Positions 1 to 64,000 of a DNA stretch of 64,000 nucleotides are shown here, one piece after another. The stretch covers positions 182,264 to 246,263 of the forward strand of contig NW_003314421.1 in the NCBI RefSeq assembly GCF_000143415.4. The letters are read 5' to 3'. The DNA comes from Selaginella moellendorffii (taxonomy: Eukaryota > Plantae > Lycopodiophyta). Both the position numbers and the translations under genes were made by a program. The notes under the pieces were generated by a model. The model did not search any database and was not told the origin of the DNA. It saw nothing but the letters and a program-made list of their open reading frames with translations. Within the stretch, counting starts at the first letter, position 1. Every line of letters begins with the position of its first letter.

Positions 1-45
1 GTGGTTAAGTGACTAAAGTAGAATGGAAAAATTTAGTCGCTTACA
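1..45 (+). mobile_element. 3' end of a large gypsy-type LTR (same family as 30188-31694 and 48637-50481)
   Basis: gtggttaagtgactaaagtagaatggaaaaatttagtcgcttaca is nearly the reverse complement of the terminus at 48637-48681 and ends in CA. Confidence 0.8.
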
Positions 46-3000
46 ATGGCATCCATGCCCATCTATCTAAGCTCTCAAGGTCGTGGAGTGCGAGGTAGGT
101 CAGGGTCCCACGAGGAGGATTGTTACAAGGTTGGGGTCTTGGAACACGCACGGCAACAAGCCAAGATGGGAAAGGGCCCTTTGTATCAATGGCTAGGACA
201 CTACGACACAAGGCAGCAAGTGAGCCACACAAAGCAGCAGCTCAACAGGATGAGAACCGTGAGATAGAAGTGGTAGACATGTCTAGGTTGGGGGATGGCC
301 AGGTCCTCGAAAAAGCTGGAAGTGTAAGTTGTGCTAGAGGCAAAGTTTCCACTGAGAGTGGAGGAGAGGATGAAACTACCTCCCCTCACCCACTTGCATG
401 GTCACTAGCTGGAGTTTGTAAGCAACTAAAGAGAACAACTTGAGAGATGATCTATAGGGTTCAAATATAAAAGAAAAAGGCCGATAAATAATAGTGCACC
501 CCCTTTTCTAATTGGTTAAGGGTCTTGAATAGTATTGGGCTGGATGACCTCTCAGAAAGTTCAAATTCAGGAGCTTACATTTGGTATCAGAGAGGTCTTG
601 GGTCCGACTCTGTTGGTTCACTAAGGGAATCACACCATATGTTGATTGATACTTGGCAGGTCCAGTTTGCTCTAGCTGGGCTTGACCCAAGGGGTAGGGT
701 GTCAAAAGAGTAGAGCTCAAGAGAGAGTTGTGGCTCTCAGCTTCCATTCACGAGGGCATGAACTTGCAAGCAAACATGGTGGATTGTAAGCAACCAAAGA
801 GAATGATTTGAGTGATGATCCATGGGGTTCAAATATAGGGGGAAAGGGCCTATGAATAAGAGTGCACCCCCTTACCAATTGGTTTAGGGTCTTGGGATAA
901 TTGGGGTTAAATGTCCTTGAGTTTGAATAGTACTAAGTTGGGTGACCTCCCGAGAAGTCCAAATTCAGGAGCTTACAGAGTGCAAGAGATTCATGAGAGT
1001 CTCAGACCAGTCACAAGTCAGAAAGGCTTACGGGGAATCATCCCAAGCAACTTTGCAGTTGAGGGGATTCACAGGGATGGATATCTTATAGAAGCACAAG
1101 AGTGGTGCACTAGGGTCAGGTCAGGAGTCACCACCAGAGCAGCAGCACGTGCAGCAGCAGTAGAGCTAGGGCATAGGACATGAGAACTCAAGTCTACCCC
1201 ACCCAGAACGACCAAGAACAAAGAGGAACAAGGCCCTAGCATGGACGCACTTTTGTCCTACAAGATCAACATGGAAGCCTCACTAGAAGGTGAGTTCATA
1301 ATCCCTCACTCAAAGACACAACCAAGCTAAGAGATCTCCAGGGAGAATGGCTCTAGAGCTGAGCAAGGAACAGCCACTCTGAACACTAAAGTTTGCCTAC
1401 AAATGCTTGTCGAACCTTATGAACAAGCCCAGAGCTTCACTCCCATCTTCACCAGCTTATTCCTCAAGTGTGAGGCCCTGATCTAGCTTACAGCCCCCAG
1501 TGGCAAGGTTCTACACTGACTCAAGATAGGTTGGAGACAGCACAGACTGTCTACACTTGCTTTCGCCAAAGCTTGCAGGTGGTGGTATAGTCTCTGGAAC
1601 AGTGAGAGGTTCACGGAACAAGTGCATCGCAAGTCGACACAGTGAATACAGTAGGAAGTCTTGCAACTAACTCACCAACTAGATGACATGGAAGACATGG
1701 GGAATGTCTCACTGTGGGATGCATGTTGAGTAGCTCTGGGAATTCTAATAGAGAACCTCAAGACACGAAAGGACTAGGCAGTTGGCACACTCCCTGTTCA
1801 CGGGAATGCATCAAGCTCATGCCCAGCTGATGGGAACCTCCTGCACCACCTAGAGACTCCTATAGATCAGGCTGGGCTCATCCCTGACCCAGCAAGAATG
1901 CAGGAGGCAGCACGTCAGGTGGACCTTGCACACCAGCAACAAGTGAGGAAATCAGACTTAGAGTCTCTCACAGTTCTCCATGAGGGGCAGAAGGTGTTGC
2001 TCCCCTCTCCACTTCTGAGACTTGATGAGGCAGGGATGTTGGTCTGGGACCCTCACCACTTTGTGGAAAGGATCCAAAGGTCTCCACTTCCAATATGCAA
2101 AGAATTCCAATCAACTCTGCTGTCCATTATTAGAGAGCTGGACCTGAATCCTTTGGCAGAAGACCTCGTGTTGGGACCTACACTACGAGAAGCACAGGAA
2201 TTAATCACAAAGGTAGTGGTCACACAGCAAGCGGATTTGTTTGATGCATGGGCTTAAGAGCAAGGTGGCAAGTTAGATGTCACACCAACTCCAACAGATG
2301 ATGTGAGACTTGGAGAGCTAGAAACAAAGCCAGAGATGGAGCACTCACTAGATGAACAGTCAGATGGCACACTTCTATTCCAGGAACAGGATACCTTCAA
2401 CAAGAGGAAGACCAAACATGAGAAGAAGAAAGTGAAGCGAGCAACACGGTGGAAGCTTAAAGCTCTAGGACTTGCTAAGGAGAGCCCGTCCTGGACAAAC
2501 ACAGTTGAAGCCTTCCTTGAGGAGGAGCAGGCCCCCACTGATAAGAGAGCAAGCACGCAGGAGGACCAACGCCAAGAGGTTGACACATCTAAGTGAGTGG
2601 CAAAGACCTAGTTGAGAGCAGGGAAGACTCGGGGCCACGGAAAGGTGGCAGAAGCACTACACTCCTTGGAGGGAATAGTGATGGCAACAAGAAGAATCCC
2701 TCCCATAATATGAATGGGGAAAAATTGGATCAATGCAACGTTGGGATAGGGAATCCTCATGAAGAAGATGCTGCCACACAGGAAGGGCTGTTACACAGTT
2801 GTCTTTGAATAAGAGGAGACACAATCTTAGACAAAGGCCATGCATGGCCTCATTGATGAGAATTGGGCAGTGTCATTCCACCCATGGATCCCGAGGTTCA
2901 TGGCAAAGGACCAGGCATGTCTTAGGGGTGGGAGCTTTCCAATGAACATCACACTGTAGGACCCATGGAAATGTGGACCACAATGGTGATCCAGGAGCTG

Positions 3001-4592
3001 GTTGAAGGGAGTATTGGCCAGATAGTGGCTGGTCTCAAAACTGTAGAAGCAAAGGGTGTCCTTGGCCCCATCCGACTCAACGTTTTTGTGTCAGCCTCAG
3101 CTGAAATCCTGGCAAAGATTGCAGTGCTAGGCAAATATATCAGGATCCAAATGGAGAACTCGGAATCTAGATGCAACTTTTGTCAGTGTGTCAGACATCA
3201 GGAGGAGGCCTGCTCATTCAAGTGGAATAGGCTGGCCTCCCATAAGCCTTTTGAGCTATCGGAAGAGCAGGAGAAGATCTTGAAGGCATGCCCTCCAGAC
3301 CAAGCTCCCCACATTCACTTCCCAGTTGCTCCACCACTCTTGGGTTCTTCCTCACAGCCCCAACTATTCAAGTGACCTATCACAGATGCCAAAGGGGATG
3401 GCTTCCAGCCGGTCCTCCCTCTAATAGTAGGAATGGCGGTCAAGTGGATTCCGCCTAAGCGGGAATTAAGTCCCACTAAGGTGGGAGACTGGCTGATGTG
3501 CTGTGGGAGCACAGCCTTCCTAGAGGTTGTTACCATTGGCAACTACCAGACACACCTGGAGAGTGCCATCATTGAGTGGATAGGCTTTGCGAAATACACT
3601 GTCCGAGGCTTCTCCTGGACAAAGTATAGGGGGGAGATGACTGTGGTGTGGACCATCTCCACAGAATGGAGGGCAAGACCCCGCAACACTTCACTTTCTT
3701 GGAAGGACGTGGCTCCATAACAACACTCACAATTGTCACTTGGAACTGTCGAGGACTCAGCTGGACCGGCAGTTGACTCAACAAAAGGGCGCAGCTCAAG
3801 TCCCACATCCATGAGATCAACTTAGAAAGAGGCATCAGCATCCTGTATCTGCAAGAGCACAAAATGACCGAGGCCCCAGACTACACCTTTGGTATGAGGG
3901 GATGTGGAACCTGGCCACGCAAGCAGTACCCAGATCAGGAGGTGGCACAGTGATAGTCTCAACCAAATGGTCTGCTCAGGTATGAAACCACATTGTCTTG
4001 TTTCAAGGAAAGGCTCAGCTGCTTGTCCTTCATCTCCACTTCGAATGGGGGGTTAATTAATGTCTATGCACCAACTGGGAAAGGAAGACGTGCAGAATTC
4101 TAGTTGAGCATGTCGCAATCTGCCCAAGGGCAAGCAGATGAATGGCTGGTCCTAGGAGACTTTGGTTGAGGACATTTGCGATCGTAGGGGAATGCAGGAA
4201 ACAATTCAACTACGCAAGCGGGAGCAGCGAAGTTAACTCGTGGACACACTAGGGATCATGAACCTCGAACATATAGTGGGGTTCGCACCTCATGCTCACC
4301 TCTTTATGAGGCGGCAGACAATGACCTCCCAGTCGAGACTGGACCAGATCTATGCCTCAACTCGCATACGGCAGGATGGTGGAAGCCTTAAAACGTGGCT
4401 CGGTTTCACCTCCTTCTCAGATCACGACCCCCTCTGCTGTGTGATCAAGCTTCAAAGGAACAAAGGGACAGCAGTCCAGCGTTCAATCACGAGAGCAACG
4501 CTGCGAGACTCGGTGACAATCAGGCTAATACATGACACCCTCGTGCAAGACAAGATGGGACTGATCCCAATGCTCTTGTCTTGCTCCCAGAA
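46..4592 (+). mobile_element. Degenerate L1/Tx1-type LINE (ORF1 and endonuclease part of ORF2), 3'-truncated, interrupted by a TRIM at 417-977
   Basis: Peptides collinear with the LINE at 11464-19231: SGVTTRAAA, GVLGPIRLNVFVS, knuckle remnant CNFCQCVRHQEEAC, WIPPKREL, and APE endonuclease motifs TWNCRG, QEHK, SRLDQIY, SDH. Many stops and frameshifts. Confidence 0.85.
417..977 (+). mobile_element. Cassandra-like TRIM (non-autonomous LTR element with a 5S rRNA-derived segment in its LTRs)
   Basis: LTRs 417-579 and 785-977 (TGTAAG...CTTACA); iMet PBS TGGTATCAGAG at 582-592; flanks GAGTT/GAGTG (near-TSD); 905-960 aligns gaplessly to plant 5S box A-IE-box C. Confidence 0.85.
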
Positions 4593-5354
4593 CAATCCTC
4601 CTCATGAACGCTAGGATGATCCCGAGCACGAACACTGCCAAGGCAGTCGGGATCCTCTGGAAAAACTTCACAAGCTTTGACGATCTCGCTTGATGTTCTT
4701 CACAGTGCTCTTCATGATCATCGTGATGACGATCACCTTCACTGTTTGTCATGAAGTACTCGTAGCCCTCACCGGATACATTCACCAGCATGATGAATGC
4801 AAAGCAAATCACTGTGAGGAGAATTCCATCCAAGTCCAGCTGTGGTCAATCACCCATTGCCTTGTCCCTAGAGAGATTTTGATCCTTCATCAAGTGAGTG
4901 ACAGCCTTGACCGCGAAAGAGCCCATGCGCAAGCTGGATGCCACAAACCACCGGCAATGGCACGATCCAAGCCACGACCCGTGATCAAGCCCATGGTTCC
5001 AAGCACAAACACGATCGCAGACACAGTGATCCCCGCGGCCATGATCTCATCCACATGGAGATGCTTGGATTCGGTGAAGGCCACCACTGTGATGGATTTC
5101 GTGGGCTGGACAGGCATTGGCACACCAAAGAGCACACTAGTGAGAATGTTGTAGATGCCTGTGGCGATGAGAGATGTACCAAGATCCATGCCATTGATGA
5201 GAGCTAGAGCCATGACAATCGGGATGAATGTGCCCAGGTCGCCCAGCGAGCTGCTGAGCTCCTGCCATGGCCGCCTGCACTGGAGATTGCTGCGCAGCCC
5301 TGTGCCATCACTGGGAGAATCCACCGCTCCTCCCGCTCATGCCTCTTCCTCCAT
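4593..5354 (-). pseudogene. MOT1: Molybdate transporter (MOT1/MOT2 family) pseudogene, copy 1, 5' part only
   Basis: ELSSSLGDLGTFIPIVMALAL...GIYNILTSVLFGVPMPVQP.KSI family motif; premature stop and frameshift; joined to the LINE at ~4592. Confidence 0.85.
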
Positions 5355-5590
5355 GGATGGGTGCCACTGCCTAAATTTATATAGTCCAAAAGCTGGCTAC
5401 CAAGAGACCATTGGAAATGAGCAAAGAATTTTCTCTTTAATCATACATGATAATCTGTCAAAGAATACCCTCTTTAATCACGAGGACACAGAATCTACAC
5501 CCACACTAGTTTCAAACAAAATTGCTACTATTTGCTAGTAGAATTCCTAGAATCTACACTTAAAGCTTCAACACCATGAGATCTTTGTCC

Positions 5591-6009
5591 TCAATTTCTA
5601 GACTTTGCTCCCAGCAAGCACATCCAATCCACTGAAACTGGCTTATAAGGCATGCTCCTCACAAGTTCCTCAGCCTCTTCCACACACCCAGCTCGCCCCA
5701 AGCAATCCACCATGCAGCAGTAACCTTGCCTTGATCCTTGGTAGTGGCGAGATGCCCTTCTTGGGCGTGTGCCAAGAACATAATGACCCACAAGTGGCAG
5801 TCACATTGCTCCATGGAGTCAAACACTGCTTGCGTGCGCTGGATCTTGCCCAGCTTGCCATACCAAATGATGACGAGATTGGAGAGGTAGTAGCAATCGC
5901 CAGGCAGCATTTGCTTCTGGGCGATCTCAATCCGGGAATGGGCATCGATTGCCTGCGAGGAATTGGTCGCAGAAGTGATGAGATCCACACACTCGGACTT
6001 GGACAGCAT
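5591..6009 (-). pseudogene. PLS-class PPR protein fragment with internal deletion, copy 1
   Basis: SNLVIIWYGKLGKIQRTQAVFDSM...W..MFLAHAQEGH joined out of frame to YCCMVDCLGRAGCVEEAEELVRSMPYKP...W.CLLGA (typical PLS PPR motifs). Confidence 0.85.
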
Positions 6010-6688
6010 CAGTTTCGCTCGACACCAAAGCTAGCCTCTCACAAGATTAGAGAGAAGGGAGAGATTAGGGAAATTCTCGATGGCATCCTTCCAAGGTAGC
6101 ACTTCCAGGATCCCCTAGCTTGGTTTGTTCATTCTAGTGAGTCAATGCATTGCAAAGAGCTTTTCTTAGCTGCCTTCAAACAGTTTCCTTAGGCACTATT
6201 CCATCTATGTTCTGTCCAACTGCGATCTTTAGTCTTAATCATTCCATGGCAAAGTCTCTCCACGGCACTCATCCAAAATGCTAAGGCCTTTAGGGATGGA
6301 CAAAAGGCTATGATGGGGATAGATCACACCCGGTATTCAAGTCATGGGACCAGTATTTTACATATTGTGGCCATTCAAGGTATATTTGTGCTGTTTCATT
6401 TTCAATCACTTGATGTTATCTTTTGTACTCCAGGTTTGGACAAGTGAAAGACCTAGTCAATGTGTCTCTGGATTCTATTGCAGACATGAGGAAACTAGAA
6501 GAGGATCAAAAGATGTATGCATGCAGAATGTTTGGATGGGTTAAGAACACAGCAATGTGCAAGTATTTGGAGCCAAAGCTCAGTGTGAAAAAGAGTAAGT
6601 AAAACTTCATAGTTTGTTCTGTCCACAATCAATCTGAGAATTTTTCTGGACTATAGAAGCAAAGCATTTGCCTATATATTTGTGTGTG

Positions 6689-8750
6689 TGTAGGCTACAA
6701 TACCATATACTAATGTTAGCATAGTGGGATTTTAGTAGGTGTCAGATTAATTTCAATCAAGACCATTCGCTCTTGTATATAAACTAAGGTTTTTGGGTTA
6801 ATTTGTATTCCCTTTCCATATTTCATGCACTTACATTGGTGGAAGTGAGGGGCATCTTTGATTACCCCTGAAGAGTGCTTGAATTTGGGATTTTGATTTA
6901 GATCTAGTTTTTTCCATTTCCTTTCTTTTGTTTTTTCTTTTCAAGATTTTGGTTTAGATTTAGCTTTTGCATTGTTTAAATTTTCCTTTTCTTCTAGCTT
7001 TTCTTTATTTCTCTTCTTTTACTCTTTCCTTTCAATTCATCTTCATGGCAGAGCAACAGTCTCCTCTTCCTTTGACTCTATAATAATAGTTGGTGCAATT
7101 GTTTGATACTATGCACTTGCAATTGCTTGGTGTTATGTGCTTGCAATTGCACAACCAAACTTAGTTGATGGCTGCATTCATGGCATATGGTATAGCTCCT
7201 CTTGCCCAATTTTTGTGTTCGGTTGGAGTTCTTTCGTGGGAATCTTGGGGATGATGTATACCATTGGTTTGATCACTTCACAATGATTACCACATATCAT
7301 TCTTGGGATGATGCTAAACCCTTGGCGTCAACAATGTCCTATTGGTGCTACTACAGTGAAAGGTTTGGACACCGAAATGTATTTGGGAAACAAGGAGTTG
7401 CACAAGCAATAGAGGGACATTGTATGAATAAGTCAGTGACCCTTCCATTTTTCTTTTGGGAGTATCATAAAAGGGTTCACTCGGCACCAGTTTATCCAGT
7501 CTTTACTTTTTAAGCTCGTTTTTATAACAAAAGGTCTTCTATTATTCTCTCTGTATTGGTTGATATAGATTCGAGTTTATCTTCTATTGCTCAACTTGTT
7601 ACTATACATTGCTATCTACACTTGCATCTTGCATCAGAGCTAATTTTCATTCTTTATGGCAATGGCCATACACATGCATGTGCATGGGATGGGGTGGACC
7701 TAATTGTGCATGTAAGCGATCTTGAGTTTGGGTTGCAATCATTGTGGGTGGTGCCGAATCAAGCTTTTGACTTCATCCTTAGTATGGATTGGTTATAGTG
7801 CAATTATACCAAATGTGACTTTGAGGCTTCTCCCTCTTGTCTCATATTTCCTTATATTTCATAGATTCCTCTCACTTCCGTACTTTTTTGTCCCTCTACT
7901 TGAAGCGGTTAAAGTGCGTATTTGGGTTCAAGAACATGACTTATCTTGGGTACCGTATTTCTCATGAGGGTTTGCAAGTTGATCCTAACAAACTTATGGC
8001 TATTTTAAAGTTCCCTACTCTAAAGTGTGTGAATGATGTGCAACGCTTCCTGGGCAAGGTACAATATCTCGGTCATTTTGTGGATCATATTTTTTATTGC
8101 ACTACACCGTTGCGAGCATTGTTGAAGTCATTAATATCATCTTTCATCTGGTCTTCGGATTGTGAGTGGGAATTTGTGGATCTCAAAAAGCTATTGACGA
8201 CTCCTCTAGTTTTGGCATATCTTGACCACACTCGACCTTTCATTTTGCGTGTGGATGCTTCTCATATTAGTCTTTGAGGAGTGCTGATGCAAGAGAGCCC
8301 GAGTGTGCCTGGTTAGTGTCATTCCATTGCATATATAAGCCATATATTACAACCAACGGAGGTGAACTACTTCACGACAAAGAAAAGAGTGTTTAGTAGC
8401 AGTCTAGGGTTTTGAGAAACTTTATGCATATTTACATGGTTCTCAAAACGTTACTAGAAGGTGATTATGCTACCGTTACTTCATTATTAAAGAGGAAGAA
8501 CCTGGTTGGTCATACTGTTTAGTGGGCCTTGAAGCTTCAGATATATGTTTTTCGTGTTGTTCATCCCCCGGGAAGTTCTATGGCTGATGCTAATACCCTT
8601 TCTCAAGATCTTCTTCCTTTTTCACTTTCTTCTCATGATTCTGACAAGCATGTTGTTCTAGCATCTGTGAATTTTCTAGATAAGAATTCTGTGCCATCGG
8701 TGGTTGTGGGCATGGCCTCCTGTTCATTATTGGACGAATACAAACATCTT
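6689..8750 (+). mobile_element. Highly degenerate Ty3/gypsy remnant (possible LTR 6689-6835 and PBS; gag, protease and RT/RNase H fragments)
   Basis: TYLGYRISHEGLQVDPNKL.AI..FP......DVQRFLG...Y...F; PLVLAYLDHTRPFILRVDAS; TTACA followed by TTGGTGG at 6831-6842. Confidence 0.75.
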
Positions 8751-9869
8751 ACTCCTGTAATACATCTGCCTAAGGATCATGTCCTCGTAGAGCTCCAATC
8801 CCTCCTCCCTCATCACAAGCTGGAGAAATTCCTTGATAGGGCCACTGTGGCGGCAGTGGCAATACAGCTGATCCATGGAAATCCTGGCCCTCTTGCCTGC
8901 AAATGCACTGCTACTGGCTACCATACTGGAGATTGCATATAAGAATGTCTGTCAAACCCATAGCAGCGTATCAGCCACACTAATGGTAGCAAGTATATTT
9001 GCAAAGTATTGAAAATGCCAAAACATACTTGTAGTTACAAAAAAGAACTTTGAAACTTTAATACATATAAATTCCTCTAAAGCACCGATGTGACTAACAA
9101 GGAAACCATAGACACCAAACATGTTTGTATATTGCTGATTTATATCTAAGGGGCAGAGTGCTGCTCTTTTGAGACAAAAGTAGCTTCCAAGTCTAACTAG
9201 TAGATGATAGTGATGTAGTCAAGTGAATGGTTGGGGCCATTTATTGAGGCCTTATGTCAAGTATAAAATCTTGACTCCATTTTATTCCATTGTCATTACA
9301 CCACAAGTGAGAGCTCAAGCTACCCCTAGTGCCCTTTTGTTTGCCAAAGTTGTGGCCTATTAAGCACCATCTTTGACCATATATTAAAGTATAAGAACTT
9401 GGTTAGGGGAATTTCAAGAAAAGGTGTAGCATAGTTGCTATACTTTTTTTGTCTTTTATCACCAGATTGTAATATTAGTATTAGAGAAGTTAATTGTGAT
9501 GGTTGACCAAGAGGAACATTAGAATCTTATTATCGATGGTGGTGCCAATAATATTGCCAATAGAGTCATAAAGGTTTGGACTATCCATAATGTTGTTCAT
9601 AAGCTGCAAACCCTCAATCAAATTAGCAAGAAATGCAAGAAGAGATGCATATTATGACAATTACCATGTGTGGGTATGTTAAGGCACTCAAAGCTCACTC
9701 CAAATAAGACTTTCTTAGTGGATTGGCTCAAGATTCCAACCCTTTTTAGTGATTGTGGCATGAATAAGTGTCTAGCAATTGCAAAGGGTTCCAAAAGTAT
9801 AGGAAGGAGAGTGAAGATAAAGACCCATTCTTGAAGGAACTCTTTAGAGGTGCTTTTAAACTATGTTAA

Positions 9870-10285
9870 GGTTAGGGCTAGGGGTTAATAGCCTTAGGTG
9901 AGTGAGCATATATTTAAGGGGTGTCAGAGAAGAGCAATACTCATTCTCAGAAGAGAAACTGACTACAATACTTTCATCTTAAATAAAATGGTGCCCCACT
10001 TGAGTACTATAAGGTTCATTGGTCCTTGCCCCTTCCTAAAGGCTTAAGCCTTCCCTTTGGGATGGAAGTGGGGAGTTAGGGTACTTATATCGAATATTTA
10101 AATTATGGTGTTTCCCTTTGAGGTCTCAAACTATTATATACACCCCAAGATTTAGGATTTAGAACAAGTTTTGTTATACCTTAAAAACCTCAAGGATTAG
10201 TAGGTTAGCCAAACTTTAAGTTTAGTTTAACTCAAAAAAGGATTGGGAGAGAGTTTAAGAATTTGTGAAGAAATGGTTAACACCC
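9870..10285 (+). mobile_element. Degenerate LTR fragment related to 21760-22240
   Basis: Collinear blocks such as gagtac..ggttcattggtcct..cccttccta..gccttccctttgggatggaagtgg and cttaagt..agt.taac.c. Confidence 0.65.
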
Positions 10286-11649
10286 TATTACTTGTGTAGT
10301 GAGAGTTGGTCTTTTTATAAGTGAAAAATCAAGCTTAATAAACAGAGTTATCTTTAAGCTTTGAAGATGCTTAAATCTCTACACTTTTAATTAAAGAAAA
10401 AAATATAAAAAATTAGTGTCTTTGGCAAGATTTCTACCACTAGATTTCTTGAACAAGTTTGCAATTAATACACAAAAAGCCCTATAACTTCGTGCTACCT
10501 TGGAATAGGCCCAATCTCATTTCTCATTTGTGCCACTTCTTTAGTGCCAATAGCTGTGTCACCACTGCCAAGTGCCCCTTCTTTTCCTGGGTCCAGCCAT
10601 CCTTATCACTTACTATTGGACCAAAATCTTCATGATTTCCCAATGGCAAGATTGTGATGGGGCAAATGTTACACACTAGATTGAGTGGTAGGCCAAGTCC
10701 AAGCTATAATGTCATTCCTCCACCATCTTCCTATGCCCATAAAGAAATATTCTATGGCTTTTGCACATCACTTAGGCATTGAGAGGGCACTTGCTAACTA
10801 AAGTGCTTCTTTCTTAGTTGTTACCAGTGTGGGTATGTACTAGCCCTTCCTCAACTTGTTAAGAGATTTCAGTAGAGTATCCAAGAGATAGTGGATACAT
10901 AAATATTAAGCACTATATTGCTCTAGCACTTCGGTGAGCCAAGCTCTATAGTCCACAACAATTGCCTTATCTAGGCATTTGTTGCAAGCAGCAAATCCAG
11001 CACTTATTTGCTAGGTAGTGGTCCATCTAGAAGGCATTCCAATGTCACTCTTGACACTCTAGTGAAGGACTAGAGCTTTTCTTACAAGCCAATGTGAAGG
11101 ATAGGGGAAAACATTCACAATTAGTGTAGTGACAAAAAATTGTAAAGAATTAAAGAGAACAACTTGAGGACAACAACTTGAATTTAGATTTCCCAGGAGG
11201 TCACCCTACCTACTATTATTTAAATCTAAGGACACTTAACCAAATATCCCAAAACCTTTAACCGATTGGAAAAGGAAGTGTACTCTTATTCATAGGCCTT
11301 TTCCCTTTATATTTGAACCCTATGGATCATCTCTCAAGTTGTTCCCTTTAATTTCTTACAATCCATTATGCTTTCTTGCAAGTTCACGCCCTCGTGAACA
11401 AAAGTTGAGAGCCACAACTCTCCTGAGAGCCCCACTCTTTTGACACCCTACCCCTCGGGTCGATGAAACGTGTATGTACATTCCCCAATGTCCCTTAGGG
11501 ACTAATACAAAAACCGGGCATGCTGCCCGAAGCTCATGCTACCTAGTGGAGATCTCCCTCATGTAAAGTGATACTAAGCCTGCAGTAGAAGCGGCTGCGG
11601 TTGTCTCCGTCGTATCGTGTCCAAATCCAAGTCCCCCCTTCATGCTAAC

Positions 11650-14600
11650 CGCAAGATCGACTTCGGGGGGCACCATCTCCAATGAACCTTATTGTGTTCT
11701 CCTTCACCAAAACATGGCAACCATGCTTTCTGCCACTCCTCGAGCCTCTCAAGCTTCCCTCTGTCCCGAAGGATAGCATGGTGAAGCCGTACTGCCGCTA
11801 GTGTAAGTCTCCACCACTCTGCCAGTACCTATGATACTCTGACCTGTGTCCCGTCGAAGTGCGCCCGGTTACGTGCTTCCCAAATGCCTGGACACCCATC
11901 ACACGCCATATCACCCATCGAGCATGGCCAAGTGCCTCCCACACAGGGACTCCTATCTCCACCCCGGTCGCGTCCCACCGGACCTGAATTCCCCAGCCAT
12001 GTCGTCCTCTGCACCTGATGTGTCACTGGGCTGGGCCCTGGGCAGGACCCCTCGCTTCCTCAAACCAGTGGAGCACGTCCCCACTGTGGGTCTCGAAATC
12101 CTGTGCCACGCCCAGCTCCTTCCCTGCCTTAATAATCTGGCGCCACACCTCCTTTGCAGTGTCGCACTCCCACAGTGCATGCTTGACTGTCTCGATTTCG
12201 CCACACTCCCTGCACCTACGACTCGCGTCGTCCTGGAATCACTGTCCAACCGGAAGCCCGTTGTTCGCTACCAACCACGAGGTGACTTTCACTTTTTCCT
12301 GCACGGGCAACTTCCAAAAGTGAATCGTGTTGTCCACCACTTGCTCCGCATCGACCCCCTGAGCTATCCACTTCTGCCACAGCTTTGGAATCTCCTCTCT
12401 TGCCTCCTCTCGCAATGTCAGTAGTCCATTCCGTGCTTCCTTGACTGCATAGGAGAAAAAGCTTCCTGTCCCTCATCGCCATGCGGCAGGGTCCCAGTCC
12501 AGATCTTCTAGTAGCTGCTGTCGCCACCATATCAATGATCCATCGCCCTCCAACCGGTCTTCCGATTCCACCATGTCCAGCCTCTTGGGTGACTGCTTAA
12601 GCACATGAATCCTCCCACGTACCTCATCATCCATGATATCTGGCATCTCTTGTTTCTCACCCATCGGGAGAAGCGTGTCTCCTCTCGTGATGCGAAACGG
12701 CAGTCCTATGTTGTGCTCTGGTGCGGCGACAAACCTCAACGTCCCCTTCTTCCCATGCTGGTGTAGGCACGGTGAATGCTCGAGTCCATGTCCCCAGCGG
12801 ACGTCACACTGCATCGTGTTCCTCCCACTCCATTTGCCACTGGATCGCCACAAAGTCCCCTACTTGAAGGCATCTTCTCGGCCACTTCGTCCCTACTTTC
12901 GTGTCGTTCACCACTCAGAGGAGTCGCAGAATGTCCAGCAGGATGTTGTGTCGCTTCCAAGGTCCAAACACTTGAGTCCTTCTCGCTGTTCGCCACCAAT
13001 CCCTGTCAATCAATCCCGCCAGTTGCTTCATTGTCCGGAATCCACTTGCATGCATTTTCCTCCAGATCATGTGGTGTGTCTCTCGTCCCAGTGTCACACC
13101 TCCCACTTTGAACAGTGCGTTGAAAAACAGAGGCTGGTTAAGCCACTCCTCGGCCCTAGTCGGTGGTGTTTGCTCCAGCGGAAAGGCTCTCCACAATCGA
13201 TGTAGGCTCTGGATGAAGTTGGCCCCTCTCACTACCTACATCGGTCCTTCTGCGAAGAGCCACCGTGGGTCCTCCCACGGTTTGGCTGCATTGTGTTTGG
13301 GGCGTATCGCTAGGAGGCTCTGCCGGAACATGAGTCGCCACGGCTGTCTCCCCTGTTGCAAACCCATGAGAAAAATCTTGTACCTCATCGCCTTCGCCAT
13401 GTCACTGGGGTCAATGATCTCAAGCCCCCGTAGAATGCGCGGCCTCACTATAGATTGCCACGCCACCTTGGCCATGGTTCGCCCTGCAGCCAATGCTCCA
13501 TGCCATACATAGGTTCACACCATCTGTCTCACCTTCTGTAGTGTAGTTTCCAGCACCGGCCAAATCGAGAGGTGGTACCAGATGCTAGGGAGGATCACGC
13601 TCTTGACCACTACGATCCGGGCTGGGAGTCCGAGTTTCCTCGGTGTCCATTTCTGAACTGCAGTCAAGATCCTCTTGAGAAGCGTATCGTCCTGTGTAGC
13701 TACACTGTATTGGACCCCAACCTGGATTCCAAGGTACCGAGTGTCTTCGCCAGGGCGAAGCCATTGAAAGCCTATCTCCTGTCCCCAGGTCTCGATGCCT
13801 GGCTTTCCCCAGTTCACGCCTACTGACTTGTTCCAGTTTATGGCTGCCCTCGCTGCCATGTTGAAGATCTCCAGCTTGGACCTTGCTGCGTCCAGGTTCC
13901 CCGGGGTAGCAAGTAGGAAGAGTGTGGTGTCATCTGCAAATGCCCCGTCTTGCAGCTCTTGCGTCACAACTTGAGTTCCCGGGAGTTGTAGCCATTCAGA
14001 GGGCAGCACCAAGCCTTTTATATCCCCTCCATGCACGAGGAAAGAGCCCAGTGTCTCTACTACTATCAGGAACAGGTAGGGGGCAAGTGGATATCCCTGT
14101 CTCACTAAGCCTCCCAAGTGAAAGGTTGGGCCCATCTCTCCATTCAGTGTGACTCGGCTTGAAGCTCCCCTATACAGCAGTGAGATACGTGAGATAGTCC
14201 TTGCCGGGATCCCTATCCTCCGCATGCAATCCTACAAGAAGTCCCAATCGACTCGATCGTAGGCCTTCTCAAAATCTAGTAGCCACGCTACAATCTGTTG
14301 ATTTGAGACATTTGCCCACTGCTGTGCCAGGAGGTACGTCCATATGTTTTCTGCGATCTGTCGTCCCAGCACGAATCCAGTATGTTGTTCTCTGATGATG
14401 AGGGGCATGACTGGCTACAGCTTGAGTGCCATCGCCTTTGCGTATATTTTGTACGATGTGTTGAGCATGGTTATGGGGCGCCAGTTCCTAATTTCTTGGA
14501 GGTCACCCCATTTCGGAATCAATGCAATTTGTCCCTCTAGTATCTCCCCCGGCAGCACCCCTGTTTGCTATGCGTCTCGCCATGTCTCCAGGAGCATCAG

Positions 14601-16070
14601 GTCAACGTTGTCCCAATACTCCTCATAGAATGCCGGAAGGAGGCCGTCCATACCTGGCATCTTGTCATCGTTCAGCTGCTCCAGGGCTCGGTGGAGGTCT
14701 TCCAAAAAAAAGTCAACCACCAGCATCTCCAGGTACTCGTCGGGAACTTTGCGTGGAAGAGTGGACAGCACTTTGCTTGCGGCGTCTCTCCTATCCTGGG
14801 ACCAGGGCTGGGCCGTGTACAGCTTCTGGTAAAACTCCTGTGCCAGCCCCTGCATTCCCTGTTGGTCCTCGACCACTTCTCCGTCGTCCTTCCTCAGTCC
14901 CAGGATCGGGGGGGAGTCGGTGACTGGACGGATCCCTTTGTAGAAGGCTTTGTTGAGAAGCCGCTCATTCATCACCCAGCTGTCCTCCATGGTACGGAGT
15001 CCGGCACTCCATGCTGCATATTCTTTGTACCGTAGCTCAGCTTCCCTCTCATCCAGTGTTGCTGTCCATCTGGCCTTGTCGTTTGTATGTAGGACCATTC
15101 TCTGGGCCGCTGCCACCTTTTGTCTCGCCAGTCTCACCTCTTTCAAGACTTCCCCTTTAAGTGCTGCCTGCCTTTCCCGGAGCTTAGTGGAGCAAGTGCC
15201 TAGTGCCAAGACGAGTTCCCCTTTGCTGCTGTCCAGTGCTTCCCGGACGAGCTTCACTGCTATCGGGTTGGTCATTGTGGCTTTGGTGATCTTTCTCTGT
15301 GCCACCGTTCCTTTCACCATCTGTAACTTGAGAATGCCTTGGAGTGGGTCATGGTCTGAAAAGGTGGCAAATGCAGGCCACGTTTTGAGTCCCCCTCCGT
15401 CTTGTCACAGCTTGGTAGAAGCGTAAATCCTGTCCAGTCGAGCTTGGCACCCCGTCGATTGGCATCTCGTGAATGGGTGGGAGTGTGCAGCAAACTTCTC
15501 TGCATGCTGGAGGTCCAAGACTCCCAGGGCTTTGACTAGCGCTGTCCAATTCTTTCTCTCTCTCCCCTGAATGGTTTCCAGTGAACCTCGCTGGTCACTC
15601 AGACCCTCCACCATGTTGAAGTCTCCTACCACAAGCCACTCGTCCGCCACTCCTTGAGTGCTCTACTGGATATCTGTCCACATCTGTGCACGCTCCCTTC
15701 TTCGAGTGGGTGCATACACGTTGACAATCCCAACACACCCAAAGTGTAAGTGTATGACCAACAGCTGTGCTTTCCCTGGGACCAGCACCCCGCGGTCACG
15801 TACCTGCACTGACCACTTGGTAGAGATGATGATCGTTGTTCCTCCTCCACACCGTATTCTCGCTTGCATGGCCGGATTCCACCAAATTCTCCCGCGCATG
15901 CCCAGGTTGAAGTCTGGAGCCTTCACCATCTTGTGTTCTTGGATGCACAGTATGTCGATCCTCCCCTCTAAGCCAATCTCCCAGATGTGGGACTTGAGCT
16001 GTACTCTCTTGTTGAGTCTACTGTCATCGGAGCTGAGTCCCCGACAGTTCCACGTGAGCACTGTGAGCAT
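11650..16070 (-). pseudogene. LINE ORF2 (APE endonuclease-reverse transcriptase), disrupted
   Basis: LTWNCRG, ILCIQEHK, NVYAP, GDFNM, RLDRIY, KMPGMDGL, GLVRQGYPLAPYLF, AFADDT, RYLGI; 3' end coordinate approximate. Confidence 0.92.
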
Positions 16071-19000
16071 ATGGGGCAATGTATTTCCAGGAGAAAACCG
16101 TGCTGCTAGGCCTAGCCCTCCATTCCGAGGAGATGGTCCATACTGCAGTGAGTCTCCCCTTGTACTTGGTCCAGGAGAAGCCTTGCACTGCGTATTCTAA
16201 AAATCCTGTCCACTCTGTGATGGCGCGTTCCATTCGGGTCTGGTAATCACCAAGCGTGATGACCTCTGGAAAAGCCGTGTGCCCTCGGTACATCAGCCAG
16301 TCTCCCACCTCTATGGTTGTCAGTTCTCTCCTAGGTGGGATCCATCTGACTGCCATATTCACGGTCCGAGGAAGAACCTGCTGAAAGCCTTCTCCGTCTT
16401 TTTCAGCAATCGAGCTCTTGAACATTCTGGGCCGTGAATCAGGTCCAAAGAAAGGTGGTGCGCTTGGGAACCGGATGTGTGGAGGCTGCTCTGGAGGACG
16501 CTGCTTCAGTTGCTTCTCCACGGCCTCTAGGAGTTCAAAGGGATGTCCTGGAGCAAGCTTGGGCCGTTTGGTCGTGCATGCGTTCTTGCTGTGCCCGGAC
16601 TGTAGGCAAAAACCACAGTGTGGTGCTGCGTTTTCTACCTGTATACAAACGTACTGTCCCAGGACTGCTATCTCCATAGGGAGTTCTGCTGGGGATGAGA
16701 CAAAGACCTTAAGTCTGACAGGGCCCAGAATGCCCTCCGCATCCACGGTGTCTAGGCCCGAGGCGATCTGCCTGATGCTCCCTAATGCCTGCGCTATTTC
16801 AGCTCGTTTCCCTGACTCTCCAGTGCAAAGCTCCGTCTTAGCAGCTTCTGTGTGCGGGATTTCCTTTACCACCTTTCCTTGTGCGGAGCAGCCTTCTTGT
16901 TCTTGCTCAACTCCCAAATCACCTTGCTTCCCTGGGTCCTACGAGCCTTGGTGTGGTGCGGTCCGACAATTGTATTCCACCTTTTCCCCCCCACGTCCTG
17001 CTGAGGCCCTCTGTGCCTTTCCTTTTGCTGTGCTATCCTTCTGCTGTTCTTGGTCCTCCTTAGAACGTGTTTCCTCCTCGTGAAGGAACTCCTCCACCTC
17101 TTTTGCCCACGCAAGGGCCTCCTTTGAGCTACTTTGGGTCTTTAACTTCCTGCGCGCCACCTTGCGTTCTTTCTTTTTCTCCATCTTGTTTTCTTTTTGG
17201 CCTCTCTTTCCCTCTCCAGTCCCATTCACTTCATCTCCTCCTCCTGTTCTTCCAGTAGTAGCTCCAGCGGCTTCACTCTTTTTCCCAGAATCAATTCCTC
17301 CTTTTGCGTCTCCACCTTTTTGCTAGCTTCCGGGATCTCCTCGTCTTGGTCCCTTTGTTGTTCCACTTCTTGCTCCTCTTGTTCCTTCCACGTGCTTGTC
17401 ACTTCCTCTTGCACCTTAGTTTGTTGGGCCTCCTGGCTGTTTGTGTACTCTTGCTCTTTTGGCGTGACTAGTGCCTCTGTCGCGAGATCGAGGGCTTCCC
17501 TGAGAGCGGGGCCAAGAGTTCGGTCTTCTCCCTTGGGGTGAGTCTCCTGGTGCCATACTTCAGCAGTGAGTATGTCTTGGTGTAGCTGTACTTCGTTCTG
17601 AGTGGCCTCCCGCAAAGCCTTCGCAAAGGTTCTGGGATCCCATTGCAGCAGTCCTTCTTCTGTCTGGTGTGGCATACATTGTTGCAGCACCAATAGCTGG
17701 GGCTCACAGTCAGGCTGATGACTGGGAGATGTCCTGCTCTTAGGTTGAGATCCCACCGACCTCACCGGAGAGCCCGGTAGAGATGTTCTCACTTTGTTGG
17801 TCAGATCCGAGAGGCACTTGTGAGAAAACTTCTAGCTGAGTGACCCTCTCTTGGACTGGCCCTGGCTTTCACTTGTGGCCCTGGTGAGGCAGAGGCTCAC
17901 CTCTTCCCCCTAGACCTGCTCCTTTACCTCGGTCCTGTGTACCTCTGGCATTTCCCTATGCCCTCTCGTTTGGTCATTTGGCATCTCCAAGCCCTTCTCT
18001 TCTTCTGGATCCACCCTTGACTCTTGTGCATGACAACCTATTGGTATCTCCACAACCATGGCTGCCCTCATCGCTGCTGCCGCTGCCCTAGTGGTGACGC
18101 CGCTCCTGTTCTTACTTGGATTAGGGCATGTCCTACCTTTGGTTTTTCTAGAGGCTGTCTTCCCCACTTTGAGAGCCACTCTGAGTCCCGTGCGCCCAGT
18201 GATGGGGGTGAGGAAGTTCAAGTCCAGAACTCTGCTTGTGGCCACCTCTTCACGTGGTCCATCTCCACTGGCTAGGTCCCCCGAGCCTAGGAATTCGCTT
18301 ACTTCTTGTACTTCTCTGTTCAGCGCACAGCTTTGCTGTACTGGGGAACCATGCTGCGTGGGTGGTGAGGCTGGTTGAGACGTCCCTGGCCCAGGTCCTT
18401 GGGCCCTTGAAGGCTTCTGCTCTCCTGCTCCGTCACTGCTCCTGCGCAGCTCCTCTTCTAGTGACTCATGCATCGCCACTCCTGTGTTTCCAGGTAGGAT
18501 CACCTCGTCCAGTGTCTCATGTTCTTCCTGTTGGTTCCCAAGATGTCCTGAACCGGGCTCAAGGACTGTATCTGGTGCTGGTGGCTCCTCCTTGGTTGCC
18601 AAGCTACTTTTGTGTGTCCCACCGTCCTGTGCTGAGCTCTGATCATCATCTCCTTGGTACCCTGCACGACTTCTTCGTGAAGATCCTCGGCTGCGCACCC
18701 TACAAGGTAATCACTTTCCGTGTGGTGTGATTTCTGCCTCAAGCCTGTTTGATCACTGACAGTGTGCTCACTGCTTCTTGCCGTGCCACTTGAACCTAGC
18801 TTCTCACTGTCCCCTGGAGAGCCCAGCGATGTCCTCTTCCCAGCAATTGGGGTTTTGCTGTTGGCGGCTCTTCCCTTCAGCATCCCTCCTTGGGGCAGTC
18901 GGATGCTGAGGCCGCGGCCTCTAGCACCTCTTCCAAGTGCAAATGGCTGGGGCTTGGCTTGTCCTCCACTGCTGCTGGGTGCTGGATGACGTTCCATCCT

Positions 19001-19186
19001 GGACACAGCAGTGTAAAAGAAAAAATAGAGAGATTCTGGAGTGATTCTTCCCTGAATCTCGCGGCAGATGCCCCCGCTGTCAGTAGCAAGTGTGGGGAGA
19101 TTGGACGCTCTCCCCTTTGCGCTCTCCCTCCTCTGGCTGCGCCTCCGATCATGGCAGCCATGGTGCTGGACGCTGTGCTCCTCCAC
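16024..19186 (-). pseudogene. LINE ORF1 (gag-like), frameshifted
   Basis: Chain of ORFs 18500-19186, 17910-18698, 17226-17792, 16939-17229 and 16024-16917; zinc knuckle CGFCLQSGHSKNAC. Confidence 0.8.
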
Positions 19187-19544
19187 GCCCTAACACTCCA
19201 ATCATTTTTTTTTAGGTCCCTTAGGTCCTTTCTACCCCTTGGGTCGAACTCAGCCGGAGCAAAGTGGACCTACCAGATGTCAATTAACATATGGTGCAAT
19301 TCCTTTATCCAACCAACAAAGTCAGATTGGAAACTCTCTTTAATACCAAATGTAAGCTCTTGAATTTAGACTTTTCGAGAGGTCATCTAACGTAGTATTA
19401 TTTAAACTGAAGGACACTTAACTCCAAATATCTCAAGACCTTTAACCGATTAAAAAAGAGGGTGTACTCTTATTCATAGGCATTTTCCTTCTATATTTGA
19501 ACCCTATAGATTATTTTTCAAATTGTTCCTTTTGGTTGCTTATA

Positions 19545-19804
19545 TGGGATTTAAATATAAAGGAAAAAAGCCTATGAATAAAAGTAAGTTAAGGTATTGA
19601 AATACTTGGGGTTAAATGTTCTTGGGTTTAAATAGTATTGGGTTGGGTGACATTTCGGTATAAGTTTACATTTGGTATTAGAGAGGGTCTCAAGTTTGAC
19701 TCTCTTGGTTGGCTAGAGGAATTGCACCATATGTTGATTGACATTTAGCAGTTCCAGTTTGGGTGACCTCTCGAGAAGTCCAAACTCAATCTTAAGAGCT
19801 TACA
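19545..19804 (+). mobile_element. Third, internally deleted Cassandra-like TRIM, head-to-head with the second
   Basis: ggggttaaatgttcttggg...gtattgggttgggtgac; PBS-like tttggtattagag; ends gagaagtcc...gagcttaca. Confidence 0.75.
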
Positions 19805-19866
19805 TAAATGCTTTTGTGGGGCAATTGCTAAGGGCTTTGACTTTTAAGGCCCACTTAGTCAAGTTC

Positions 19867-19878
19867 CACTACAAGAAA
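19867..19878 (+). mobile_element. Possible CACTA (En/Spm) terminal inverted repeat
   Basis: Exact CACTACAAGAAA; no partner end identified. Confidence 0.3.
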
Positions 19879-20001
19879 TAGTGGATGAAGAAATCTCAAC
19901 ATCAACATCAATATGATCAAATAAATGATCTTTGAAAAAAAATTTGCCAGAGAAATTTAGGATTTGCCAGAGAAAACAAGAAAATGCTAGCATCACAAGA
20001 T

Positions 20002-22381
20002 TGTGAGACATGAATTTCTAAGCCCCAAAATTGAGCCAAAAGAGTGCTATATGGTAGTGTTTCAAGAAGTCCAACAAACATAACATGTTTGGACTAAAAT
20101 CTTTGACTTGGAAAGTTGAGAGCGGGAGTGAAACTTTGAAAAAAAATGTTTAAGGAATAAACATGAAGCAATCAGTGAATGAGTCTTTAAAAAGGGACAC
20201 AAGAAGGACTAACACATGGAAGTGTTGAGATCAAGTCTAAAAAGGAATCTGAGATGGAGTCCAAGAAGGAGTCCGAGATAGAATCCGAGGAGTCTGAGAT
20301 GGAGTTTGAGATGGAGTTTGAAGAGTTTGGGAAGGAATCTAAGACGGGGACCAAGACCAAGACAAAGACTGAAACTAGAGCCAAGACCAGGCCCGAGTTT
20401 GAGTCTGAGTTCGAGTCCAAGTCTGAGTCCAAGGGTGAAAGGCCAATGCAATCATCTCCTAGACCCTAGGGGGTTTGGTGAGCTGCAAAAGTATAGTGTG
20501 AGGCAAAAATCCCTAAGCCCCAAAGTGGAGCCGAAAGGGTGCCAAAGCGAAAGCCAAACGAGCGTAATACGTTTGGACTAAAAGCTCTGACTAGCAATAA
20601 AAGAGTCTCTAGAAAAGGGACACAAAAGGACCATTACATGACACGTGGTGGAGTCTGAGATGGAGTCCGAGAGGGACTGAGATGGAGTTCAAGATAGACC
20701 TGAGATGGAGTCTGAAATGGAGTCCAAGATGGAGTCCAAGATGGACCGAGATGGAGTCCAAGATGGACCTGAGATGGACTCCAAGATGGACCGAGATGGA
20801 CCCAAGATGGAGTTTAAGATGGATCCAATATGGAGTCCGAGATGGACTGAGACGGAGTCCAAGGTGGAGTTCGAGATGGACCCGAGATGGAATCCGAGAT
20901 GGAGCCCGAGAATGACCCGAGATGGACTCCAAGGTCAAGACCAAGACTGAGACTAGGACCGAGACCAAGACCAAGATCGGGACCGAGACTGAGACCAGGA
21001 CCAAGGCCGAGACCGAGGCCAAGCTCAAGACCGAGCCCGAGCCTGAGTCCAAGTATGAGGGTGAAAGCCCAAAGTGTTCGTCTCCCAAACCCTGGGTTTG
21101 GTGAGCTCAAAAAGTATAGTAGGGGGAAGACTCTAATGGAGCCAGTTTCACCAGGAAAGGCCAGTTTGGCCCAGGAAGCACAGGTGGGTGATGGGATAAC
21201 CACTAGGAAGTCCAAGGCAAGAGTGAATTGTAAGGAACCGACTCCCCAAGATGTCGTAGGCTAAAGGATCCCCGAAAGCATAACCGAAATGACAAAGAGT
21301 TCATCAGATGGGACCAAGTCGAAGATTGAGTCCAAGACCGACTCTGAGACCGAGTTCGAGATAGAGTCCGGGATCGAGCCCGGGCCAAATCGGAGACCGA
21401 GTTCGAGACCGAGTTCGAGACAGAGTCCGAGATCCAAATTGGGTCCGAGACTGAGTCTGAGGTTGAGTCCAAAGTCGAGTCCGAGATTGGGTCCGAGATC
21501 GAGTCGGAGATTGAGTCTGAGACCGAGTCCGAAGTCGGGTCCGAGATCGAGTCCGAGACCGAGTCTGAATACTAATACGGGTCAAGGGGTGAAAGCCCAA
21601 AGTGTGCGTCTCCCAAGGGGGGGCGGGGGGGGGGGGGGGGGGGGGCTCCCCGGGGTTCCCAAAATTTAGTAGGGATAGTGAGGTCCAGGAACCAGTCTTG
21701 AAGGAACTCTCTAGTGGTGCTTCCAAATTGACTTGAGGTTGAAATTGGGGCCCAGGGGCCTTGGGTGGGAGTGAGCATAGGCTTGGGTGGTGCCGGAGGG
21801 GCCACCCAGGGAAGTGCTCAAGAGCAGCTCCCACTCCCGAAAGGGAAACCGACTGCGGTGCTCCCGGCTCATGTGGAGTGGTGCCCCACGTGAGTACCTT
21901 GTGGCTCATTGGTCCTCGCCCTTCCTAGGGGCTTGGGCCTTCCCTTCGGGATGGAAGTGGAGGGGTAGAGGTACCCATACTGAGCCGTTAGGCCATGGTG
22001 TTTCGCCCCGATGTCCCGAAGCAAGTGTTGCACCCAAGGCTTGGGATTTAGAGGGTCCCATGATCAAGTCTTCTTGTACCAAGGGGTGTTAGGAACCTGG
22101 AGGCTTGGTGTGCTTGGCTGCTTGTGCCTGCAGGGAGTGTAGCCAAACCTTAAGTCCAGTCTAACCCGGGGAGGGGGGATTGGGAGAGATTTGGGAATCC
22201 GTGGATGGATGGCTAACGCTCTGTTGCTCGTGTAGTGAGTAGCTGAAACCAAGTAGGACCAAGTAGGAGCTGGTACAATAGGCGGGAACCTTGGCGAGGG
22301 AACTTAGCACAAGCCAAGACAGTATTGGTCGGATAGACGAGGTAAGGTGGCAAATTGGAAAGGAAAAATTTGTGGTTTACA
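20002..22381 (+). mobile_element. Three nested, same-orientation gypsy-type LTRs starting at 20002, 20497 and 21229
   Basis: Each starts with TGT and repeats the order GAGATGGAGTCC/GAGACC minisatellite then gggtgaaagcccaa; the last ends TTTACA at 22381 followed by PBS TGGTATCGGAG at 22385-22395. Confidence 0.75.
20230..21570 (+). repeat. LTR-internal minisatellites (GAGATGGAGTCC)n and (GAGACC/GAGTCC)n
   Basis: Visible 12-bp and 6-bp tandem units; same arrays inverted at 31210-31460 and 49635-50250. Confidence 0.9.
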
Positions 22382-22384
22382 ATT

Positions 22385-23071
22385 TGGTATCGGAGTCTTT
22401 TCCTCAGTTCTAGTGAAGGATAGAGGCGGATTGCTGGGAGATGGAAAAGGCAGGGTGGAAACGAACCAAGGCAGAGATAGAACCTCCTCTAGAGCTGGAG
22501 CCTCCGGTCGAACAAGAGGCTATGAATGAGGAATCCTTGCATGAGGAGGACTCCAATGAGGCAACTTCTAAACAGGAGTCCGGTGGTGAGGCTCGGTCGT
22601 CCAAGGCTTGATTGGACGTTCTAGAAGGACAATTGGCACAAACCAATGCCCTGCTAGAGACTCTCGTACGCAAGTTAAAATGTGATGAGAAGCGGAAGAA
22701 AAAGCGAAAGACTGCGGATGCTGGCAGCGCAAAGGGTGCGGACCCTTCGGTAGGGACTGAGGCAAAACCAAACAAGGTCGAACAAACAGAAGTGGAATCA
22801 GTCCCTCAGGCAATGGACTCATCTATTACAAACAAACGAGGGTGTATGTTCCAGAAGGGGAACTAAGGAAGGTAGCCTTAGAAGAGTGTCATGACGGACC
22901 TCTTGCGGGACACGGCGGAATGCCCAAGACAATGGGCTTACTCAAGAGGAAGTACCATTGGCTAGATATGGCTAAGGACGTCCAAGACTATGTAAAAACA
23001 TGTCCAACATGTCAGCAGGTCAAAGCCGTGACTAAGGTTAGTAGGGGCTTGTTGCAATGCATCCCACTTCT
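22385..23071 (+). mobile_element. Ty3/gypsy internal remnant (gag start joined by deletion to the integrase zinc-binding domain)
   Basis: LEECHDGPLAGHGG..KT..LLKRKYHW..M.KDVQDYVKTCPTCQQVK (HHCC motif). Confidence 0.85.
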
Positions 23072-23995
23072 GGAATCCTCCACTTCTGGACATGCTTGAA
23101 CCAGTTGATGCTCCTCCAGTCGAGGACAGGCCTCCAACACCTCCACCACCTTGTCGACGTCGTGGCATGCCTGATCCGATGCCAGTTCTTGATCACCCCC
23201 GGGAACGTCAGCCCTCGTTAAAAGTCCGGGAAAATGCTAAAGCAGATGCTGCAAAGCTTGATGACTTTTGTGTCCTTGTTGACATCAGCATCCCCATGAC
23301 CTATGATGAGGCCGTCTCAGGACCTGAGGCTTCATCTTGGATGGAAGCTATTGCGGAAGAAGTTTCTTCCATTCAGGTTAACGGAACTTATATTCCAGTT
23401 GATTCAGCGCCATTGGGATGACGTGTTTTGGATCCAAAATGGATTTTTTCCAAAAAGTATGGGAAAGATGGTCAGGTTGTATGTTATAAGGCACGGTTGG
23501 TTGTTCACGGTTTTCGCCAAGTCCATGGCCTTGACTACAATGAAACATTCTCACCGGTTGTAAAAATGGCCAACCTCCGTACTCTTTTTGCACTTGCGGC
23601 TGCTCGCTAATGGCAAGTCCACCATATGGACGTCAAAACTGCATTTTTGAATGGGGATTTGCAAGAGGACATCTATATGCATATACCTTCTGGTTTTGAG
23701 GACGATGTTGCCCCTGGTGGCCCTATATGGCAATTGCGGAAAGCTTTGTATGGCCTAAAACAGAGCTCCCATATTTGGTATCAAAAATTTGGTGCCACCC
23801 TACGCGCTCAAGGCTTTCGTCACTGTCATGCTGATCACAATGTGTATGTGAATGGTCATGCTGAGCACATGCTTATTGTGGCCCTCTATGTTGATAATTT
23901 GCTCATCATGGGTGATGACACCAATGCCATTGCTGCTCTGAAAGCTGCTCTCAGCCAGCAATTCCAGATGAAGGACCTTGGCCAAGTCTCCTACT
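23072..23995 (+). mobile_element. Ty1/copia RT fragment, duplicate of 38524-39447
   Basis: Near-identical sequence; YKARLVVHGF.Q..GLDYNETFSPV, MDVKTAFLNG, YVDN/DLL. Confidence 0.92.
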
Positions 23996-24022
23996 AAACC
24001 CTAAACCCTAAACCCTAAACCC
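23994..24022 (-). repeat. Interstitial telomeric repeat, ~4 units (C-rich on +)
   Basis: ctaaaccctaaaccctaaaccctaaaccc. Confidence 0.95.
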
Positions 24023-24408
24023 AGTTACATGGTGAGGAAGTCCTAGAGGATAATAGGACTTAATGGTCAAGCCTTTAGACTCAGTAGTGGTGTTGACGAA
24101 TATAACCATATATAAAAAAGGACTTGGTGGGGACAGTAGAAAGGATATTGGGGGAGGGTGTCCCCCATGTCTCCGGACATCCTATGTTGGTGCTAATATG
24201 TCGGTGGTCCCTTTGGGTGTTGGTTATAGGATTGAATAGGTGGAACACTTAAACCAAGTGCAAAGATTAAGTGGCATAAATGTCATTCTTAGGGCTAGCA
24301 AGTCCCCAAGTCCGAAATAGGACTTATGGAGATTGTGAGTTAGACTCCTCTATGTGGTCGAACGTGTAGTTAAGTGACTAAAGTAAAATGGAAAATTTAG
24401 TTGTTTAT
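24023..24408 (+). mobile_element. 3' part of the large LTR family
   Basis: Matches the reverse complement of ~48637-49155 with deletions; ends ...gttaagtgactaaagtaaaatggaaaatttagttgtttata. Confidence 0.75.
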
Positions 24409-26411
24409 AGCAAGATTATCCTTATATAGTTGAGGATGGCACTTATGAATTTGAGATTATAGAAATAGTAGTTAAGATTACCTTTAATAAAGGTTGGAAC
24501 AACCCAAGGAATTTTGGGGTGTACTCAAAGGATGAGTTGGTGTTCTCATCATGGAAAGATAATTCTAAAGTGCAAAAGTAACTTATGTAGAATAAAGAAT
24601 AATTAAGTGTTAGAGTAACATTTGCAAAGATAGTCCTTGTGAATAGGATATGAATACAAAAATTTGTATTCAAATGTGGTAGCACCTCAAAAAGTAGTTA
24701 AGAGGCTAGAACTTTACAGGATGATGGACTAACAAAGTCTAAAAAAGTTATTTTCTTCCATAAAAACTTTTCTATGACTTTAGTATAACATATTCTGTCA
24801 TCAATGAGATGCCCACTGTTCTCATACTTCGGTGGGGAGGATGTGCTACAGTCCAATGACCAAGTTGCACACTATTGCATGAAAGCACCAATCATTGCAA
24901 AGGCTGCAGATAAGGCCCAAGGGGGTGTAGTGACAAGGGAGGAGTGTGTTGGACACCATGGCGACCAACTCCTTGTCTTGGGTACCAGGCCAGCAATGGC
25001 CCAATTGCACAGGGAAGGCTGTCTAGGTTGGGCTTGTGAGCAAGAGCATGCACTCCTTACCCTTTGCAATGATGTCCACCTTGGACAAGTCACATGCCCT
25101 TGTCCTCATCTTGGTGCTCCTCGCCTTCCTCTCCCTCCTCGGCCTCCTGCACCTCATCTCATGCCTTCTCAATTCCCTCTCAATAGCTCTGTGCTCCATT
25201 GACCTAATTCTCCTGACATCATTGGAACCAACCTTCATGCTTTTATTTACAATCTTCTTCTTTACCTTTAGCTAAAGGTCCAATACCCAATCTCAATTCT
25301 AAGAGATAAGAACACAGGTAATGTCGAAAGTTATGAGCTAAGTTTTATCCTATTTTTTTCCTTTTTCCAAATAGGACATTCAAAATAAAAAGGCAAATTT
25401 ATAAATTTAGACAATTTATATTTAAAGCTATTAATGGTTTGAACTTAGATTTTAGTGTTGGGCATAAAAACATTGTAAATCACGTCCATATCAAAACCAT
25501 TGTGTGCAACTGGTTTTTAGACATGGTTTTTCTAACAAAAACCATTGTGATTGTCCTTGTGGCTGAAAATCAGTTCATACCTTAAGTTTGCATATCGGGT
25601 AGACATAGAGCACTTGTACAGTGACAAGAAGGAAGCAGCTGCATCCGATTGTCACAAGCTGCTTCCCTGCCTGCTGGAGTTGTGAATGGGTTTGCGCCTC
25701 GAGGATCAGGTGATTGTTGAAATGCTGGGGAAGTGTTGGGCCTGTTTGCAAACCACATAGTCTGGATCACATACTCAGGGACAGACAAGGTTCTTCTTGC
25801 CGACAGCTGATTCTGCTGCGAGTCTAAAGTTTATGTTGTGAGAATAGCGATCCATGGAAACAAGAGTGTTTTGGAGGTCTGTGGTAGTCCATGTGGCAGA
25901 GGTACTCGCTCGGATCCCTTGCAGGTGACTGGCGTGCCTAGAGTGCTGCCCATTGTCCATGCGCAAAGCGTTACCCAAAGTTCCAAGAGCATAGCGGCGC
26001 CCCAAGATTATACCTGCTATACAGGCCTGAGCCAAGCCAAGTGCTATGACCAAGCGGGACTCGTGGCAAAGGTTGGGATATAGAAGCGCACATCCCTCCA
26101 ATGTTTCACTCTCTCGTTTGCTAGGCCGGGCCGAATTGCTCTCACTCCGCACGGTGAGGAATGGAATCCATTTTACTCTTGAGTGAAAAGTAGATAGTTT
26201 TTAAATTTACACTCTGAATCAATTTCGACATGAAGACCTCGATGAAGCCCCACTTACTCTGCACCGTCTTTGTTGCAGATAACATCCCTGGCTTCATATG
26301 CCGCTAACGGTGGTTGTAGCCAGGCCTCGCAGGCTTTCGAGAAGATGGCATGGACGTGGTTTCAGGCAAGTGTGTTACCATGATGTTCTCCCAAACTTTT
26401 CAAAGCTTTAT

Positions 26412-27745
26412 TTACATTGAGGAACCTCGCAACCAAGAGCTTGCAATCGCCCAACAATCCATCTCTCTCGCCTGGAGCAGCACATACAAGAGTATGGCAC
26501 AAACACATCCCACCGCGAGATTGGATCCCTGCGAGATGGCAATGCAGCAGAGCATCACAAACAAGTCCCTCCTACTAGTTTGATCCGGGCACGCCATCGC
26601 CAGCTCCACCCCGGAGAAGAGCAGCAAGATCCCCAGCAGTCCCACTGGAAAAGCTGGCAGAATTCTCACCAGTGAGCCTCCCAAGAGAAGCCCCAACACA
26701 AGCTTGCCACCGCTACCCCACTCGTGGCTCCGAAACGATACTGCCCGGCCAGTTCTCCAGCGCCATGGCAAACCGGGAGAGCTCCAAACCAGCAGCCCAC
26801 CAAGTTCATGAGCCCCACGCTCACCGAGACTTTGGTCGGAGTCACGGAGTCCTTCTTGGCCGGGAAGAGATCGCTCGAGAGCTTGCAAACCGCCACCACC
26901 GAGTTGAAGATAGTGAGAGGGAGCTGCGGGATGGCGGCTCTCACAAACCGTCTTCCAGTCGTGGGAAGAGATTCGAGTGATCCGTGGCGTGGCCGGGCCA
27001 AACTGGAGCTCCTTGAGAATGTGTGGCCTCCTCACGAACGCCAGGATGATCCCGAGCACGAACACTGCCAAGGCAGTCGGGATCCTCTGGAAAAACTTCA
27101 CGAGCTTTGACGATCTCGCTTGATGTTCTTCACGGTGCTCTTCATGATCATCGTGATGACGATCACCTTCACTGTTCGTCACGAAGTACTCGTAGCCCTC
27201 GCCAGATCTATTCACCAGCACGATGAATGCGAAGCAAATCACTGCGAGGAGAATTCCATCCAAGCCCAGGCATGGTCGATCACCCATTGCCTTGTCCCTA
27301 GAGAGATTTTGATCCTTCATCACGTACGTGACAGCCTTGACCGCGAAAGAGCCCATGCGCAAGCTGGATGCCACGAACCACCGGCAATGGCACGATCCAA
27401 GCCACGACCCGTGATCAAGCCCGTGGTTCCAAGCACAAACACGATCGCAGACACAGTGATCCCCGCGGCCATGATCTCATCCACACTGAGATGCTTGGAT
27501 TCGGTGAAGGCCACCGCCGCGATGGATTTCATGGGCTGGACAGGCATTGGCACGCCAAAGAGCACGCTGGTGAGAACGTTGTAGATGCCCGTGGCGATGA
27601 GAGACCAAGATCCATGCCATTGACGAGAGCTACAGCCATGACGATTGGGATGAATGTGCCCAGGTCGCCCAGCGAGCCGCTGAGCTCCTGCCATGGCCGC
27701 CTGCACTGGAGATTGCCGCGCAGCCCTGTGCCATCACTGCGCCAC
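26412..27745 (-). pseudogene. MOT1: Molybdate transporter (MOT1 family) pseudogene, copy 2, near full length
   Basis: GDLGTFIPIV, PMPVQPMKSIAAVA, AAIPQLPLTIFNSVVAVC, VSVGLMNLVGCWFGALPVCHGAG.LAGQYRFG, FPVGLLGILLLFSGVELA spread over several frames. Confidence 0.92.
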
Positions 27746-27974
27746 TGACCTCCAAGAACCCTAAATTTATATAGTCCAAAAGCTGGCTCTTGTATGGAAA
27801 TGAGCAAAGAATTTTCTCTTTAATCATACATGATGATCTGTCAAAGAATACCCTCTTTAATCACGGAATCTACACTCACACTAGTTTCAAACAAAATTGC
27901 TACTATTTGCTAGTAGAATTCCTAGAATCTACACTTAAAGCTTGTTCTAGCACAACACCATGAGATCTTTGTCC

Positions 27975-28308
27975 TCAATTTCTAGACTTTGCTCCCAGCA
28001 AAGCAATCCACCATGCAGCAGTAACCTTGCCTCGATCCTTGGTAGTGGCGAGATGCCCTTCTTGGGCGTGTGCCAAGAACATAATGACCCACAAGTGGCA
28101 ATCGCGTCGCTCCATGGAGTCAAACACTGCTCGCGCGCTGGATCTTGCCCAGCTTGCCATACCGAAGGATGACGAGATTAGAGAGGTAGCAGCAATCGCC
28201 AGGCAGCATTTGCTTCTGGGCGATCTCGATCCAGGAATGGGCATCGATCGCCTGCGAGGAATTGGTCGCAGAAGTGATGAGATCCACACACTCGGACTTG
28301 GACAGCAT
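27975..28308 (-). pseudogene. PPR fragment, copy 2
   Basis: Near-identical to 5591-6009 with an additional deletion. Confidence 0.8.
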
Positions 28309-28734
28309 CAGTTTCTCTCGACACCGAAGCTAGCCTCTCACGAGATTAGAGAGAAGGGAGAGATTAGGGAAATTCTCGATGGCATCCTTCCAAAGTAGCG
28401 CTTCCCGGATCCCCTAGCTTGGTTTGTTCATTCTAGTGAGCCAACGCATTGCAAAGAGCTTTTCCTAGCTGCCTTCAAACAGTTTCCTTAGACACTATAG
28501 ATAGGAATAGAAATAAAGTGTGTAACTTGTGAACCTTAAAGTGAAATAAAAATGACACTACAAATATGGCAATGGCTAAGCAAACATCTAAACGTACAAC
28601 CTTCCACTGTTTCCCCAGTCTTGCAAGTGTTTGGGGAGCAATCTTGTTTGAACATTTACCCCAAAGATGAATTGGCGAGTAAGATTACTCACCTAGACAC
28701 CTAAAGTAGTAAGAAACAAATGTATATAAATGAA

Positions 28735-29294
28735 TAGCATGAGGCCTCATGCCAAGAAAATGACTTCATCCCTCCATAATACCTTAATCCAATCTACAAA
28801 TGGATGGTGTCCAACCTCACACAAAAACATTAGTGTGAGGCCTCACACCAAGAAAAAAAGCCCACCCACCTCCTCTAGCCTAGTTTCTCGACACCAATCT
28901 CCTTTGCATGCATGTTTATTGCATAAGTGAATAAGATTGTCATCAAGAAACTGAGCAATCTAAGTGTGAGGCCTCATGCTAGTAACTCCATCAACACATT
29001 GTGACTGGACTCATGCTTAAGGATTAGCATGAGGCCTTATGCTAAAGTGCTAAAAAGATTTTTGTTTGTCTAGTTTCTTGAACGTCTGTCCATGGGACAA
29101 GTAATATTATTATCAAGGAATTGGCAAACACACCCCATCCATTCCTAAGTGTGAGGCCTTATGCTAATAACCTCCTATAGAATTACCTCCACTACCCCTT
29201 TCATACACCCCATCCATTCTTGAGTCCTCATGCTATTAACCTGCTATAGAATTACTTCCATTACCCCTTTTACTTAGCATGAGGCCTCACACTA
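28735..29294. repeat. Dispersed array of ~7 palindromes TAG(C/T)(A/G)TGAGGCCTCA(T/C)(G/A)CTA, probably a DNA-transposon subterminal region
   Basis: Copies at ~28735, 28831, 28963, 29025, 29148, 29221 (partial) and 29275; array repeated at ~52150-52745 and ~58550-59030. Confidence 0.7.
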
Positions 29295-30187
29295 AGATCC
29301 ATTCTCTCCCATTTCAAAAATATTTTAAGTAATTCTAATAAGTTCTTTCATGTTTCTAGGCCCAGCATGATTAGGAGAGTGAGGGCGATGAAGACAAGGT
29401 ACAACACAAGAGACAAAAAGTGACAAGTGATGAAATTCAAGACAAGAGTCCTTCCTCATCATGAAAAGAAGAAGAAGATGATGATGAACCACCACAGAAG
29501 AGGGTTACATGTGAACTTTGGAGCAAGGTTGCAAGCAATAATGCATGGACGAGCCAGGGACAAAAACCTCGATACAAAGCAAGAAAAAAAAGTGTCACAC
29601 ACTAAATAAACCAAGAGATGGTAGAAATGAAGGCTCCAAAGAGAGGAGCAAAAGGGTGAAATGATGACAGCACAGTTACAACAATAGGGGTGAAAAAAAA
29701 GACTAGTATCGACAGGACACCCTTGTTGAAGTACAAACACTACTACTTCAACGATCAAACAATCTACGAACTCCTAATGTCTTAGTGCATCATTGATGCA
29801 GCTCTTTGTCCACGATGCCCTCAAGGAGCTGATGATTGTACAAGAGAACTCAGTGGATCTAGGTGATGCAATCCCAATCACTATGGACAAGGATGTTTGG
29901 ACATTTGTCGAAAGGATAAGCAAGGAAATAACAAAAAATCCAACAGTCAAATTCATTGTCATGTCTAGGCAGTACTTGACAAAAGCAATGCAAGAGATCT
30001 CTTCTGATCTGATATACACGAAGAAGATGCAGTCAAAATTCTCAATATGATATTTCTAAATCATGAAGGGGTCAACACCACAGGATACCATTATTGAGAT
30101 ATCCAATCTTGTGAACACAAAGGCAAAGAACTAGCACAAAAGTAGCCTCAATGACAAACTTGTACATAGTCACCACAACTAAGAGAG

Positions 30188-31694
30188 TGTAAGTGACTAA
30201 TTTTTCTATTCTACTTTAGTCATTTAACCACACCTTCGACTACTTGGAAGAGTCTTATTCACAACCTCCATAAGTCCAATTTAGGATTTGGGACTTAGTA
30301 GCCCCGAGAATGGCATCCATGCCACTCAACCTTTAGACTTGGTCCAAGTGCTCCATATGTCCAGTCCCATAATCAACACCCCAAGGTACCACTAACATAC
30401 TAGCTCGTTACGCTAAGGCCATGCCTATTCAACTTGGTCACACTGGTGGTTTAACACCACTTGTATCGTAGTCCCATCTTTCAAAGACTGGGCCATCCAT
30501 CCATGAGAGACCATCCAATATCCATTCCCTAGCATCCTTAAGATGCCCACAGACATGGGGAACAACCTTCCCCAATATCCCTTTTACAGTCCCCACCAAG
30601 TCCCTTTTCTATCCATGGCCGTGTTCGCCAACATTGCCACTGGAACAAGGCTCATAAGCTCGACCACTAAGTCCCACTATCCTTTAGGACTTCTTCACCA
30701 CATGACCGTATCCTTGGTCATTACACCAGAGGACCACTCCTCTTCCTTTCCATAGTCTGGGACTTTGGGACAATATTTTAGAACATCATGGCCCTATGCA
30801 AGCCTCATGGGTACTCTCCCCACCTTCTGCCTTTGGGTGCTCTAGCTATGGGCTTAGAGTGAGGTTCCGTTAAGCCACGCCAAGTATCCAAGTAGGTAGT
30901 GCCACCCACGCTTGGACTAGGAGCATCGACCATTTGATCTCCAAGGGGAACTAGAGTTGGCTCTTAAACACTTCACCAAGTTACCTTGCTTATCAGTCCG
31001 TATTCACTCTAACTTTGGACTTCCCAGTGGTTATCTCATCACCCAATAGCTGGGCTTAGCCTTCTTGGGCCAAACTGGCCTTTCCTAGCCAAATTGGCTC
31101 CATTAGGGTCCAACCCCCACACTCTCCCTACTATACTTTTGAAACCCCCCCCTCTTGGGGGACGATTGCTTTGGGCTTTCACCCAACATTCTGTATTAGT
31201 ATTTAGACCCGGACTTGGACTCGGACTTGGTCTCAGACTCGGTCTCGGTCTCAGTTCCATCTCAGACTCCATCTCGGACTCCATCTCGGGTCCATCTTGG
31301 ATTTCATCTCGGGTCCATCTCGGACTCCATCTTGACTCCATCTCAGGTCCGTCTCGGACACCATCTCGGGTCCATCTTGGACTCCATCTCGGGTCTATCT
31401 TGGGTCCATCTCAGACTCCATCTCAAACTCCATTTTGAGTCCATCTCGGACTCCTTCTTGGACACTTCTATATGTCATGTGTTGGTCCTCTTGTGTCCCT
31501 TTTCTAGAGACTCACTTATTACTCACTTCATGCTTGTTCCTCAAGCACTTCGTTGGGAGTTCCACTCCCACTCTCGACCTTTTAAGTTGGACCTTTTAGT
31601 CCAAACATATTACGCTTATTTGGCTCTCGCTTCAGCCACTACCACATGGCACCCTTTTGGCTCCACTTTGGGGCTTAGGGATTTGTGTTTCACA
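30188..31694 (-). mobile_element. Solo LTR of the large LTR family, no TSD
   Basis: TGTAAG...TTCACA termini; collinear with 48637-50481; flanks GAGAG and ACTCC do not match. Confidence 0.85.
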
Positions 31695-32480
31695 ACTCCA
31701 CCACCCATATATGAAGTTCGACGTCTTCATCGAATGATAAATTATTTTATAAAGTAATACTAATATGTATTACCCTTTCCATCCTTGGCACCTAGCCAAT
31801 ATTCGTTAATGGTTTGACACCGAAGGCTCATTATGTGTTGTCCATCCTCCAAGAAGCATGGTCTCTCTAACATAAAGACTCGATCGACCACCTGTGGTGG
31901 TTCTCTCCCTTTCATTGGTTTAGTTCTTGCTAAATTTGTTTGAGACTCTTCCTCTATCTCAATCCCACTACTTATTCTCGAGTAGTCTCAACTTCTATCG
32001 ATATAACCATTCCACTTTGGAACTTTTGACAAAAATTCAACAGTCAAAAGGGAAACTTTGTTACATCTGTGGACGTAGTTTAATATGCCAACTATAAGGG
32101 CAAGAGATATCAATCAAATGAAGTACTTACATGGCTGCTTGTAAATAATCAAACAGAAGAGAAGGAAATGTTTTAAGAGAGACACCTAAGCTCAGGCTAA
32201 ATACATATATATGGATTTACTATATATGACTATACATGAATTTAAAATAACTGAAATAATAATAATTATGTCTTTTTAAACTAAATTTCTTAAATAAACT
32301 TAAATATGGATTGTTGTGCACTCAACGTTGTCAACACATTATCTATGCCGTTTCCCTTACTGTCACCAATAGAGAATCCAGTCACCTACCAAAGGAAAAC
32401 CAGAATCGTAAGACTCTCTTGGTATCAAAGTCTAGCTGAATCGCACCTGGAAAGCCTCCTTTACCACTAAATACTGGTGA

Positions 32481-35162
32481 TCACATCTCTCTCGTACACT
32501 TTTTGGTATGCCTTACAGCTGCAATCTGCTCGATCATACCAAAATTGGAGCCGATAATAACACTCGAGGCGTATATATCCATCGGATTAGACTTTTGATA
32601 TGAGAGAGCTGATGAATTGTCCTTGTCCGAGAAAAATACGTATCCAAAGTTCGTTCGAGCATACTCTACAAAAAACAAAAATTAAAAATAAACGAAAAAT
32701 GTATAACGTATGGACTTACTTTCATCGCCAGGCTGCTCATTGTCCTTGATAGCAATCAGTCTTCGGACGTCACTCTTAACATTTCGAACGACTTCCGACC
32801 AATCCGCAATGGCTGGCTTAAGAGGGTCTCCAGAGCACTTGCTTTGGATGTACAAAAGAAATGGCTCCAAATCAATGCCTTTTACTTCCTCGAGTATCAG
32901 GAAGGTATCAGCCCCTCTGTTCCGAGGTCCACACATGGCCCAAGTCCCTGACCTTTGAACCTCCTCCTTTGAGCCTGGACTACTGTGTTTGATCCGAAAC
33001 CAAAAAACTAAAAACAAGAACATACCTGGACTCAGTTGCTTGATTGAAACTGGAAAAGTGGGGAACCTGAACTTTCGGTTCTTCAGATTGTCAGGGATGT
33101 ACCAATCGCAAGGCAACACGTCTGCCAGCATGAAGGTGTCTGAACCCCCCGATAGTAACTGCAAATAACAACATGTTAGTAACCGAGACTATGAAAGACT
33201 ATGAACGTAGAATTCACATACCTTATGAATGTAGATGCTGAAGATCAGAGACAACAAATCGTTGTCTTCCTTCTGCTTCCAATCATCCGTTGACATTGTT
33301 GTCAAATCAAAAGTTGTAGAGCCAAAAAGGTCCTCCCGCTGGAGTGTTAGCTTATGCAGTAACACAGGTGAAAACTCCACCAGAGCCTTTTCTCCGTCAA
33401 GAACCACAGCCACTACTCCACAACTCTCCAGAGCTTCCCATGTCAAAACATTCTCTCCTGGAAAGGCCTGCAGCAGAACCGGTCCATTCCTTGAGACATG
33501 CTCACGAAGCATCGATGCTTGAATTGCTCGTAAGAAATAAGAAAATCTCTCATCCCCGGCAAAGCCATTGTAATACTTGAATCTTCTGCATAGGCTCCAC
33601 ACACGATCCAGAATCCGCCTTACTTTGTCTCTCAGGAAGGGCTCCTGAATTCTCAGCGCAAGGTTGTCAATGTCAAGGGCCATGTCTGGGTCATCTGAAG
33701 CCAAAGCCTGAACCATGAAGGTAATCAACCTCGGATTCCCTCCGCTCAGCTTGCACAACAGCTGCATGCCATCATTTAAAGCGTGAAGTTCTTCACGGTT
33801 TGAAGTCCTCAGCACCTTGTTAAAGACTTGCAACACCAGCTTCTCCCGATCGCTGCTGCTGAGAGGGTTGACAGGAATATAAATCACTTCAGATGATCCA
33901 GTGTCACCGCTCTCTCTCAAAGATGCCGCTGTGAAAAGGTTGGTCGCTCCGAGCATAGTGACAAACGTTTTGCCACCCACGTTGCTGTACTTCCAAACTA
34001 TGAACTCCCGAAACACTTTCTGAACAAGGACGTTGTTCCTCCCAATCTCATCAAAGAAGAACGACAGGAAAATGTTTTGGTCTCCGAGCTCGCAGACTTC
34101 TCGCAACAAAGCTATCACGTCATCAAACAGGAGGAACTTCTTCAAATCAGGTGCTTTGGCATCAACAACAGCGACAAGCTCTTGGTAAAAAAAACACGTC
34201 CAAGTCCCAGTATCTTTTCTGATGTTATCTTGGCCATCTGCTCTAGAAACAGCTGCATGCAAAGTCCTCAGGGCCAAAACCTGAGCATCACCCAGCCCGG
34301 CCTCACCAATGAAAGTTGAAATAAAATCATGGTACATGACCACGTCGAGATGTTCAACGGTGCTCATCATGGCATCCCACGGTCGCACCTCATCGATTGA
34401 TGTATCGAAAAGCGAGGCAAGTTGTTGAATCCTTAGCCCTGGATCACTCTGTTGCCTTCTCATCTCAATGAGTATTTGTGGGAGTGCCTTGCCAAATGAT
34501 GTTTTTCCCGCACCCGGGAATCCAACCACACCCATTATATGGTGGAGGCGCCTAAACACATCCCAGTCTGTGTGTTGATTGCTCATGAATTGCTTGTACA
34601 ACAGCCAGTTACCCCTGAGCAATGCATCCACAGTCTTCTCTCGTCCAACAATGGGAAACTGCTGCCCGATGTCCTTCAGAGACAAGCCAGTTGGCAAAGA
34701 AGATAATGAATCCCTTTCAAGGCATTTTCTGTACATGCGGGCATGCTTAAGACGAGGTCCAAAGAGCTCCTTCAGCTTGGCAATCCGATCACGGGCGTTT
34801 GACCAATCAACTCCACTAGAGGGAATGAGCTGCTGACGGAGCTGCTTCTCCTTCTCCATCCAGTGCTTCTGAAGCTCACGGAGCTGGTTCTCCTTCTCAC
34901 GGAGCTGCTTTTTCTCCTCCATCCAGTGTTTCTGAAGCTCACCCTGCGTGGAATCCACCTTCTGGTCAGCGCGCTCCACCTTCTGCTCAACCTGCTCAAT
35001 CGCTTGTTGCACGGCCCTGATCTCCGATTCCACTTCCTCAATCTGCTGCTGAATCGATCGCTCAGGCCCATCCGCCCTTTGCCGCTTCCCAGCCCTGATA
35101 TCTGATTCCAATTCTTCCCCATCCGCCCTTGGCGGCTTCCCATGAGACTGCTCTCGCACCAT
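32481..35162 (-). CDS. Crinkler/RHS-type (CR) protein: N-terminal coiled coil + P-loop NTPase + PD-(D/E)xK-like nuclease; spliced and apparently intact
   Basis: Exon 35162-33222 has Walker A GFPGAGKT, Walker B FFFDEIG and SGGNPRLI. GT-AG introns at 33221-33159, ~33025-32975 and ~32719-32668 keep the frame. C-terminal NRGADTF...LYIQSK. Confidence 0.75.
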
Positions 35163-35167
35163 GGCGG

Positions 35168-35199
35168 AACCCTAACCTAGGTACTCTGTTTTTTAGGGT
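35168..35199. promoter_or_regulatory. Telo-box-like motifs just upstream of the CR gene ATG (divergent from CDKAL1)
   Basis: aaccctaacctagg and tttagggtt flanking a short spacer. Confidence 0.35.
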
Positions 35200-35395
35200 T
35201 CTAGCCGTAGAATGGGACATTGTGCGAGGCGAGCTGCATTCGATGTGAGGTTGATAGAAAACACCTGAAACTTGCATTGAGGTATGTTCAGCTGAATCTG
35301 TGAAATGGTGTAGACTTTACTGAGTTTACCTGCATTTGGGCAGGTAAACTGGAGTAGGTTCACGTAGAAAAGAACTAATGTTGACTACTCATTCA

Positions 35396-38300
35396 GAGCG
35401 GCTGTGAGTATATGGCAGGACAGCTTCAGGCTTATGGCCATCTAGGACTCTCCTCAGAGAGCTGATCTTTGGCTGATCAACACGTAAGTTCAGTATCAGA
35501 AGGCAGAATCTTAAGCTGGATCAACTTGTTGCTGCTGTCTTATTCGCAGGTGTACTGTGCAAGCTCCGACAATGGAAACACTGATACGTAAAGGCAAAGC
35601 GGCCTCTATTCCCTTGGTGGATAGCTGGATGGGTTCCTCAGGGTTTAAAAGATCTCGAAGCCATCAGCGTCATCGGAGTGCAGCAAATACAGCAGGGGAG
35701 ACTTTGAAAGGCCACGAGGCCTGGCTGCTTCGACGGGATGCTTTACCGTCTCTTGATTTGCCAAAAGTTTATAATCTCTTTTGCTGTTGTGTTTTCAGGT
35801 TCGTAAGAACAAGTTTGTCGAGATCATTCCTATCAACGTTGGCTGCTTGGGTGCTTGCACATACTGCAAGATGAAGCATGCTCGCGGGCATCTTGGCAGC
35901 TACACAGTAGACGCACTAGTAAGGACCTTCGCCAGTTTCTTTTCTCTGTTACTGAGCTTTATCTACAGGTGCAAAGATTGAAAACTGTGGTGTCTGAAGG
36001 TGTGAAGGAGATATGGCGACACTGGAGCTTGTTACATGACACACCTCACCACATGTCCATTAGGGTTTTCCTGTTCTGTCCGCTAGTGCAGTGCGCTTTA
36101 ATGGTATCGGAGCTGGGATAGCACTATGGAAGGAAAGCCATCCATCTGCAAGTTTGATGGAGAAGGGTTTGAGGGATTCAAGATCCATCTTGAATCTTAT
36201 CTCTTGTTTCATGGTTTGTTGGGGATTGTAGATGGGACAGAGTCATCACCGGCTCTAGGCTCTAGCACTGTTGAGGTGCGTGATTGGAACCTTCGGGATT
36301 CCAAGGCTAGAGGGAGTATTGCGATGTGCTTGTCCTCGAATGTTCTCTTTGCTGCCCCATTGATTCCAAAGTCCACTGTGGCAGAGCTTTGGAAGTGGCT
36401 GAGTGACACCTATGGCACCAAGAGTGAAATGGATGTCTTCAACATCCATTCACAAATGGATTCCTTGAGGCTAGAGGAAAATGGCAATATCCAGACTCAC
36501 ACTACCAAACTCCAGGGCTTCTTCACACAACTTGCGGCTGCTGGGGTGAAACACTGTCTCACAGATGAGCAGCAAAGGCTACAGCTCTACAGGTCCTTGC
36601 TAGCTAGCTGGAAGAATACAGTTGAGAGCCTGCTTCTCCAACCAAGGATGACTTGGGCAAATGCTGTGAGGAGTCTTCACAACATTGAGGCCATGCGAAG
36701 CGAGAGAGCTGAAATGCTACAGGCTATGTATGCTTTGCAGGCTTCTGGTGATGCCAAGGTGGCAAAACTGCATGCAGCTGCAAATGCCCAGAAAGGGCAA
36801 AATTCCATGGCATCTGGGCGTGCCAAGCCCAGACTTGCTAAGAATCAGTGTGCTTGCTGCTTGGAGATGGGCCACTGGGCTCAAGATTACCTTGCTCCCA
36901 AGCCTGTCAAGCGACTAGCTACGCTGGCAAAAGCCAATCTACTCGAGCGTGATGGAATTGCTACAGCAAATGAGGCTGCTGAGGAGCTCTACAACACAGA
37001 GCCAATTGCAGCACTAAGCCGGTGGCTCTTAGACTTTGGTTGTACTAATCTTATGAGCAATAAGAAGAGTCTTTTTGAGTGTTATCAGCCGAGCATTGGA
37101 AAACATAGTGTTCATTTAGGTGACAATACCACTATCCCCGTAGAAGGCATCGGGCAATTTTGGCTCTCACTTGATCATGGGAGGACCATAGCCTTTGATG
37201 GTGCCATGCACGTTTCCACCTTGTGACGAAACTTAATATCCGTCACCAAGATATGTGATCAAAATGCAATGGTAGTCTTTGATGCAAAGGGAGTCTCTTT
37301 GGTTGACTCTAGCAACTTTTATATGCTTGGGACAAAATTGCTTCGTGGGTCATGCATTGGGGACTTGTATAAGATTATTGCTACTGACCCGGTTCAGGCC
37401 TTTCAGACTGTGGAGGCAGATTCTTGTGCAGAGCTTTGGCATAAAAGACTTGGTCATATTCATTACCAATCTCTTCAACGGATGAAATCCCAAGATATTG
37501 TTACTGGATTGGATTTCTGACGTATCCCATCTACATTTTATGAAGCTTGCATTTTAGGCAAGCATTACCGTCAGAATTTCTCGCCGAGTAAGCATCGAGC
37601 ACTTAACTTCTAGACTTGGTCCATTCTGATCTTTGCGGCCCCATGGACGTGCCAAGTCACAATGGGGCAAGATATTTCATCACATTTATTGATGACTATA
37701 GCCGTCGAACATGCATCCACTTCTTGATGCGTAAAAGTGATGCAGTTGTTGCCTTTCAAACGTACAAGGCCTATGTTGAAAACCTTCTCTGTCGAAAGAT
37801 AAAAACTCTTCAAGTTGGTGGTGGTGGTGAATACCTCAACAATGATCTTCGGGGCATCTATCATGATGTAGGCATACAACTGCAAGCCACAGCCCGCTAC
37901 ACCCCCCAGCAAAATGGTGTTGCAGAAAGGAAGAATCGCACTCTTGTTAATGCTGCTCACACTTTGTTAGCTGATGCACATCTTGACAAGATGTTTTGGC
38001 AAGAGGCCATAGCCACAGCAATGCATGTACAAAATTGCCTTGCCACAGCTGCTTTGGATGGAAAAACCCTTGAGGCATTTTGGACAGGTTCTACTCCTAA
38101 TGTGTCCCACTTTCAAGTCTTCAGTTGTGCAGCATATGCACATACCCCTGATCAACTTCGGAAAAGCTAAATCCCAAAAGTAAAAAATTCATCTGGATAT
38201 GCACAGGACGACACCATCGGGAGAAAAGCTTACAAATTATGGGATCTTGCATCTCACAAGGCTCTTGTAAGCACAGATGTCATGTTCAATGAAGACGACT

Positions 38301-41300
38301 TTCCCATGCGTACAAAGGCTCTTCAAGATCCTTCTGTCATTGCTGAGACTTGATTTGTTCCTTTGATCCACTTATGGGAAATGGTCCACTCTTGCCTCCG
38401 CCTCAAGATCCTTCTTTCATTGCTGAGACTTGACTTGTTCCTTTGATCCACTTATGGGAGATGGTCCACTCTTGCCTCCACCTCAAGATCCTATTCATGA
38501 GTTGCCACTAGAGATTCCACTGGGGAATCCTCCACTTCTGGACATGCTTGAACCAGCTGATGCTCCTCCAGTCGAGGACAGGCCTCCAACACCTCCACCA
38601 CCTTGTCGACGTCGTGGCATGCCTAATCTGATGCCAGTTCTTGATCACCCCCGGGAACGTCAGCCCTCGTTGAAAGTCTGGGAAAATGCTGAAGCAGATG
38701 CTGCAGAGCTTGATGACTTTTGTGTCCTTGTTGACATCAGCATCCCCATGACCTATGATGAGGCCGTCTCAGGACCTGAGGCTTCATCTTGGATGGAAGC
38801 TATTGCGGAAGAAGTTTCTTCCATTCAGGTTAACGGAACTTATGTTCCAATTGATTCAGCGCCATTGGGATGACGTGTTTTGGATCCAAAATGGATTTTT
38901 TCCAAAAAGTATGGGAAAGATGGTCAGGTTGTATGTTATAAGGCACGGTTGGTTGTTCACGGTTTTCGCCAAGTCCATGGCCTTGACTACAATGAAACAT
39001 TCTCACCGGTTGTAAAAATGGCCAACCTCTGTACTCTTTTTGCACTTGCAGCTGCTCACAAATGGCAAGTCCACCATATGGACGTCAAAACTACATTTTT
39101 GAATGGGGATTTGCAAGAGGACATCTATATGCATATACCTCCTGGTTTTGAGGACGATGTTGCCCCTGGTGGCCCTATATGGCAATTGCAGAAAGCTTTG
39201 TCTGGCCTAAAACAGAGCTCCTGTATTTGGTATCAAAAATTTGATGCCACCCTACGCGCTCAAGGCTTTCGTCACTGTCATGCTGATCACAATGTGTATG
39301 TGAATGGTCATGTTGAGCACATGCTTATTGTGGCCCTCTATGTTGATGATTTGCTCATCATGGGTGATGACACCGATGCCATTGCTGCTCTGAAAGCTGC
39401 TCTCAGCCAGCAATTCCAGATGAAGGACCTTGGCCAAGTCTCCTACTTTCTTGGCTTTGAAGTCACACGTTGAGTCTGGTGGCTACATGCAGCCAACGAT
39501 GTAAAGTCGAAGTCTTGCTGGATCGGTTTGGTATGCGTGATTGCCACCCCGTCAAGACCCCGATGGTCGTTGGTGCTATCGACCTCACAGTTGAGCAGTC
39601 TGGTGAGCCTCTACCCACTGGGACTCCCTATCGGCATCTCATTGGTTGCCTCACATATTTGGCCTTGATGACTCGCCCCACATATGCTACTATTGCCTTG
39701 AGTCAATACAACACATCACCAACCACCATACATTGGCAAGCTGCCAAGCGTATCGTGAAATACCCCCAGGGCACTATGGACTATGGCATTGCTTATTCAA
39801 GGGGTGATGCTTCATTGGCATGCTACACAGATGCTAGTTTTGCCAACAACAAAGGTCATCGCTCAACTTCTGGCATTTGCCTTTCCTTCTCAGGAGGTGC
39901 CATCACGTGGGCCTCCAAGCAACAATCTGTAGTGGCCCTTTCTAGTGCAGAAGCAGAGTACATCGCACTCACTATTGGTAGCAGGGACGTGGTCTGGGCT
40001 CAAGGGTTACTTGCTGAGCTGGGATGTGCATAAGCTGGCCCCACTACTTCTTGGTGTGACAACTGAAGCAACATTGCCATGTCTAAGAACCCTGTCCACC
40101 ATGCCCACTCGAAGCACATTGAAGTCCAATTTCACTACGTGCGTGAGTTGGTTGACGGTGGCACCCTGGCCGTCCAACATCTCAGGATACAGGACATGCC
40201 AGCCGATCTTCTCACCAAGCCGTTGGGGCCACACCAGTTTCAGCTCCTACGCGACAGATTTGGTTTGGTGAGTGGCTCCGGTTTGGGGGGGAGTGTTACA
40301 CGACACACCTCACCACGAGTTCATTAGGGTTTTCCTGTTCTGTAGTGCGCTTTGATCCCGATTTGTCTCAGAGCTTACGGTTATGGTTATCTGTTTCAAG
40401 CTAGCATTTTTTATTTACTTTTTTCTTTCTTTGCACTACAGGACGAGACATTGGAGCAAATATACCAGTGCTTCTACGTGCTTTAGTTGCCGCGCTTCCT
40501 CATAGACAGAAGTACAATGCTCCGAATCTACATCTTACAGCCTCTGGAGGAAATGGCTGTCACCCCTGCGTGTATTCGTTCCTTCATGTTCTGGTTCAAT
40601 CTGGAAGGGACTCGGTGTTGGAGGTACCGATGTTCTGGGTGATTGTTTTGTCTCTATAAGCCGTTTTCTGTGTTCTTCAGGGCATGAAGAGAGAGTACAC
40701 GTTTGCCGAGTTTAGAAAAACTAGTCCCGAAGATTCATATCGCTACAGATATTATCTGTGGATTTCCAGGTACACTCGCATGCATGAAAAAGATTGTATC
40801 TTATTGAGTTTTTATCCTTGTCAGGAGAAACATCAGAGGATTTTGACAGGATCATGGAACTAATACGAGAGTACACGTTCCCACAGGTCCACATATCACA
40901 GTTTTACCCTCGACCAGGTAGGTAATCTCTGTACATGCTGCTGAATGGTTCTCACTGTCACTAGTGTTTATCCTGTCAATAGTGTTTATCCTTAGACAGG
41001 AACACCGGCGGCTCTAATGAAACGGGTTCCAACGCTCGAAGTGAAGAAACGAAGCCGTTCCTTGACAAGTCTGTTCGAATCGTTCACTCCTTACGCAGGA
41101 ATGGAGGTAAAACGTACCGAGTCTGGGTCACAACACTGCTGCTGATGGAATTCATCTGGTATTCTTTCTTTTGTTCTACGTCTCTGCAGGTTGGCCTGTG
41201 TACAAGTTCTACTTCCAGCTGTACCGGGCCTTCTTGGAAGCAAGTTAATGTGAAGATTACGTCTGTCGGAAGATGGTCTGTGACTGGCGAGTGGCGAACC

Positions 41301-41500
41301 AGATTCCACTCCTGGAGACGATGCTGAGAAAGTCGGATGCAAGCAGCGGTAAGGAATGCGATCCTCGGGGAGTTCCTGAGAAAGAGATCCAGAGTCCGGG
41401 CATCACATTTTCGTTTGTTGAAATTCACCAGGATCAGAAGCGGTGGGCTCTGTGGTCACTCTTGTGGCTTTCTTTACACACTCCAGAAGAAAACAAGCTC
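35396..41500 (+). pseudogene. CDKAL1: Threonylcarbamoyladenosine tRNA methylthiotransferase (CDKAL1/MtaB) pseudogene with introns, interrupted by copia
   Basis: [57 protein letters not shown] (radical SAM CxxxCxxC), DTGA|YGRDIG split by the insertion, [38 protein letters not shown]; small deletions and frameshifts. Confidence 0.92.
36030..40370 (+). mobile_element. Complete but mutated Ty1/copia retrotransposon with very short LTRs and a GAGCT TSD
   Basis: TSD 36025-36029 and 40371-40375; LTRs 36030-36101 and 40294-40370; PBS TGGTATCGGAGC 36102-36113; PPT before 40294; gag-protease (WLLDFGCT), integrase (VHSDLCGP, QNGVAERKNR), RT and RNase H (SSAEAEY, KHIEVQFHYVRE). Confidence 0.96.
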
Positions 41501-41577
41501 AAGGACGAGTCTGTGCAACGCTCGCACAAACTCGACTGGGCACAACTGGGAGCTCCAACCAGAGTCCAATCTCCGCT

Positions 41578-42960
41578 ATCCCAGACGAGGTGTCTTTATG
41601 TCAATGACGGCGAGAGACTTATCTTCATCAAGACAAGTTTGCAAGCACTGGTACGCTCTGTGTTCATCAGACTGTCTGTGGGAGAAATTCGTCGGCTCAA
41701 GTCAAGCCAACTTACCAAGGTACGTGCCTCCTGACTATACTATTTTCTGGAAATTTTGTTTTCCTTGCTTAAACGTTGAATTTTGCAGATGGCTGGTGCA
41801 TAAGCACAGCACGCTACTGTCGTCTCGAAGCACTCGCGTTTTATATTTCACGAACAGATACACGTTTCTGATTCAAGCCTTGGATGCATGGTGGGAACAC
41901 GGGATTTATAGCTCCTCTAAGCTGTGTCCTCTTATACGAGAGCTTACGCTGCGCAACTGGTGCGTATTCTATGAAGTGCTAAGCTCCGCTTTTGCGAATC
42001 GTGCAGATTTCCTATCTGCCTCACTTCTGCCAAAGCTTCACGGCAGATTGAATCTGTACGACCTGGAAGGTGTGTTTGGATGACGGAGTCACTGGGATGA
42101 AAATCTGGAAGGTGCTGCGTGACCTCTGGCAGCGTTATATCTCATGGCTGAAAGTTTGCCTTCACTGCTCGGACCTGAATTATGCAGTCCGACTCGAGAG
42201 AGTCTGGTAAGTGGCATTCCCGCTGGCTGTTGGCTTTACTTGTCGAGATTGCAGTGCTGTTGAGACTCCGAAGCTTTACGATAAGGGAGTCATCTGTTTC
42301 AGGTACTTGTTTTTCTTGTTTTTGCAATGTCTGAAATGAGTTTTGCTGTTGAGGAAGGAGTCAAGTGCTCCTCAGCTATGGCCTGCGAACAGCGCTTCAA
42401 GCAGGACTGTCTTGGCTGTCAGCAAAAGAAACTGAAAGTACAGCGTTGGAACAAGACATGGAACTGTTATGCGCATTGCATCACTTACTATAGGTACTGA
42501 AGTGCTCGCAATCTTCAGATTTTTCTGACGTATGTGATTCGTGCAGGAGCTTGATGTGGCTGATGATTTCACACTTCCACATCACAGTCTTACGCGAGCA
42601 AAACTCAGAAGATGTTTTCTGGATGGAGAGTCCGAGCGGGTTTGTGGTGTCTTCACTCACGGGTTTGACAGCTGAGGTGTTGCAGATCAACAAAGCTTGA
42701 AGTTTATACCGAGCGGAGTGAAGTCTATGCTCGCACAACCTTTTGCGGATAACAGCGGAGGCATGCTGGTGGTTTCTCACTATCCAAGAGGATATAACAA
42801 CATCAAGCATAGAACCTGGGTGCAGTGCATTGCCGATAAGATTGCAGCTGTTTTCTGAATGTATTTTTCATTTCAACGATTATAAGTCAGTCTCCCATTG
42901 GGTATGTATACAGTTTTCTTCAGATTGAAGTATTTAGAGGTGGCAAATAGTTCTTGCAGA
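41578..42960 (+). pseudogene. F-box-containing gene fragment (spliced, probably degenerate)
   Basis: VFMSMTARDLSSSRQVCKHWYALCSSDCLWEKF resembles an F-box motif; several GT-AG introns follow; boundaries approximate. Confidence 0.5.
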
Positions 42961-42999
42961 TGGAGCAAAGAGTTGGCGGGGGTGGATTGTGGCTCTGGC

Positions 43000-44915
43000 T
43001 GTAACAAACAAGGGAGCAAAAGCCTAAACCACCCTACCATAGGTCACTATATATAGTAAACCACCCCCAGGCTCTTAAGGATCATAACATTCTCCCCTCC
43101 CTCTCTCTAGACCCTTAATATCCATGAGCTTAAACGAAGCACATAGCTCAAAACAGAGCTAACCAATGGATCTAAAGAATGAAGACTCAAGTTCGGAGTA
43201 CATAGCTCAATACGGAGCTAACTTCATTCAAGGAAGGTCTAATGCACATGAAGCTTTTCTCGAAGTACAAAAACTCAAAAGACTTCATTGCCAACGAATC
43301 TACTCTCTCCCCTTCCTCAAGAAGAGTATTCGTCATCATCAGGAATATCGTCCAGATCATAATCAAACTCCGGAAAAGTTGACTTGAACTGAGATTGTTT
43401 GGCCATCAGATTGAGGATGATCACTGCTGCACATACTCAACGTGGTATTGAGTTGCTTAAACACATCTTGCCAGAACCTGCTCGTAAACTTTGGATCGCG
43501 ATTGCTTACTATATCCTCTGGCAAACCAAACGGCCTATACAACTCTTGGATAAAGAGTTGAGCCAAGTCAGAAGTCTTTACAGTTTGCTTAGTAGCAATG
43601 AAGTGGGTCATCTTCGTCAATCTGTCCACCACCACCCACGCTGAATCATTCTTCCTTTGACTCTTGGGTAGCCCCACCACAAAATCCATGGAAATTCTCT
43701 CCCATTTTCCACTGGGTACATTCAGAGGTTGTAAAACCAGCGGGCTTCTGACGATCAGCCTTGACTGCTTGACAAGTCAAACATTCTCGTATGTACTTTT
43801 CCACATCTGATTTCATACCAGGCCAAAAGAAATGTCTCTTAACCAACTCAAACGTCCTCTGAATTCCTGGATGTCCTGAGGAAAGTGTAGAGTGACACTC
43901 TGACAAAATTGGGAAGAGAAGAGAGCTCACTCGAGGAACCACAACCCGGTTCTTCTTCCACAACACCCCATCCTCCATCCTATACGAAGCAAACTTTTCT
44001 CACTGGAAGACACCATCAGATTTCTTAGAAGAAGCGTCCCTCTTCAATACATGTGCTAGCACCTCTTTTACAAAGGAGTCGAAATCATAAGCCTCCTTGA
44101 TCTCTTCCAGAAGTTTACTTGAGAGTCTTGTGATCGTTACTGAATTCACAAGCCTCGATAGAGCATCAGCCACCTGATTATCTCTACCTCTCTTATATCG
44201 GATCTCCATGTTGAACTCTTGCAAAAACTCTTGCCAACGAGCCAACCTGCCTCAGAGATCGGTCTGCTTCAGAAAATGTTGCAACGTCTGATGATCCGAG
44301 TATGCTACACTGAAGTCAGCACCATACAAATAATGCCTCCACTCCTTGGTGGCACAAACGACCGCATATAACTCTCGATCTCTAGCCGGCCAATCTAGCT
44401 GAGTACTATCAAACTTGCGACTCAAGAAAGCAACGGGACGGCCTTCTTGCAGCAGCAGAACAGCTCCCAGCGCCACATCACTAGCATCACACTCCACTAC
44501 AAACGGCTTCATTGGATCCACTATCTGAAGCACTGGAGTTGTAGCACACCGATGCTTGAGCTGTTCGAAAGCATGTTCACAACGATCGCTCCACTTGATT
44601 GTTGCATGCTTAGTAGTATTTTGAAGTAGATCTGTTAGAGGAGCAGCCACCTCTGCATAGTGATCTATAAACTTTCTGAACACACCAGCCATTCCAAGGA
44701 AACTCCTAAGGTCATGCACCATAGTGGGAACAGGCCAATTCACTACCACCTCAACCTTCTTCGGATCAATCCTAACACCATTAGCTGAGATCAAATTCCC
44801 CAGGTAAGCAATCCCCTCAAGGAAGAACTCACACTTAGATGCCTTGGAATAAAGCTTGTGCTCTCAAGCTTCTCTAACACCGAAGTCAAATGCCACTCAT
44901 GCTCCTCAGCGCCTG
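43000..44915 (-). mobile_element. Ty3/gypsy 3' part: RT C-terminus, RNase H, integrase, PPT and a ~90-bp LTR (43000-43089)
   Basis: IDPKKVEVV.NWPVP, PFVVECDAS, RELYAVV, SDHQTL, HPG..RT, MDFVVGLP, VVVDRLTK, HPQSDGQT; PPT gggaggggagaa next to a TG...CA LTR. Confidence 0.9.
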
Positions 44916-46031
44916 TGACTGACGTGCAGTCTGCTACCTGGAAAGATTCGTTTGTAAGGTTCTCAACTGGCGTACTCAGCTGTGTGACTTCGACCTGACA
45001 AATGTCTGTACTTTTCCGTCATCTTTGTTTCCTTCTCGAGACTCATCCTTCTTTCCTTCCCGAAACTCATCATCCTCAGTGAAACCACTCTCCTTTGCAT
45101 TTGCATGCCCCTTATTCTCTCTGAATGATCCTCCAGCCTTGAAGTACGATCCAATGGCCTTGTGTTTAAAATTCAGAGGAACGGTCAAGGGTGTGTTGTC
45201 TATGAGATCTTGTTTCCCTTGTTTTGGTTTTCCTTGCCTAGGCTTCCCCTCTTTGACCTTTCTCCTTTGTGGCTGCTTTCCTGAGTTCTCTTCTCTTTTT
45301 CTTTTTCCTCTGTCAGCGTCGGTCGCCAACCTTCTTCTTCGCATATTTTGCAGGATTATTTAGCCTCTATTTCAATCACAACAACTTCAGGAATTTCCAA
45401 CCCCTCTGCAACACCGGTTGGCCGTCGCAGTGTGAGCGCCGCTTGCAGTATAGGCGCCCATACCCTCCTGATTGTTTGAACCAACAACAAGTTCCTTCAT
45501 GACCTTCTCACTGTGCGCGCTCCCCGCATGATCGTTTGAACCAACAAGAAGTTCCTTTCCAACCTTCTTACTGCGCACGCCACTCGCAGTGTCTCTATTC
45601 CCGTCTGATAGTGATGCATCAGCTTTCTTAAAAAGAACTTTCACAACTGTCCTTTTGGCCGCCGGAACGTCACAGTGAATCTGTTTCACGGAAGGATGAA
45701 TTTTGTTATTTGGCTTGTTTTCTGTTGAGGAAATTAAGTTCATACAACATTATTAGTTTTTCTTACCTTCTTTATCTCTTCTTCTAGGCCTGTCGTTCTT
45801 TTTTTTGGAACGGATTTCACCCTTTTGTGCTTTTCTTGCCGGTTGGTCATCATCCTCTTCCTCTTCCGCATCTTCTTCCTCGGCAGCATCCTCAAAGAGG
45901 CAATTTTCTTTCCTTTTTTATCTACTTTTGCAGGGGGATCTTTTTCGTCCTCCTCAGCCTCCTCCTCCTCCTCGTCCTCGTCCTCCTCCACTTCATCCTT
46001 CTCCTCTTCATCATCATCTTCTTCGTCTTCC
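44915..46031 (-). pseudogene. Acidic/lysine-rich host or unknown gene fragment (inverted duplicate of 55698-56815)
   Basis: E/D-rich then K-rich coding-like sequence with frameshifts; no family recognised. Confidence 0.45.
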
Positions 46032-47816
46032 CCTCGGGCCTCCTCCCTGCTGGTCAAGAGACCATCCCGTGCTTCCTTGACTTCAAATGAGAAGAAGCTC
46101 TTCACTCCTCGTTTCCATACTGCTGGGTCCCAATCCAGATCCTCAATGAGTTGTTGTCGCCACCATTTGAGAATGTCATCCCCCTCTAGTGTGGCCATCG
46201 ATTGAACTACCACCACCTGCCTCGGAGCCTGTTGTACCACTCAAATCCTGCCCTTGACTTCGTCGTCTGTCACCATCGGCATGGCCTGTTCGTCTCCTGC
46301 TGGCAGCAGCATGTCACCTCTCATAACCCAAAAAGGACACTTGACATTTTGTTTGGGAGACACAACAAACCACACCTCCACATCGCCATCCTCCCAAGTT
46401 GGTGTAGGTGCCCGTAAACACCCATGTGCAGGCCCCCAAGCTAACTCATTCCCTGCCTAGCTCCACGTCCCGTTGCAGGCCACAAAGTCTCCAGGTTTGA
46501 GACAGTGCCTAGGCTAGAGCTGCCCCTTCTTCACTCACTCACCGCTCTGATGATGCGAAGAAGATTAAGGTGGACTTTCCTCCACCGTCCTGGGTCAAAG
46601 ACCTACATTCGCCTCGTAGTCTTCCTCCTATCCTTGTCCAGAACTCCCACCAGTTGCTTGAGAGTTCGAAAGCCTTCGCCATGCAGCTTTCTCTAGATTG
46701 TGTAGTGGTCTTCCTTGCCCAACGTCCTGTCATCCACTTTGAAGAGGTTGTTGAAGAATAGGGGCTGGTTCAGCCAGTCCTCCGCTCGCCCCGGCATTTC
46801 CCTACTGACTAGAAACTCGCTCCATAGCCTGAGGAACCCTTGAACCAGTGTGCCACCCTTGACTACTTGCTTTGGCCCTTCAACAAAAAGCCAACGTGGA
46901 TCCTCCTCCCATGGTCTTGCAATGTTGTGCCTAGGCCGGATTGCCAACAAGCTCTGCCTGAACATGAGTCTCCAAGGTTGGTTACCTGGTTGAAGGCCGA
47001 TGAGGAGGATTTTATACTGCAGCACCTTTGCCATGTCACTTGGATTGATAACTCCAAGTCCTCCTAAGACTCGCGGGCATGCTGTAGATTGCCACGCGAC
47101 CTTGGCCATGCTCCTCCTTGTGACCAGTGCGCCCCGCCACAAATACTAATGAACCATCGTGCGTACCTTTCTAAGAGTGCATTCTGGGACAGGCCAGATT
47201 GAGAGGTGGTACCAGATGTTGGGCAAAATGATGCTCCTGGCTACTACCACTCTTGCTGGAAAACCGAGTTTCTGGGGAGCCCACTTCTGGATTGACGTTC
47301 GTACCCGTCAAAGCAAGGTGTCATCCTGAAGTGCTGCACTGAACTGAGTACCAACCTGAATCCCCAAGTACCAAGTGTCCTCTCCTGGTTTGAACCACTG
47401 GAAGCCGATGTCCTGCCCCCAAGATTCAATTCCTGGCCGCCCCCAACACTGATTTGTTCCAGTTAATTGATGTGCCAGCCGCGAGGTTGAAAGTCTCCAA
47501 CACCTTCTTAGCTGCATCCAGGTTCTCCTTAGTCGCGAGTAGGAACAAGGCAGTGTCATCTACAAATGCTCCATCCAGGAGTTCCCGAGTCACCCTTGTG
47601 GTTCCTAGAAGTCACTACTCGCCACTTGTGCTCATTTTGTGTGTTCAGCAACATCCTATGTGCCTCTACCTGGCCAGTCTCAGGTCCTTCATCGCCCCTC
47701 CTTTGAGATCCTTCTGGCGCGCCTAGAGCTTCTGTGAGCAAGACAAGAGCACTGGGATCGGCCCCATCTTGTTCTGCGCAAGAGCGTCGTGTATAAGCCC
47801 GATCGGTCTCACATCA
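46032..47816 (-). mobile_element. LINE ORF2 fragment with internal deletion
   Basis: FVDDT, MAKVAWQS...LGGLGV, WLNQPLFFN and WWRQQLIEDLDWDP match the full-length LINE. Confidence 0.85.
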
Positions 47817-47843
47817 TTTAGGGTTTAGGGTTTAGGGTTTAGG
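47817..47843 (+). repeat. Interstitial telomeric repeat (TTTAGGG) ~4 units
   Basis: tttagggtttagggtttagggtttagg between oppositely oriented LINE fragments. Confidence 0.95.
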
Positions 47844-50800
47844 CAAATGTAAGTCTTTAACCCAGGACGGTGGAGGAAAGTCCACCTTGATCTTCTTCAC
47901 ATCATCAAAGCGGTGAGTGAGGCAAAGAAGGGGCAGCTCTGGCCTAGGCACTGTCTCAAACCTGGAGACTTTGTGGCCTGCAACGGGACGTGGAGCTAGG
48001 CAAGGAATGAGTTAGCTTGGGGGCCTGCACATGGGTGTTTACGGGCACCTACACCAACTTGGGAGGATGGCAATGTGGAGGTGTGGTTTGTTGTGTCTCC
48101 CAAACAGAATGTCGAGTGTCCTTTTTGGGTTACGAGAGGTGACATGCTGCTGCCAGCAGGAGACGAACAGGCCATGCCGATGGTGACGGACGACGAAGTC
48201 AAGGGCAGGATTTGAGTGGTAAGATAGGCTCTGAGGCAGGTGGTGGTAGTTCAATCGATGGCCACACTAGAGGGGGATGGCATTCTCAGATGGTGGCAAC
48301 AACAACTCATTGAGGATTTGGATTGGGACCCAGCAGCATGGAAACGAGGAGTGAAGAGCTTCTTCTCATTTGAAGTCAAGGAAGCACGGGATGGTCTCTT
48401 GACCAGCAGGGAGGAGGCCCGAGGGGAGATCCCCAAGCTCTGGAAGAAATGGATGGAGCAAGGAGTCGAAGCAAATCAGGTGGTGGACAACACGCTAGCA
48501 TTCTAGAAACTACCAGTACAGGAGAAAGTCAAGGCCACCTCTTGGTTGGTGGCAAATAACGGGCTGCTAATAGGACAGCAGTTCCAGGAGGAAGCATGCT
48601 GACGATGCAATGAGTGTGGCAAGCTAGAGACGGCGCTGTAAGCGACTAAATTTTCCATTCTACTTTAGTCACTTAACCACACCTCCGACCACTTGGAGGA
48701 GTCTCACTCACAACCTCCATAAGTCCTATTCCGGAGTTGGGGACTTGTTGGCCCCAAGAATGGCATCCGTGCCACTCAACTGTTGCACTTGGTCCAAGTG
48801 CTCCACATGTCTGGTCCCATGACCGACACCCAAAGGTATCACTGACAATTCGGCCCATTACGTTAAGGCCATGCCCATTCACCTTTGCTGCACTAGTGGT
48901 CCAATACCACTTGCATCATAATCCCGTCTCTCCAAGACTGGGCCATCCGTCTACGAGTGGTCTTCCCAGATCCACTCCTTAGCATCCTTAGGATGCCCAC
49001 AAACATGCGGAATAGCCTTCCCCAATATCCCTTTGTCAGTTCCTACCAAGTCCCTTTTCTGTCCATGGCCATGTTTGCCAACACTGCCACTAGATCAAGG
49101 CCCGGAGGCCCAGCCACTAAGTCCCATTGTCCTCTGAGATTTCCTCACCATGTGACCATATCCTTAGTCACTACACTAGAGGACAGCTCCTCCTCCTTTC
49201 CCCAGTTTGGGACTTTGGGACAACATTTCGGAACACCGTGGCCCTACACGAGCCCCGTGAGTACTCTCCCCACCTTCCGCCTTTAGGTGCTCTAGCCATG
49301 GGCTTAGAGCGAGGTTCTGTTGAGCCACGCCAGGTATCCAAGTAGGTAGTGCCACCCACACTTGGACTGGGAGCATCGGCCAGTCGATCTCCCGGGGGAA
49401 CTAGAGCCGGCTCTTGAACACTTCACCAAGCTACCCCGCTTGTCTGTCCATATTCACTCTAGTCTTGGACTTCCCAGTGGTCAGATCATCACCCAACACT
49501 GGGTCTGGCCTTCCTGGGCCAAACTGGCCTTTCCTAGCCAAACTGGCTCCACTGGAGTCCTCCCCCTACTATAATTTTGGAGCTCACCAAACCCCCCAGG
49601 GTCTGGGAGACGAACGCTTTGGGCTTTCACTCTCTCAGACTCGAACTCGGACTCGGACTCGGACTCGGGCTCGGGCTCAGTCTCGGCCTTAGCCTCGGTC
49701 TCGGTCTCGGTCCCGATCTCGGTCTCGGTCTCGGTCCTGGTCTTGGTCCTAGTCTCAGTCTCAGTCTCAGTCCCGGTCTTGGTCTCAACCTCGGACTCCA
49801 TCTCGGGTCCTTCTCGGACTCCATCTCGAATTCCATCTCGGGTCCATCTCGGACTCCATCTCGGACTCCGTCTTGGTCCATCTCGGACTCCATCTTGGAC
49901 TCCATCTCGGGCTCCATCTTGGGTCCATCTCGGACTCCATCTCGAACTTCATCTCGGGTCCATCTCGGACTCCATCTCGGACTCCATCTCAGACTCCACC
50001 TCAGGTCCATCTCGGACTCCATCTTGGACTCCACCTCGGGTCCATCTCAGACTCCATCTCGGACTCCACTTTGGGTCCATCTCAGACTCCACCTCGGGTC
50101 CATCTCGGACTCCATCTTGGACTCCACTTCGGGTCCATCTCGGACTCCATCTTGGAGTCCATCTCGGGTCCTTCTCGGACTCCATCTCGGGTCCTTAGTG
50201 GGTCCATCTCGGACTCCACTTCGGACTCCAACTCGGGTCCATCTCAGACACTTCCACGTGTCATATGTTGGTTCTTTTGGGTCCCTTTTTTGGAGCCTCG
50301 CTTATTGCTCGCTTCGTGCTTGTTCCTCGAGCACTTTGTTGGGAGTTCCACTCCCACTCTCAACTTTTCAAGTCGGAGCTTTTGGTCCAAACGTGTTACA
50401 CTCGTTTGGCTTTCACTTCGGCCACTACCACGTGGCACCCTTCTGGCTCCACTTTGGGGCCTAGGGATTTTGTGTCTCACAGGCGCGACATGTACTTTGG
50501 AGATGTGATGTGGCGAGAAAGGTATGGCGACAGATCTTCAAGGCGATGCAGGAACTAGGAGACATTCCAGAGTTCAAGGCTCAGAGCGGGGATATCCTCC
50601 ACTGGTTTGAGGGAGCTAGAGGTCCAGCCATTGGTCCAGCTTGGAGGCGTATTCGCTGTTATAGACGTCATGGATGGAACATGCGAGTTCAATGGGATGC
50701 ATTAGGGGCTGAAGTCGGGATGTCAGTCTGGGAGGCGATGGGCCACGAGCGATGGTCCATCTAGAGGGCGACTGGAGTGCAGGCACTTATGGAGGCATGG

Positions 50801-51204
50801 AACCATTGCCGCTTTGATGGGCAACAAGCGAGGATATTAGCAATGGTGGCATCGTGGTGGAGACTCACTCTTGCAGCGGTGCGGCTTCATTACACCATCC
50901 TGAAGGAGCGGGCAAAACCGAGGCAGCTAGAGGAGTGGTAGTCTAGATGGCTCCCATGCTTCGGCAGAATGGTAGGTGGTGAGATTCACTAGCAGTGGCA
51001 CCCCCCAGACTCTGTTCTACATTCAGCACGTGGGGGAGACTTGGACATCAACATGATTTGATCGAGACGACCATGTCCACTTCTACTCCAGGACTAGGTC
51101 CCGCTGTGACACAAGAGGATCACGTAGAGCAGCTCATTGAGAGGGTGACACACCCAATTTTTGTATTAGTCCCATTGGGACATGGGGAATGTACATACAT
51201 GTTT
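47841..51204 (+). mobile_element. LINE 3' fragment including the 3' end, interrupted by a solo LTR
   Basis: C-terminal ORF2 peptides (CNECGKLETA|RHVLWRC); 3' end matches 11464-11515. Confidence 0.85.
48637..50481 (-). mobile_element. Solo LTR (~1.85 kb) with GGCGC TSD
   Basis: TGTAAG...CTCACA; GGCGC at 48632-48636 and 50482-50486; internal minisatellite. Confidence 0.95.
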
Positions 51205-51243
51205 AGCGATCTCGCCCGATTGCAACACCGTAGACTGTCTTTG

Positions 51244-51284
51244 ACCCTAAACGCCTAAACACCCCTAAACCCTAAACCTAAACC
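51244..51284 (-). repeat. Degenerate interstitial telomeric repeat
   Basis: accctaaacgcctaaacacccctaaaccctaaacctaaacc; inverted copy at 59896-59936. Confidence 0.9.
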
Positions 51285-53152
51285 ATTGTGTGACACTTTT
51301 TTTTCTTGTTTTGTATGGAGGTTTTTGTCCCTGGCTCTTCCATGCATTATTCCTTGCAACCTTGCTTCAAAGTTCACATCTAACCCTCTTCTGTGGTGGT
51401 TCATCATCATCTTCTTCTTCTTCTCATGATGAGGAAGGACTCTTGTCTTGAATTTCATCACTTGTCACTTTTTGTCTCACTATTATCCTCTTCATTATCA
51501 TTGTGTTGTACCTTGTCGTCATCGTCCTCACTCTCCTAATCATTGGACATTGATGTTAATGAGGATGTATCGCTTAATGTATGTTTATCATCAACAACCT
51601 AATCGACCTTATGTCCATCATTTGGATTGTAGTTAGAGAGGTCATGGAATGGATGCTCCAATTCTTCTATTTCCCTCTGATCAAAAAGTCTCTCAGTTAG
51701 AATCCTATTGTTGACTGTCCACAACAACAATGCCCTTGACAAGGTTAGTCTGTCCTTGAGAATTCCATAAGCAGTGAAGGTTGTATCAATTCCTTCTCTG
51801 CAGACTGTATTGTAGTTGACGGAATAAACTCTGAGTCTTGAACAATATTCCTGATGAATGTCTTTTGAAGCTCTGTATAAATGGCCCTCCTTCCCTATTC
51901 ATGTCTTTGTTAGGAATCTCCTCTTCTTTGATGACAATCCCATAGACTATTGAACTGTTTGGGTTGGTAAGATCCACCAACACTAGATCATCATCTTGTA
52001 TCTCTAATGTCCACTTTTGTGGTTGTGTGGAGTTGCAGCCTCTTTTCACTCTAATGGACTCATGTAGAAGTGTTTTAGATTGCTGGGCCTAGAAACATGA
52101 AAGAACTTATTAGAATTACTTAAAATATTTTTGAAATGGGAGAGAATGGATCCTAGTGTGAGGCCTCATGCTAAGTGAAAGGGGTAATGGAAGTAATTCT
52201 ATAGGAGGTTAGTAGTATGAGGACTCAAGAATGGATGGGGTGTATGAAAGGCGTAGTGGAGGTAATTCTATAGGAGGTTATTAGCATAAGGCCTCACACT
52301 TAGGAATGGATGGGGTGTGTTTGCCAATTCCTTGATAATAATATTACTTGTCCCATGGACAGACGTTCAAGCAAGATTACCATCAAGAAACTAGACAAAC
52401 CAAAATCTTTTCAGCACTTTAGCATAAGGCCTCATGCTAATCCTTAAGCATGAGTCTAGTCACAATGTGTTGATGGAGATTATTAGCATGAAGCCTCACA
52501 CTTAGATTGCTTGTGATATTTTTCCCAGTTTCTTGATGACAATCTTATTCACTTATGCAATAAACATGCATGCAAAGGAGATTGGTGTCGAGAAACTAGG
52601 CTAGAGGAGGTGGGTGGGCTTTTTTTCTTGGTGTGAGGCCTCACACTAATGTTTTTGTGTGAGGTTGGACACCATCCATTTGTAGATTGGATTAAATTAT
52701 TATGGAGGGATGAAGTCATTTTCTTGGCATGAGGCCTCATGCTATTCATTTATATGCATTTGTTTCTTACTACTTTAGGTGTCTAGGTGAGTAATCTTAC
52801 TCGCCAATTCATCTTTGGGGTAAATGTTCAAACAAGATTGCTCCTCAAACACTTGCAAGACTGGGGAAACAGTGGAAGGTTGTATGTTTAGATGTTTGCT
52901 TAGCCATTGCCATATTTGTAGTGTCATTTTTATTTCACTTTAAGGTTCACAAGTTACACACTTTATTTCTATTCCTATCTATAGTGCCTCAGCTAGGAAA
53001 AGCTCTTTGCAATGCGTTGGCTCACTAGAATGAACAAACCAAGCTAGGGGATCCGGGAAGCGCTACTTTGGAAGGATGCCATTGAGAATTTCCCTAATCT
53101 CTCCCTTCTCTCTAATCTCGTGAGAGGCTAGCTTCGGTGTCGAGAGAAACTG

Positions 53153-53890
53153 ATGCTGTCCAAGTCCGAGTGTGTGGATCTCATCACTTCCGCGACCAAT
53201 TCCTCACAGGCGATCGATGCCCATTCCTGGATCGAGATCACCCAGAAGCAAATGCTGCCTGGTGATTGCTGCTACCTCTCCAATCTTGTCATCCTTCGGT
53301 ATGGCAAGCTGGGCAAGATCCAGCGCACACGAGCAGTGTTTGACTCCATGGAGCAATGCAATTGCCACTTGTGGGTCATTATGTTCTTGGCACATGCCCA
53401 AGAAGAGGCAGTTCCCGCCCAGAACGGGCGAGCCGGGCATTAGCCTGGCGAGCGCATTCTGGAGGGAACGAGTGAGCCCGTGCTCGGGAATGGCTTTAAC
53501 AGGCTGCGGCGAGACCGTTAACAGACATGTGGATGAATGTTATTCGAGGATGAGAGGGTTCTCCAGAATTGGCAGCTGGTAGCCTGGTTCTCCAGAACCT
53601 GGCAGCTGGCAGCTGGGTTCTGGAGAACCTGGCAGTTGTCAGCCACGTTCTCGCAGAGAACCTGACTCGATCCGACGGCTGCCAACGGTTGGATCAAGTT
53701 AACGGGTGAGCCACAGCCTGTTAAGGGCATCTTGCCACTACCAAGGATCGAGGCAAGGTTACTGCTGCATGGTGGATTGCTTGGGGCGAGCTGGGTGTGT
53801 GGAAGAGGCTGAGGAACTTGTGAGGAGCATGCCTTACAAGCCAGTTTCAGTGGATTAGATGTGCTTGCTGGGAGCAAAGTCTAGAAATTG
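53153..53890 (+). pseudogene. PPR fragment, copy 3, with a ~320-bp insertion
   Basis: Matches copies 1 and 2; insertion ~53406-53724 splits gcccaagaa|gggcatc. Confidence 0.8.
53500..53720. mobile_element. MITE with ~23-bp imperfect TIRs flanked by TTAA
   Basis: TTAA-CAGGCTGcGGCgagaCCGTTAAC ... GTTAACGGgtgaGCCaCAGCCTG-TTAA; internal ccagaacctggcagctgg repeats. Confidence 0.7.
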
Positions 53891-54144
53891 AGGACAAAGA
53901 TCTCATGGTGTTGTTGCTAGAACAAGCTTTAAGTGTAGATTCTAGGAATTCTACTAGCAAATAGTAGCAATTTTGTTTGAAACTAGTGTGAGTGTAGATT
54001 CTGTGTCCTCGTGATTAAAGAGGGTATTCTTTGACAGATCATCATGTATGATTAAAGAGAAAATTCTTTGCTCATTTCCAATGGTCGCTTGGTAAAGTAC
54101 AAAAGCCAGCTTTTGGACTATATAAATTTAGGGTTCTTGGGGGT

Positions 54145-55470
54145 CAGTGGCGCAGTGATGGCACAGGGCTGCGCGGCAATCTCCAGTGCAGGCGGCTGGC
54201 AGGAGCTCAGCGGCTCGCTGGGCGACCTGGGCACATTCATCCCGATCGTCATGGCTGTAGCTCTCGTCAATGGCATGGATCTTGGTCTCTCATCGCCACG
54301 GGCATCTACAACGTTCTCACCAGCGTGCTCTTTGGCGTGCCAATGCCTGTCCAGCCCATGAAATCCATCGCGGCGGTGGCCTTCACCGAATCCAAGCATC
54401 CCGGTGTGGATGAGATCATGGCCGCGGGGATCACTGTGTCTGCGATCGTGTTTGTGCTTGGAACCACGGGCTTGATCACGGGTCGTGGCTTGGATCGTGC
54501 CATTGCCGGTGGTTCGTGGCATCCAGCTTGCGCATGGGCTCTTTCGCAGTCACGGCTGTCAAGTACGTGATGAAGGATCAAAATCTCTCTAGGGACAAGG
54601 CAATGGGTGATCTACCATGCCTGGGCTTGGATGGAATTCTCCTCGCAGTGATTTGCTTCGCATTCATCGTGCTGGTGAATAGATCTGGCGAGGGCTACGA
54701 GTACTTCGTGACGAACAGTGAAGGTGATCGTCATCACGATGATCATGAAGAGCACCGTGAAGAACATCAAGCGAGATCGTCAAAGCTCGTGAAGTTTTTC
54801 CAGAGGATCCCGACTGCCTTGGCAGTGTTCGTGCTCGGGATCATCCTGGCGTTCGTGAGGAGGCCACACATTCTCAAGGAGCTCCAGTTTGGCCCGGCCA
54901 CGCCACGGATCACTCGAATCTCTTCCCACGACTGGAAGACGGTTTGTGAGAGCCGCCATCCCGCAGTTCCCTCTCACTATCTTCAACTCGGTGGTGGCGG
55001 TTTGCAAGCTCTCGAGCGATCTCTTCCCGGCCAAGAAGGACTCCGTGACTCCGACCAAAGTCTCGGTGAGCGTGGGGCTCATGAACTTGGTGGGCTGCTG
55101 GTTTGGAGCTCTCCCGGTTTGCCATGGCGCTGGAGAACTGGCCGGGCAGTATCGTTTCGGAGCCACGAGTGGGGTAGCGGTGGCAAGCTTGTGTTGGGGC
55201 TTCTCTTGGGAGGCTCACTGGTGAGAATTCTGCCAGCTTTTCCAGTGGGACTGCTGGGGATCTTGCTGCTCTTCTCCGGGGTGGAGCTGGCGATGGCGTG
55301 CCCGGATCAAACTAGTAGGAGGGACTTGTTTGTGATGCTCTGCTGCATTGCCATCTCGCAGGGATCCAATCTCGCGGTGGGATGTGTTTGTGCCATACTC
55401 TTGTATGTGCTGCTCCAGGCGAGAGAGATGGATTGTTGGGCGATTGCAAGCTCTTGGTTGCGAGGTTCCT
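54145..55470 (+). pseudogene. MOT1: Molybdate transporter (MOT1 family) pseudogene, copy 3
   Basis: Near-identical inverted copy of 26420-27745 with the same frameshifts; 3' end fused to the acidic gene fragment. Confidence 0.92.
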
Positions 55471-55697
55471 ACGAAGAAGTTGTTTTTAAGAAAGCCGAAC
55501 TCGAACCAAGTGCAAAGGATCCTGGCGCTGGCACAAGCAAAAGGAAACCTGAGTGCAGAAAAAGGAAAAAGAGTCCCGCTTCAAATGAGAAAGCTAAAGA
55601 TGACCAGGAGACGGAATGATGGCAGACTTCTTCTCGAGTGGAGGAAAGGTAAAGCTCTAGTGAACTCGGCCAAGGATGACGGGGAAGATGAAGAAGT

Positions 55698-58553
55698 GGA
55701 AGACGAAGAAGATGATGATGAAGAGGAGAAGGATGAAGTGGAGGAGGACGAGGACGAGGAGGAGGAGGAGGCTGAGGAGGACGAAAAAGATCCCCCTGCA
55801 AAAGTAGATAAAAAAGGAAAGAAAATTGCCTCTTTGAGGATGCTGCCGAGGAAGAAGATGCGGAAGAGGAAGAGGATGATGACCAACCGGCAAGAAAAGC
55901 ACAAAAGGGTGAAATCCGTTCCAAAAAAAAGAACGACAGGCCTAGAAGAAGAGATAAAGAAGGTAAGAAAAACTAATAATGTTGTATGAACTTAATTTCC
56001 TCAACAGAAAACAAGCCAAATAACAAAATTCATCCTTCCGTGAAACAGATTCACTGTGACGTTCCGGCGGCCAAAAGGACAGTTGTGAAAGTTCTTTTTA
56101 AGAAAGCTGATGCATCACTATCAGACGGGAATAGAGACACTGCGAGTGGCGTGCGCAGTAAGAAGGTTGGAAAGGAACTTCTTGTTGGTTCAAACGATCA
56201 TGCGGGGAGCGCGCACAGTGAGAAGGTCATGAAGGAAGTTGTTGTTGGTTCAAACAATCAGGAGGGTATGGGCGCCTATACTGCAAGCGGCGCTCACACT
56301 GCGACGGCCAACCGGTGTTGCAGAGGGGTTGGAAATTCCTGAAGTTGTTGTGATTGAAATAGAGGCTAAATAATCCTGCAAAATATGCGAAGAAGAAGGT
56401 TGGCGACCGACGCTGACAGAGGAAAAAGAAAAAGAGAAGAGAACTCAGGAAAGCAGCCACAAAGGAGAAAGGTCAAAGAGGGGAAGCCTAGGCAAGGAAA
56501 ACCAAAACAAGGGAAACAAGATCTCATAGACAACACACCCTTGACCGTTCCTCTGAATTTTAAACACAAGGCCATTGGATCGTACTTCAAGGCTGGAGGA
56601 TCATTCAGAGAGAATAAGGGGCATGCAAATGCAAAGGAGAGTGGTTTCACTGAGGATGATGAGTTTCGGGAAGGAAAGAAGGATGAGTCTCGAGAAGGAA
56701 ACAAAGATGACGGAAAAGTACAGACATTTGTCAGGTCGAAGTCACACAGCTGAGTACGCCAGTTGAGAACCTTACAAACGAATCTTTCCAGGTAGCAGAC
56801 TGCACGTCAGTCACAGGCGCTGAGGAGCATGAGTGGCATTTGACTTCGGTGTTAGAGAAGCTTGAGAGCACAAGCTTTATTCCAAGGCATCTAAGTGTGA
56901 GTTCTTCCTTGAGGGGATTGCTTACCTGGGGAATTTGATCTCAGCTAATGGTGTTAGGATTGATCCGAAGAAGGTTGAGGTGGTAGTGAATTGGCCTGTT
57001 CCCACTATGGTGCATGACCTTAGGAGTTTCCTTGGAATGGCTGGTGTGTTCAGAAAGTTTATAGATCACTATGCAGAGGTGGCTGCTCCTCTAACAGATC
57101 TACTTCAAAATACTACTAAGCATGCAACAATCAAGTGGAGCGATCGTTGTGAACATGCTTTCGAACAGCTCAAGCATCGGTGTGCTACAACTCCAGTGCT
57201 TCAGATAGTGGATCCAATGAAGCCGTTTGTAGTGGAGTGTGATGCTAGTGATGTGGCGCTGGGAGCTGTTCTGCTGCTGCAAGAAGGCCGTCCCGTTGCT
57301 TTCTTGAGTCGCAAGTTTGATAGTACTCAGCTAGATTGGCCGGCTAGAGATCGAGAGTTATATGCGGTCGTTTGTGCCACCAAGGAGTGGAGGCATTATT
57401 TGTATGGTGCTGACTTCAGTGTAGCATACTCGGATCATCAGACGTTGCAACATTTTCTGAAGCAGACCGATCTCTGAGGCAGGTTGGCTCGTTGGCAAGA
57501 GTTTTTGCAAGAGTTCAACATGGAGATCCGATATAAGAGAGGTAGAGATAATCAGGTGGCTGATGCTCTATCGAGGCTTGTGAATTCAGTAACGATCACA
57601 AGACTCTCAAGTAAACTTCTGGAAGAGATCAAGGAGGCTTATGATTTCGACTCCTTTGTAAAAGAGGTGCTAGCACATGTATTGAAGAGGGACGCTTCTT
57701 CTAAGAAATCTGATGGTGTCTTCCAGCGAGAAAAGTTTGCTTCGTATAGGATGGAGGATGGGGTGTTGTGGAAGAAGAACCGGGTTGTGGTTCCTCGAGT
57801 GAGCTCTCTTCTCTTCCCGATTTTGTCAGAGTGTCACTCTACACCTTCCTCAGGACATCCAGGAATTCAGAGGACGTTTGAGTTGGTTAAGAGACATTTC
57901 TTTTGGCCTGGTATGAAATCAGATGTGGAAAAGTACATACGAGAATGTTTGACTTGTCAAGCAGTCAAGGCTGATCGTCAGAAGCCCGCTGGTTTTACAA
58001 CCTCTGAATGTACCCAGTGGAAAATGGGAGAGAATTTCCATGGATTTTGTGGTGGGGCTACCCAAGAGTCAAAGGAAGAATGATTCAGCGTGGGTGGTGG
58101 TGGACAGATTGACGAAGATGACCCACTTCATTGCTACTAAGCAAACTGTAAAGACTTCTGACTTGGCTCAACTCTTTATCCAAGAGTTGTATAGGCCGTT
58201 TGGTTTGCCAGAGGATATAGTAAGCAATCGCGATCCAAAGTTTACGAGCAGGTTCTGGCAAGATGTGTTTAAGCAACTCAATACCACGTTGAGTATGTGC
58301 AGCAGTGATCATCCTCAATCTGATGGCCAAACAATCTCAGTTCAAGTCAACTTTTCCGGAGTTTGATTATGATCTGGACGATATTCCTGATGATGACGAA
58401 TACTCTTCTTGAGGAAGGGGAGAGAGTAGATTCGTTGGCAATGAAGTCTTTTGAGTTTTTGTACTTCGAGAAAAGCTTCATGTGCATTAGACCTTCCTTG
58501 AATGAAGTTAGCTCCGTATTGAGCTATGTACTCCGAACTTGAGTCTTCATTCT
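55698..58553 (+). repeat. Inverted segmental duplicate of 43176-46031 (acidic fragment + gypsy pol)
   Basis: ORF translations essentially identical (56935-57477 = 44252-44794); a few SNPs. Confidence 0.95.
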
Positions 58554-60809
58554 CACACCAAGAAAAAAAGCCCACCCACCTCCTCTAGCCTAGTTTCTTG
58601 ACACCAATCTCCTTTGCATGCATGTTTATTGCATAAGTGAATAAGATTGTCATCAAGAAACTGGGAAAAATATCACAAGCAATCTAAGTGTGAGGCTTCA
58701 TGCTAGTAATCTCCATCAACACATTGTGACTGGACTCATGCTTAAGGATTAGCATGAGGCCTTATGCTAAAGTGCTGAAAAGATTTTGGTTTGTCTAGTT
58801 TCTTGATGGTAATCTTGCTTGAACGTCTGTCCATGGGACAAGTAATATTATTATCAAGGAATTGGCAAACACACCCCATCCATTCCTAAGTGTGAGGCCT
58901 TATGCTAATAACCTCCTATAGAATTACCTCCACTACGCCTTTCATACACCCCATCCATTCTTGAGTCCTCATACTATTAAGAATTACTTCCATTACCCCT
59001 TTCACTTAGCATGAGGCCTGACACTAGGATCCATTCTCTCCCATTTCAAAAATATTTTAAGTAATTCTAATAAGTTCTTTCATGTTTCTAGGCCCAGCAA
59101 TCTAAAACACTTCTACATGAGTCCATTAGAGTGAAAAGAGGCTGCAACTCCACACAACCACAAAAGTGGACATTAGAGATACAAGATGATGATCTAGTGT
59201 TGGTGGATCTTACCAACCCAAACAGTCCAATAGTCTATGGGATTGTCATCAAAGAAGAGGAGATTCCTAACAAAGACATGAATAGGGAAGGAGGGCCATT
59301 TATACAGAGCTTCAAAAGACATTCATCAGGAATATTGTTCAAGACTCAGAGTTTATTCCGTCAACTACAATACAGTCTGCAGAGAAGGAATTGATACAAC
59401 CTTCACTGCTTATGGAATCCTCAAGGACAGACTAACCTTGTCAAGGGCATTGTTGTTGTGGACAGTCAACAATAGGATTCTAACTGAGAGACTTTTTGAT
59501 CAGAGGGAAATAGAAGAATTGGAGCATCCATTCCATGACCTCTCCAACTACAATCCAAATGATGGACATAAGGTCGATTAGGTTGTTGATGATAAACATA
59601 CATTAAGCGATACATCCTCATTAACATCAATGTCCAATGATTAGGAGAGTGAGGACGATGACGACAAGGTACAACACAATGATAATGAAGAGGATAATAG
59701 TGAGACAAAAAGTGACAAGTGATGAAATTCAAGACAAGAGTCCTTCCTCATCATGAAAAGAAGAAAAAGATGATGATGAACCACCACAGAAGAGGGTTAG
59801 ATGTGAACTTTGAAGCAAGGTTGCAAGGAATAATGCATGGAAGAGCCAGGGACAAAAACCTCCATACAAAACAAGAAAAAAAAGTGTCACACAATGGTTT
59901 AGGTTTAGGGTTTAGGGGTGTTTAGGCGTTTAGGGTCAAAGACAGTCTACGGTGTTGCAATCGGGCGAGATCGCTAAACATGTATGTACATTCCCCATGT
60001 CCCAATGGGACTAATACAAAAATTGGGTGTGTCACCCTCTCAATGAGCTGCTCTACGTGATCCTCTTGTGTCACAGCGGGACCTAGTCCTGGAGTAGAAG
60101 TGGACATGGTCGTCTCAATCAAATCATGTTGATGTCCAAGTCTCCCCCACGTGCTGAATGTAGAACAGAGTCTGGGGGGTGCCACTGCTAGTGAATCTCA
60201 CCACCTACCATTCTGCCAAAGCATGGGAGCCATCTAGACTACCACTCCTCTAGCTGCCTCGGTTTTGCCCGCTCCTTTAGGATGGTGTAATGAAGCCGCA
60301 CTGCTGCAAGAGTGAGTCTCCACCACGATGCCACCATTGCTAATATCCTCGCTTGTTGCCCATCAAAGCGGCAATGGTTCCATGCCTCCATAAGTGCCTG
60401 CACTCCAGTCGCCCTCTAGATGGACCATCGCTCGTGGCCCATCGCCTCCCAGACTGACATCCCGACTTCAGCCCCTAATGCATCCCATTGAACTCGCATG
60501 TTCCATCCATGACATCTATAACAGCGAATACGCCTCCAAGCTGGACCAATGGCTGGACCTCTAGCTCCCTCAAACCAGTGGAGGATATCCCCGCTCTGAG
60601 CCTTGAACTCTGGAATGTCTCCTAGTTCCTGCATCGCCTTGAAGATCTGTCGCCATACCTTTCTCGCCACATCACATATCCAAAGTACATGTCGCGCCTG
60701 TGAGACACAAAATCCCTAGGCCCCAAAGTGGAGCCGGAAGGGTGCCACGTGGTAGTGGCCGAAGTGAAAGCCAAACGAGTGTAACACGTTTGGACCAAAA
60801 GCTCCGACT
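58552..60809 (+). repeat. Inverted segmental duplicate of 50371-52637, running into the gap
   Basis: ORF translations nearly identical (59131-59394 vs 51786-52049; 59922-60185 vs 50995-51258). Confidence 0.95.
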
Positions 60810-61048
60810 NNNNNNNNNNNNNNNNNNNNNNNNNNNNNNNNNNNNNNNNNNNNNNNNNNNNNNNNNNNNNNNNNNNNNNNNNNNNNNNNNNNNNNNNNNN
60901 NNNNNNNNNNNNNNNNNNNNNNNNNNNNNNNNNNNNNNNNNNNNNNNNNNNNNNNNNNNNNNNNNNNNNNNNNNNNNNNNNNNNNNNNNNNNNNNNNNNN
61001 NNNNNNNNNNNNNNNNNNNNNNNNNNNNNNNNNNNNNNNNNNNNNNNN
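60810..61048. other. Assembly gap
   Basis: Run of N. Confidence 1.
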
Positions 61049-62234
61049 AGCTCAAGTCTCTAAATCAAGCTCACAAGGCTGTGAAGAGATTGACTCAGCT
61101 CCGTGATAAAAAGCAGTTCCCTCAAGACCTTCGCATTCGTGTGCCAAAGCTTGAGGTGACCTCTCACGGTCAGGAACTTCTTGATGCCAGCATCAAAGCA
61201 ATCCACGAACAATACTTGAAGGACCTTCTTGATTCTCTGCTCAAGGCACGAGAGGCTGAGGCTGCTACCCTTGCGGATCTCATCAACCATGGACTCTCTC
61301 AACGTTTTAATGATCGAATGGATGATTTTGTTCACTGTGCTTTGCAGGCTTGTGGCAATGCACAACGAGAGGCTGTCACACATACTCTCAATGCCCGCAA
61401 GCATCAGTTGATAGCTGAATACCAACGTGCGACTGCAATTGGAGCAGTGGCATATGGAGTTGAGGAGAGCAAAAAGGAAAATGCTCGCAAGCAAAGGGAA
61501 GCTGCAGAGGATGCTGCACGAGCCAAGGCGGAGACACTGCCCAAGGAAGACACTGTTAAGATGCTTGTCCAGAGCTGCTTTGACAAGATGTGGAAGGAGA
61601 GGGAGCGTGGAATTCCGAGACAACACCACGAAGATGCTGGCAGAGGCACCAGATCACAAGGCAAACGACAGCAAAGGACGGATCACTCCACATACGTGAA
61701 GCAGGCTCTTCAAAGACACGCAAGGTTTCTCTCCCCAGTGGTGAACGTGACGTTACCCATGGACGGCAGGGAAACGAGCAGGGGCAGAATGTGGTTACTG
61801 GGACTCCTCCCACCCATTCCGATGCCCCGGGTTTTTCTTCAAGGGGTCCCTTGCACCGGCAATCTCCAACCGTGCTTGGTTCCCAGCCAGCCATGACTGG
61901 CAGAGGTGGCCAACGCCAGTCTCGAGGAAACGGTCGACCCCCACGGTCCCAACCGAACTGGCCAAGCGAGGGCACCAGACTACACCACGACCTCCTCCAG
62001 GAGCCCAACAACGCCAGCCAACTCAGAACCAGAAACCACCTTCACCTCCCAGAGGACAAGAGATGCAGCCCTCACAGCACCACAACAACACCCCACTCCA
62101 CGAACGAACCCAACGCTATGGCTGGGGAAGAAACTCGCCTCCACAGCAACACCCGCACTCTCCAGTTACGGCAGTGCCTGTGGACAGAAAAGGCAAGGCA
62201 AAAGTTTCTGGCTACCTTTGATTGCCCCGCATGA
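61049..62234 (+). CDS. Upstream ORF1 of the Penelope-like element (coiled coil, basic tail; 5' end in the gap; frame junction uncertain)
   Basis: Helical, charged peptide EESKKENARKQREAAEDAARAKAE directly upstream of the PLE RT; overlapping frame-3 ORF 61590-62234. Confidence 0.6.
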
Positions 62235-63939
62235 AGCTTTACTTCATTTTGCCGGCAATCAAAAAGTTTCCCAGCTAGAAAATAGAGTGGAGATTGGTGC
62301 TGTTCACAATTTGTCTTCTCGCATGTTGAGTGCCGCTGAAAAGCGCCTCCTTGCTCTTGGGCTCTCATTCATTCCTAATCCAGTGCCTCTCACGGCCAAA
62401 AAGATTATGGAATGCTTAGATGACTTTCAACGCTCAGTCCGTCTTCGTCATTCGTTTAAGGACAGCAACAGTCTTATATCAGAGTTTCGGGTTCCCAACC
62501 CAAACTTTGATCCTCCCCCTGCTTCCTGGCACATGGAGTCACGAGTTGCCCGCATTCGAGAGCACCTTCTCCAACGTCTTTCCTGTTGTAAAAGACCTCG
62601 ATCTTTTCTAAGAGGATGGAGACGTGATGCAGTCCTTGCGCTGCGACACGATCATAGTATTGTGATTAAGCCAGCCGACAAAAACCTCGGCGTAGTTGTT
62701 CTGGACCGCACGTGGTACATTCAAGAGGCTATGCGCCAACTCAATGATCCTCTTGTCTACAAGAGAGTTGAGTCGATTCCACATCAACCCATGCATGAGC
62801 GCCTCCTCGAACTTCTCCTGAAGTATAAATCTTGCTCGTGGCTGGACAAGAACACAGCCAAGTACCTCACCACTTTTCCCTCACCTCCACGTAAAGCTTG
62901 TTTGTTGTATTTTCTTCCAAAAATACATAAGCAGCCAATTCGTGGGAGACCAATTGCTAGCTATGTTGGCTACATTTGGGAGCCACTTGCAAAATGGCTT
63001 CACCGCCAACTTTTTGGCATTCTCCTCCAACAGGAAACCTTTCTTATGGACTCCCACACCCTCCATGATCTTCATAAACAACAGCTCCCAAAAGACTGCC
63101 TCCTCTTCACTTTTGATGTGGAGTCGCTCTACCCGAGCATTCCCACACGTGAAGGGCTCTATCGCCTCCATAAATTTGTATATACAAATTTTGGAGATTC
63201 AAGGCAAGCACGCTTTATCATGGCTGCTGCAGGACTCATCCTTGAACACAATTATGTTGAGTTCGATGGGAGTTATTTCCTTCAAATCCGAGGCACTGCT
63301 ATGGGGTCAAACTTTGCTGTGGTGTATGCTTGCCTTTTTCTTTGCTCCCTCGAGGACGAGTTTAAGGCCACCTCTCCTAAATGGCCAATATATCTTAAGA
63401 GATATATTGACGATGGTGTCGGAATTTGGGATGGATCAAAAGAGAGCTTGGAATGCTGGTTGGCTAGCTATGGAAGCCTCTGCAATTCTATAAAAATCAC
63501 CTCAGTGATCTCATTTGAATCTATGGATATTCTAGACATCCATTTTTTCAAAGGCCCACGCTTTGAGAAATGCAGGTGCCTAGACTCCACCACCTTTCAA
63601 AAGCCACTAAATGCATACCAATATCTTCCATGGAACTCAACGCATCCTCGACACCAAAAGATTGCCTTCATTCGTGCTGAACTTCAGCGTTACCTCCTAC
63701 GAGAGAGTAACCCTGAGAGCTTCTGTGCAATTCGCAAGCTTTTCTATACTCGTCTCCGTGCACGTGGATACCCAAGAGCCTTCCTTATTGAAGCTTTCTG
63801 GACAATCCATTATACAGACCGAGATAATGTGCTCTACTCTCCATCACGCAAATCCAGTAGCAATAGTCTACAGGCCCCCCTCATTTTCAAGCTGCCTTAT
63901 ACTCTCCATAGTGCAGCACTTGATGTGGGGACACCCTAA
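61906..63939 (+). CDS. Penelope-like element reverse transcriptase without GIY-YIG endonuclease (Athena/Coprina-type)
   Basis: IVIKPADKNLGVVV, YFLPKIHK..RGRPI, FTFDVESLYPSIP, QIRGTAMGS.FA, RYIDD, YLPWNSTHP, RARGYP; ORF open throughout and ends shortly after LIFKLPY at a TAA within CCCTAAA. Confidence 0.93.
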   Translation: MANASLEETVDPHGPNRTGQARAPDYTTTSSRSPTTPANSEPETTFTSQRTRDAALTAPQQHPTPRTNPTLWLGKKLASTATPALSSYGSACGQKRQGKSFWLPLIAPHEALLHFAGNQKVSQLENRVEIGAVHNLSSRMLSAAEKRLLALGLSFIPNPVPLTAKKIMECLDDFQRSVRLRHSFKDSNSLISEFRVPNPNFDPPPASWHMESRVARIREHLLQRLSCCKRPRSFLRGWRRDAVLALRHDHSIVIKPADKNLGVVVLDRTWYIQEAMRQLNDPLVYKRVESIPHQPMHERLLELLLKYKSCSWLDKNTAKYLTTFPSPPRKACLLYFLPKIHKQPIRGRPIASYVGYIWEPLAKWLHRQLFGILLQQETFLMDSHTLHDLHKQQLPKDCLLFTFDVESLYPSIPTREGLYRLHKFVYTNFGDSRQARFIMAAAGLILEHNYVEFDGSYFLQIRGTAMGSNFAVVYACLFLCSLEDEFKATSPKWPIYLKRYIDDGVGIWDGSKESLECWLASYGSLCNSIKITSVISFESMDILDIHFFKGPRFEKCRCLDSTTFQKPLNAYQYLPWNSTHPRHQKIAFIRAELQRYLLRESNPESFCAIRKLFYTRLRARGYPRAFLIEAFWTIHYTDRDNVLYSPSRKSSSNSLQAPLIFKLPYTLHSAALDVGTP

Positions 63940-63948
63940 ACCCTAAAC
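63933..63948 (-). repeat. Telomeric repeat (CCCTAAA)2 on the PLE sense strand
   Basis: accctaaaccctaaac overlapping the RT stop codon at 63937-63939. Confidence 0.85.
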
Positions 63949-64000
63949 AGGTGATTTCTGAAGGCCCATCCGCAGGGCGGCCCCCGATGCGGCAAACAGA

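Follow-up and report, generated by a model that had tools for sequence, protein, structure and literature searches.

The window analysed here, a stretch of 64,000 nucleotides from the lycophyte Selaginella moellendorffii, is a mosaic of transposable-element fragments and probably derives from a chromosome-end region. The whole window was searched for pairs of telomere units, a single mismatch being allowed. This returned eight matches (0.01 expected from shuffled sequences), located at 23999-24019 (-), 47817-47844 (+), 51263 (-), 59904 (+) and 63934 (-). The preliminary description had listed five telomeric tracts, and had suggested that a single telomere-primed accretion system built the region. 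All five tracts, labelled A, B, C, C′ and D below, were found in place by reading the sequence. No telomeric tract was present at any of at least eight other rearrangement joints examined in the window.

An endonuclease-less Penelope-like element (PLE) occupies positions 61049-63964 on the plus strand, where the end of ORF1 is followed by a reverse transcriptase (RT) ORF at 61906-63939. Its DNA was 98.5% identical to positions 8719-11652 of locus L001, a head-to-tail chain of S. moellendorffii PLEs separated by telomeric repeats. The RT ORF matched RVT_1 and was 97% identical to S. moellendorffii LOC112343723. It had 84 relatives, many of which, including the closest, carried PF28514/PF26215, and some RVT_1 as well. 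Distant relatives included GIY-YIG-bearing PLEs and the closest ones had no GIY-YIG. This domain was likewise not detected in the RT ORF of the window, in ORF1 and ORF2 of L001, or in any of the three tested ORFs (95-107 amino acids) from the 3′ region of L001. Scans by Rfam gathering score and by E-value detected no hammerhead in the window, in which the 3′ region of the PLE runs off the end; in L001 there was an HH9 match at 4584-4653 (E 1.2e-7, under the gathering score). Short reverse-complement telomeric stretches occur in the PLE 3′ tail and at the ORF end. Tract D (63933-63948, minus strand) consists of two CCCTAAA units that contain the RT stop codon and is present in three PLE copies. 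Initially listed among the junctions, it joins nothing and is a conserved internal feature of the PLE at the end of the RT gene. The 5′ end of the PLE is hidden in an assembly gap (60810-61048). The flanks of this gap are not continuous, since antisense LTR lies on the left and the right flank begins inside PLE ORF1, and the ORFs crossing it are artefacts.

Tract C (51244-51284) is made of degenerate units and belongs to a PLE-type 3′ tail at 51161-51284 (plus strand), 86-88% identical to L001 6380-6503 and 13829-13953. Each of the four aligned rows carried the tail motif GTCTTTGA-CCCTAAA-CG-CCTAAAC unchanged; the window's copy and the inverted duplicate of that copy account for two of these rows. 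What had been taken for a LINE flank to the left of C is this conserved tail, which comprises about 83 bases on the left together with the first 30 or so of C itself. The tail is attached to a broken copy of repeat P (51287-55470, minus strand), at a position equal to 29601 in the unbroken copy (26420-29775, plus strand), which is a family member and not a proven donor. The reported difference between intact and broken P was confirmed, gtcacaca being followed by CTAAATAAACC at 29594-29612 and by ATGGTTTAGG at 59886. We rejected pure telomerase healing for C, whose first units are a fixed portion of the tail. As the tract belongs to the tail of the element itself, C corresponds to the described PLE mechanism, and it appears to be a telomere-primed attachment of a PLE-type tail to a broken end.

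Tract C′ (59896-59936) is the exact inverse of C. It lies in an inverted duplicate (58552-60809, minus strand) of 50371-52637 that ends at the gap, covers 2267 bases and is 98.9% identical. Since this duplicate also holds an LTR end together with parts of the LINE and of P, C′ was copied at the DNA level and is not an independent event. A Ty3/gypsy pol fragment with RNase H and integrase, G (43176-46034, minus strand), also has an inverted copy, G′ (55695-58553, plus strand), and the two are 99.8% identical. At the joints of G, AG and GGA are common to both sides.

Tract B (47817-47843, plus strand; 3.9 units of TTTAGGG) separates two LINE copies. LINE copy 1 (46029-47816, minus strand) is 5′-truncated within the RT region and bears the tract at its truncated end. 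LINE copy 2 (47844-51160, plus strand), which is in sense orientation and also 5′-truncated, is joined to the tract by a common AGG(C); its 3′ limit against the tail is approximate. A solo LTR of the type labelled E (48637-50481), with the target duplication GGCGC, lies inside copy 2. The LINE identity is weakly indicated by a low-scoring RVT_1 match (E 0.014, minus strand) and by motifs read by eye; most LINE pieces had no Pfam match, and a protein-family look-up of one LINE segment gave no usable family. The two copies stand head to head (inverted) around B, so its flanks were not contiguous before. These arms differ by 4.3%, whereas the other duplicates in the window differ by 0.2-1.1%. The strand extended from B is the LINE sense strand and LINE mRNA is thus impossible as the template. 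This polarity rules out reverse transcription of LINE mRNA from a telomeric primer. An origin of B by fold-back of LINE copy 2 was rejected because copy 1 extends beyond the 5′ limit of copy 2 by 1.2 kb. We also rejected a DNA transposon spanning 47817-51284 with the tracts as its terminal inverted repeats, as the sequence between them consists of a fragment of a LINE and a solo LTR that has a target duplication of its own, and as the right-hand tract is a PLE tail.

Tract A (23994-24022, minus strand) consists of four perfect CTAAACC units and lies between pieces of LTR E. The left piece (20001-21228, minus strand; E positions 816-1845) ends in CTCACA and aligns to the E copies at 48637-50481 and 30188-31694. 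The right piece (24023-24411, minus strand) covers E positions 1 to about 522, and the G-rich strand of the tract prolongs its 3′ end. Both pieces have the same strand and the correct order, and 293 bases are absent between them. Being collinear and without overlap, they are most likely parts of one copy, and by this collinearity the flanks of A were contiguous before the break. When the break was compared with family copies of E, at most one base (G) matched the repeats in register, less than the microhomology that is usual where telomerase heals a break.

Nested in LTR E is a Ty3/gypsy 5′ LTR, starting TGTAAGG, with the start of gag (21229-22812, plus strand). It was 87% identical to L001 1696-3273, where the LTR end is the same and the flank different, and in contigs from public runs the gypsy sequence runs on as gag beyond 22812. 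It is followed by a Ty3/gypsy integrase zinc-finger fragment (22810-23070, plus strand; Integrase_H2C2, E 2.4e-21), with GCA common to both at the joint (22810-22812). Intact versions of the integrase fragment elsewhere differ in their continuation on both sides. A copia RT filler of 924 bases (23072-23995, plus strand; RVT_2, E 6.5e-36) then leads to the tract. It presents its sense strand beside the C-rich tract, shares CT with it at their join, and is 97.5% identical to 38524-39447. The microhomology claimed for the far-side joins was thus found at both A (CT) and B. Contigs of four public runs on 21700-26500 were all short, and among those listed none spans a tract A joint. The read-depth peak over tract A consists of generic telomeric sequence and says nothing on the junction.

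The supposed donor of the copia filler is a complete copia element (36030-40371, plus strand; gag, RVT_2) with 50-base terminal direct repeats. It does run past 39447 without telomeric repeats, as first described. The element is missing from locus L002, a 95% paralogue of window positions 29776-42233 with an empty site, and is an ordinary insertion. The term “unbroken donors” was not upheld, since these sequences are ordinary family copies of 94-97.5% identity, of which intact versions occur elsewhere in the genome too. L002, the best relative locus, is on a 1.13-Mb scaffold at a distance of 78-100 kb from its low-coordinate end, has a short telomeric tract of its own, and is a paralogue, not an allele. 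A search for an allelic contig by exact protein match with two window ORFs found none.

The tract sequences, their polarity, the homologies and the positions of the joints are direct observations, and the tracts have three separate origins: D alone, C with its copy C′, and A and B. D and the start of C are fixed internal parts of a transposable element; A and B have no PLE tail. We consider it probable that D is part of the PLE, C an attached PLE-type tail, and A and B telomerase seeds at repaired breaks. At C, RNA of a PLE-type tail would have base-paired to the G-rich 3′ terminus of a broken repeat P and been reverse transcribed there, and a later inverted duplication at the DNA level would have copied this joint to give C′. 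At A and B, some four telomere units may have been added to a broken 3′ end, which would then have undergone microhomology-mediated end joining with no stable telomere being formed. Here we infer that telomerase made the tracts, in what order the events took place and by which pathway repair occurred. The earlier suggestion of telomerase capping followed by joining can be retained for A and B, where polarity, clean units and two to four bases of microhomology fit a broken 3′ end that received about four units and was subsequently joined. Capture of a pre-existing telomeric fragment, instead of telomerase synthesis, would give the identical sequence at both tracts. The position of A inside one LTR copy points to internal break repair and not to growth of a chromosome end, and we read A as such a repair with a telomerase seed. 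It would have cost 293 LTR bases and the 3′ half of the nested gypsy element and added the copia-derived filler. The event at B would have linked one LINE copy by its seeded end, head to head, with the 5′ end of the other, making B an inverted-duplication or fusion joint.

Alternatively, the tracts could be relics of true chromosome ends, where repeated breakage of the terminus and its healing, fusion of ends or of sister chromatids (breakage-fusion-bridge cycles) and block duplication between ends would have left islands of telomeric repeats at the borders of blocks, as happens in human subtelomeres. The several inverted duplications in the window and the head-to-head joint at B would agree with this, as would the shared direction of A, C and D. 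The paralogue near a scaffold end with its own tract, and the chains of PLEs, which mark chromosome ends (PMC8557442), point the same way. However, one LTR copy on both sides of A fits an internal break better, and the greater divergence of the B arms than of the other duplicates means that a single simple cycle is insufficient for the region. We regard this origin as unlikely.

More doubtful still is the accretion system itself, in which capped ends prime a retroelement RT (that of the PLE or of a LINE), assorted RNAs are copied and the region is built segment by segment. Telomere-primed attachment holds at C, though for the tail that belongs to the element itself, and an RT gene of a PLE is present in the window. 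The copia piece at A is sense relative to the C-rich tract, and the integrase piece may be so too, as templating by mRNA requires, but two sense-oriented fillers are expected by chance in one case out of four. As a single system driven by the RT of the neighbouring PLE, however, the proposal found no support: C is explained by the described PLE mechanism, D is internal to the element, C′ is a composite duplicate made at the DNA level, the polarity of B is the opposite of what is required, A is surrounded by a single LTR copy and so offers no growing end, and most joints have no tract. A narrower version, in which a telomerase seed at internal breaks primes reverse transcription of copia or gypsy mRNAs by a resident RT such as that of the PLE, seems to us equally improbable. 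If true, breaks would be patched with RNA-templated filler, which would give telomere-primed RT a repair role beyond its own element. Chimeric assembler joins as the source of the A and B tracts or of the palindrome are very improbable: the gap lies exactly where the inverted arm ends and among the contigs listed from the public runs none spans a tract A joint, but some 25 positions distinguish the two arms of the inverted duplication and about 5 distinguish G from G′, which are hence distinct copies, a tract of 27-29 bases is presumably too short for a false overlap, the collinearity of the LTR pieces on either side of A is biologically sensible, and similar tracts are found in another assembly of S. 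moellendorffii.

Telomere-primed attachment of endonuclease-deficient PLEs was described by Gladyshev & Arkhipova 2007, as summarised in PMC8557442, and a telomere-attaching retroelement of this kind was reported in Selaginella in 2007. The PLE here resembles the Athena/Coprina elements in its RT ORF lacking GIY-YIG and in its 3′ tail with short reverse-complement telomeric units. Further likenesses are the head-to-tail chains split by telomeric repeats in L001 and the tail on a broken end at C, and the hammerhead candidate of L001 may be another. Nothing essential differs for C and D; the body upstream of the tail is, however, a LINE copy and not a PLE, and the joint at C now lies inside a later inverted duplication.

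In mammals, short interstitial telomeric sequences occur at sites of double-strand-break repair, often with a deletion or added sequence (Nergadze et al.; PMC2246262, PMC7215372). Tract A shares with these inserts a few perfect units at an internal position, a flank deletion, unrelated added sequence, and repeats on one side in the polarity expected of telomerase. Unlike them, it lies in a lycophyte and has the plant-type 7-base unit, it has gained a much longer extra sequence (924 bases from copia and perhaps another 261 from gypsy), and its single in-register base at most was determined against the LTR E family consensus and not an empty orthologous site. In yeast, Ty1 cDNA is captured at repaired breaks. 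Filler DNA in plant end joining is reviewed in PMC8395108. Both resemble the joints here in that unrelated pieces of transposable elements are patched into a break with two to four bases in common, but here a telomeric seed lies between the broken end and the filler. Endonuclease-independent insertion of LINE-1 at dysfunctional telomeres was reportedly observed by Morrish et al. in 2007. The arrangement at C is similar, with a LINE and a tail beside a telomeric tract on a broken end, but the attachment is through a PLE-type tail and not poly(A), and at B the polarity bars priming by the tract.

Each tract origin is an already known type of event, and the striking pattern is in this way sorted into understood parts with no support for a new accretion system. 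Since it combines a telomeric seed, a long filler derived from a retrotransposon and a deletion, all inside one LTR, the scar at A would be a clean plant example of a process documented in mammals. As likely scars, A and B suggest that a genome-wide count in this species could gauge how often telomerase touches internal breaks.

A search of the window for two adjacent telomere units, allowing one mismatch, gave eight matches, whereas shuffled sequence predicts 0.01. Direct reading of the sequence confirmed the five tracts of the preliminary description: A (23994-24022, C-rich on the plus strand, four perfect units), B (47817-47843, G-rich on the plus strand, 3.9 units), C (51244-51284, C-rich, degenerate), C′ (59896-59936, an exact inverted copy of C) and D (63933-63948, C-rich, two units). 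The contrast between the intact and broken copies of the repeat P, the continuation of the copia relative beyond 39447 and the CT and AGG(C) microhomology at the joins were likewise as described. At least eight further joints in the window had no telomere-like tract (22812, 23072, 26420, 29776, 42233, 43176, 46034, 52637/58552 and 55470).

Tract A lies between two pieces of the LTR family E, whose termini run from TGTAAG to CTCACA. The left piece (20001-21228, E positions 816-1845) and the piece to the right of the tract (E positions 1 to ~522) are both antisense. They are on one strand and in the correct order, with 293 bases absent between them, and from the sequence we read them as a single LTR copy. 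The 5′ LTR of a gypsy element starts at 21229, inside LTR E; this is a true insertion, since another sequence flanks that LTR end in L001, the locus that holds the nearest relative of the window's Penelope-like element (PLE). The gypsy gag is cut at 22812 and is followed by an integrase zinc-finger piece to 23070 (Integrase_H2C2, E 2e-21) and, left of tract A, a copia RT piece of 924 bases (RVT_2, E 6e-36). The joints at 22810-22812, where GCA is shared, and at 23070/23072 were placed by public-run contigs that run on as intact elements. The G-rich strand of tract A continues from the 3′ end of the right LTR piece, and in family copies of LTR E at most one base at the break is in register with the repeats. 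The most economical history would be an internal break, onto one end of which telomerase would have seeded about four units; copia-derived filler would then have been attached via the CT overlap, and the other end joined with loss of the 293 LTR bases and the gypsy 3′ half. Such a combination of deletion and addition matches one class of the short telomeric inserts described where breaks were repaired in mammals (PMC2246262).

Among the public-run contigs listed for window 21700-26500, all of them short, none spanned a joint, and they thereby neither confirm nor refute the junctions. In two public runs (X1 and X2) summed contig depth reached hundreds of thousands over the gypsy LTR and gag (window 21700-23150) and was in the thousands or fewer elsewhere in the stretch, except in telomeric-tract and LTR-E bins. 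Many of the differences between their contigs and the window were A>G and T>C, and X1 and X2 may be something other than ordinary genomic libraries from the same strain.

To the left of tract B is a minus-strand coding retroelement, recognised by a weak RVT_1 match (E 0.014) and by our own motif reading; this LINE copy is truncated at 47816. The same LINE family continues on the right in plus orientation and matches the reverse complement of 46029-46614 across 586 bases at 95.7% identity. The right copy is interrupted by a solo LTR E (48637-50481) with the target duplication GGCGC (48632-48636 and 50482-50486), an insertion older than the inverted duplication downstream, because the arm copy at 60699-60809 holds the LTR end. 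In the LINE ORF the solo LTR interrupts a Cys/His motif close to the C-terminal end. The plus-strand 3′ end at 47816 bears the repeats and LINE sense DNA comes next, so that extension from tract B needs an antisense template. LINE mRNA as a template primed from the tract is excluded by this polarity. Tract B marks where a seeded end and a second broken end meet head to head, through either fusion or inverted duplication.

The window's PLE has a 677-aa ORF (61906-63939) with 97% identity to a Selaginella moellendorffii protein, and its distant relatives include GIY-YIG-bearing Penelope-like elements. The domain search gave a weak RVT_1 match and found no endonuclease domain in this ORF. L001 (scaffold GL377752.1) shares 98.5% DNA identity with window 61049-63970 and displays a full PLE: a 902-aa ORF1, the RT ORF2, a 3′ region of ~2.2 kb and a tail ending in ...GTCTTTGA-CCCTAAA-CG-CCTAAAC..., then many telomeric units. 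The element is of the endonuclease-deficient PLE type, the tail of which pairs with G-rich overhangs (PMC8557442). A copy neighbouring the L001 element has a hammerhead HH9 match (E 1.2e-7, below the gathering score).

The sequence left of tract C, previously described as a LINE flank, is a PLE-type tail, because window 51161-51284 matches each of the two L001 tails at 86-88% identity and the first tract C units (CCCTAAA-CG-CCTAAAC) do not vary among the four aligned rows, of which the window supplies two (its own copy and the inverted duplicate). Upstream of the tail is a LINE copy, represented by its 3′ part, and the tail adjoins a copy of repeat P whose break corresponds to position 29601. 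Telomerase could account for no more than the last two or three units; the attachment is the published PLE mechanism. Tract C′ does not represent a second telomeric event: it lies within 2267 bases that repeat 50371-52637 in inverted orientation (98.9% identity). This duplicate holds an LTR end along with LINE, tail and P sequence, and C′ is a DNA-level copy. The inverted arm terminates exactly at the assembly gap, and its observed length may not be the full one. The gap flanks are discontinuous, because antisense LTR sequence runs to 60809 on the left and the first base on the right aligns to L001 8719, within ORF1 (7191-9899). At least one joint and further sequence are therefore hidden in the gap, and ORFs crossing it are artefacts.

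Tract D, also proposed as a junction between fragments, joins nothing and is a fixed component of the element. The TAA of its first unit is the RT stop codon, and its two units and the following CAGGTGAT are found again at L001 11616-11629 and, near L001 3310-3335, in what remains of a truncated PLE. The first of these copies has one extra base directly before the tract, and its ORF reads through. From 16 bases past tract D the window (63965-64000) no longer matches the 98.5%-identical PLE copy (L001 from 11648), which may reflect inserted DNA or a variant form of the 3′ region; the window extends no further.

L001 showed other arrangements. At 6632-6713 a PLE tail cut to ~50 bases sits inside an extended array of telomeric units, which cap it on either side, and is a minimal terminal addition. 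At 14060-14590 a 5′-truncated gypsy RT fragment (~510 bases, motif FEYTVMPFGLTNAP) abuts telomeric repeats, with the start of LTR E directly after, and is a further mosaic joint beside a PLE chain. 5S-rRNA-like segments below the gathering score (L001 19286-19374 and 19686-19774; window 417-977) occur in repeats that L001 has in common with the start of the window, which fits the Cassandra-like TRIM suggested earlier.

P, LINE and copia each have several copies, with intact versions in public-run contigs. The copia at 36030-40371, regarded earlier as a donor, is an ordinary insertion, because it is missing from a 95% paralogous locus, L002 (GL377630.1, 78-101 kb). Its copia-free counterpart is L002 9139-9144, in a block paralogous to window 29776-42233; the host-gene copy at window 33189-35162 has 657 aa, compared with 846 aa in its relative. 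L002 also has a separate short (TTTAGGG)x3.4 tract (22742-22768) between unrelated-looking flanks that continue beyond the retrieved DNA. A gypsy pol fragment of 2.86 kb occurs twice in the window, inverted (43176-46034 and 55695-58553, 99.8% identity). Both flanks differ between the copies, the joints share AG and GGA, and neither copy is within an intact element.

The proposal that breaks were capped by telomerase and then extended thus stands in part. The evidence does not support an accretion system in which the PLE adds unrelated segments. For tracts A and B, healing and subsequent joining are plausible, tract C is accounted for by telomere-primed retrotransposition, and every component is of a known kind.

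What the first reader, a model, noticed from the sequence alone, without database searches (positions are those of the whole stretch)
61049..64000. Endonuclease-less Penelope-like RT whose stop codon lies inside C-rich telomeric repeats
Seen: an uninterrupted PLE RT ORF preceded by a coiled-coil ORF, ending ...GTP-TAA within ACCCTAAACCCTAAAC, with no GIY-YIG domain. Known: EN-deficient PLEs (Athena/Coprina type, also reported in Selaginella) attach to chromosome ends through C-rich telomeric repeats on their sense strand. Inference: this is a potentially active telomere-attached retroelement; the tract is either its attachment site or the cap of the next element in a chain. It is the only retroelement RT in the window with an intact ORF.
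Basis: partly seen in the sequence, partly recalled or inferred. Interest (0 to 1): 0.8.

Follow-up and report, generated by a model that had tools for sequence, protein, structure and literature searches.

The report
Broken copy of spikemoss telomeric retroelement
This is a damaged copy of a chromosome-end jumping gene already reported in the spikemoss Selaginella; its "telomeric repeat at the stop codon" is ordinary coding sequence thrown out of frame by a one-letter deletion, although that short telomere-like stretch is conserved letter for letter in relatives from conifers, which is unexpected.

Summary
The sequence is as described: an RT reading frame ends at TAA (63937-63939) inside ACCCTAAACCCTAAAC (63933-63948), and there is no GIY-YIG domain.

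- **The tract is coding sequence.** A 98.5% identical paralogue (Selaginella moellendorffii GL377752.1, locus L001) reads straight through the same 16 letters as Thr-Leu-Asn-Pro-Lys. It continues for 38 more codons into a C-terminal tail conserved in conifer relatives.
- **The stop is a frameshift.** The window copy lacks one A at 63930/63931, which brings TAA into frame.
- **The copy is not intact.** It also has two 4-nt frameshifting deletions in ORF1, loses homology after about 63963, and is cut by an N gap at its 5' side.
- **The real attachment tract is elsewhere.** In L001 it lies about 2.2 kb further on, behind a terminal module.
- **The family assignment holds.** It is endonuclease-less and flanked by sense-strand CCCTAAA tracts. 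This is already published for Selaginella (Gladyshev & Arkhipova 2007, as cited in PMC12477314).
- **New here.** The core CCTAAACCC is the longest run of invariant nucleotides in ORF2 across six lineages that share only 42-63% amino-acid identity.

Earlier notes of this scan describe the same element's 3' tail on other DNA; none mentions the internal motif.

The parts
60810..61048 (.). Scaffold gap (239 N) that removes the element's 5' part: the 5' UTR and about 510 codons of ORF1
   Evidence: L001 ORF1 is 902 aa, and only residues 511-902 map to the window.
61049..61682 (+). ORF1 coiled-coil segment, frame 1 (about residues 511-722 of the paralogue's ORF1)
   Evidence: tblastn of L001 ORF1. 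Only weak helical-bundle Pfam hits.
61683..61966 (+). ORF1 continues in frame 3 after a 4-nt deletion (TACC) at 61682
   Evidence: One contig of run X1 carries the TACC.
61967..62221 (+). End of ORF1 in frame 2 after a second 4-nt deletion (CGGC) at 61966; the ORF1 stop TGA is at 62219-62221
   Evidence: CGGC is present in the contigs covering this site in all four runs laid.
62218..63936 (+). ORF2, the Penelope-like reverse transcriptase. It begins at TTG overlapping the ORF1 stop (TTGA), in the -1 frame. YIDD lies at 63403-63414, and there is an in-frame 3-nt deletion at 63059.
   Evidence: The precomputed Pfam hits of the 97% identical P0001 are DUF8422 and HTH_animal. RVT_1 scores E=1.2e-4.
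63875..63930 (+). C-run (63875-63880) and G-run (63927-63930), predicted to pair into a hairpin whose 3' foot touches the motif
   Evidence: The Pro codon CCC and Gly codon GGG are invariant.
63930..63931 (+). Site of the 1-nt deletion (GGGGAACACCC becomes GGGGACACCC) that shifts the frame
   Evidence: Most contig depth in three independent runs has the extra A.
63933..63948 (+). Telomere-like 16-mer ACCCTAAACCCTAAAC. In the intact frame it encodes Thr-Leu-Asn-Pro-Lys. Its core CCTAAACCC is nucleotide-invariant across relatives.
63937..63939 (+). Premature TAA created by the frameshift
63949..63963 (+). Last stretch homologous to the paralogue's ORF2 tail (QVISE), here out of frame
63964..64000 (+). 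37 nt unrelated to the family. This is a rearrangement, an insertion or an assembly join; the window ends here.
   Evidence: Contigs of runs X2, X4 and X8 run on with the L001-type tail instead.

Best explanation
Window 61049-63963 is a dead, partial copy of the endonuclease-deficient, telomere-associated Penelope-like element (PLE) family of Selaginella moellendorffii. The tract ACCCTAAACCCTAAAC is not where the element ends. It lies inside ORF2, about 40 codons before the true stop, and encodes Thr-Leu-Asn-Pro-Lys. The stop codon seen there exists only because this copy has lost one A just upstream.

**How the family works (shown in the intact paralogue L001)**
- The layout is: telomeric tract, 5' UTR, ORF1 (902 aa, coiled coil), ORF2 (615 codons, RT, -1 frame, overlapping the ORF1 stop), 3' UTR with a hammerhead ribozyme or its remnant, a terminal module, then (CCCTAAA)n.

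**Inferred from published work on Athena and Terminons**
- The C-rich repeats at the RNA 3' end pair with the G-rich chromosome overhang.
- The 3'-OH of that overhang primes reverse transcription.
- This gives head-to-tail elements separated by telomeric tracts, with no need for an endonuclease.

**The internal motif (shown)**
- The telomere-like core is held constant at the nucleotide level in land-plant relatives.

**The internal motif (inferred)**
- It therefore does something for the element beyond coding.
- My preferred guess is a second site on the RNA that pairs with the G-overhang and docks the RNA-protein complex at the chromosome end.
- A telo-box-type promoter element is the next-best guess.
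For: - **Paralogue.** L001 is 98.5% identical over window 61049-63970. Its ORF reads ...ALDVGNTLNPKQVISEVPSDSLLRVITCWTRSPNLASHLVSARLPPYG* through the same 16-mer.
- **Indels.** They are mapped and the frames.
- **Independent runs.** Most contig depth carries the extra A at 63930 (X2 907/1280, X4 437/520, X8 all). Contigs continue with the L001-type tail at 63970.
- **Relatives.** Conifer-type proteins keep (T/I/S/A)LNP(T/K/E)L plus the CW..(R/P).L.S.LV tail and carry no GIY-YIG.
- **No endonuclease.** None was found in the paralogue or the window.
- **True ends.** L001 has telomeric tracts at 4470-4717 and 11913-12072 and a conserved terminal module. The neighbouring copy has a canonical hammerhead core at L001 2603 onward.
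- **Tree.** Window plus L001 are sister (support 99) to a conifer/Ginkgo clade. Both lie inside a 64-row clade that contains none of the rows flagged as GIY-YIG-like (support 95).
- **Nucleotide constraint.** CCTAAACCC is the longest invariant run (9 nt; the next longest is 5 nt) in 568 aligned codons of six ORF2s. Third-position invariance is 3.2% overall. Of 36 invariant Leu columns, only this one keeps a single codon, CTA, which makes up 3-10% of Leu codons in these ORFs.
- **Literature.** PMC8557442, PMC6431247, PMC4209133 and PMC12477314.
Against: - The window ends 37 nt after the break, so this copy's own 3' end cannot be seen.
- The argument rests on one paralogous locus plus short contigs.
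- The 1-nt deletion could in principle be an assembly error. However, part of the contig depth in runs X2 and X4 lacks the extra A.
- Telomere proximity of this window is not shown. The window has inverted duplications and telomeric tracts in both orientations.
- The hammerhead in the L001 copy of this subfamily looks degenerate.
- No experiment bears on the role of the internal motif. Three sub-lineages of the plant clade lack it.
Confidence: 0.9

Rival explanations
1. One reading: an intact, potentially active endonuclease-less PLE whose ORF naturally stops inside its 3' telomeric attachment repeats, or inside the cap of the next element in a chain.
For: - The stop is literally inside a 16-nt telomere-like tract.
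- The family is telomere-associated.
- In one distant relative (L044) the ORF2 tail does run through CCCTAA repeats.
Against: - The same 16-mer is read through in the 98.5% identical paralogue and in every complete ORF2 from the gymnosperm-type relatives examined. A conserved tail follows it.
- Homology to the paralogue continues 15 nt beyond the tract.
- Most contig depth in three runs carries the undeleted frame.
- Two further frameshifts lie in ORF1.
Confidence: 0.03
2. A broken copy of an endonuclease-containing PLE (Penelope/Poseidon, Neptune or Dryad type) that lost its GIY-YIG domain by truncation.
For: - The copy is truncated near its 3' end.
- The residues PLIFKLPY...CW...LV are homologous to the segment that precedes the endonuclease linker in EN+ relatives such as P0056.
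Against: - The intact paralogue stops 38 codons after the tract, and there is no GIY-YIG in any frame of the locus.
- None of the 24 rows of the surrounding land-plant clade was among the rows flagged as GIY-YIG-like. The flagged rows fall outside the 64-row clade.
Confidence: 0.02
3. The telomere-like letters are a by-product of a conserved peptide (TLNP) plus chance codon choice, with no function at the nucleic-acid level.
For: - The peptide LG..LNP.L is conserved.
- Several sub-lineages lost it without obvious harm.
- Only six to eight sequences were available, and some are 63% identical to each other.
Against: - It is the longest invariant nucleotide run of the whole ORF2.
- The rare Leu codon CTA is used in every lineage, while neighbouring Leu and Asn codons vary.
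- Given the amino acids, the joint probability is about 5e-10 under independence.
- Invariant CCC and GGG codons lie nearby and can pair.
Confidence: 0.07

Closest known systems
Endonuclease-deficient PLEs of Selaginella moellendorffii (Gladyshev & Arkhipova 2007, as cited in PMC8557442, PMC4209133 and PMC12477314)
   Same: Same host. RT without GIY-YIG. Sense-strand C-rich telomeric repeats behind the 3' end. A hammerhead ribozyme in the terminal region.
   Different: Probably nothing at the level of the family. I could not read the 2007 paper, so I cannot say whether it already shows the in-frame telomere-like stretch in ORF2. This particular copy is degenerate.
Athena elements and Terminons of bdelloid rotifers; Coprina elements of fungi and other hosts
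   Same: EN-less PLE RT, a coiled-coil ORF1, head-to-tail chains separated by short telomeric tracts, and reverse-complement telomeric repeats next to a hammerhead motif at the 3' end (PMC6431247).
   Different: The plant clade has the 7-nt plant-type repeat and an extra telomere-like core inside ORF2. Placement relative to named Athena or Coprina references was not tested because no reference sequences were at hand.
EN+ PLEs (Penelope/Poseidon including conifer 'Dryad', Neptune, Nematis, Naiad/Chlamys)
   Same: RT core, the N-terminal motifs (DUF8422), the thumb, and the segment up to the CW..LV motif.
   Different: No GIY-YIG domain at either end.
Telomerase RNA template with a template-boundary helix
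   Same: A C-rich stretch of 1.3-2.3 telomeric repeats in an RNA tied to a TERT-related RT, with a predicted helix just 5' of it.
   Different: Here it lies inside a protein-coding frame. Use as a template is not shown, and support for the helix is modest.
Plant telo-box (AAACCCTAA) promoter element
   Same: The same letters. In PLEs the upstream tandem copy is thought to supply the promoter.
   Different: Located 129 nt before the ORF2 stop. No transcription start data.

Membership tests
Penelope-like element RT | RT core with catalytic YxDD, plus the PLE-specific N-terminal motifs and thumb (Pfam DUF8422 and HTH_animal) | tested here: met
   YIDD lies at 63403-63414. RVT_1 scores E=1.2e-4, below the gathering score. 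The 97% identical P0001 carries precomputed PF28514, PF26215 and PF00078. 86 homologues share the same domain set.
Endonuclease-deficient, telomere-associated PLE (Athena/Coprina type) | No GIY-YIG endonuclease in the element | tested here: met
   Pfam found none at E<=1 in the window ORFs or in the paralogue ORF1/ORF2, and the positive control P0056 scored. tblastn with six GIY-YIG tails gave no convincing hit.
Endonuclease-deficient, telomere-associated PLE (Athena/Coprina type) | Reverse-complement (C-rich) telomeric repeats on the sense strand at the element's 3' end | tested here: met
   Met for the family: L001 11913-12072, and 4470-4717 behind the upstream copy. Not testable for the window copy, whose 3' end is lost.
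Endonuclease-deficient, telomere-associated PLE (Athena/Coprina type) | Hammerhead ribozyme motif next to the 3' repeats | tested here: inconclusive
   A canonical CUGAUGA...GAAA core is present in the neighbouring copy (L001 2603 onward). Only a degenerate version is present in the paralogue of the window copy. Weak Rfam HH9/type III hits occur in gymnosperm units. Published for Selaginella PLEs (PMC4209133).
Endonuclease-deficient, telomere-associated PLE (Athena/Coprina type) | Location at chromosome ends, with 5' ends pointing outward and capped by telomeric repeats | not testable with these tools
   Only scaffold pieces are available. L001 shows the telomeric tract directly before the 5' end. 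The window has tracts in both orientations and inverted duplications.
Athena or Coprina clade (phylogenetic membership) | RT groups with named reference elements in a tree | not tested
   No named Athena or Coprina sequences were available. The tree shows only a streptophyte clade of EN-less elements, set apart from the rows flagged as GIY-YIG-like.
EN+ PLE (including conifer Dryad) | C-terminal (or N-terminal) GIY-YIG domain | tested here: not met
Telomerase-RNA-like template | About 1.5 C-rich repeats, conserved at the nucleotide level, in the RNA used by the RT | tested here: met
   A 9-nt invariant core, extended to 12-16 nt in each lineage.
Telomerase-RNA-like template | Boundary helix 5' of the template, and actual copying of the template onto DNA ends | tested here: inconclusive
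   Hairpin: 83.7% of cells paired, against 67% or less when slid. Covariation is 0.294 against 0.18 shuffled, but the structure was derived from the same sequences. Copying of the template cannot be tested here.

The most novel reading that the evidence does not exclude
The mRNA of land-plant EN-less PLEs carries a telomerase-RNA-like template: CCUAAACCC, 1.3-2.3 repeats, with a boundary hairpin just 5' of it. It has been kept since the split of lycophytes and seed plants. The PLE RT would use it to add TTTAGGG repeats to chromosome ends, or to prime on circular hammerhead-processed RNA and so make tandem arrays. That would be a living intermediate between a retroelement and telomerase.
Probability: 0.07. 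Interest if true: 0.9.

Novelty: already known. Interest (0 to 1): 0.4.

Why it matters
As filed, the finding is ordinary. EN-less, telomere-attached PLEs of Selaginella are in the literature, and this copy is a dead one whose odd stop codon comes from a frameshift.

What may matter is the by-product. A telomere-like core inside the RT gene is the most strongly conserved nucleotide stretch of the whole ORF in lineages that otherwise share under 50% of their amino acids with the Selaginella element. A possible hairpin sits next to it. PLE RTs are the closest relatives of telomerase RT. A conserved internal C-rich motif in their RNA therefore gives a concrete, testable handle on how such elements find or extend chromosome ends, and on how a templating RNA could have arisen.

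Tried and rejected
- **Rfam.** Scans of the window region and of L001 5000-12000 found no hammerhead. The ribozyme core was then found by pattern outside that range.
- **The 37 nt after the break.** They match nothing in the window or in any fetched locus, so their origin is open.
- **Cryptomeria and some Logan loci.** No DNA could be fetched for P0004, P0010 and P0014 because the files were too large. Cluster members were used instead.
- **Papers not held.** Gladyshev & Arkhipova 2007 and Arkhipova et al. 2017 could not be read. What they say is taken from papers that cite them.
- **Tree.** The IQ-TREE 'quick' search did not finish in time. The tree reported is FastTree.
- **Sequencing runs.** No RNA run holds the stretch. 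Expression and RNA ends therefore could not be tested, and the runs laid are contigs only.
- **Site II (TCP) promoter motif.** I considered that the GGGCCC before the telo-box-like core could be one. I dropped the idea because only four of seven lineages have it.
- **Motif as unit junction in tandem arrays.** In Selaginella the junction is clearly elsewhere. No array end at the motif was seen.
Full report
**What is in the window**

After a 239-N scaffold gap (60810-61048) the + strand carries a helical ORF1 fragment and a reverse-transcriptase frame. That frame ends ...ALDVGTP-TAA, with the TAA at 63937-63939 inside ACCCTAAACCCTAAAC at 63933-63948. The window stops 52 nt later. Matches to CCCTAAACCCTAAA with at most one mismatch occur 8 times in the window, where shuffles give none. 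No second copy of the RT is in the window. Pfam sees only a sub-threshold RVT_1 match and no GIY-YIG.

**Whose element it is**

The best protein match, at 97% identity, is an uncharacterised protein of Selaginella moellendorffii. The next matches, at about 45%, are 600-626-residue proteins of Cryptomeria japonica and unnamed assemblies. They carry the Pfam families DUF8422 and HTH_animal but no GIY-YIG. GIY-YIG appears only in more distant hits.

The Selaginella protein is encoded on GL377752.1, fetched as L001. L001 6719-9652 is 98.5% identical to window 61049-63970.

**The tract is coding sequence**

- In L001 the same letters read GGG AAC ACC CTA AAC CCT AAA CAG. The frame goes on...ALDVGNTLNPKQVISEVPSDSLLRVITCWTRSPNLASHLVSARLPPYG, then stop.
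- The window copy has GGGGACACCC where L001 has GGGGAACACCC. One A is missing, and that puts TAA in frame.
- The tail behind the tract is conserved in the conifer-type proteins (...ICWRN.R.L.SFLVRS). It is homologous to the segment that precedes the endonuclease linker in EN+ relatives. The functional frame must therefore read through the tract.
- In contigs of three independent runs, most of the depth at 63930 carries the extra A (907 of 1280, 437 of 520, and all of 7.8). At 63970 those contigs continue with the L001-type tail, not with the window's last letters.

**The copy is not intact**

- Relative to L001 it has 4-nt deletions at 61682 and 61966, a 3-nt deletion at 63059 and the 1-nt deletion at 63930.
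- The 902-residue ORF1 of L001 maps to the window in frames 1, 3 and 2, and only from residue 511 onward.
- The real ORF2 starts at 62218, at a TTG that overlaps the ORF1 stop (TTGA) in the -1 frame.
- Homology stops at about 63963. The remaining 37 nt match nothing that I hold.

**What an intact element looks like**

L001 gives this order:

1. A sense-strand telomeric tract (4470-4717).
2. The 5' end at about 4718.
3. ORF1 (5191-7899).
4. ORF2 (7896-9743).
5. A 3' UTR with a ~150-nt tandem duplication.
6. A terminal module.
7. Degenerate CCCTAAA repeats (11913-12072).
8. A 5'-truncated Ty3/gypsy RT.

The terminal module is split by a 1.65-kb insert flanked by a duplicated GC(G/A)ATCTCGCCGGATTGCA. 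This agrees with earlier notes of this scan.

A second, 5'-truncated copy of a diverged subfamily lies upstream in L001. It has a canonical hammerhead core (CUGAUGA-GUCC...GGAC-GAAA) starting at 2603. The copy that matches the window has only a degenerate version.

This layout fits the published picture of EN-less PLEs: reverse-complement telomeric repeats next to a hammerhead motif at the 3' end, which pair with the G-rich overhang so that it primes reverse transcription (PMC6431247; PMC8557442). EN-less PLEs at Selaginella telomeres, and hammerheads in them, are already published (PMC12477314; PMC4209133).

**No endonuclease**

The intact paralogue's ORF1 and ORF2 have no GIY-YIG at E<=1, while the control P0056 scores E=7e-6. 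GIY-YIG tails of six relatives find nothing convincing in L001 or the window in any frame.

In a FastTree of 84 RTs, the window and L001 pair together. They are sister (support 99) to a 22-row clade with Cryptomeria, a Picea-like family and Ginkgo, with Closterium nearby. All of these sit in a 64-row clade (support 95) that contains none of the rows flagged as GIY-YIG-like. I had no named Athena or Coprina sequences, so I cannot name the clade.

**Relatives and telomeres**

Among 80 metagenomic loci that encode relatives, several carry (CCCTAA)n or (CCCTAAA)n on the RT sense strand. L074 has it at both contig ends.

Gymnosperm-type relatives form head-to-tail arrays:

- A 24-kb contig holds at least five units about 3.8 kb apart.
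- A 3.9-kb unit assembles as a circle in three runs.
- Between units lie a hammerhead and a short, often degenerate telomere-like box just before ORF1.

**The unexpected part**

The peptide LG..LNP.L is kept in Selaginella and in both halves of the sister clade. In every lineage for which I could get DNA, it is spelled ..C CTA AAC CC(T/A). These lineages are two Selaginella subfamilies, four Logan contigs, the Picea-like array and a Cryptomeria-type contig.

An unbiased scan of six full ORF2s (42-63% amino-acid identity, 568 ungapped codons) gives:

| Measure | Result |
|---|---|
| Longest invariant nucleotide run in the gene | CCTAAACCC, 9 nt |
| Next-longest runs | 5 nt, three of them (in the ...GTAMG..., ...VYAC... 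and ...FDVE... stretches) |
| Third positions invariant overall | 3.2% |
| Identical codons among 160 invariant degenerate amino-acid columns | 7 |
| Of those, within one 22-codon stretch | 4 (CCC, GGG, CTA, AAC) |

CTA makes up only 3-10% of Leu codons in these ORFs. Given the amino acids, the chance of the shared spelling in four other lineages is about 5e-10 if they are independent.

The invariant C-run and G-run are predicted to pair in a hairpin whose 3' foot overlaps the start of the motif. In that structure 83.7% of cells are paired, against at most 67% when partners are slid. The covariation score is 0.294 against 0.18 in shuffles (0 of 500 reach it). The structure was derived from these same sequences, so this is modest support.

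In the Picea-like array the motif is the only telomere-like 9-mer in each unit. Sub-lineages that lack the peptide also lack the motif at that place.

**What the motif may do**

This is inference, not shown.

- Selection has acted on the element's nucleic acid. My first guess is a second pairing site for the G-overhang that holds the RNA-protein complex at the chromosome end.
- The second guess is a telo-box-like promoter element acting on the next unit of an array.
- The boldest reading is a telomerase-like internal template with a boundary helix, or a priming site on circular hammerhead-processed RNA. I give that low odds.

A literature search for Penelope-like elements together with 'telo-box' found nothing. 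The scan's own notes hold nothing on it either. However, I could not read the 2007 paper that first described these elements.

**Verdict**

The region is a degenerate copy of a known element family. The tract is internal coding sequence, and the stop is a frameshift artefact of this copy. The family-level claim (EN-less, telomere-attaching) stands and is already known. The nucleotide-level conservation of the internal telomere-like core is worth a follow-up of its own.

Noticed in passing
window 23940-24025: A Ty1/copia RT reading frame (...QQFQMKDLGQVSY) breaks off in mid-domain and runs directly into (CCCTAAA)3, then unrelated sequence. This is a 3'-truncated non-PLE retroelement joined to C-strand telomeric repeats, as if another RNA had been copied onto a chromosome end.
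   Followed up: no
window 44000-46047 vs 55682-57729; 50371-52637 vs 58552-60809: Large inverted duplications, 100% and 99% complementary. The second runs right up to the N gap that precedes the PLE copy. This is either a real palindromic structure or an assembly problem, so the PLE's upstream context is unreliable.
   Followed up: partly
window 51161-51284 (+) and 60019-59896 (-): Two copies of the ~125-nt PLE terminal module followed by short degenerate telomeric repeats, 85% identical to L001 4380-4503 and 11829-11953. They lie inside the inverted duplication.
   Followed up: partly
L001 10236-11866: A 1.65-kb non-coding insert inside the PLE terminal module, flanked by a duplicated GC(G/A)ATCTCGCCGGATTGCA. 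The same insert is present in the neighbouring copy (L001 2671-4627, 98% identical). This matches earlier scan notes on a site-specific parasite of this module.
   Followed up: partly
L001 12073-12340: Directly behind the ~150-nt telomeric tract that ends the PLE, a Ty3/gypsy RT starts in mid-domain (GHFEYTVMPFGLTNAP...). This is a 5'-truncated element capped by telomeric repeats, as in terminal arrays.
   Followed up: no
L090 3509-3607: The 3' UTR of a Cryptomeria-type EN-less PLE contains a 5S rRNA-like segment (Rfam 5S_rRNA, 38 bits, at the gathering score). L005 ends in similar letters. It could be a captured module or a sign of insertion near 5S genes.
   Followed up: no
L088 5400-21881: A head-to-tail array of at least five ORF1+ORF2 units, about 3.8 kb apart, in a 24-kb metagenome contig. 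It starts with a 5'-truncated unit beside a Ty3/gypsy element. A 612-aa cluster member is annotated in a Picea glauca mitochondrial gene set (ABT39_MTgene4059).
   Followed up: partly
L007 1-21 and 3750-3772: This contig is a cDNA with SMART-type adapter letters at both ends. The 3' adapter abuts ...ACCCTAAACCCTGAACTTA, 10 nt after the internal motif. This could be a real RNA end or a cloning accident.
   Followed up: no
window 62179 (loose end in run X8): In another sample (organism B) a contig matches the family up to 62179, near the end of ORF1, and then continues as AAAACCCTAAAAACCCTAAACCCTAA. This is a 3'-truncated copy joined to C-strand telomeric repeats.
   Followed up: no
L044 2057-2090: In a distant EN-less relative with a TTAGGG-type host, ORF2 runs through CCCTAA repeats after its conserved C-terminal motif (translated ...PNPNPIPIPNP...) and stops 40 nt later.
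   Followed up: no
window 62218-62221 / L001 7896-7899: ORF2 has no ATG at its conserved start. It begins at a TTG overlapping the ORF1 stop (TTGA) in the -1 frame. Gymnosperm relatives instead have an ATG 6-30 nt after the ORF1 stop. This suggests reinitiation or frameshifting in Selaginella.
   Followed up: no
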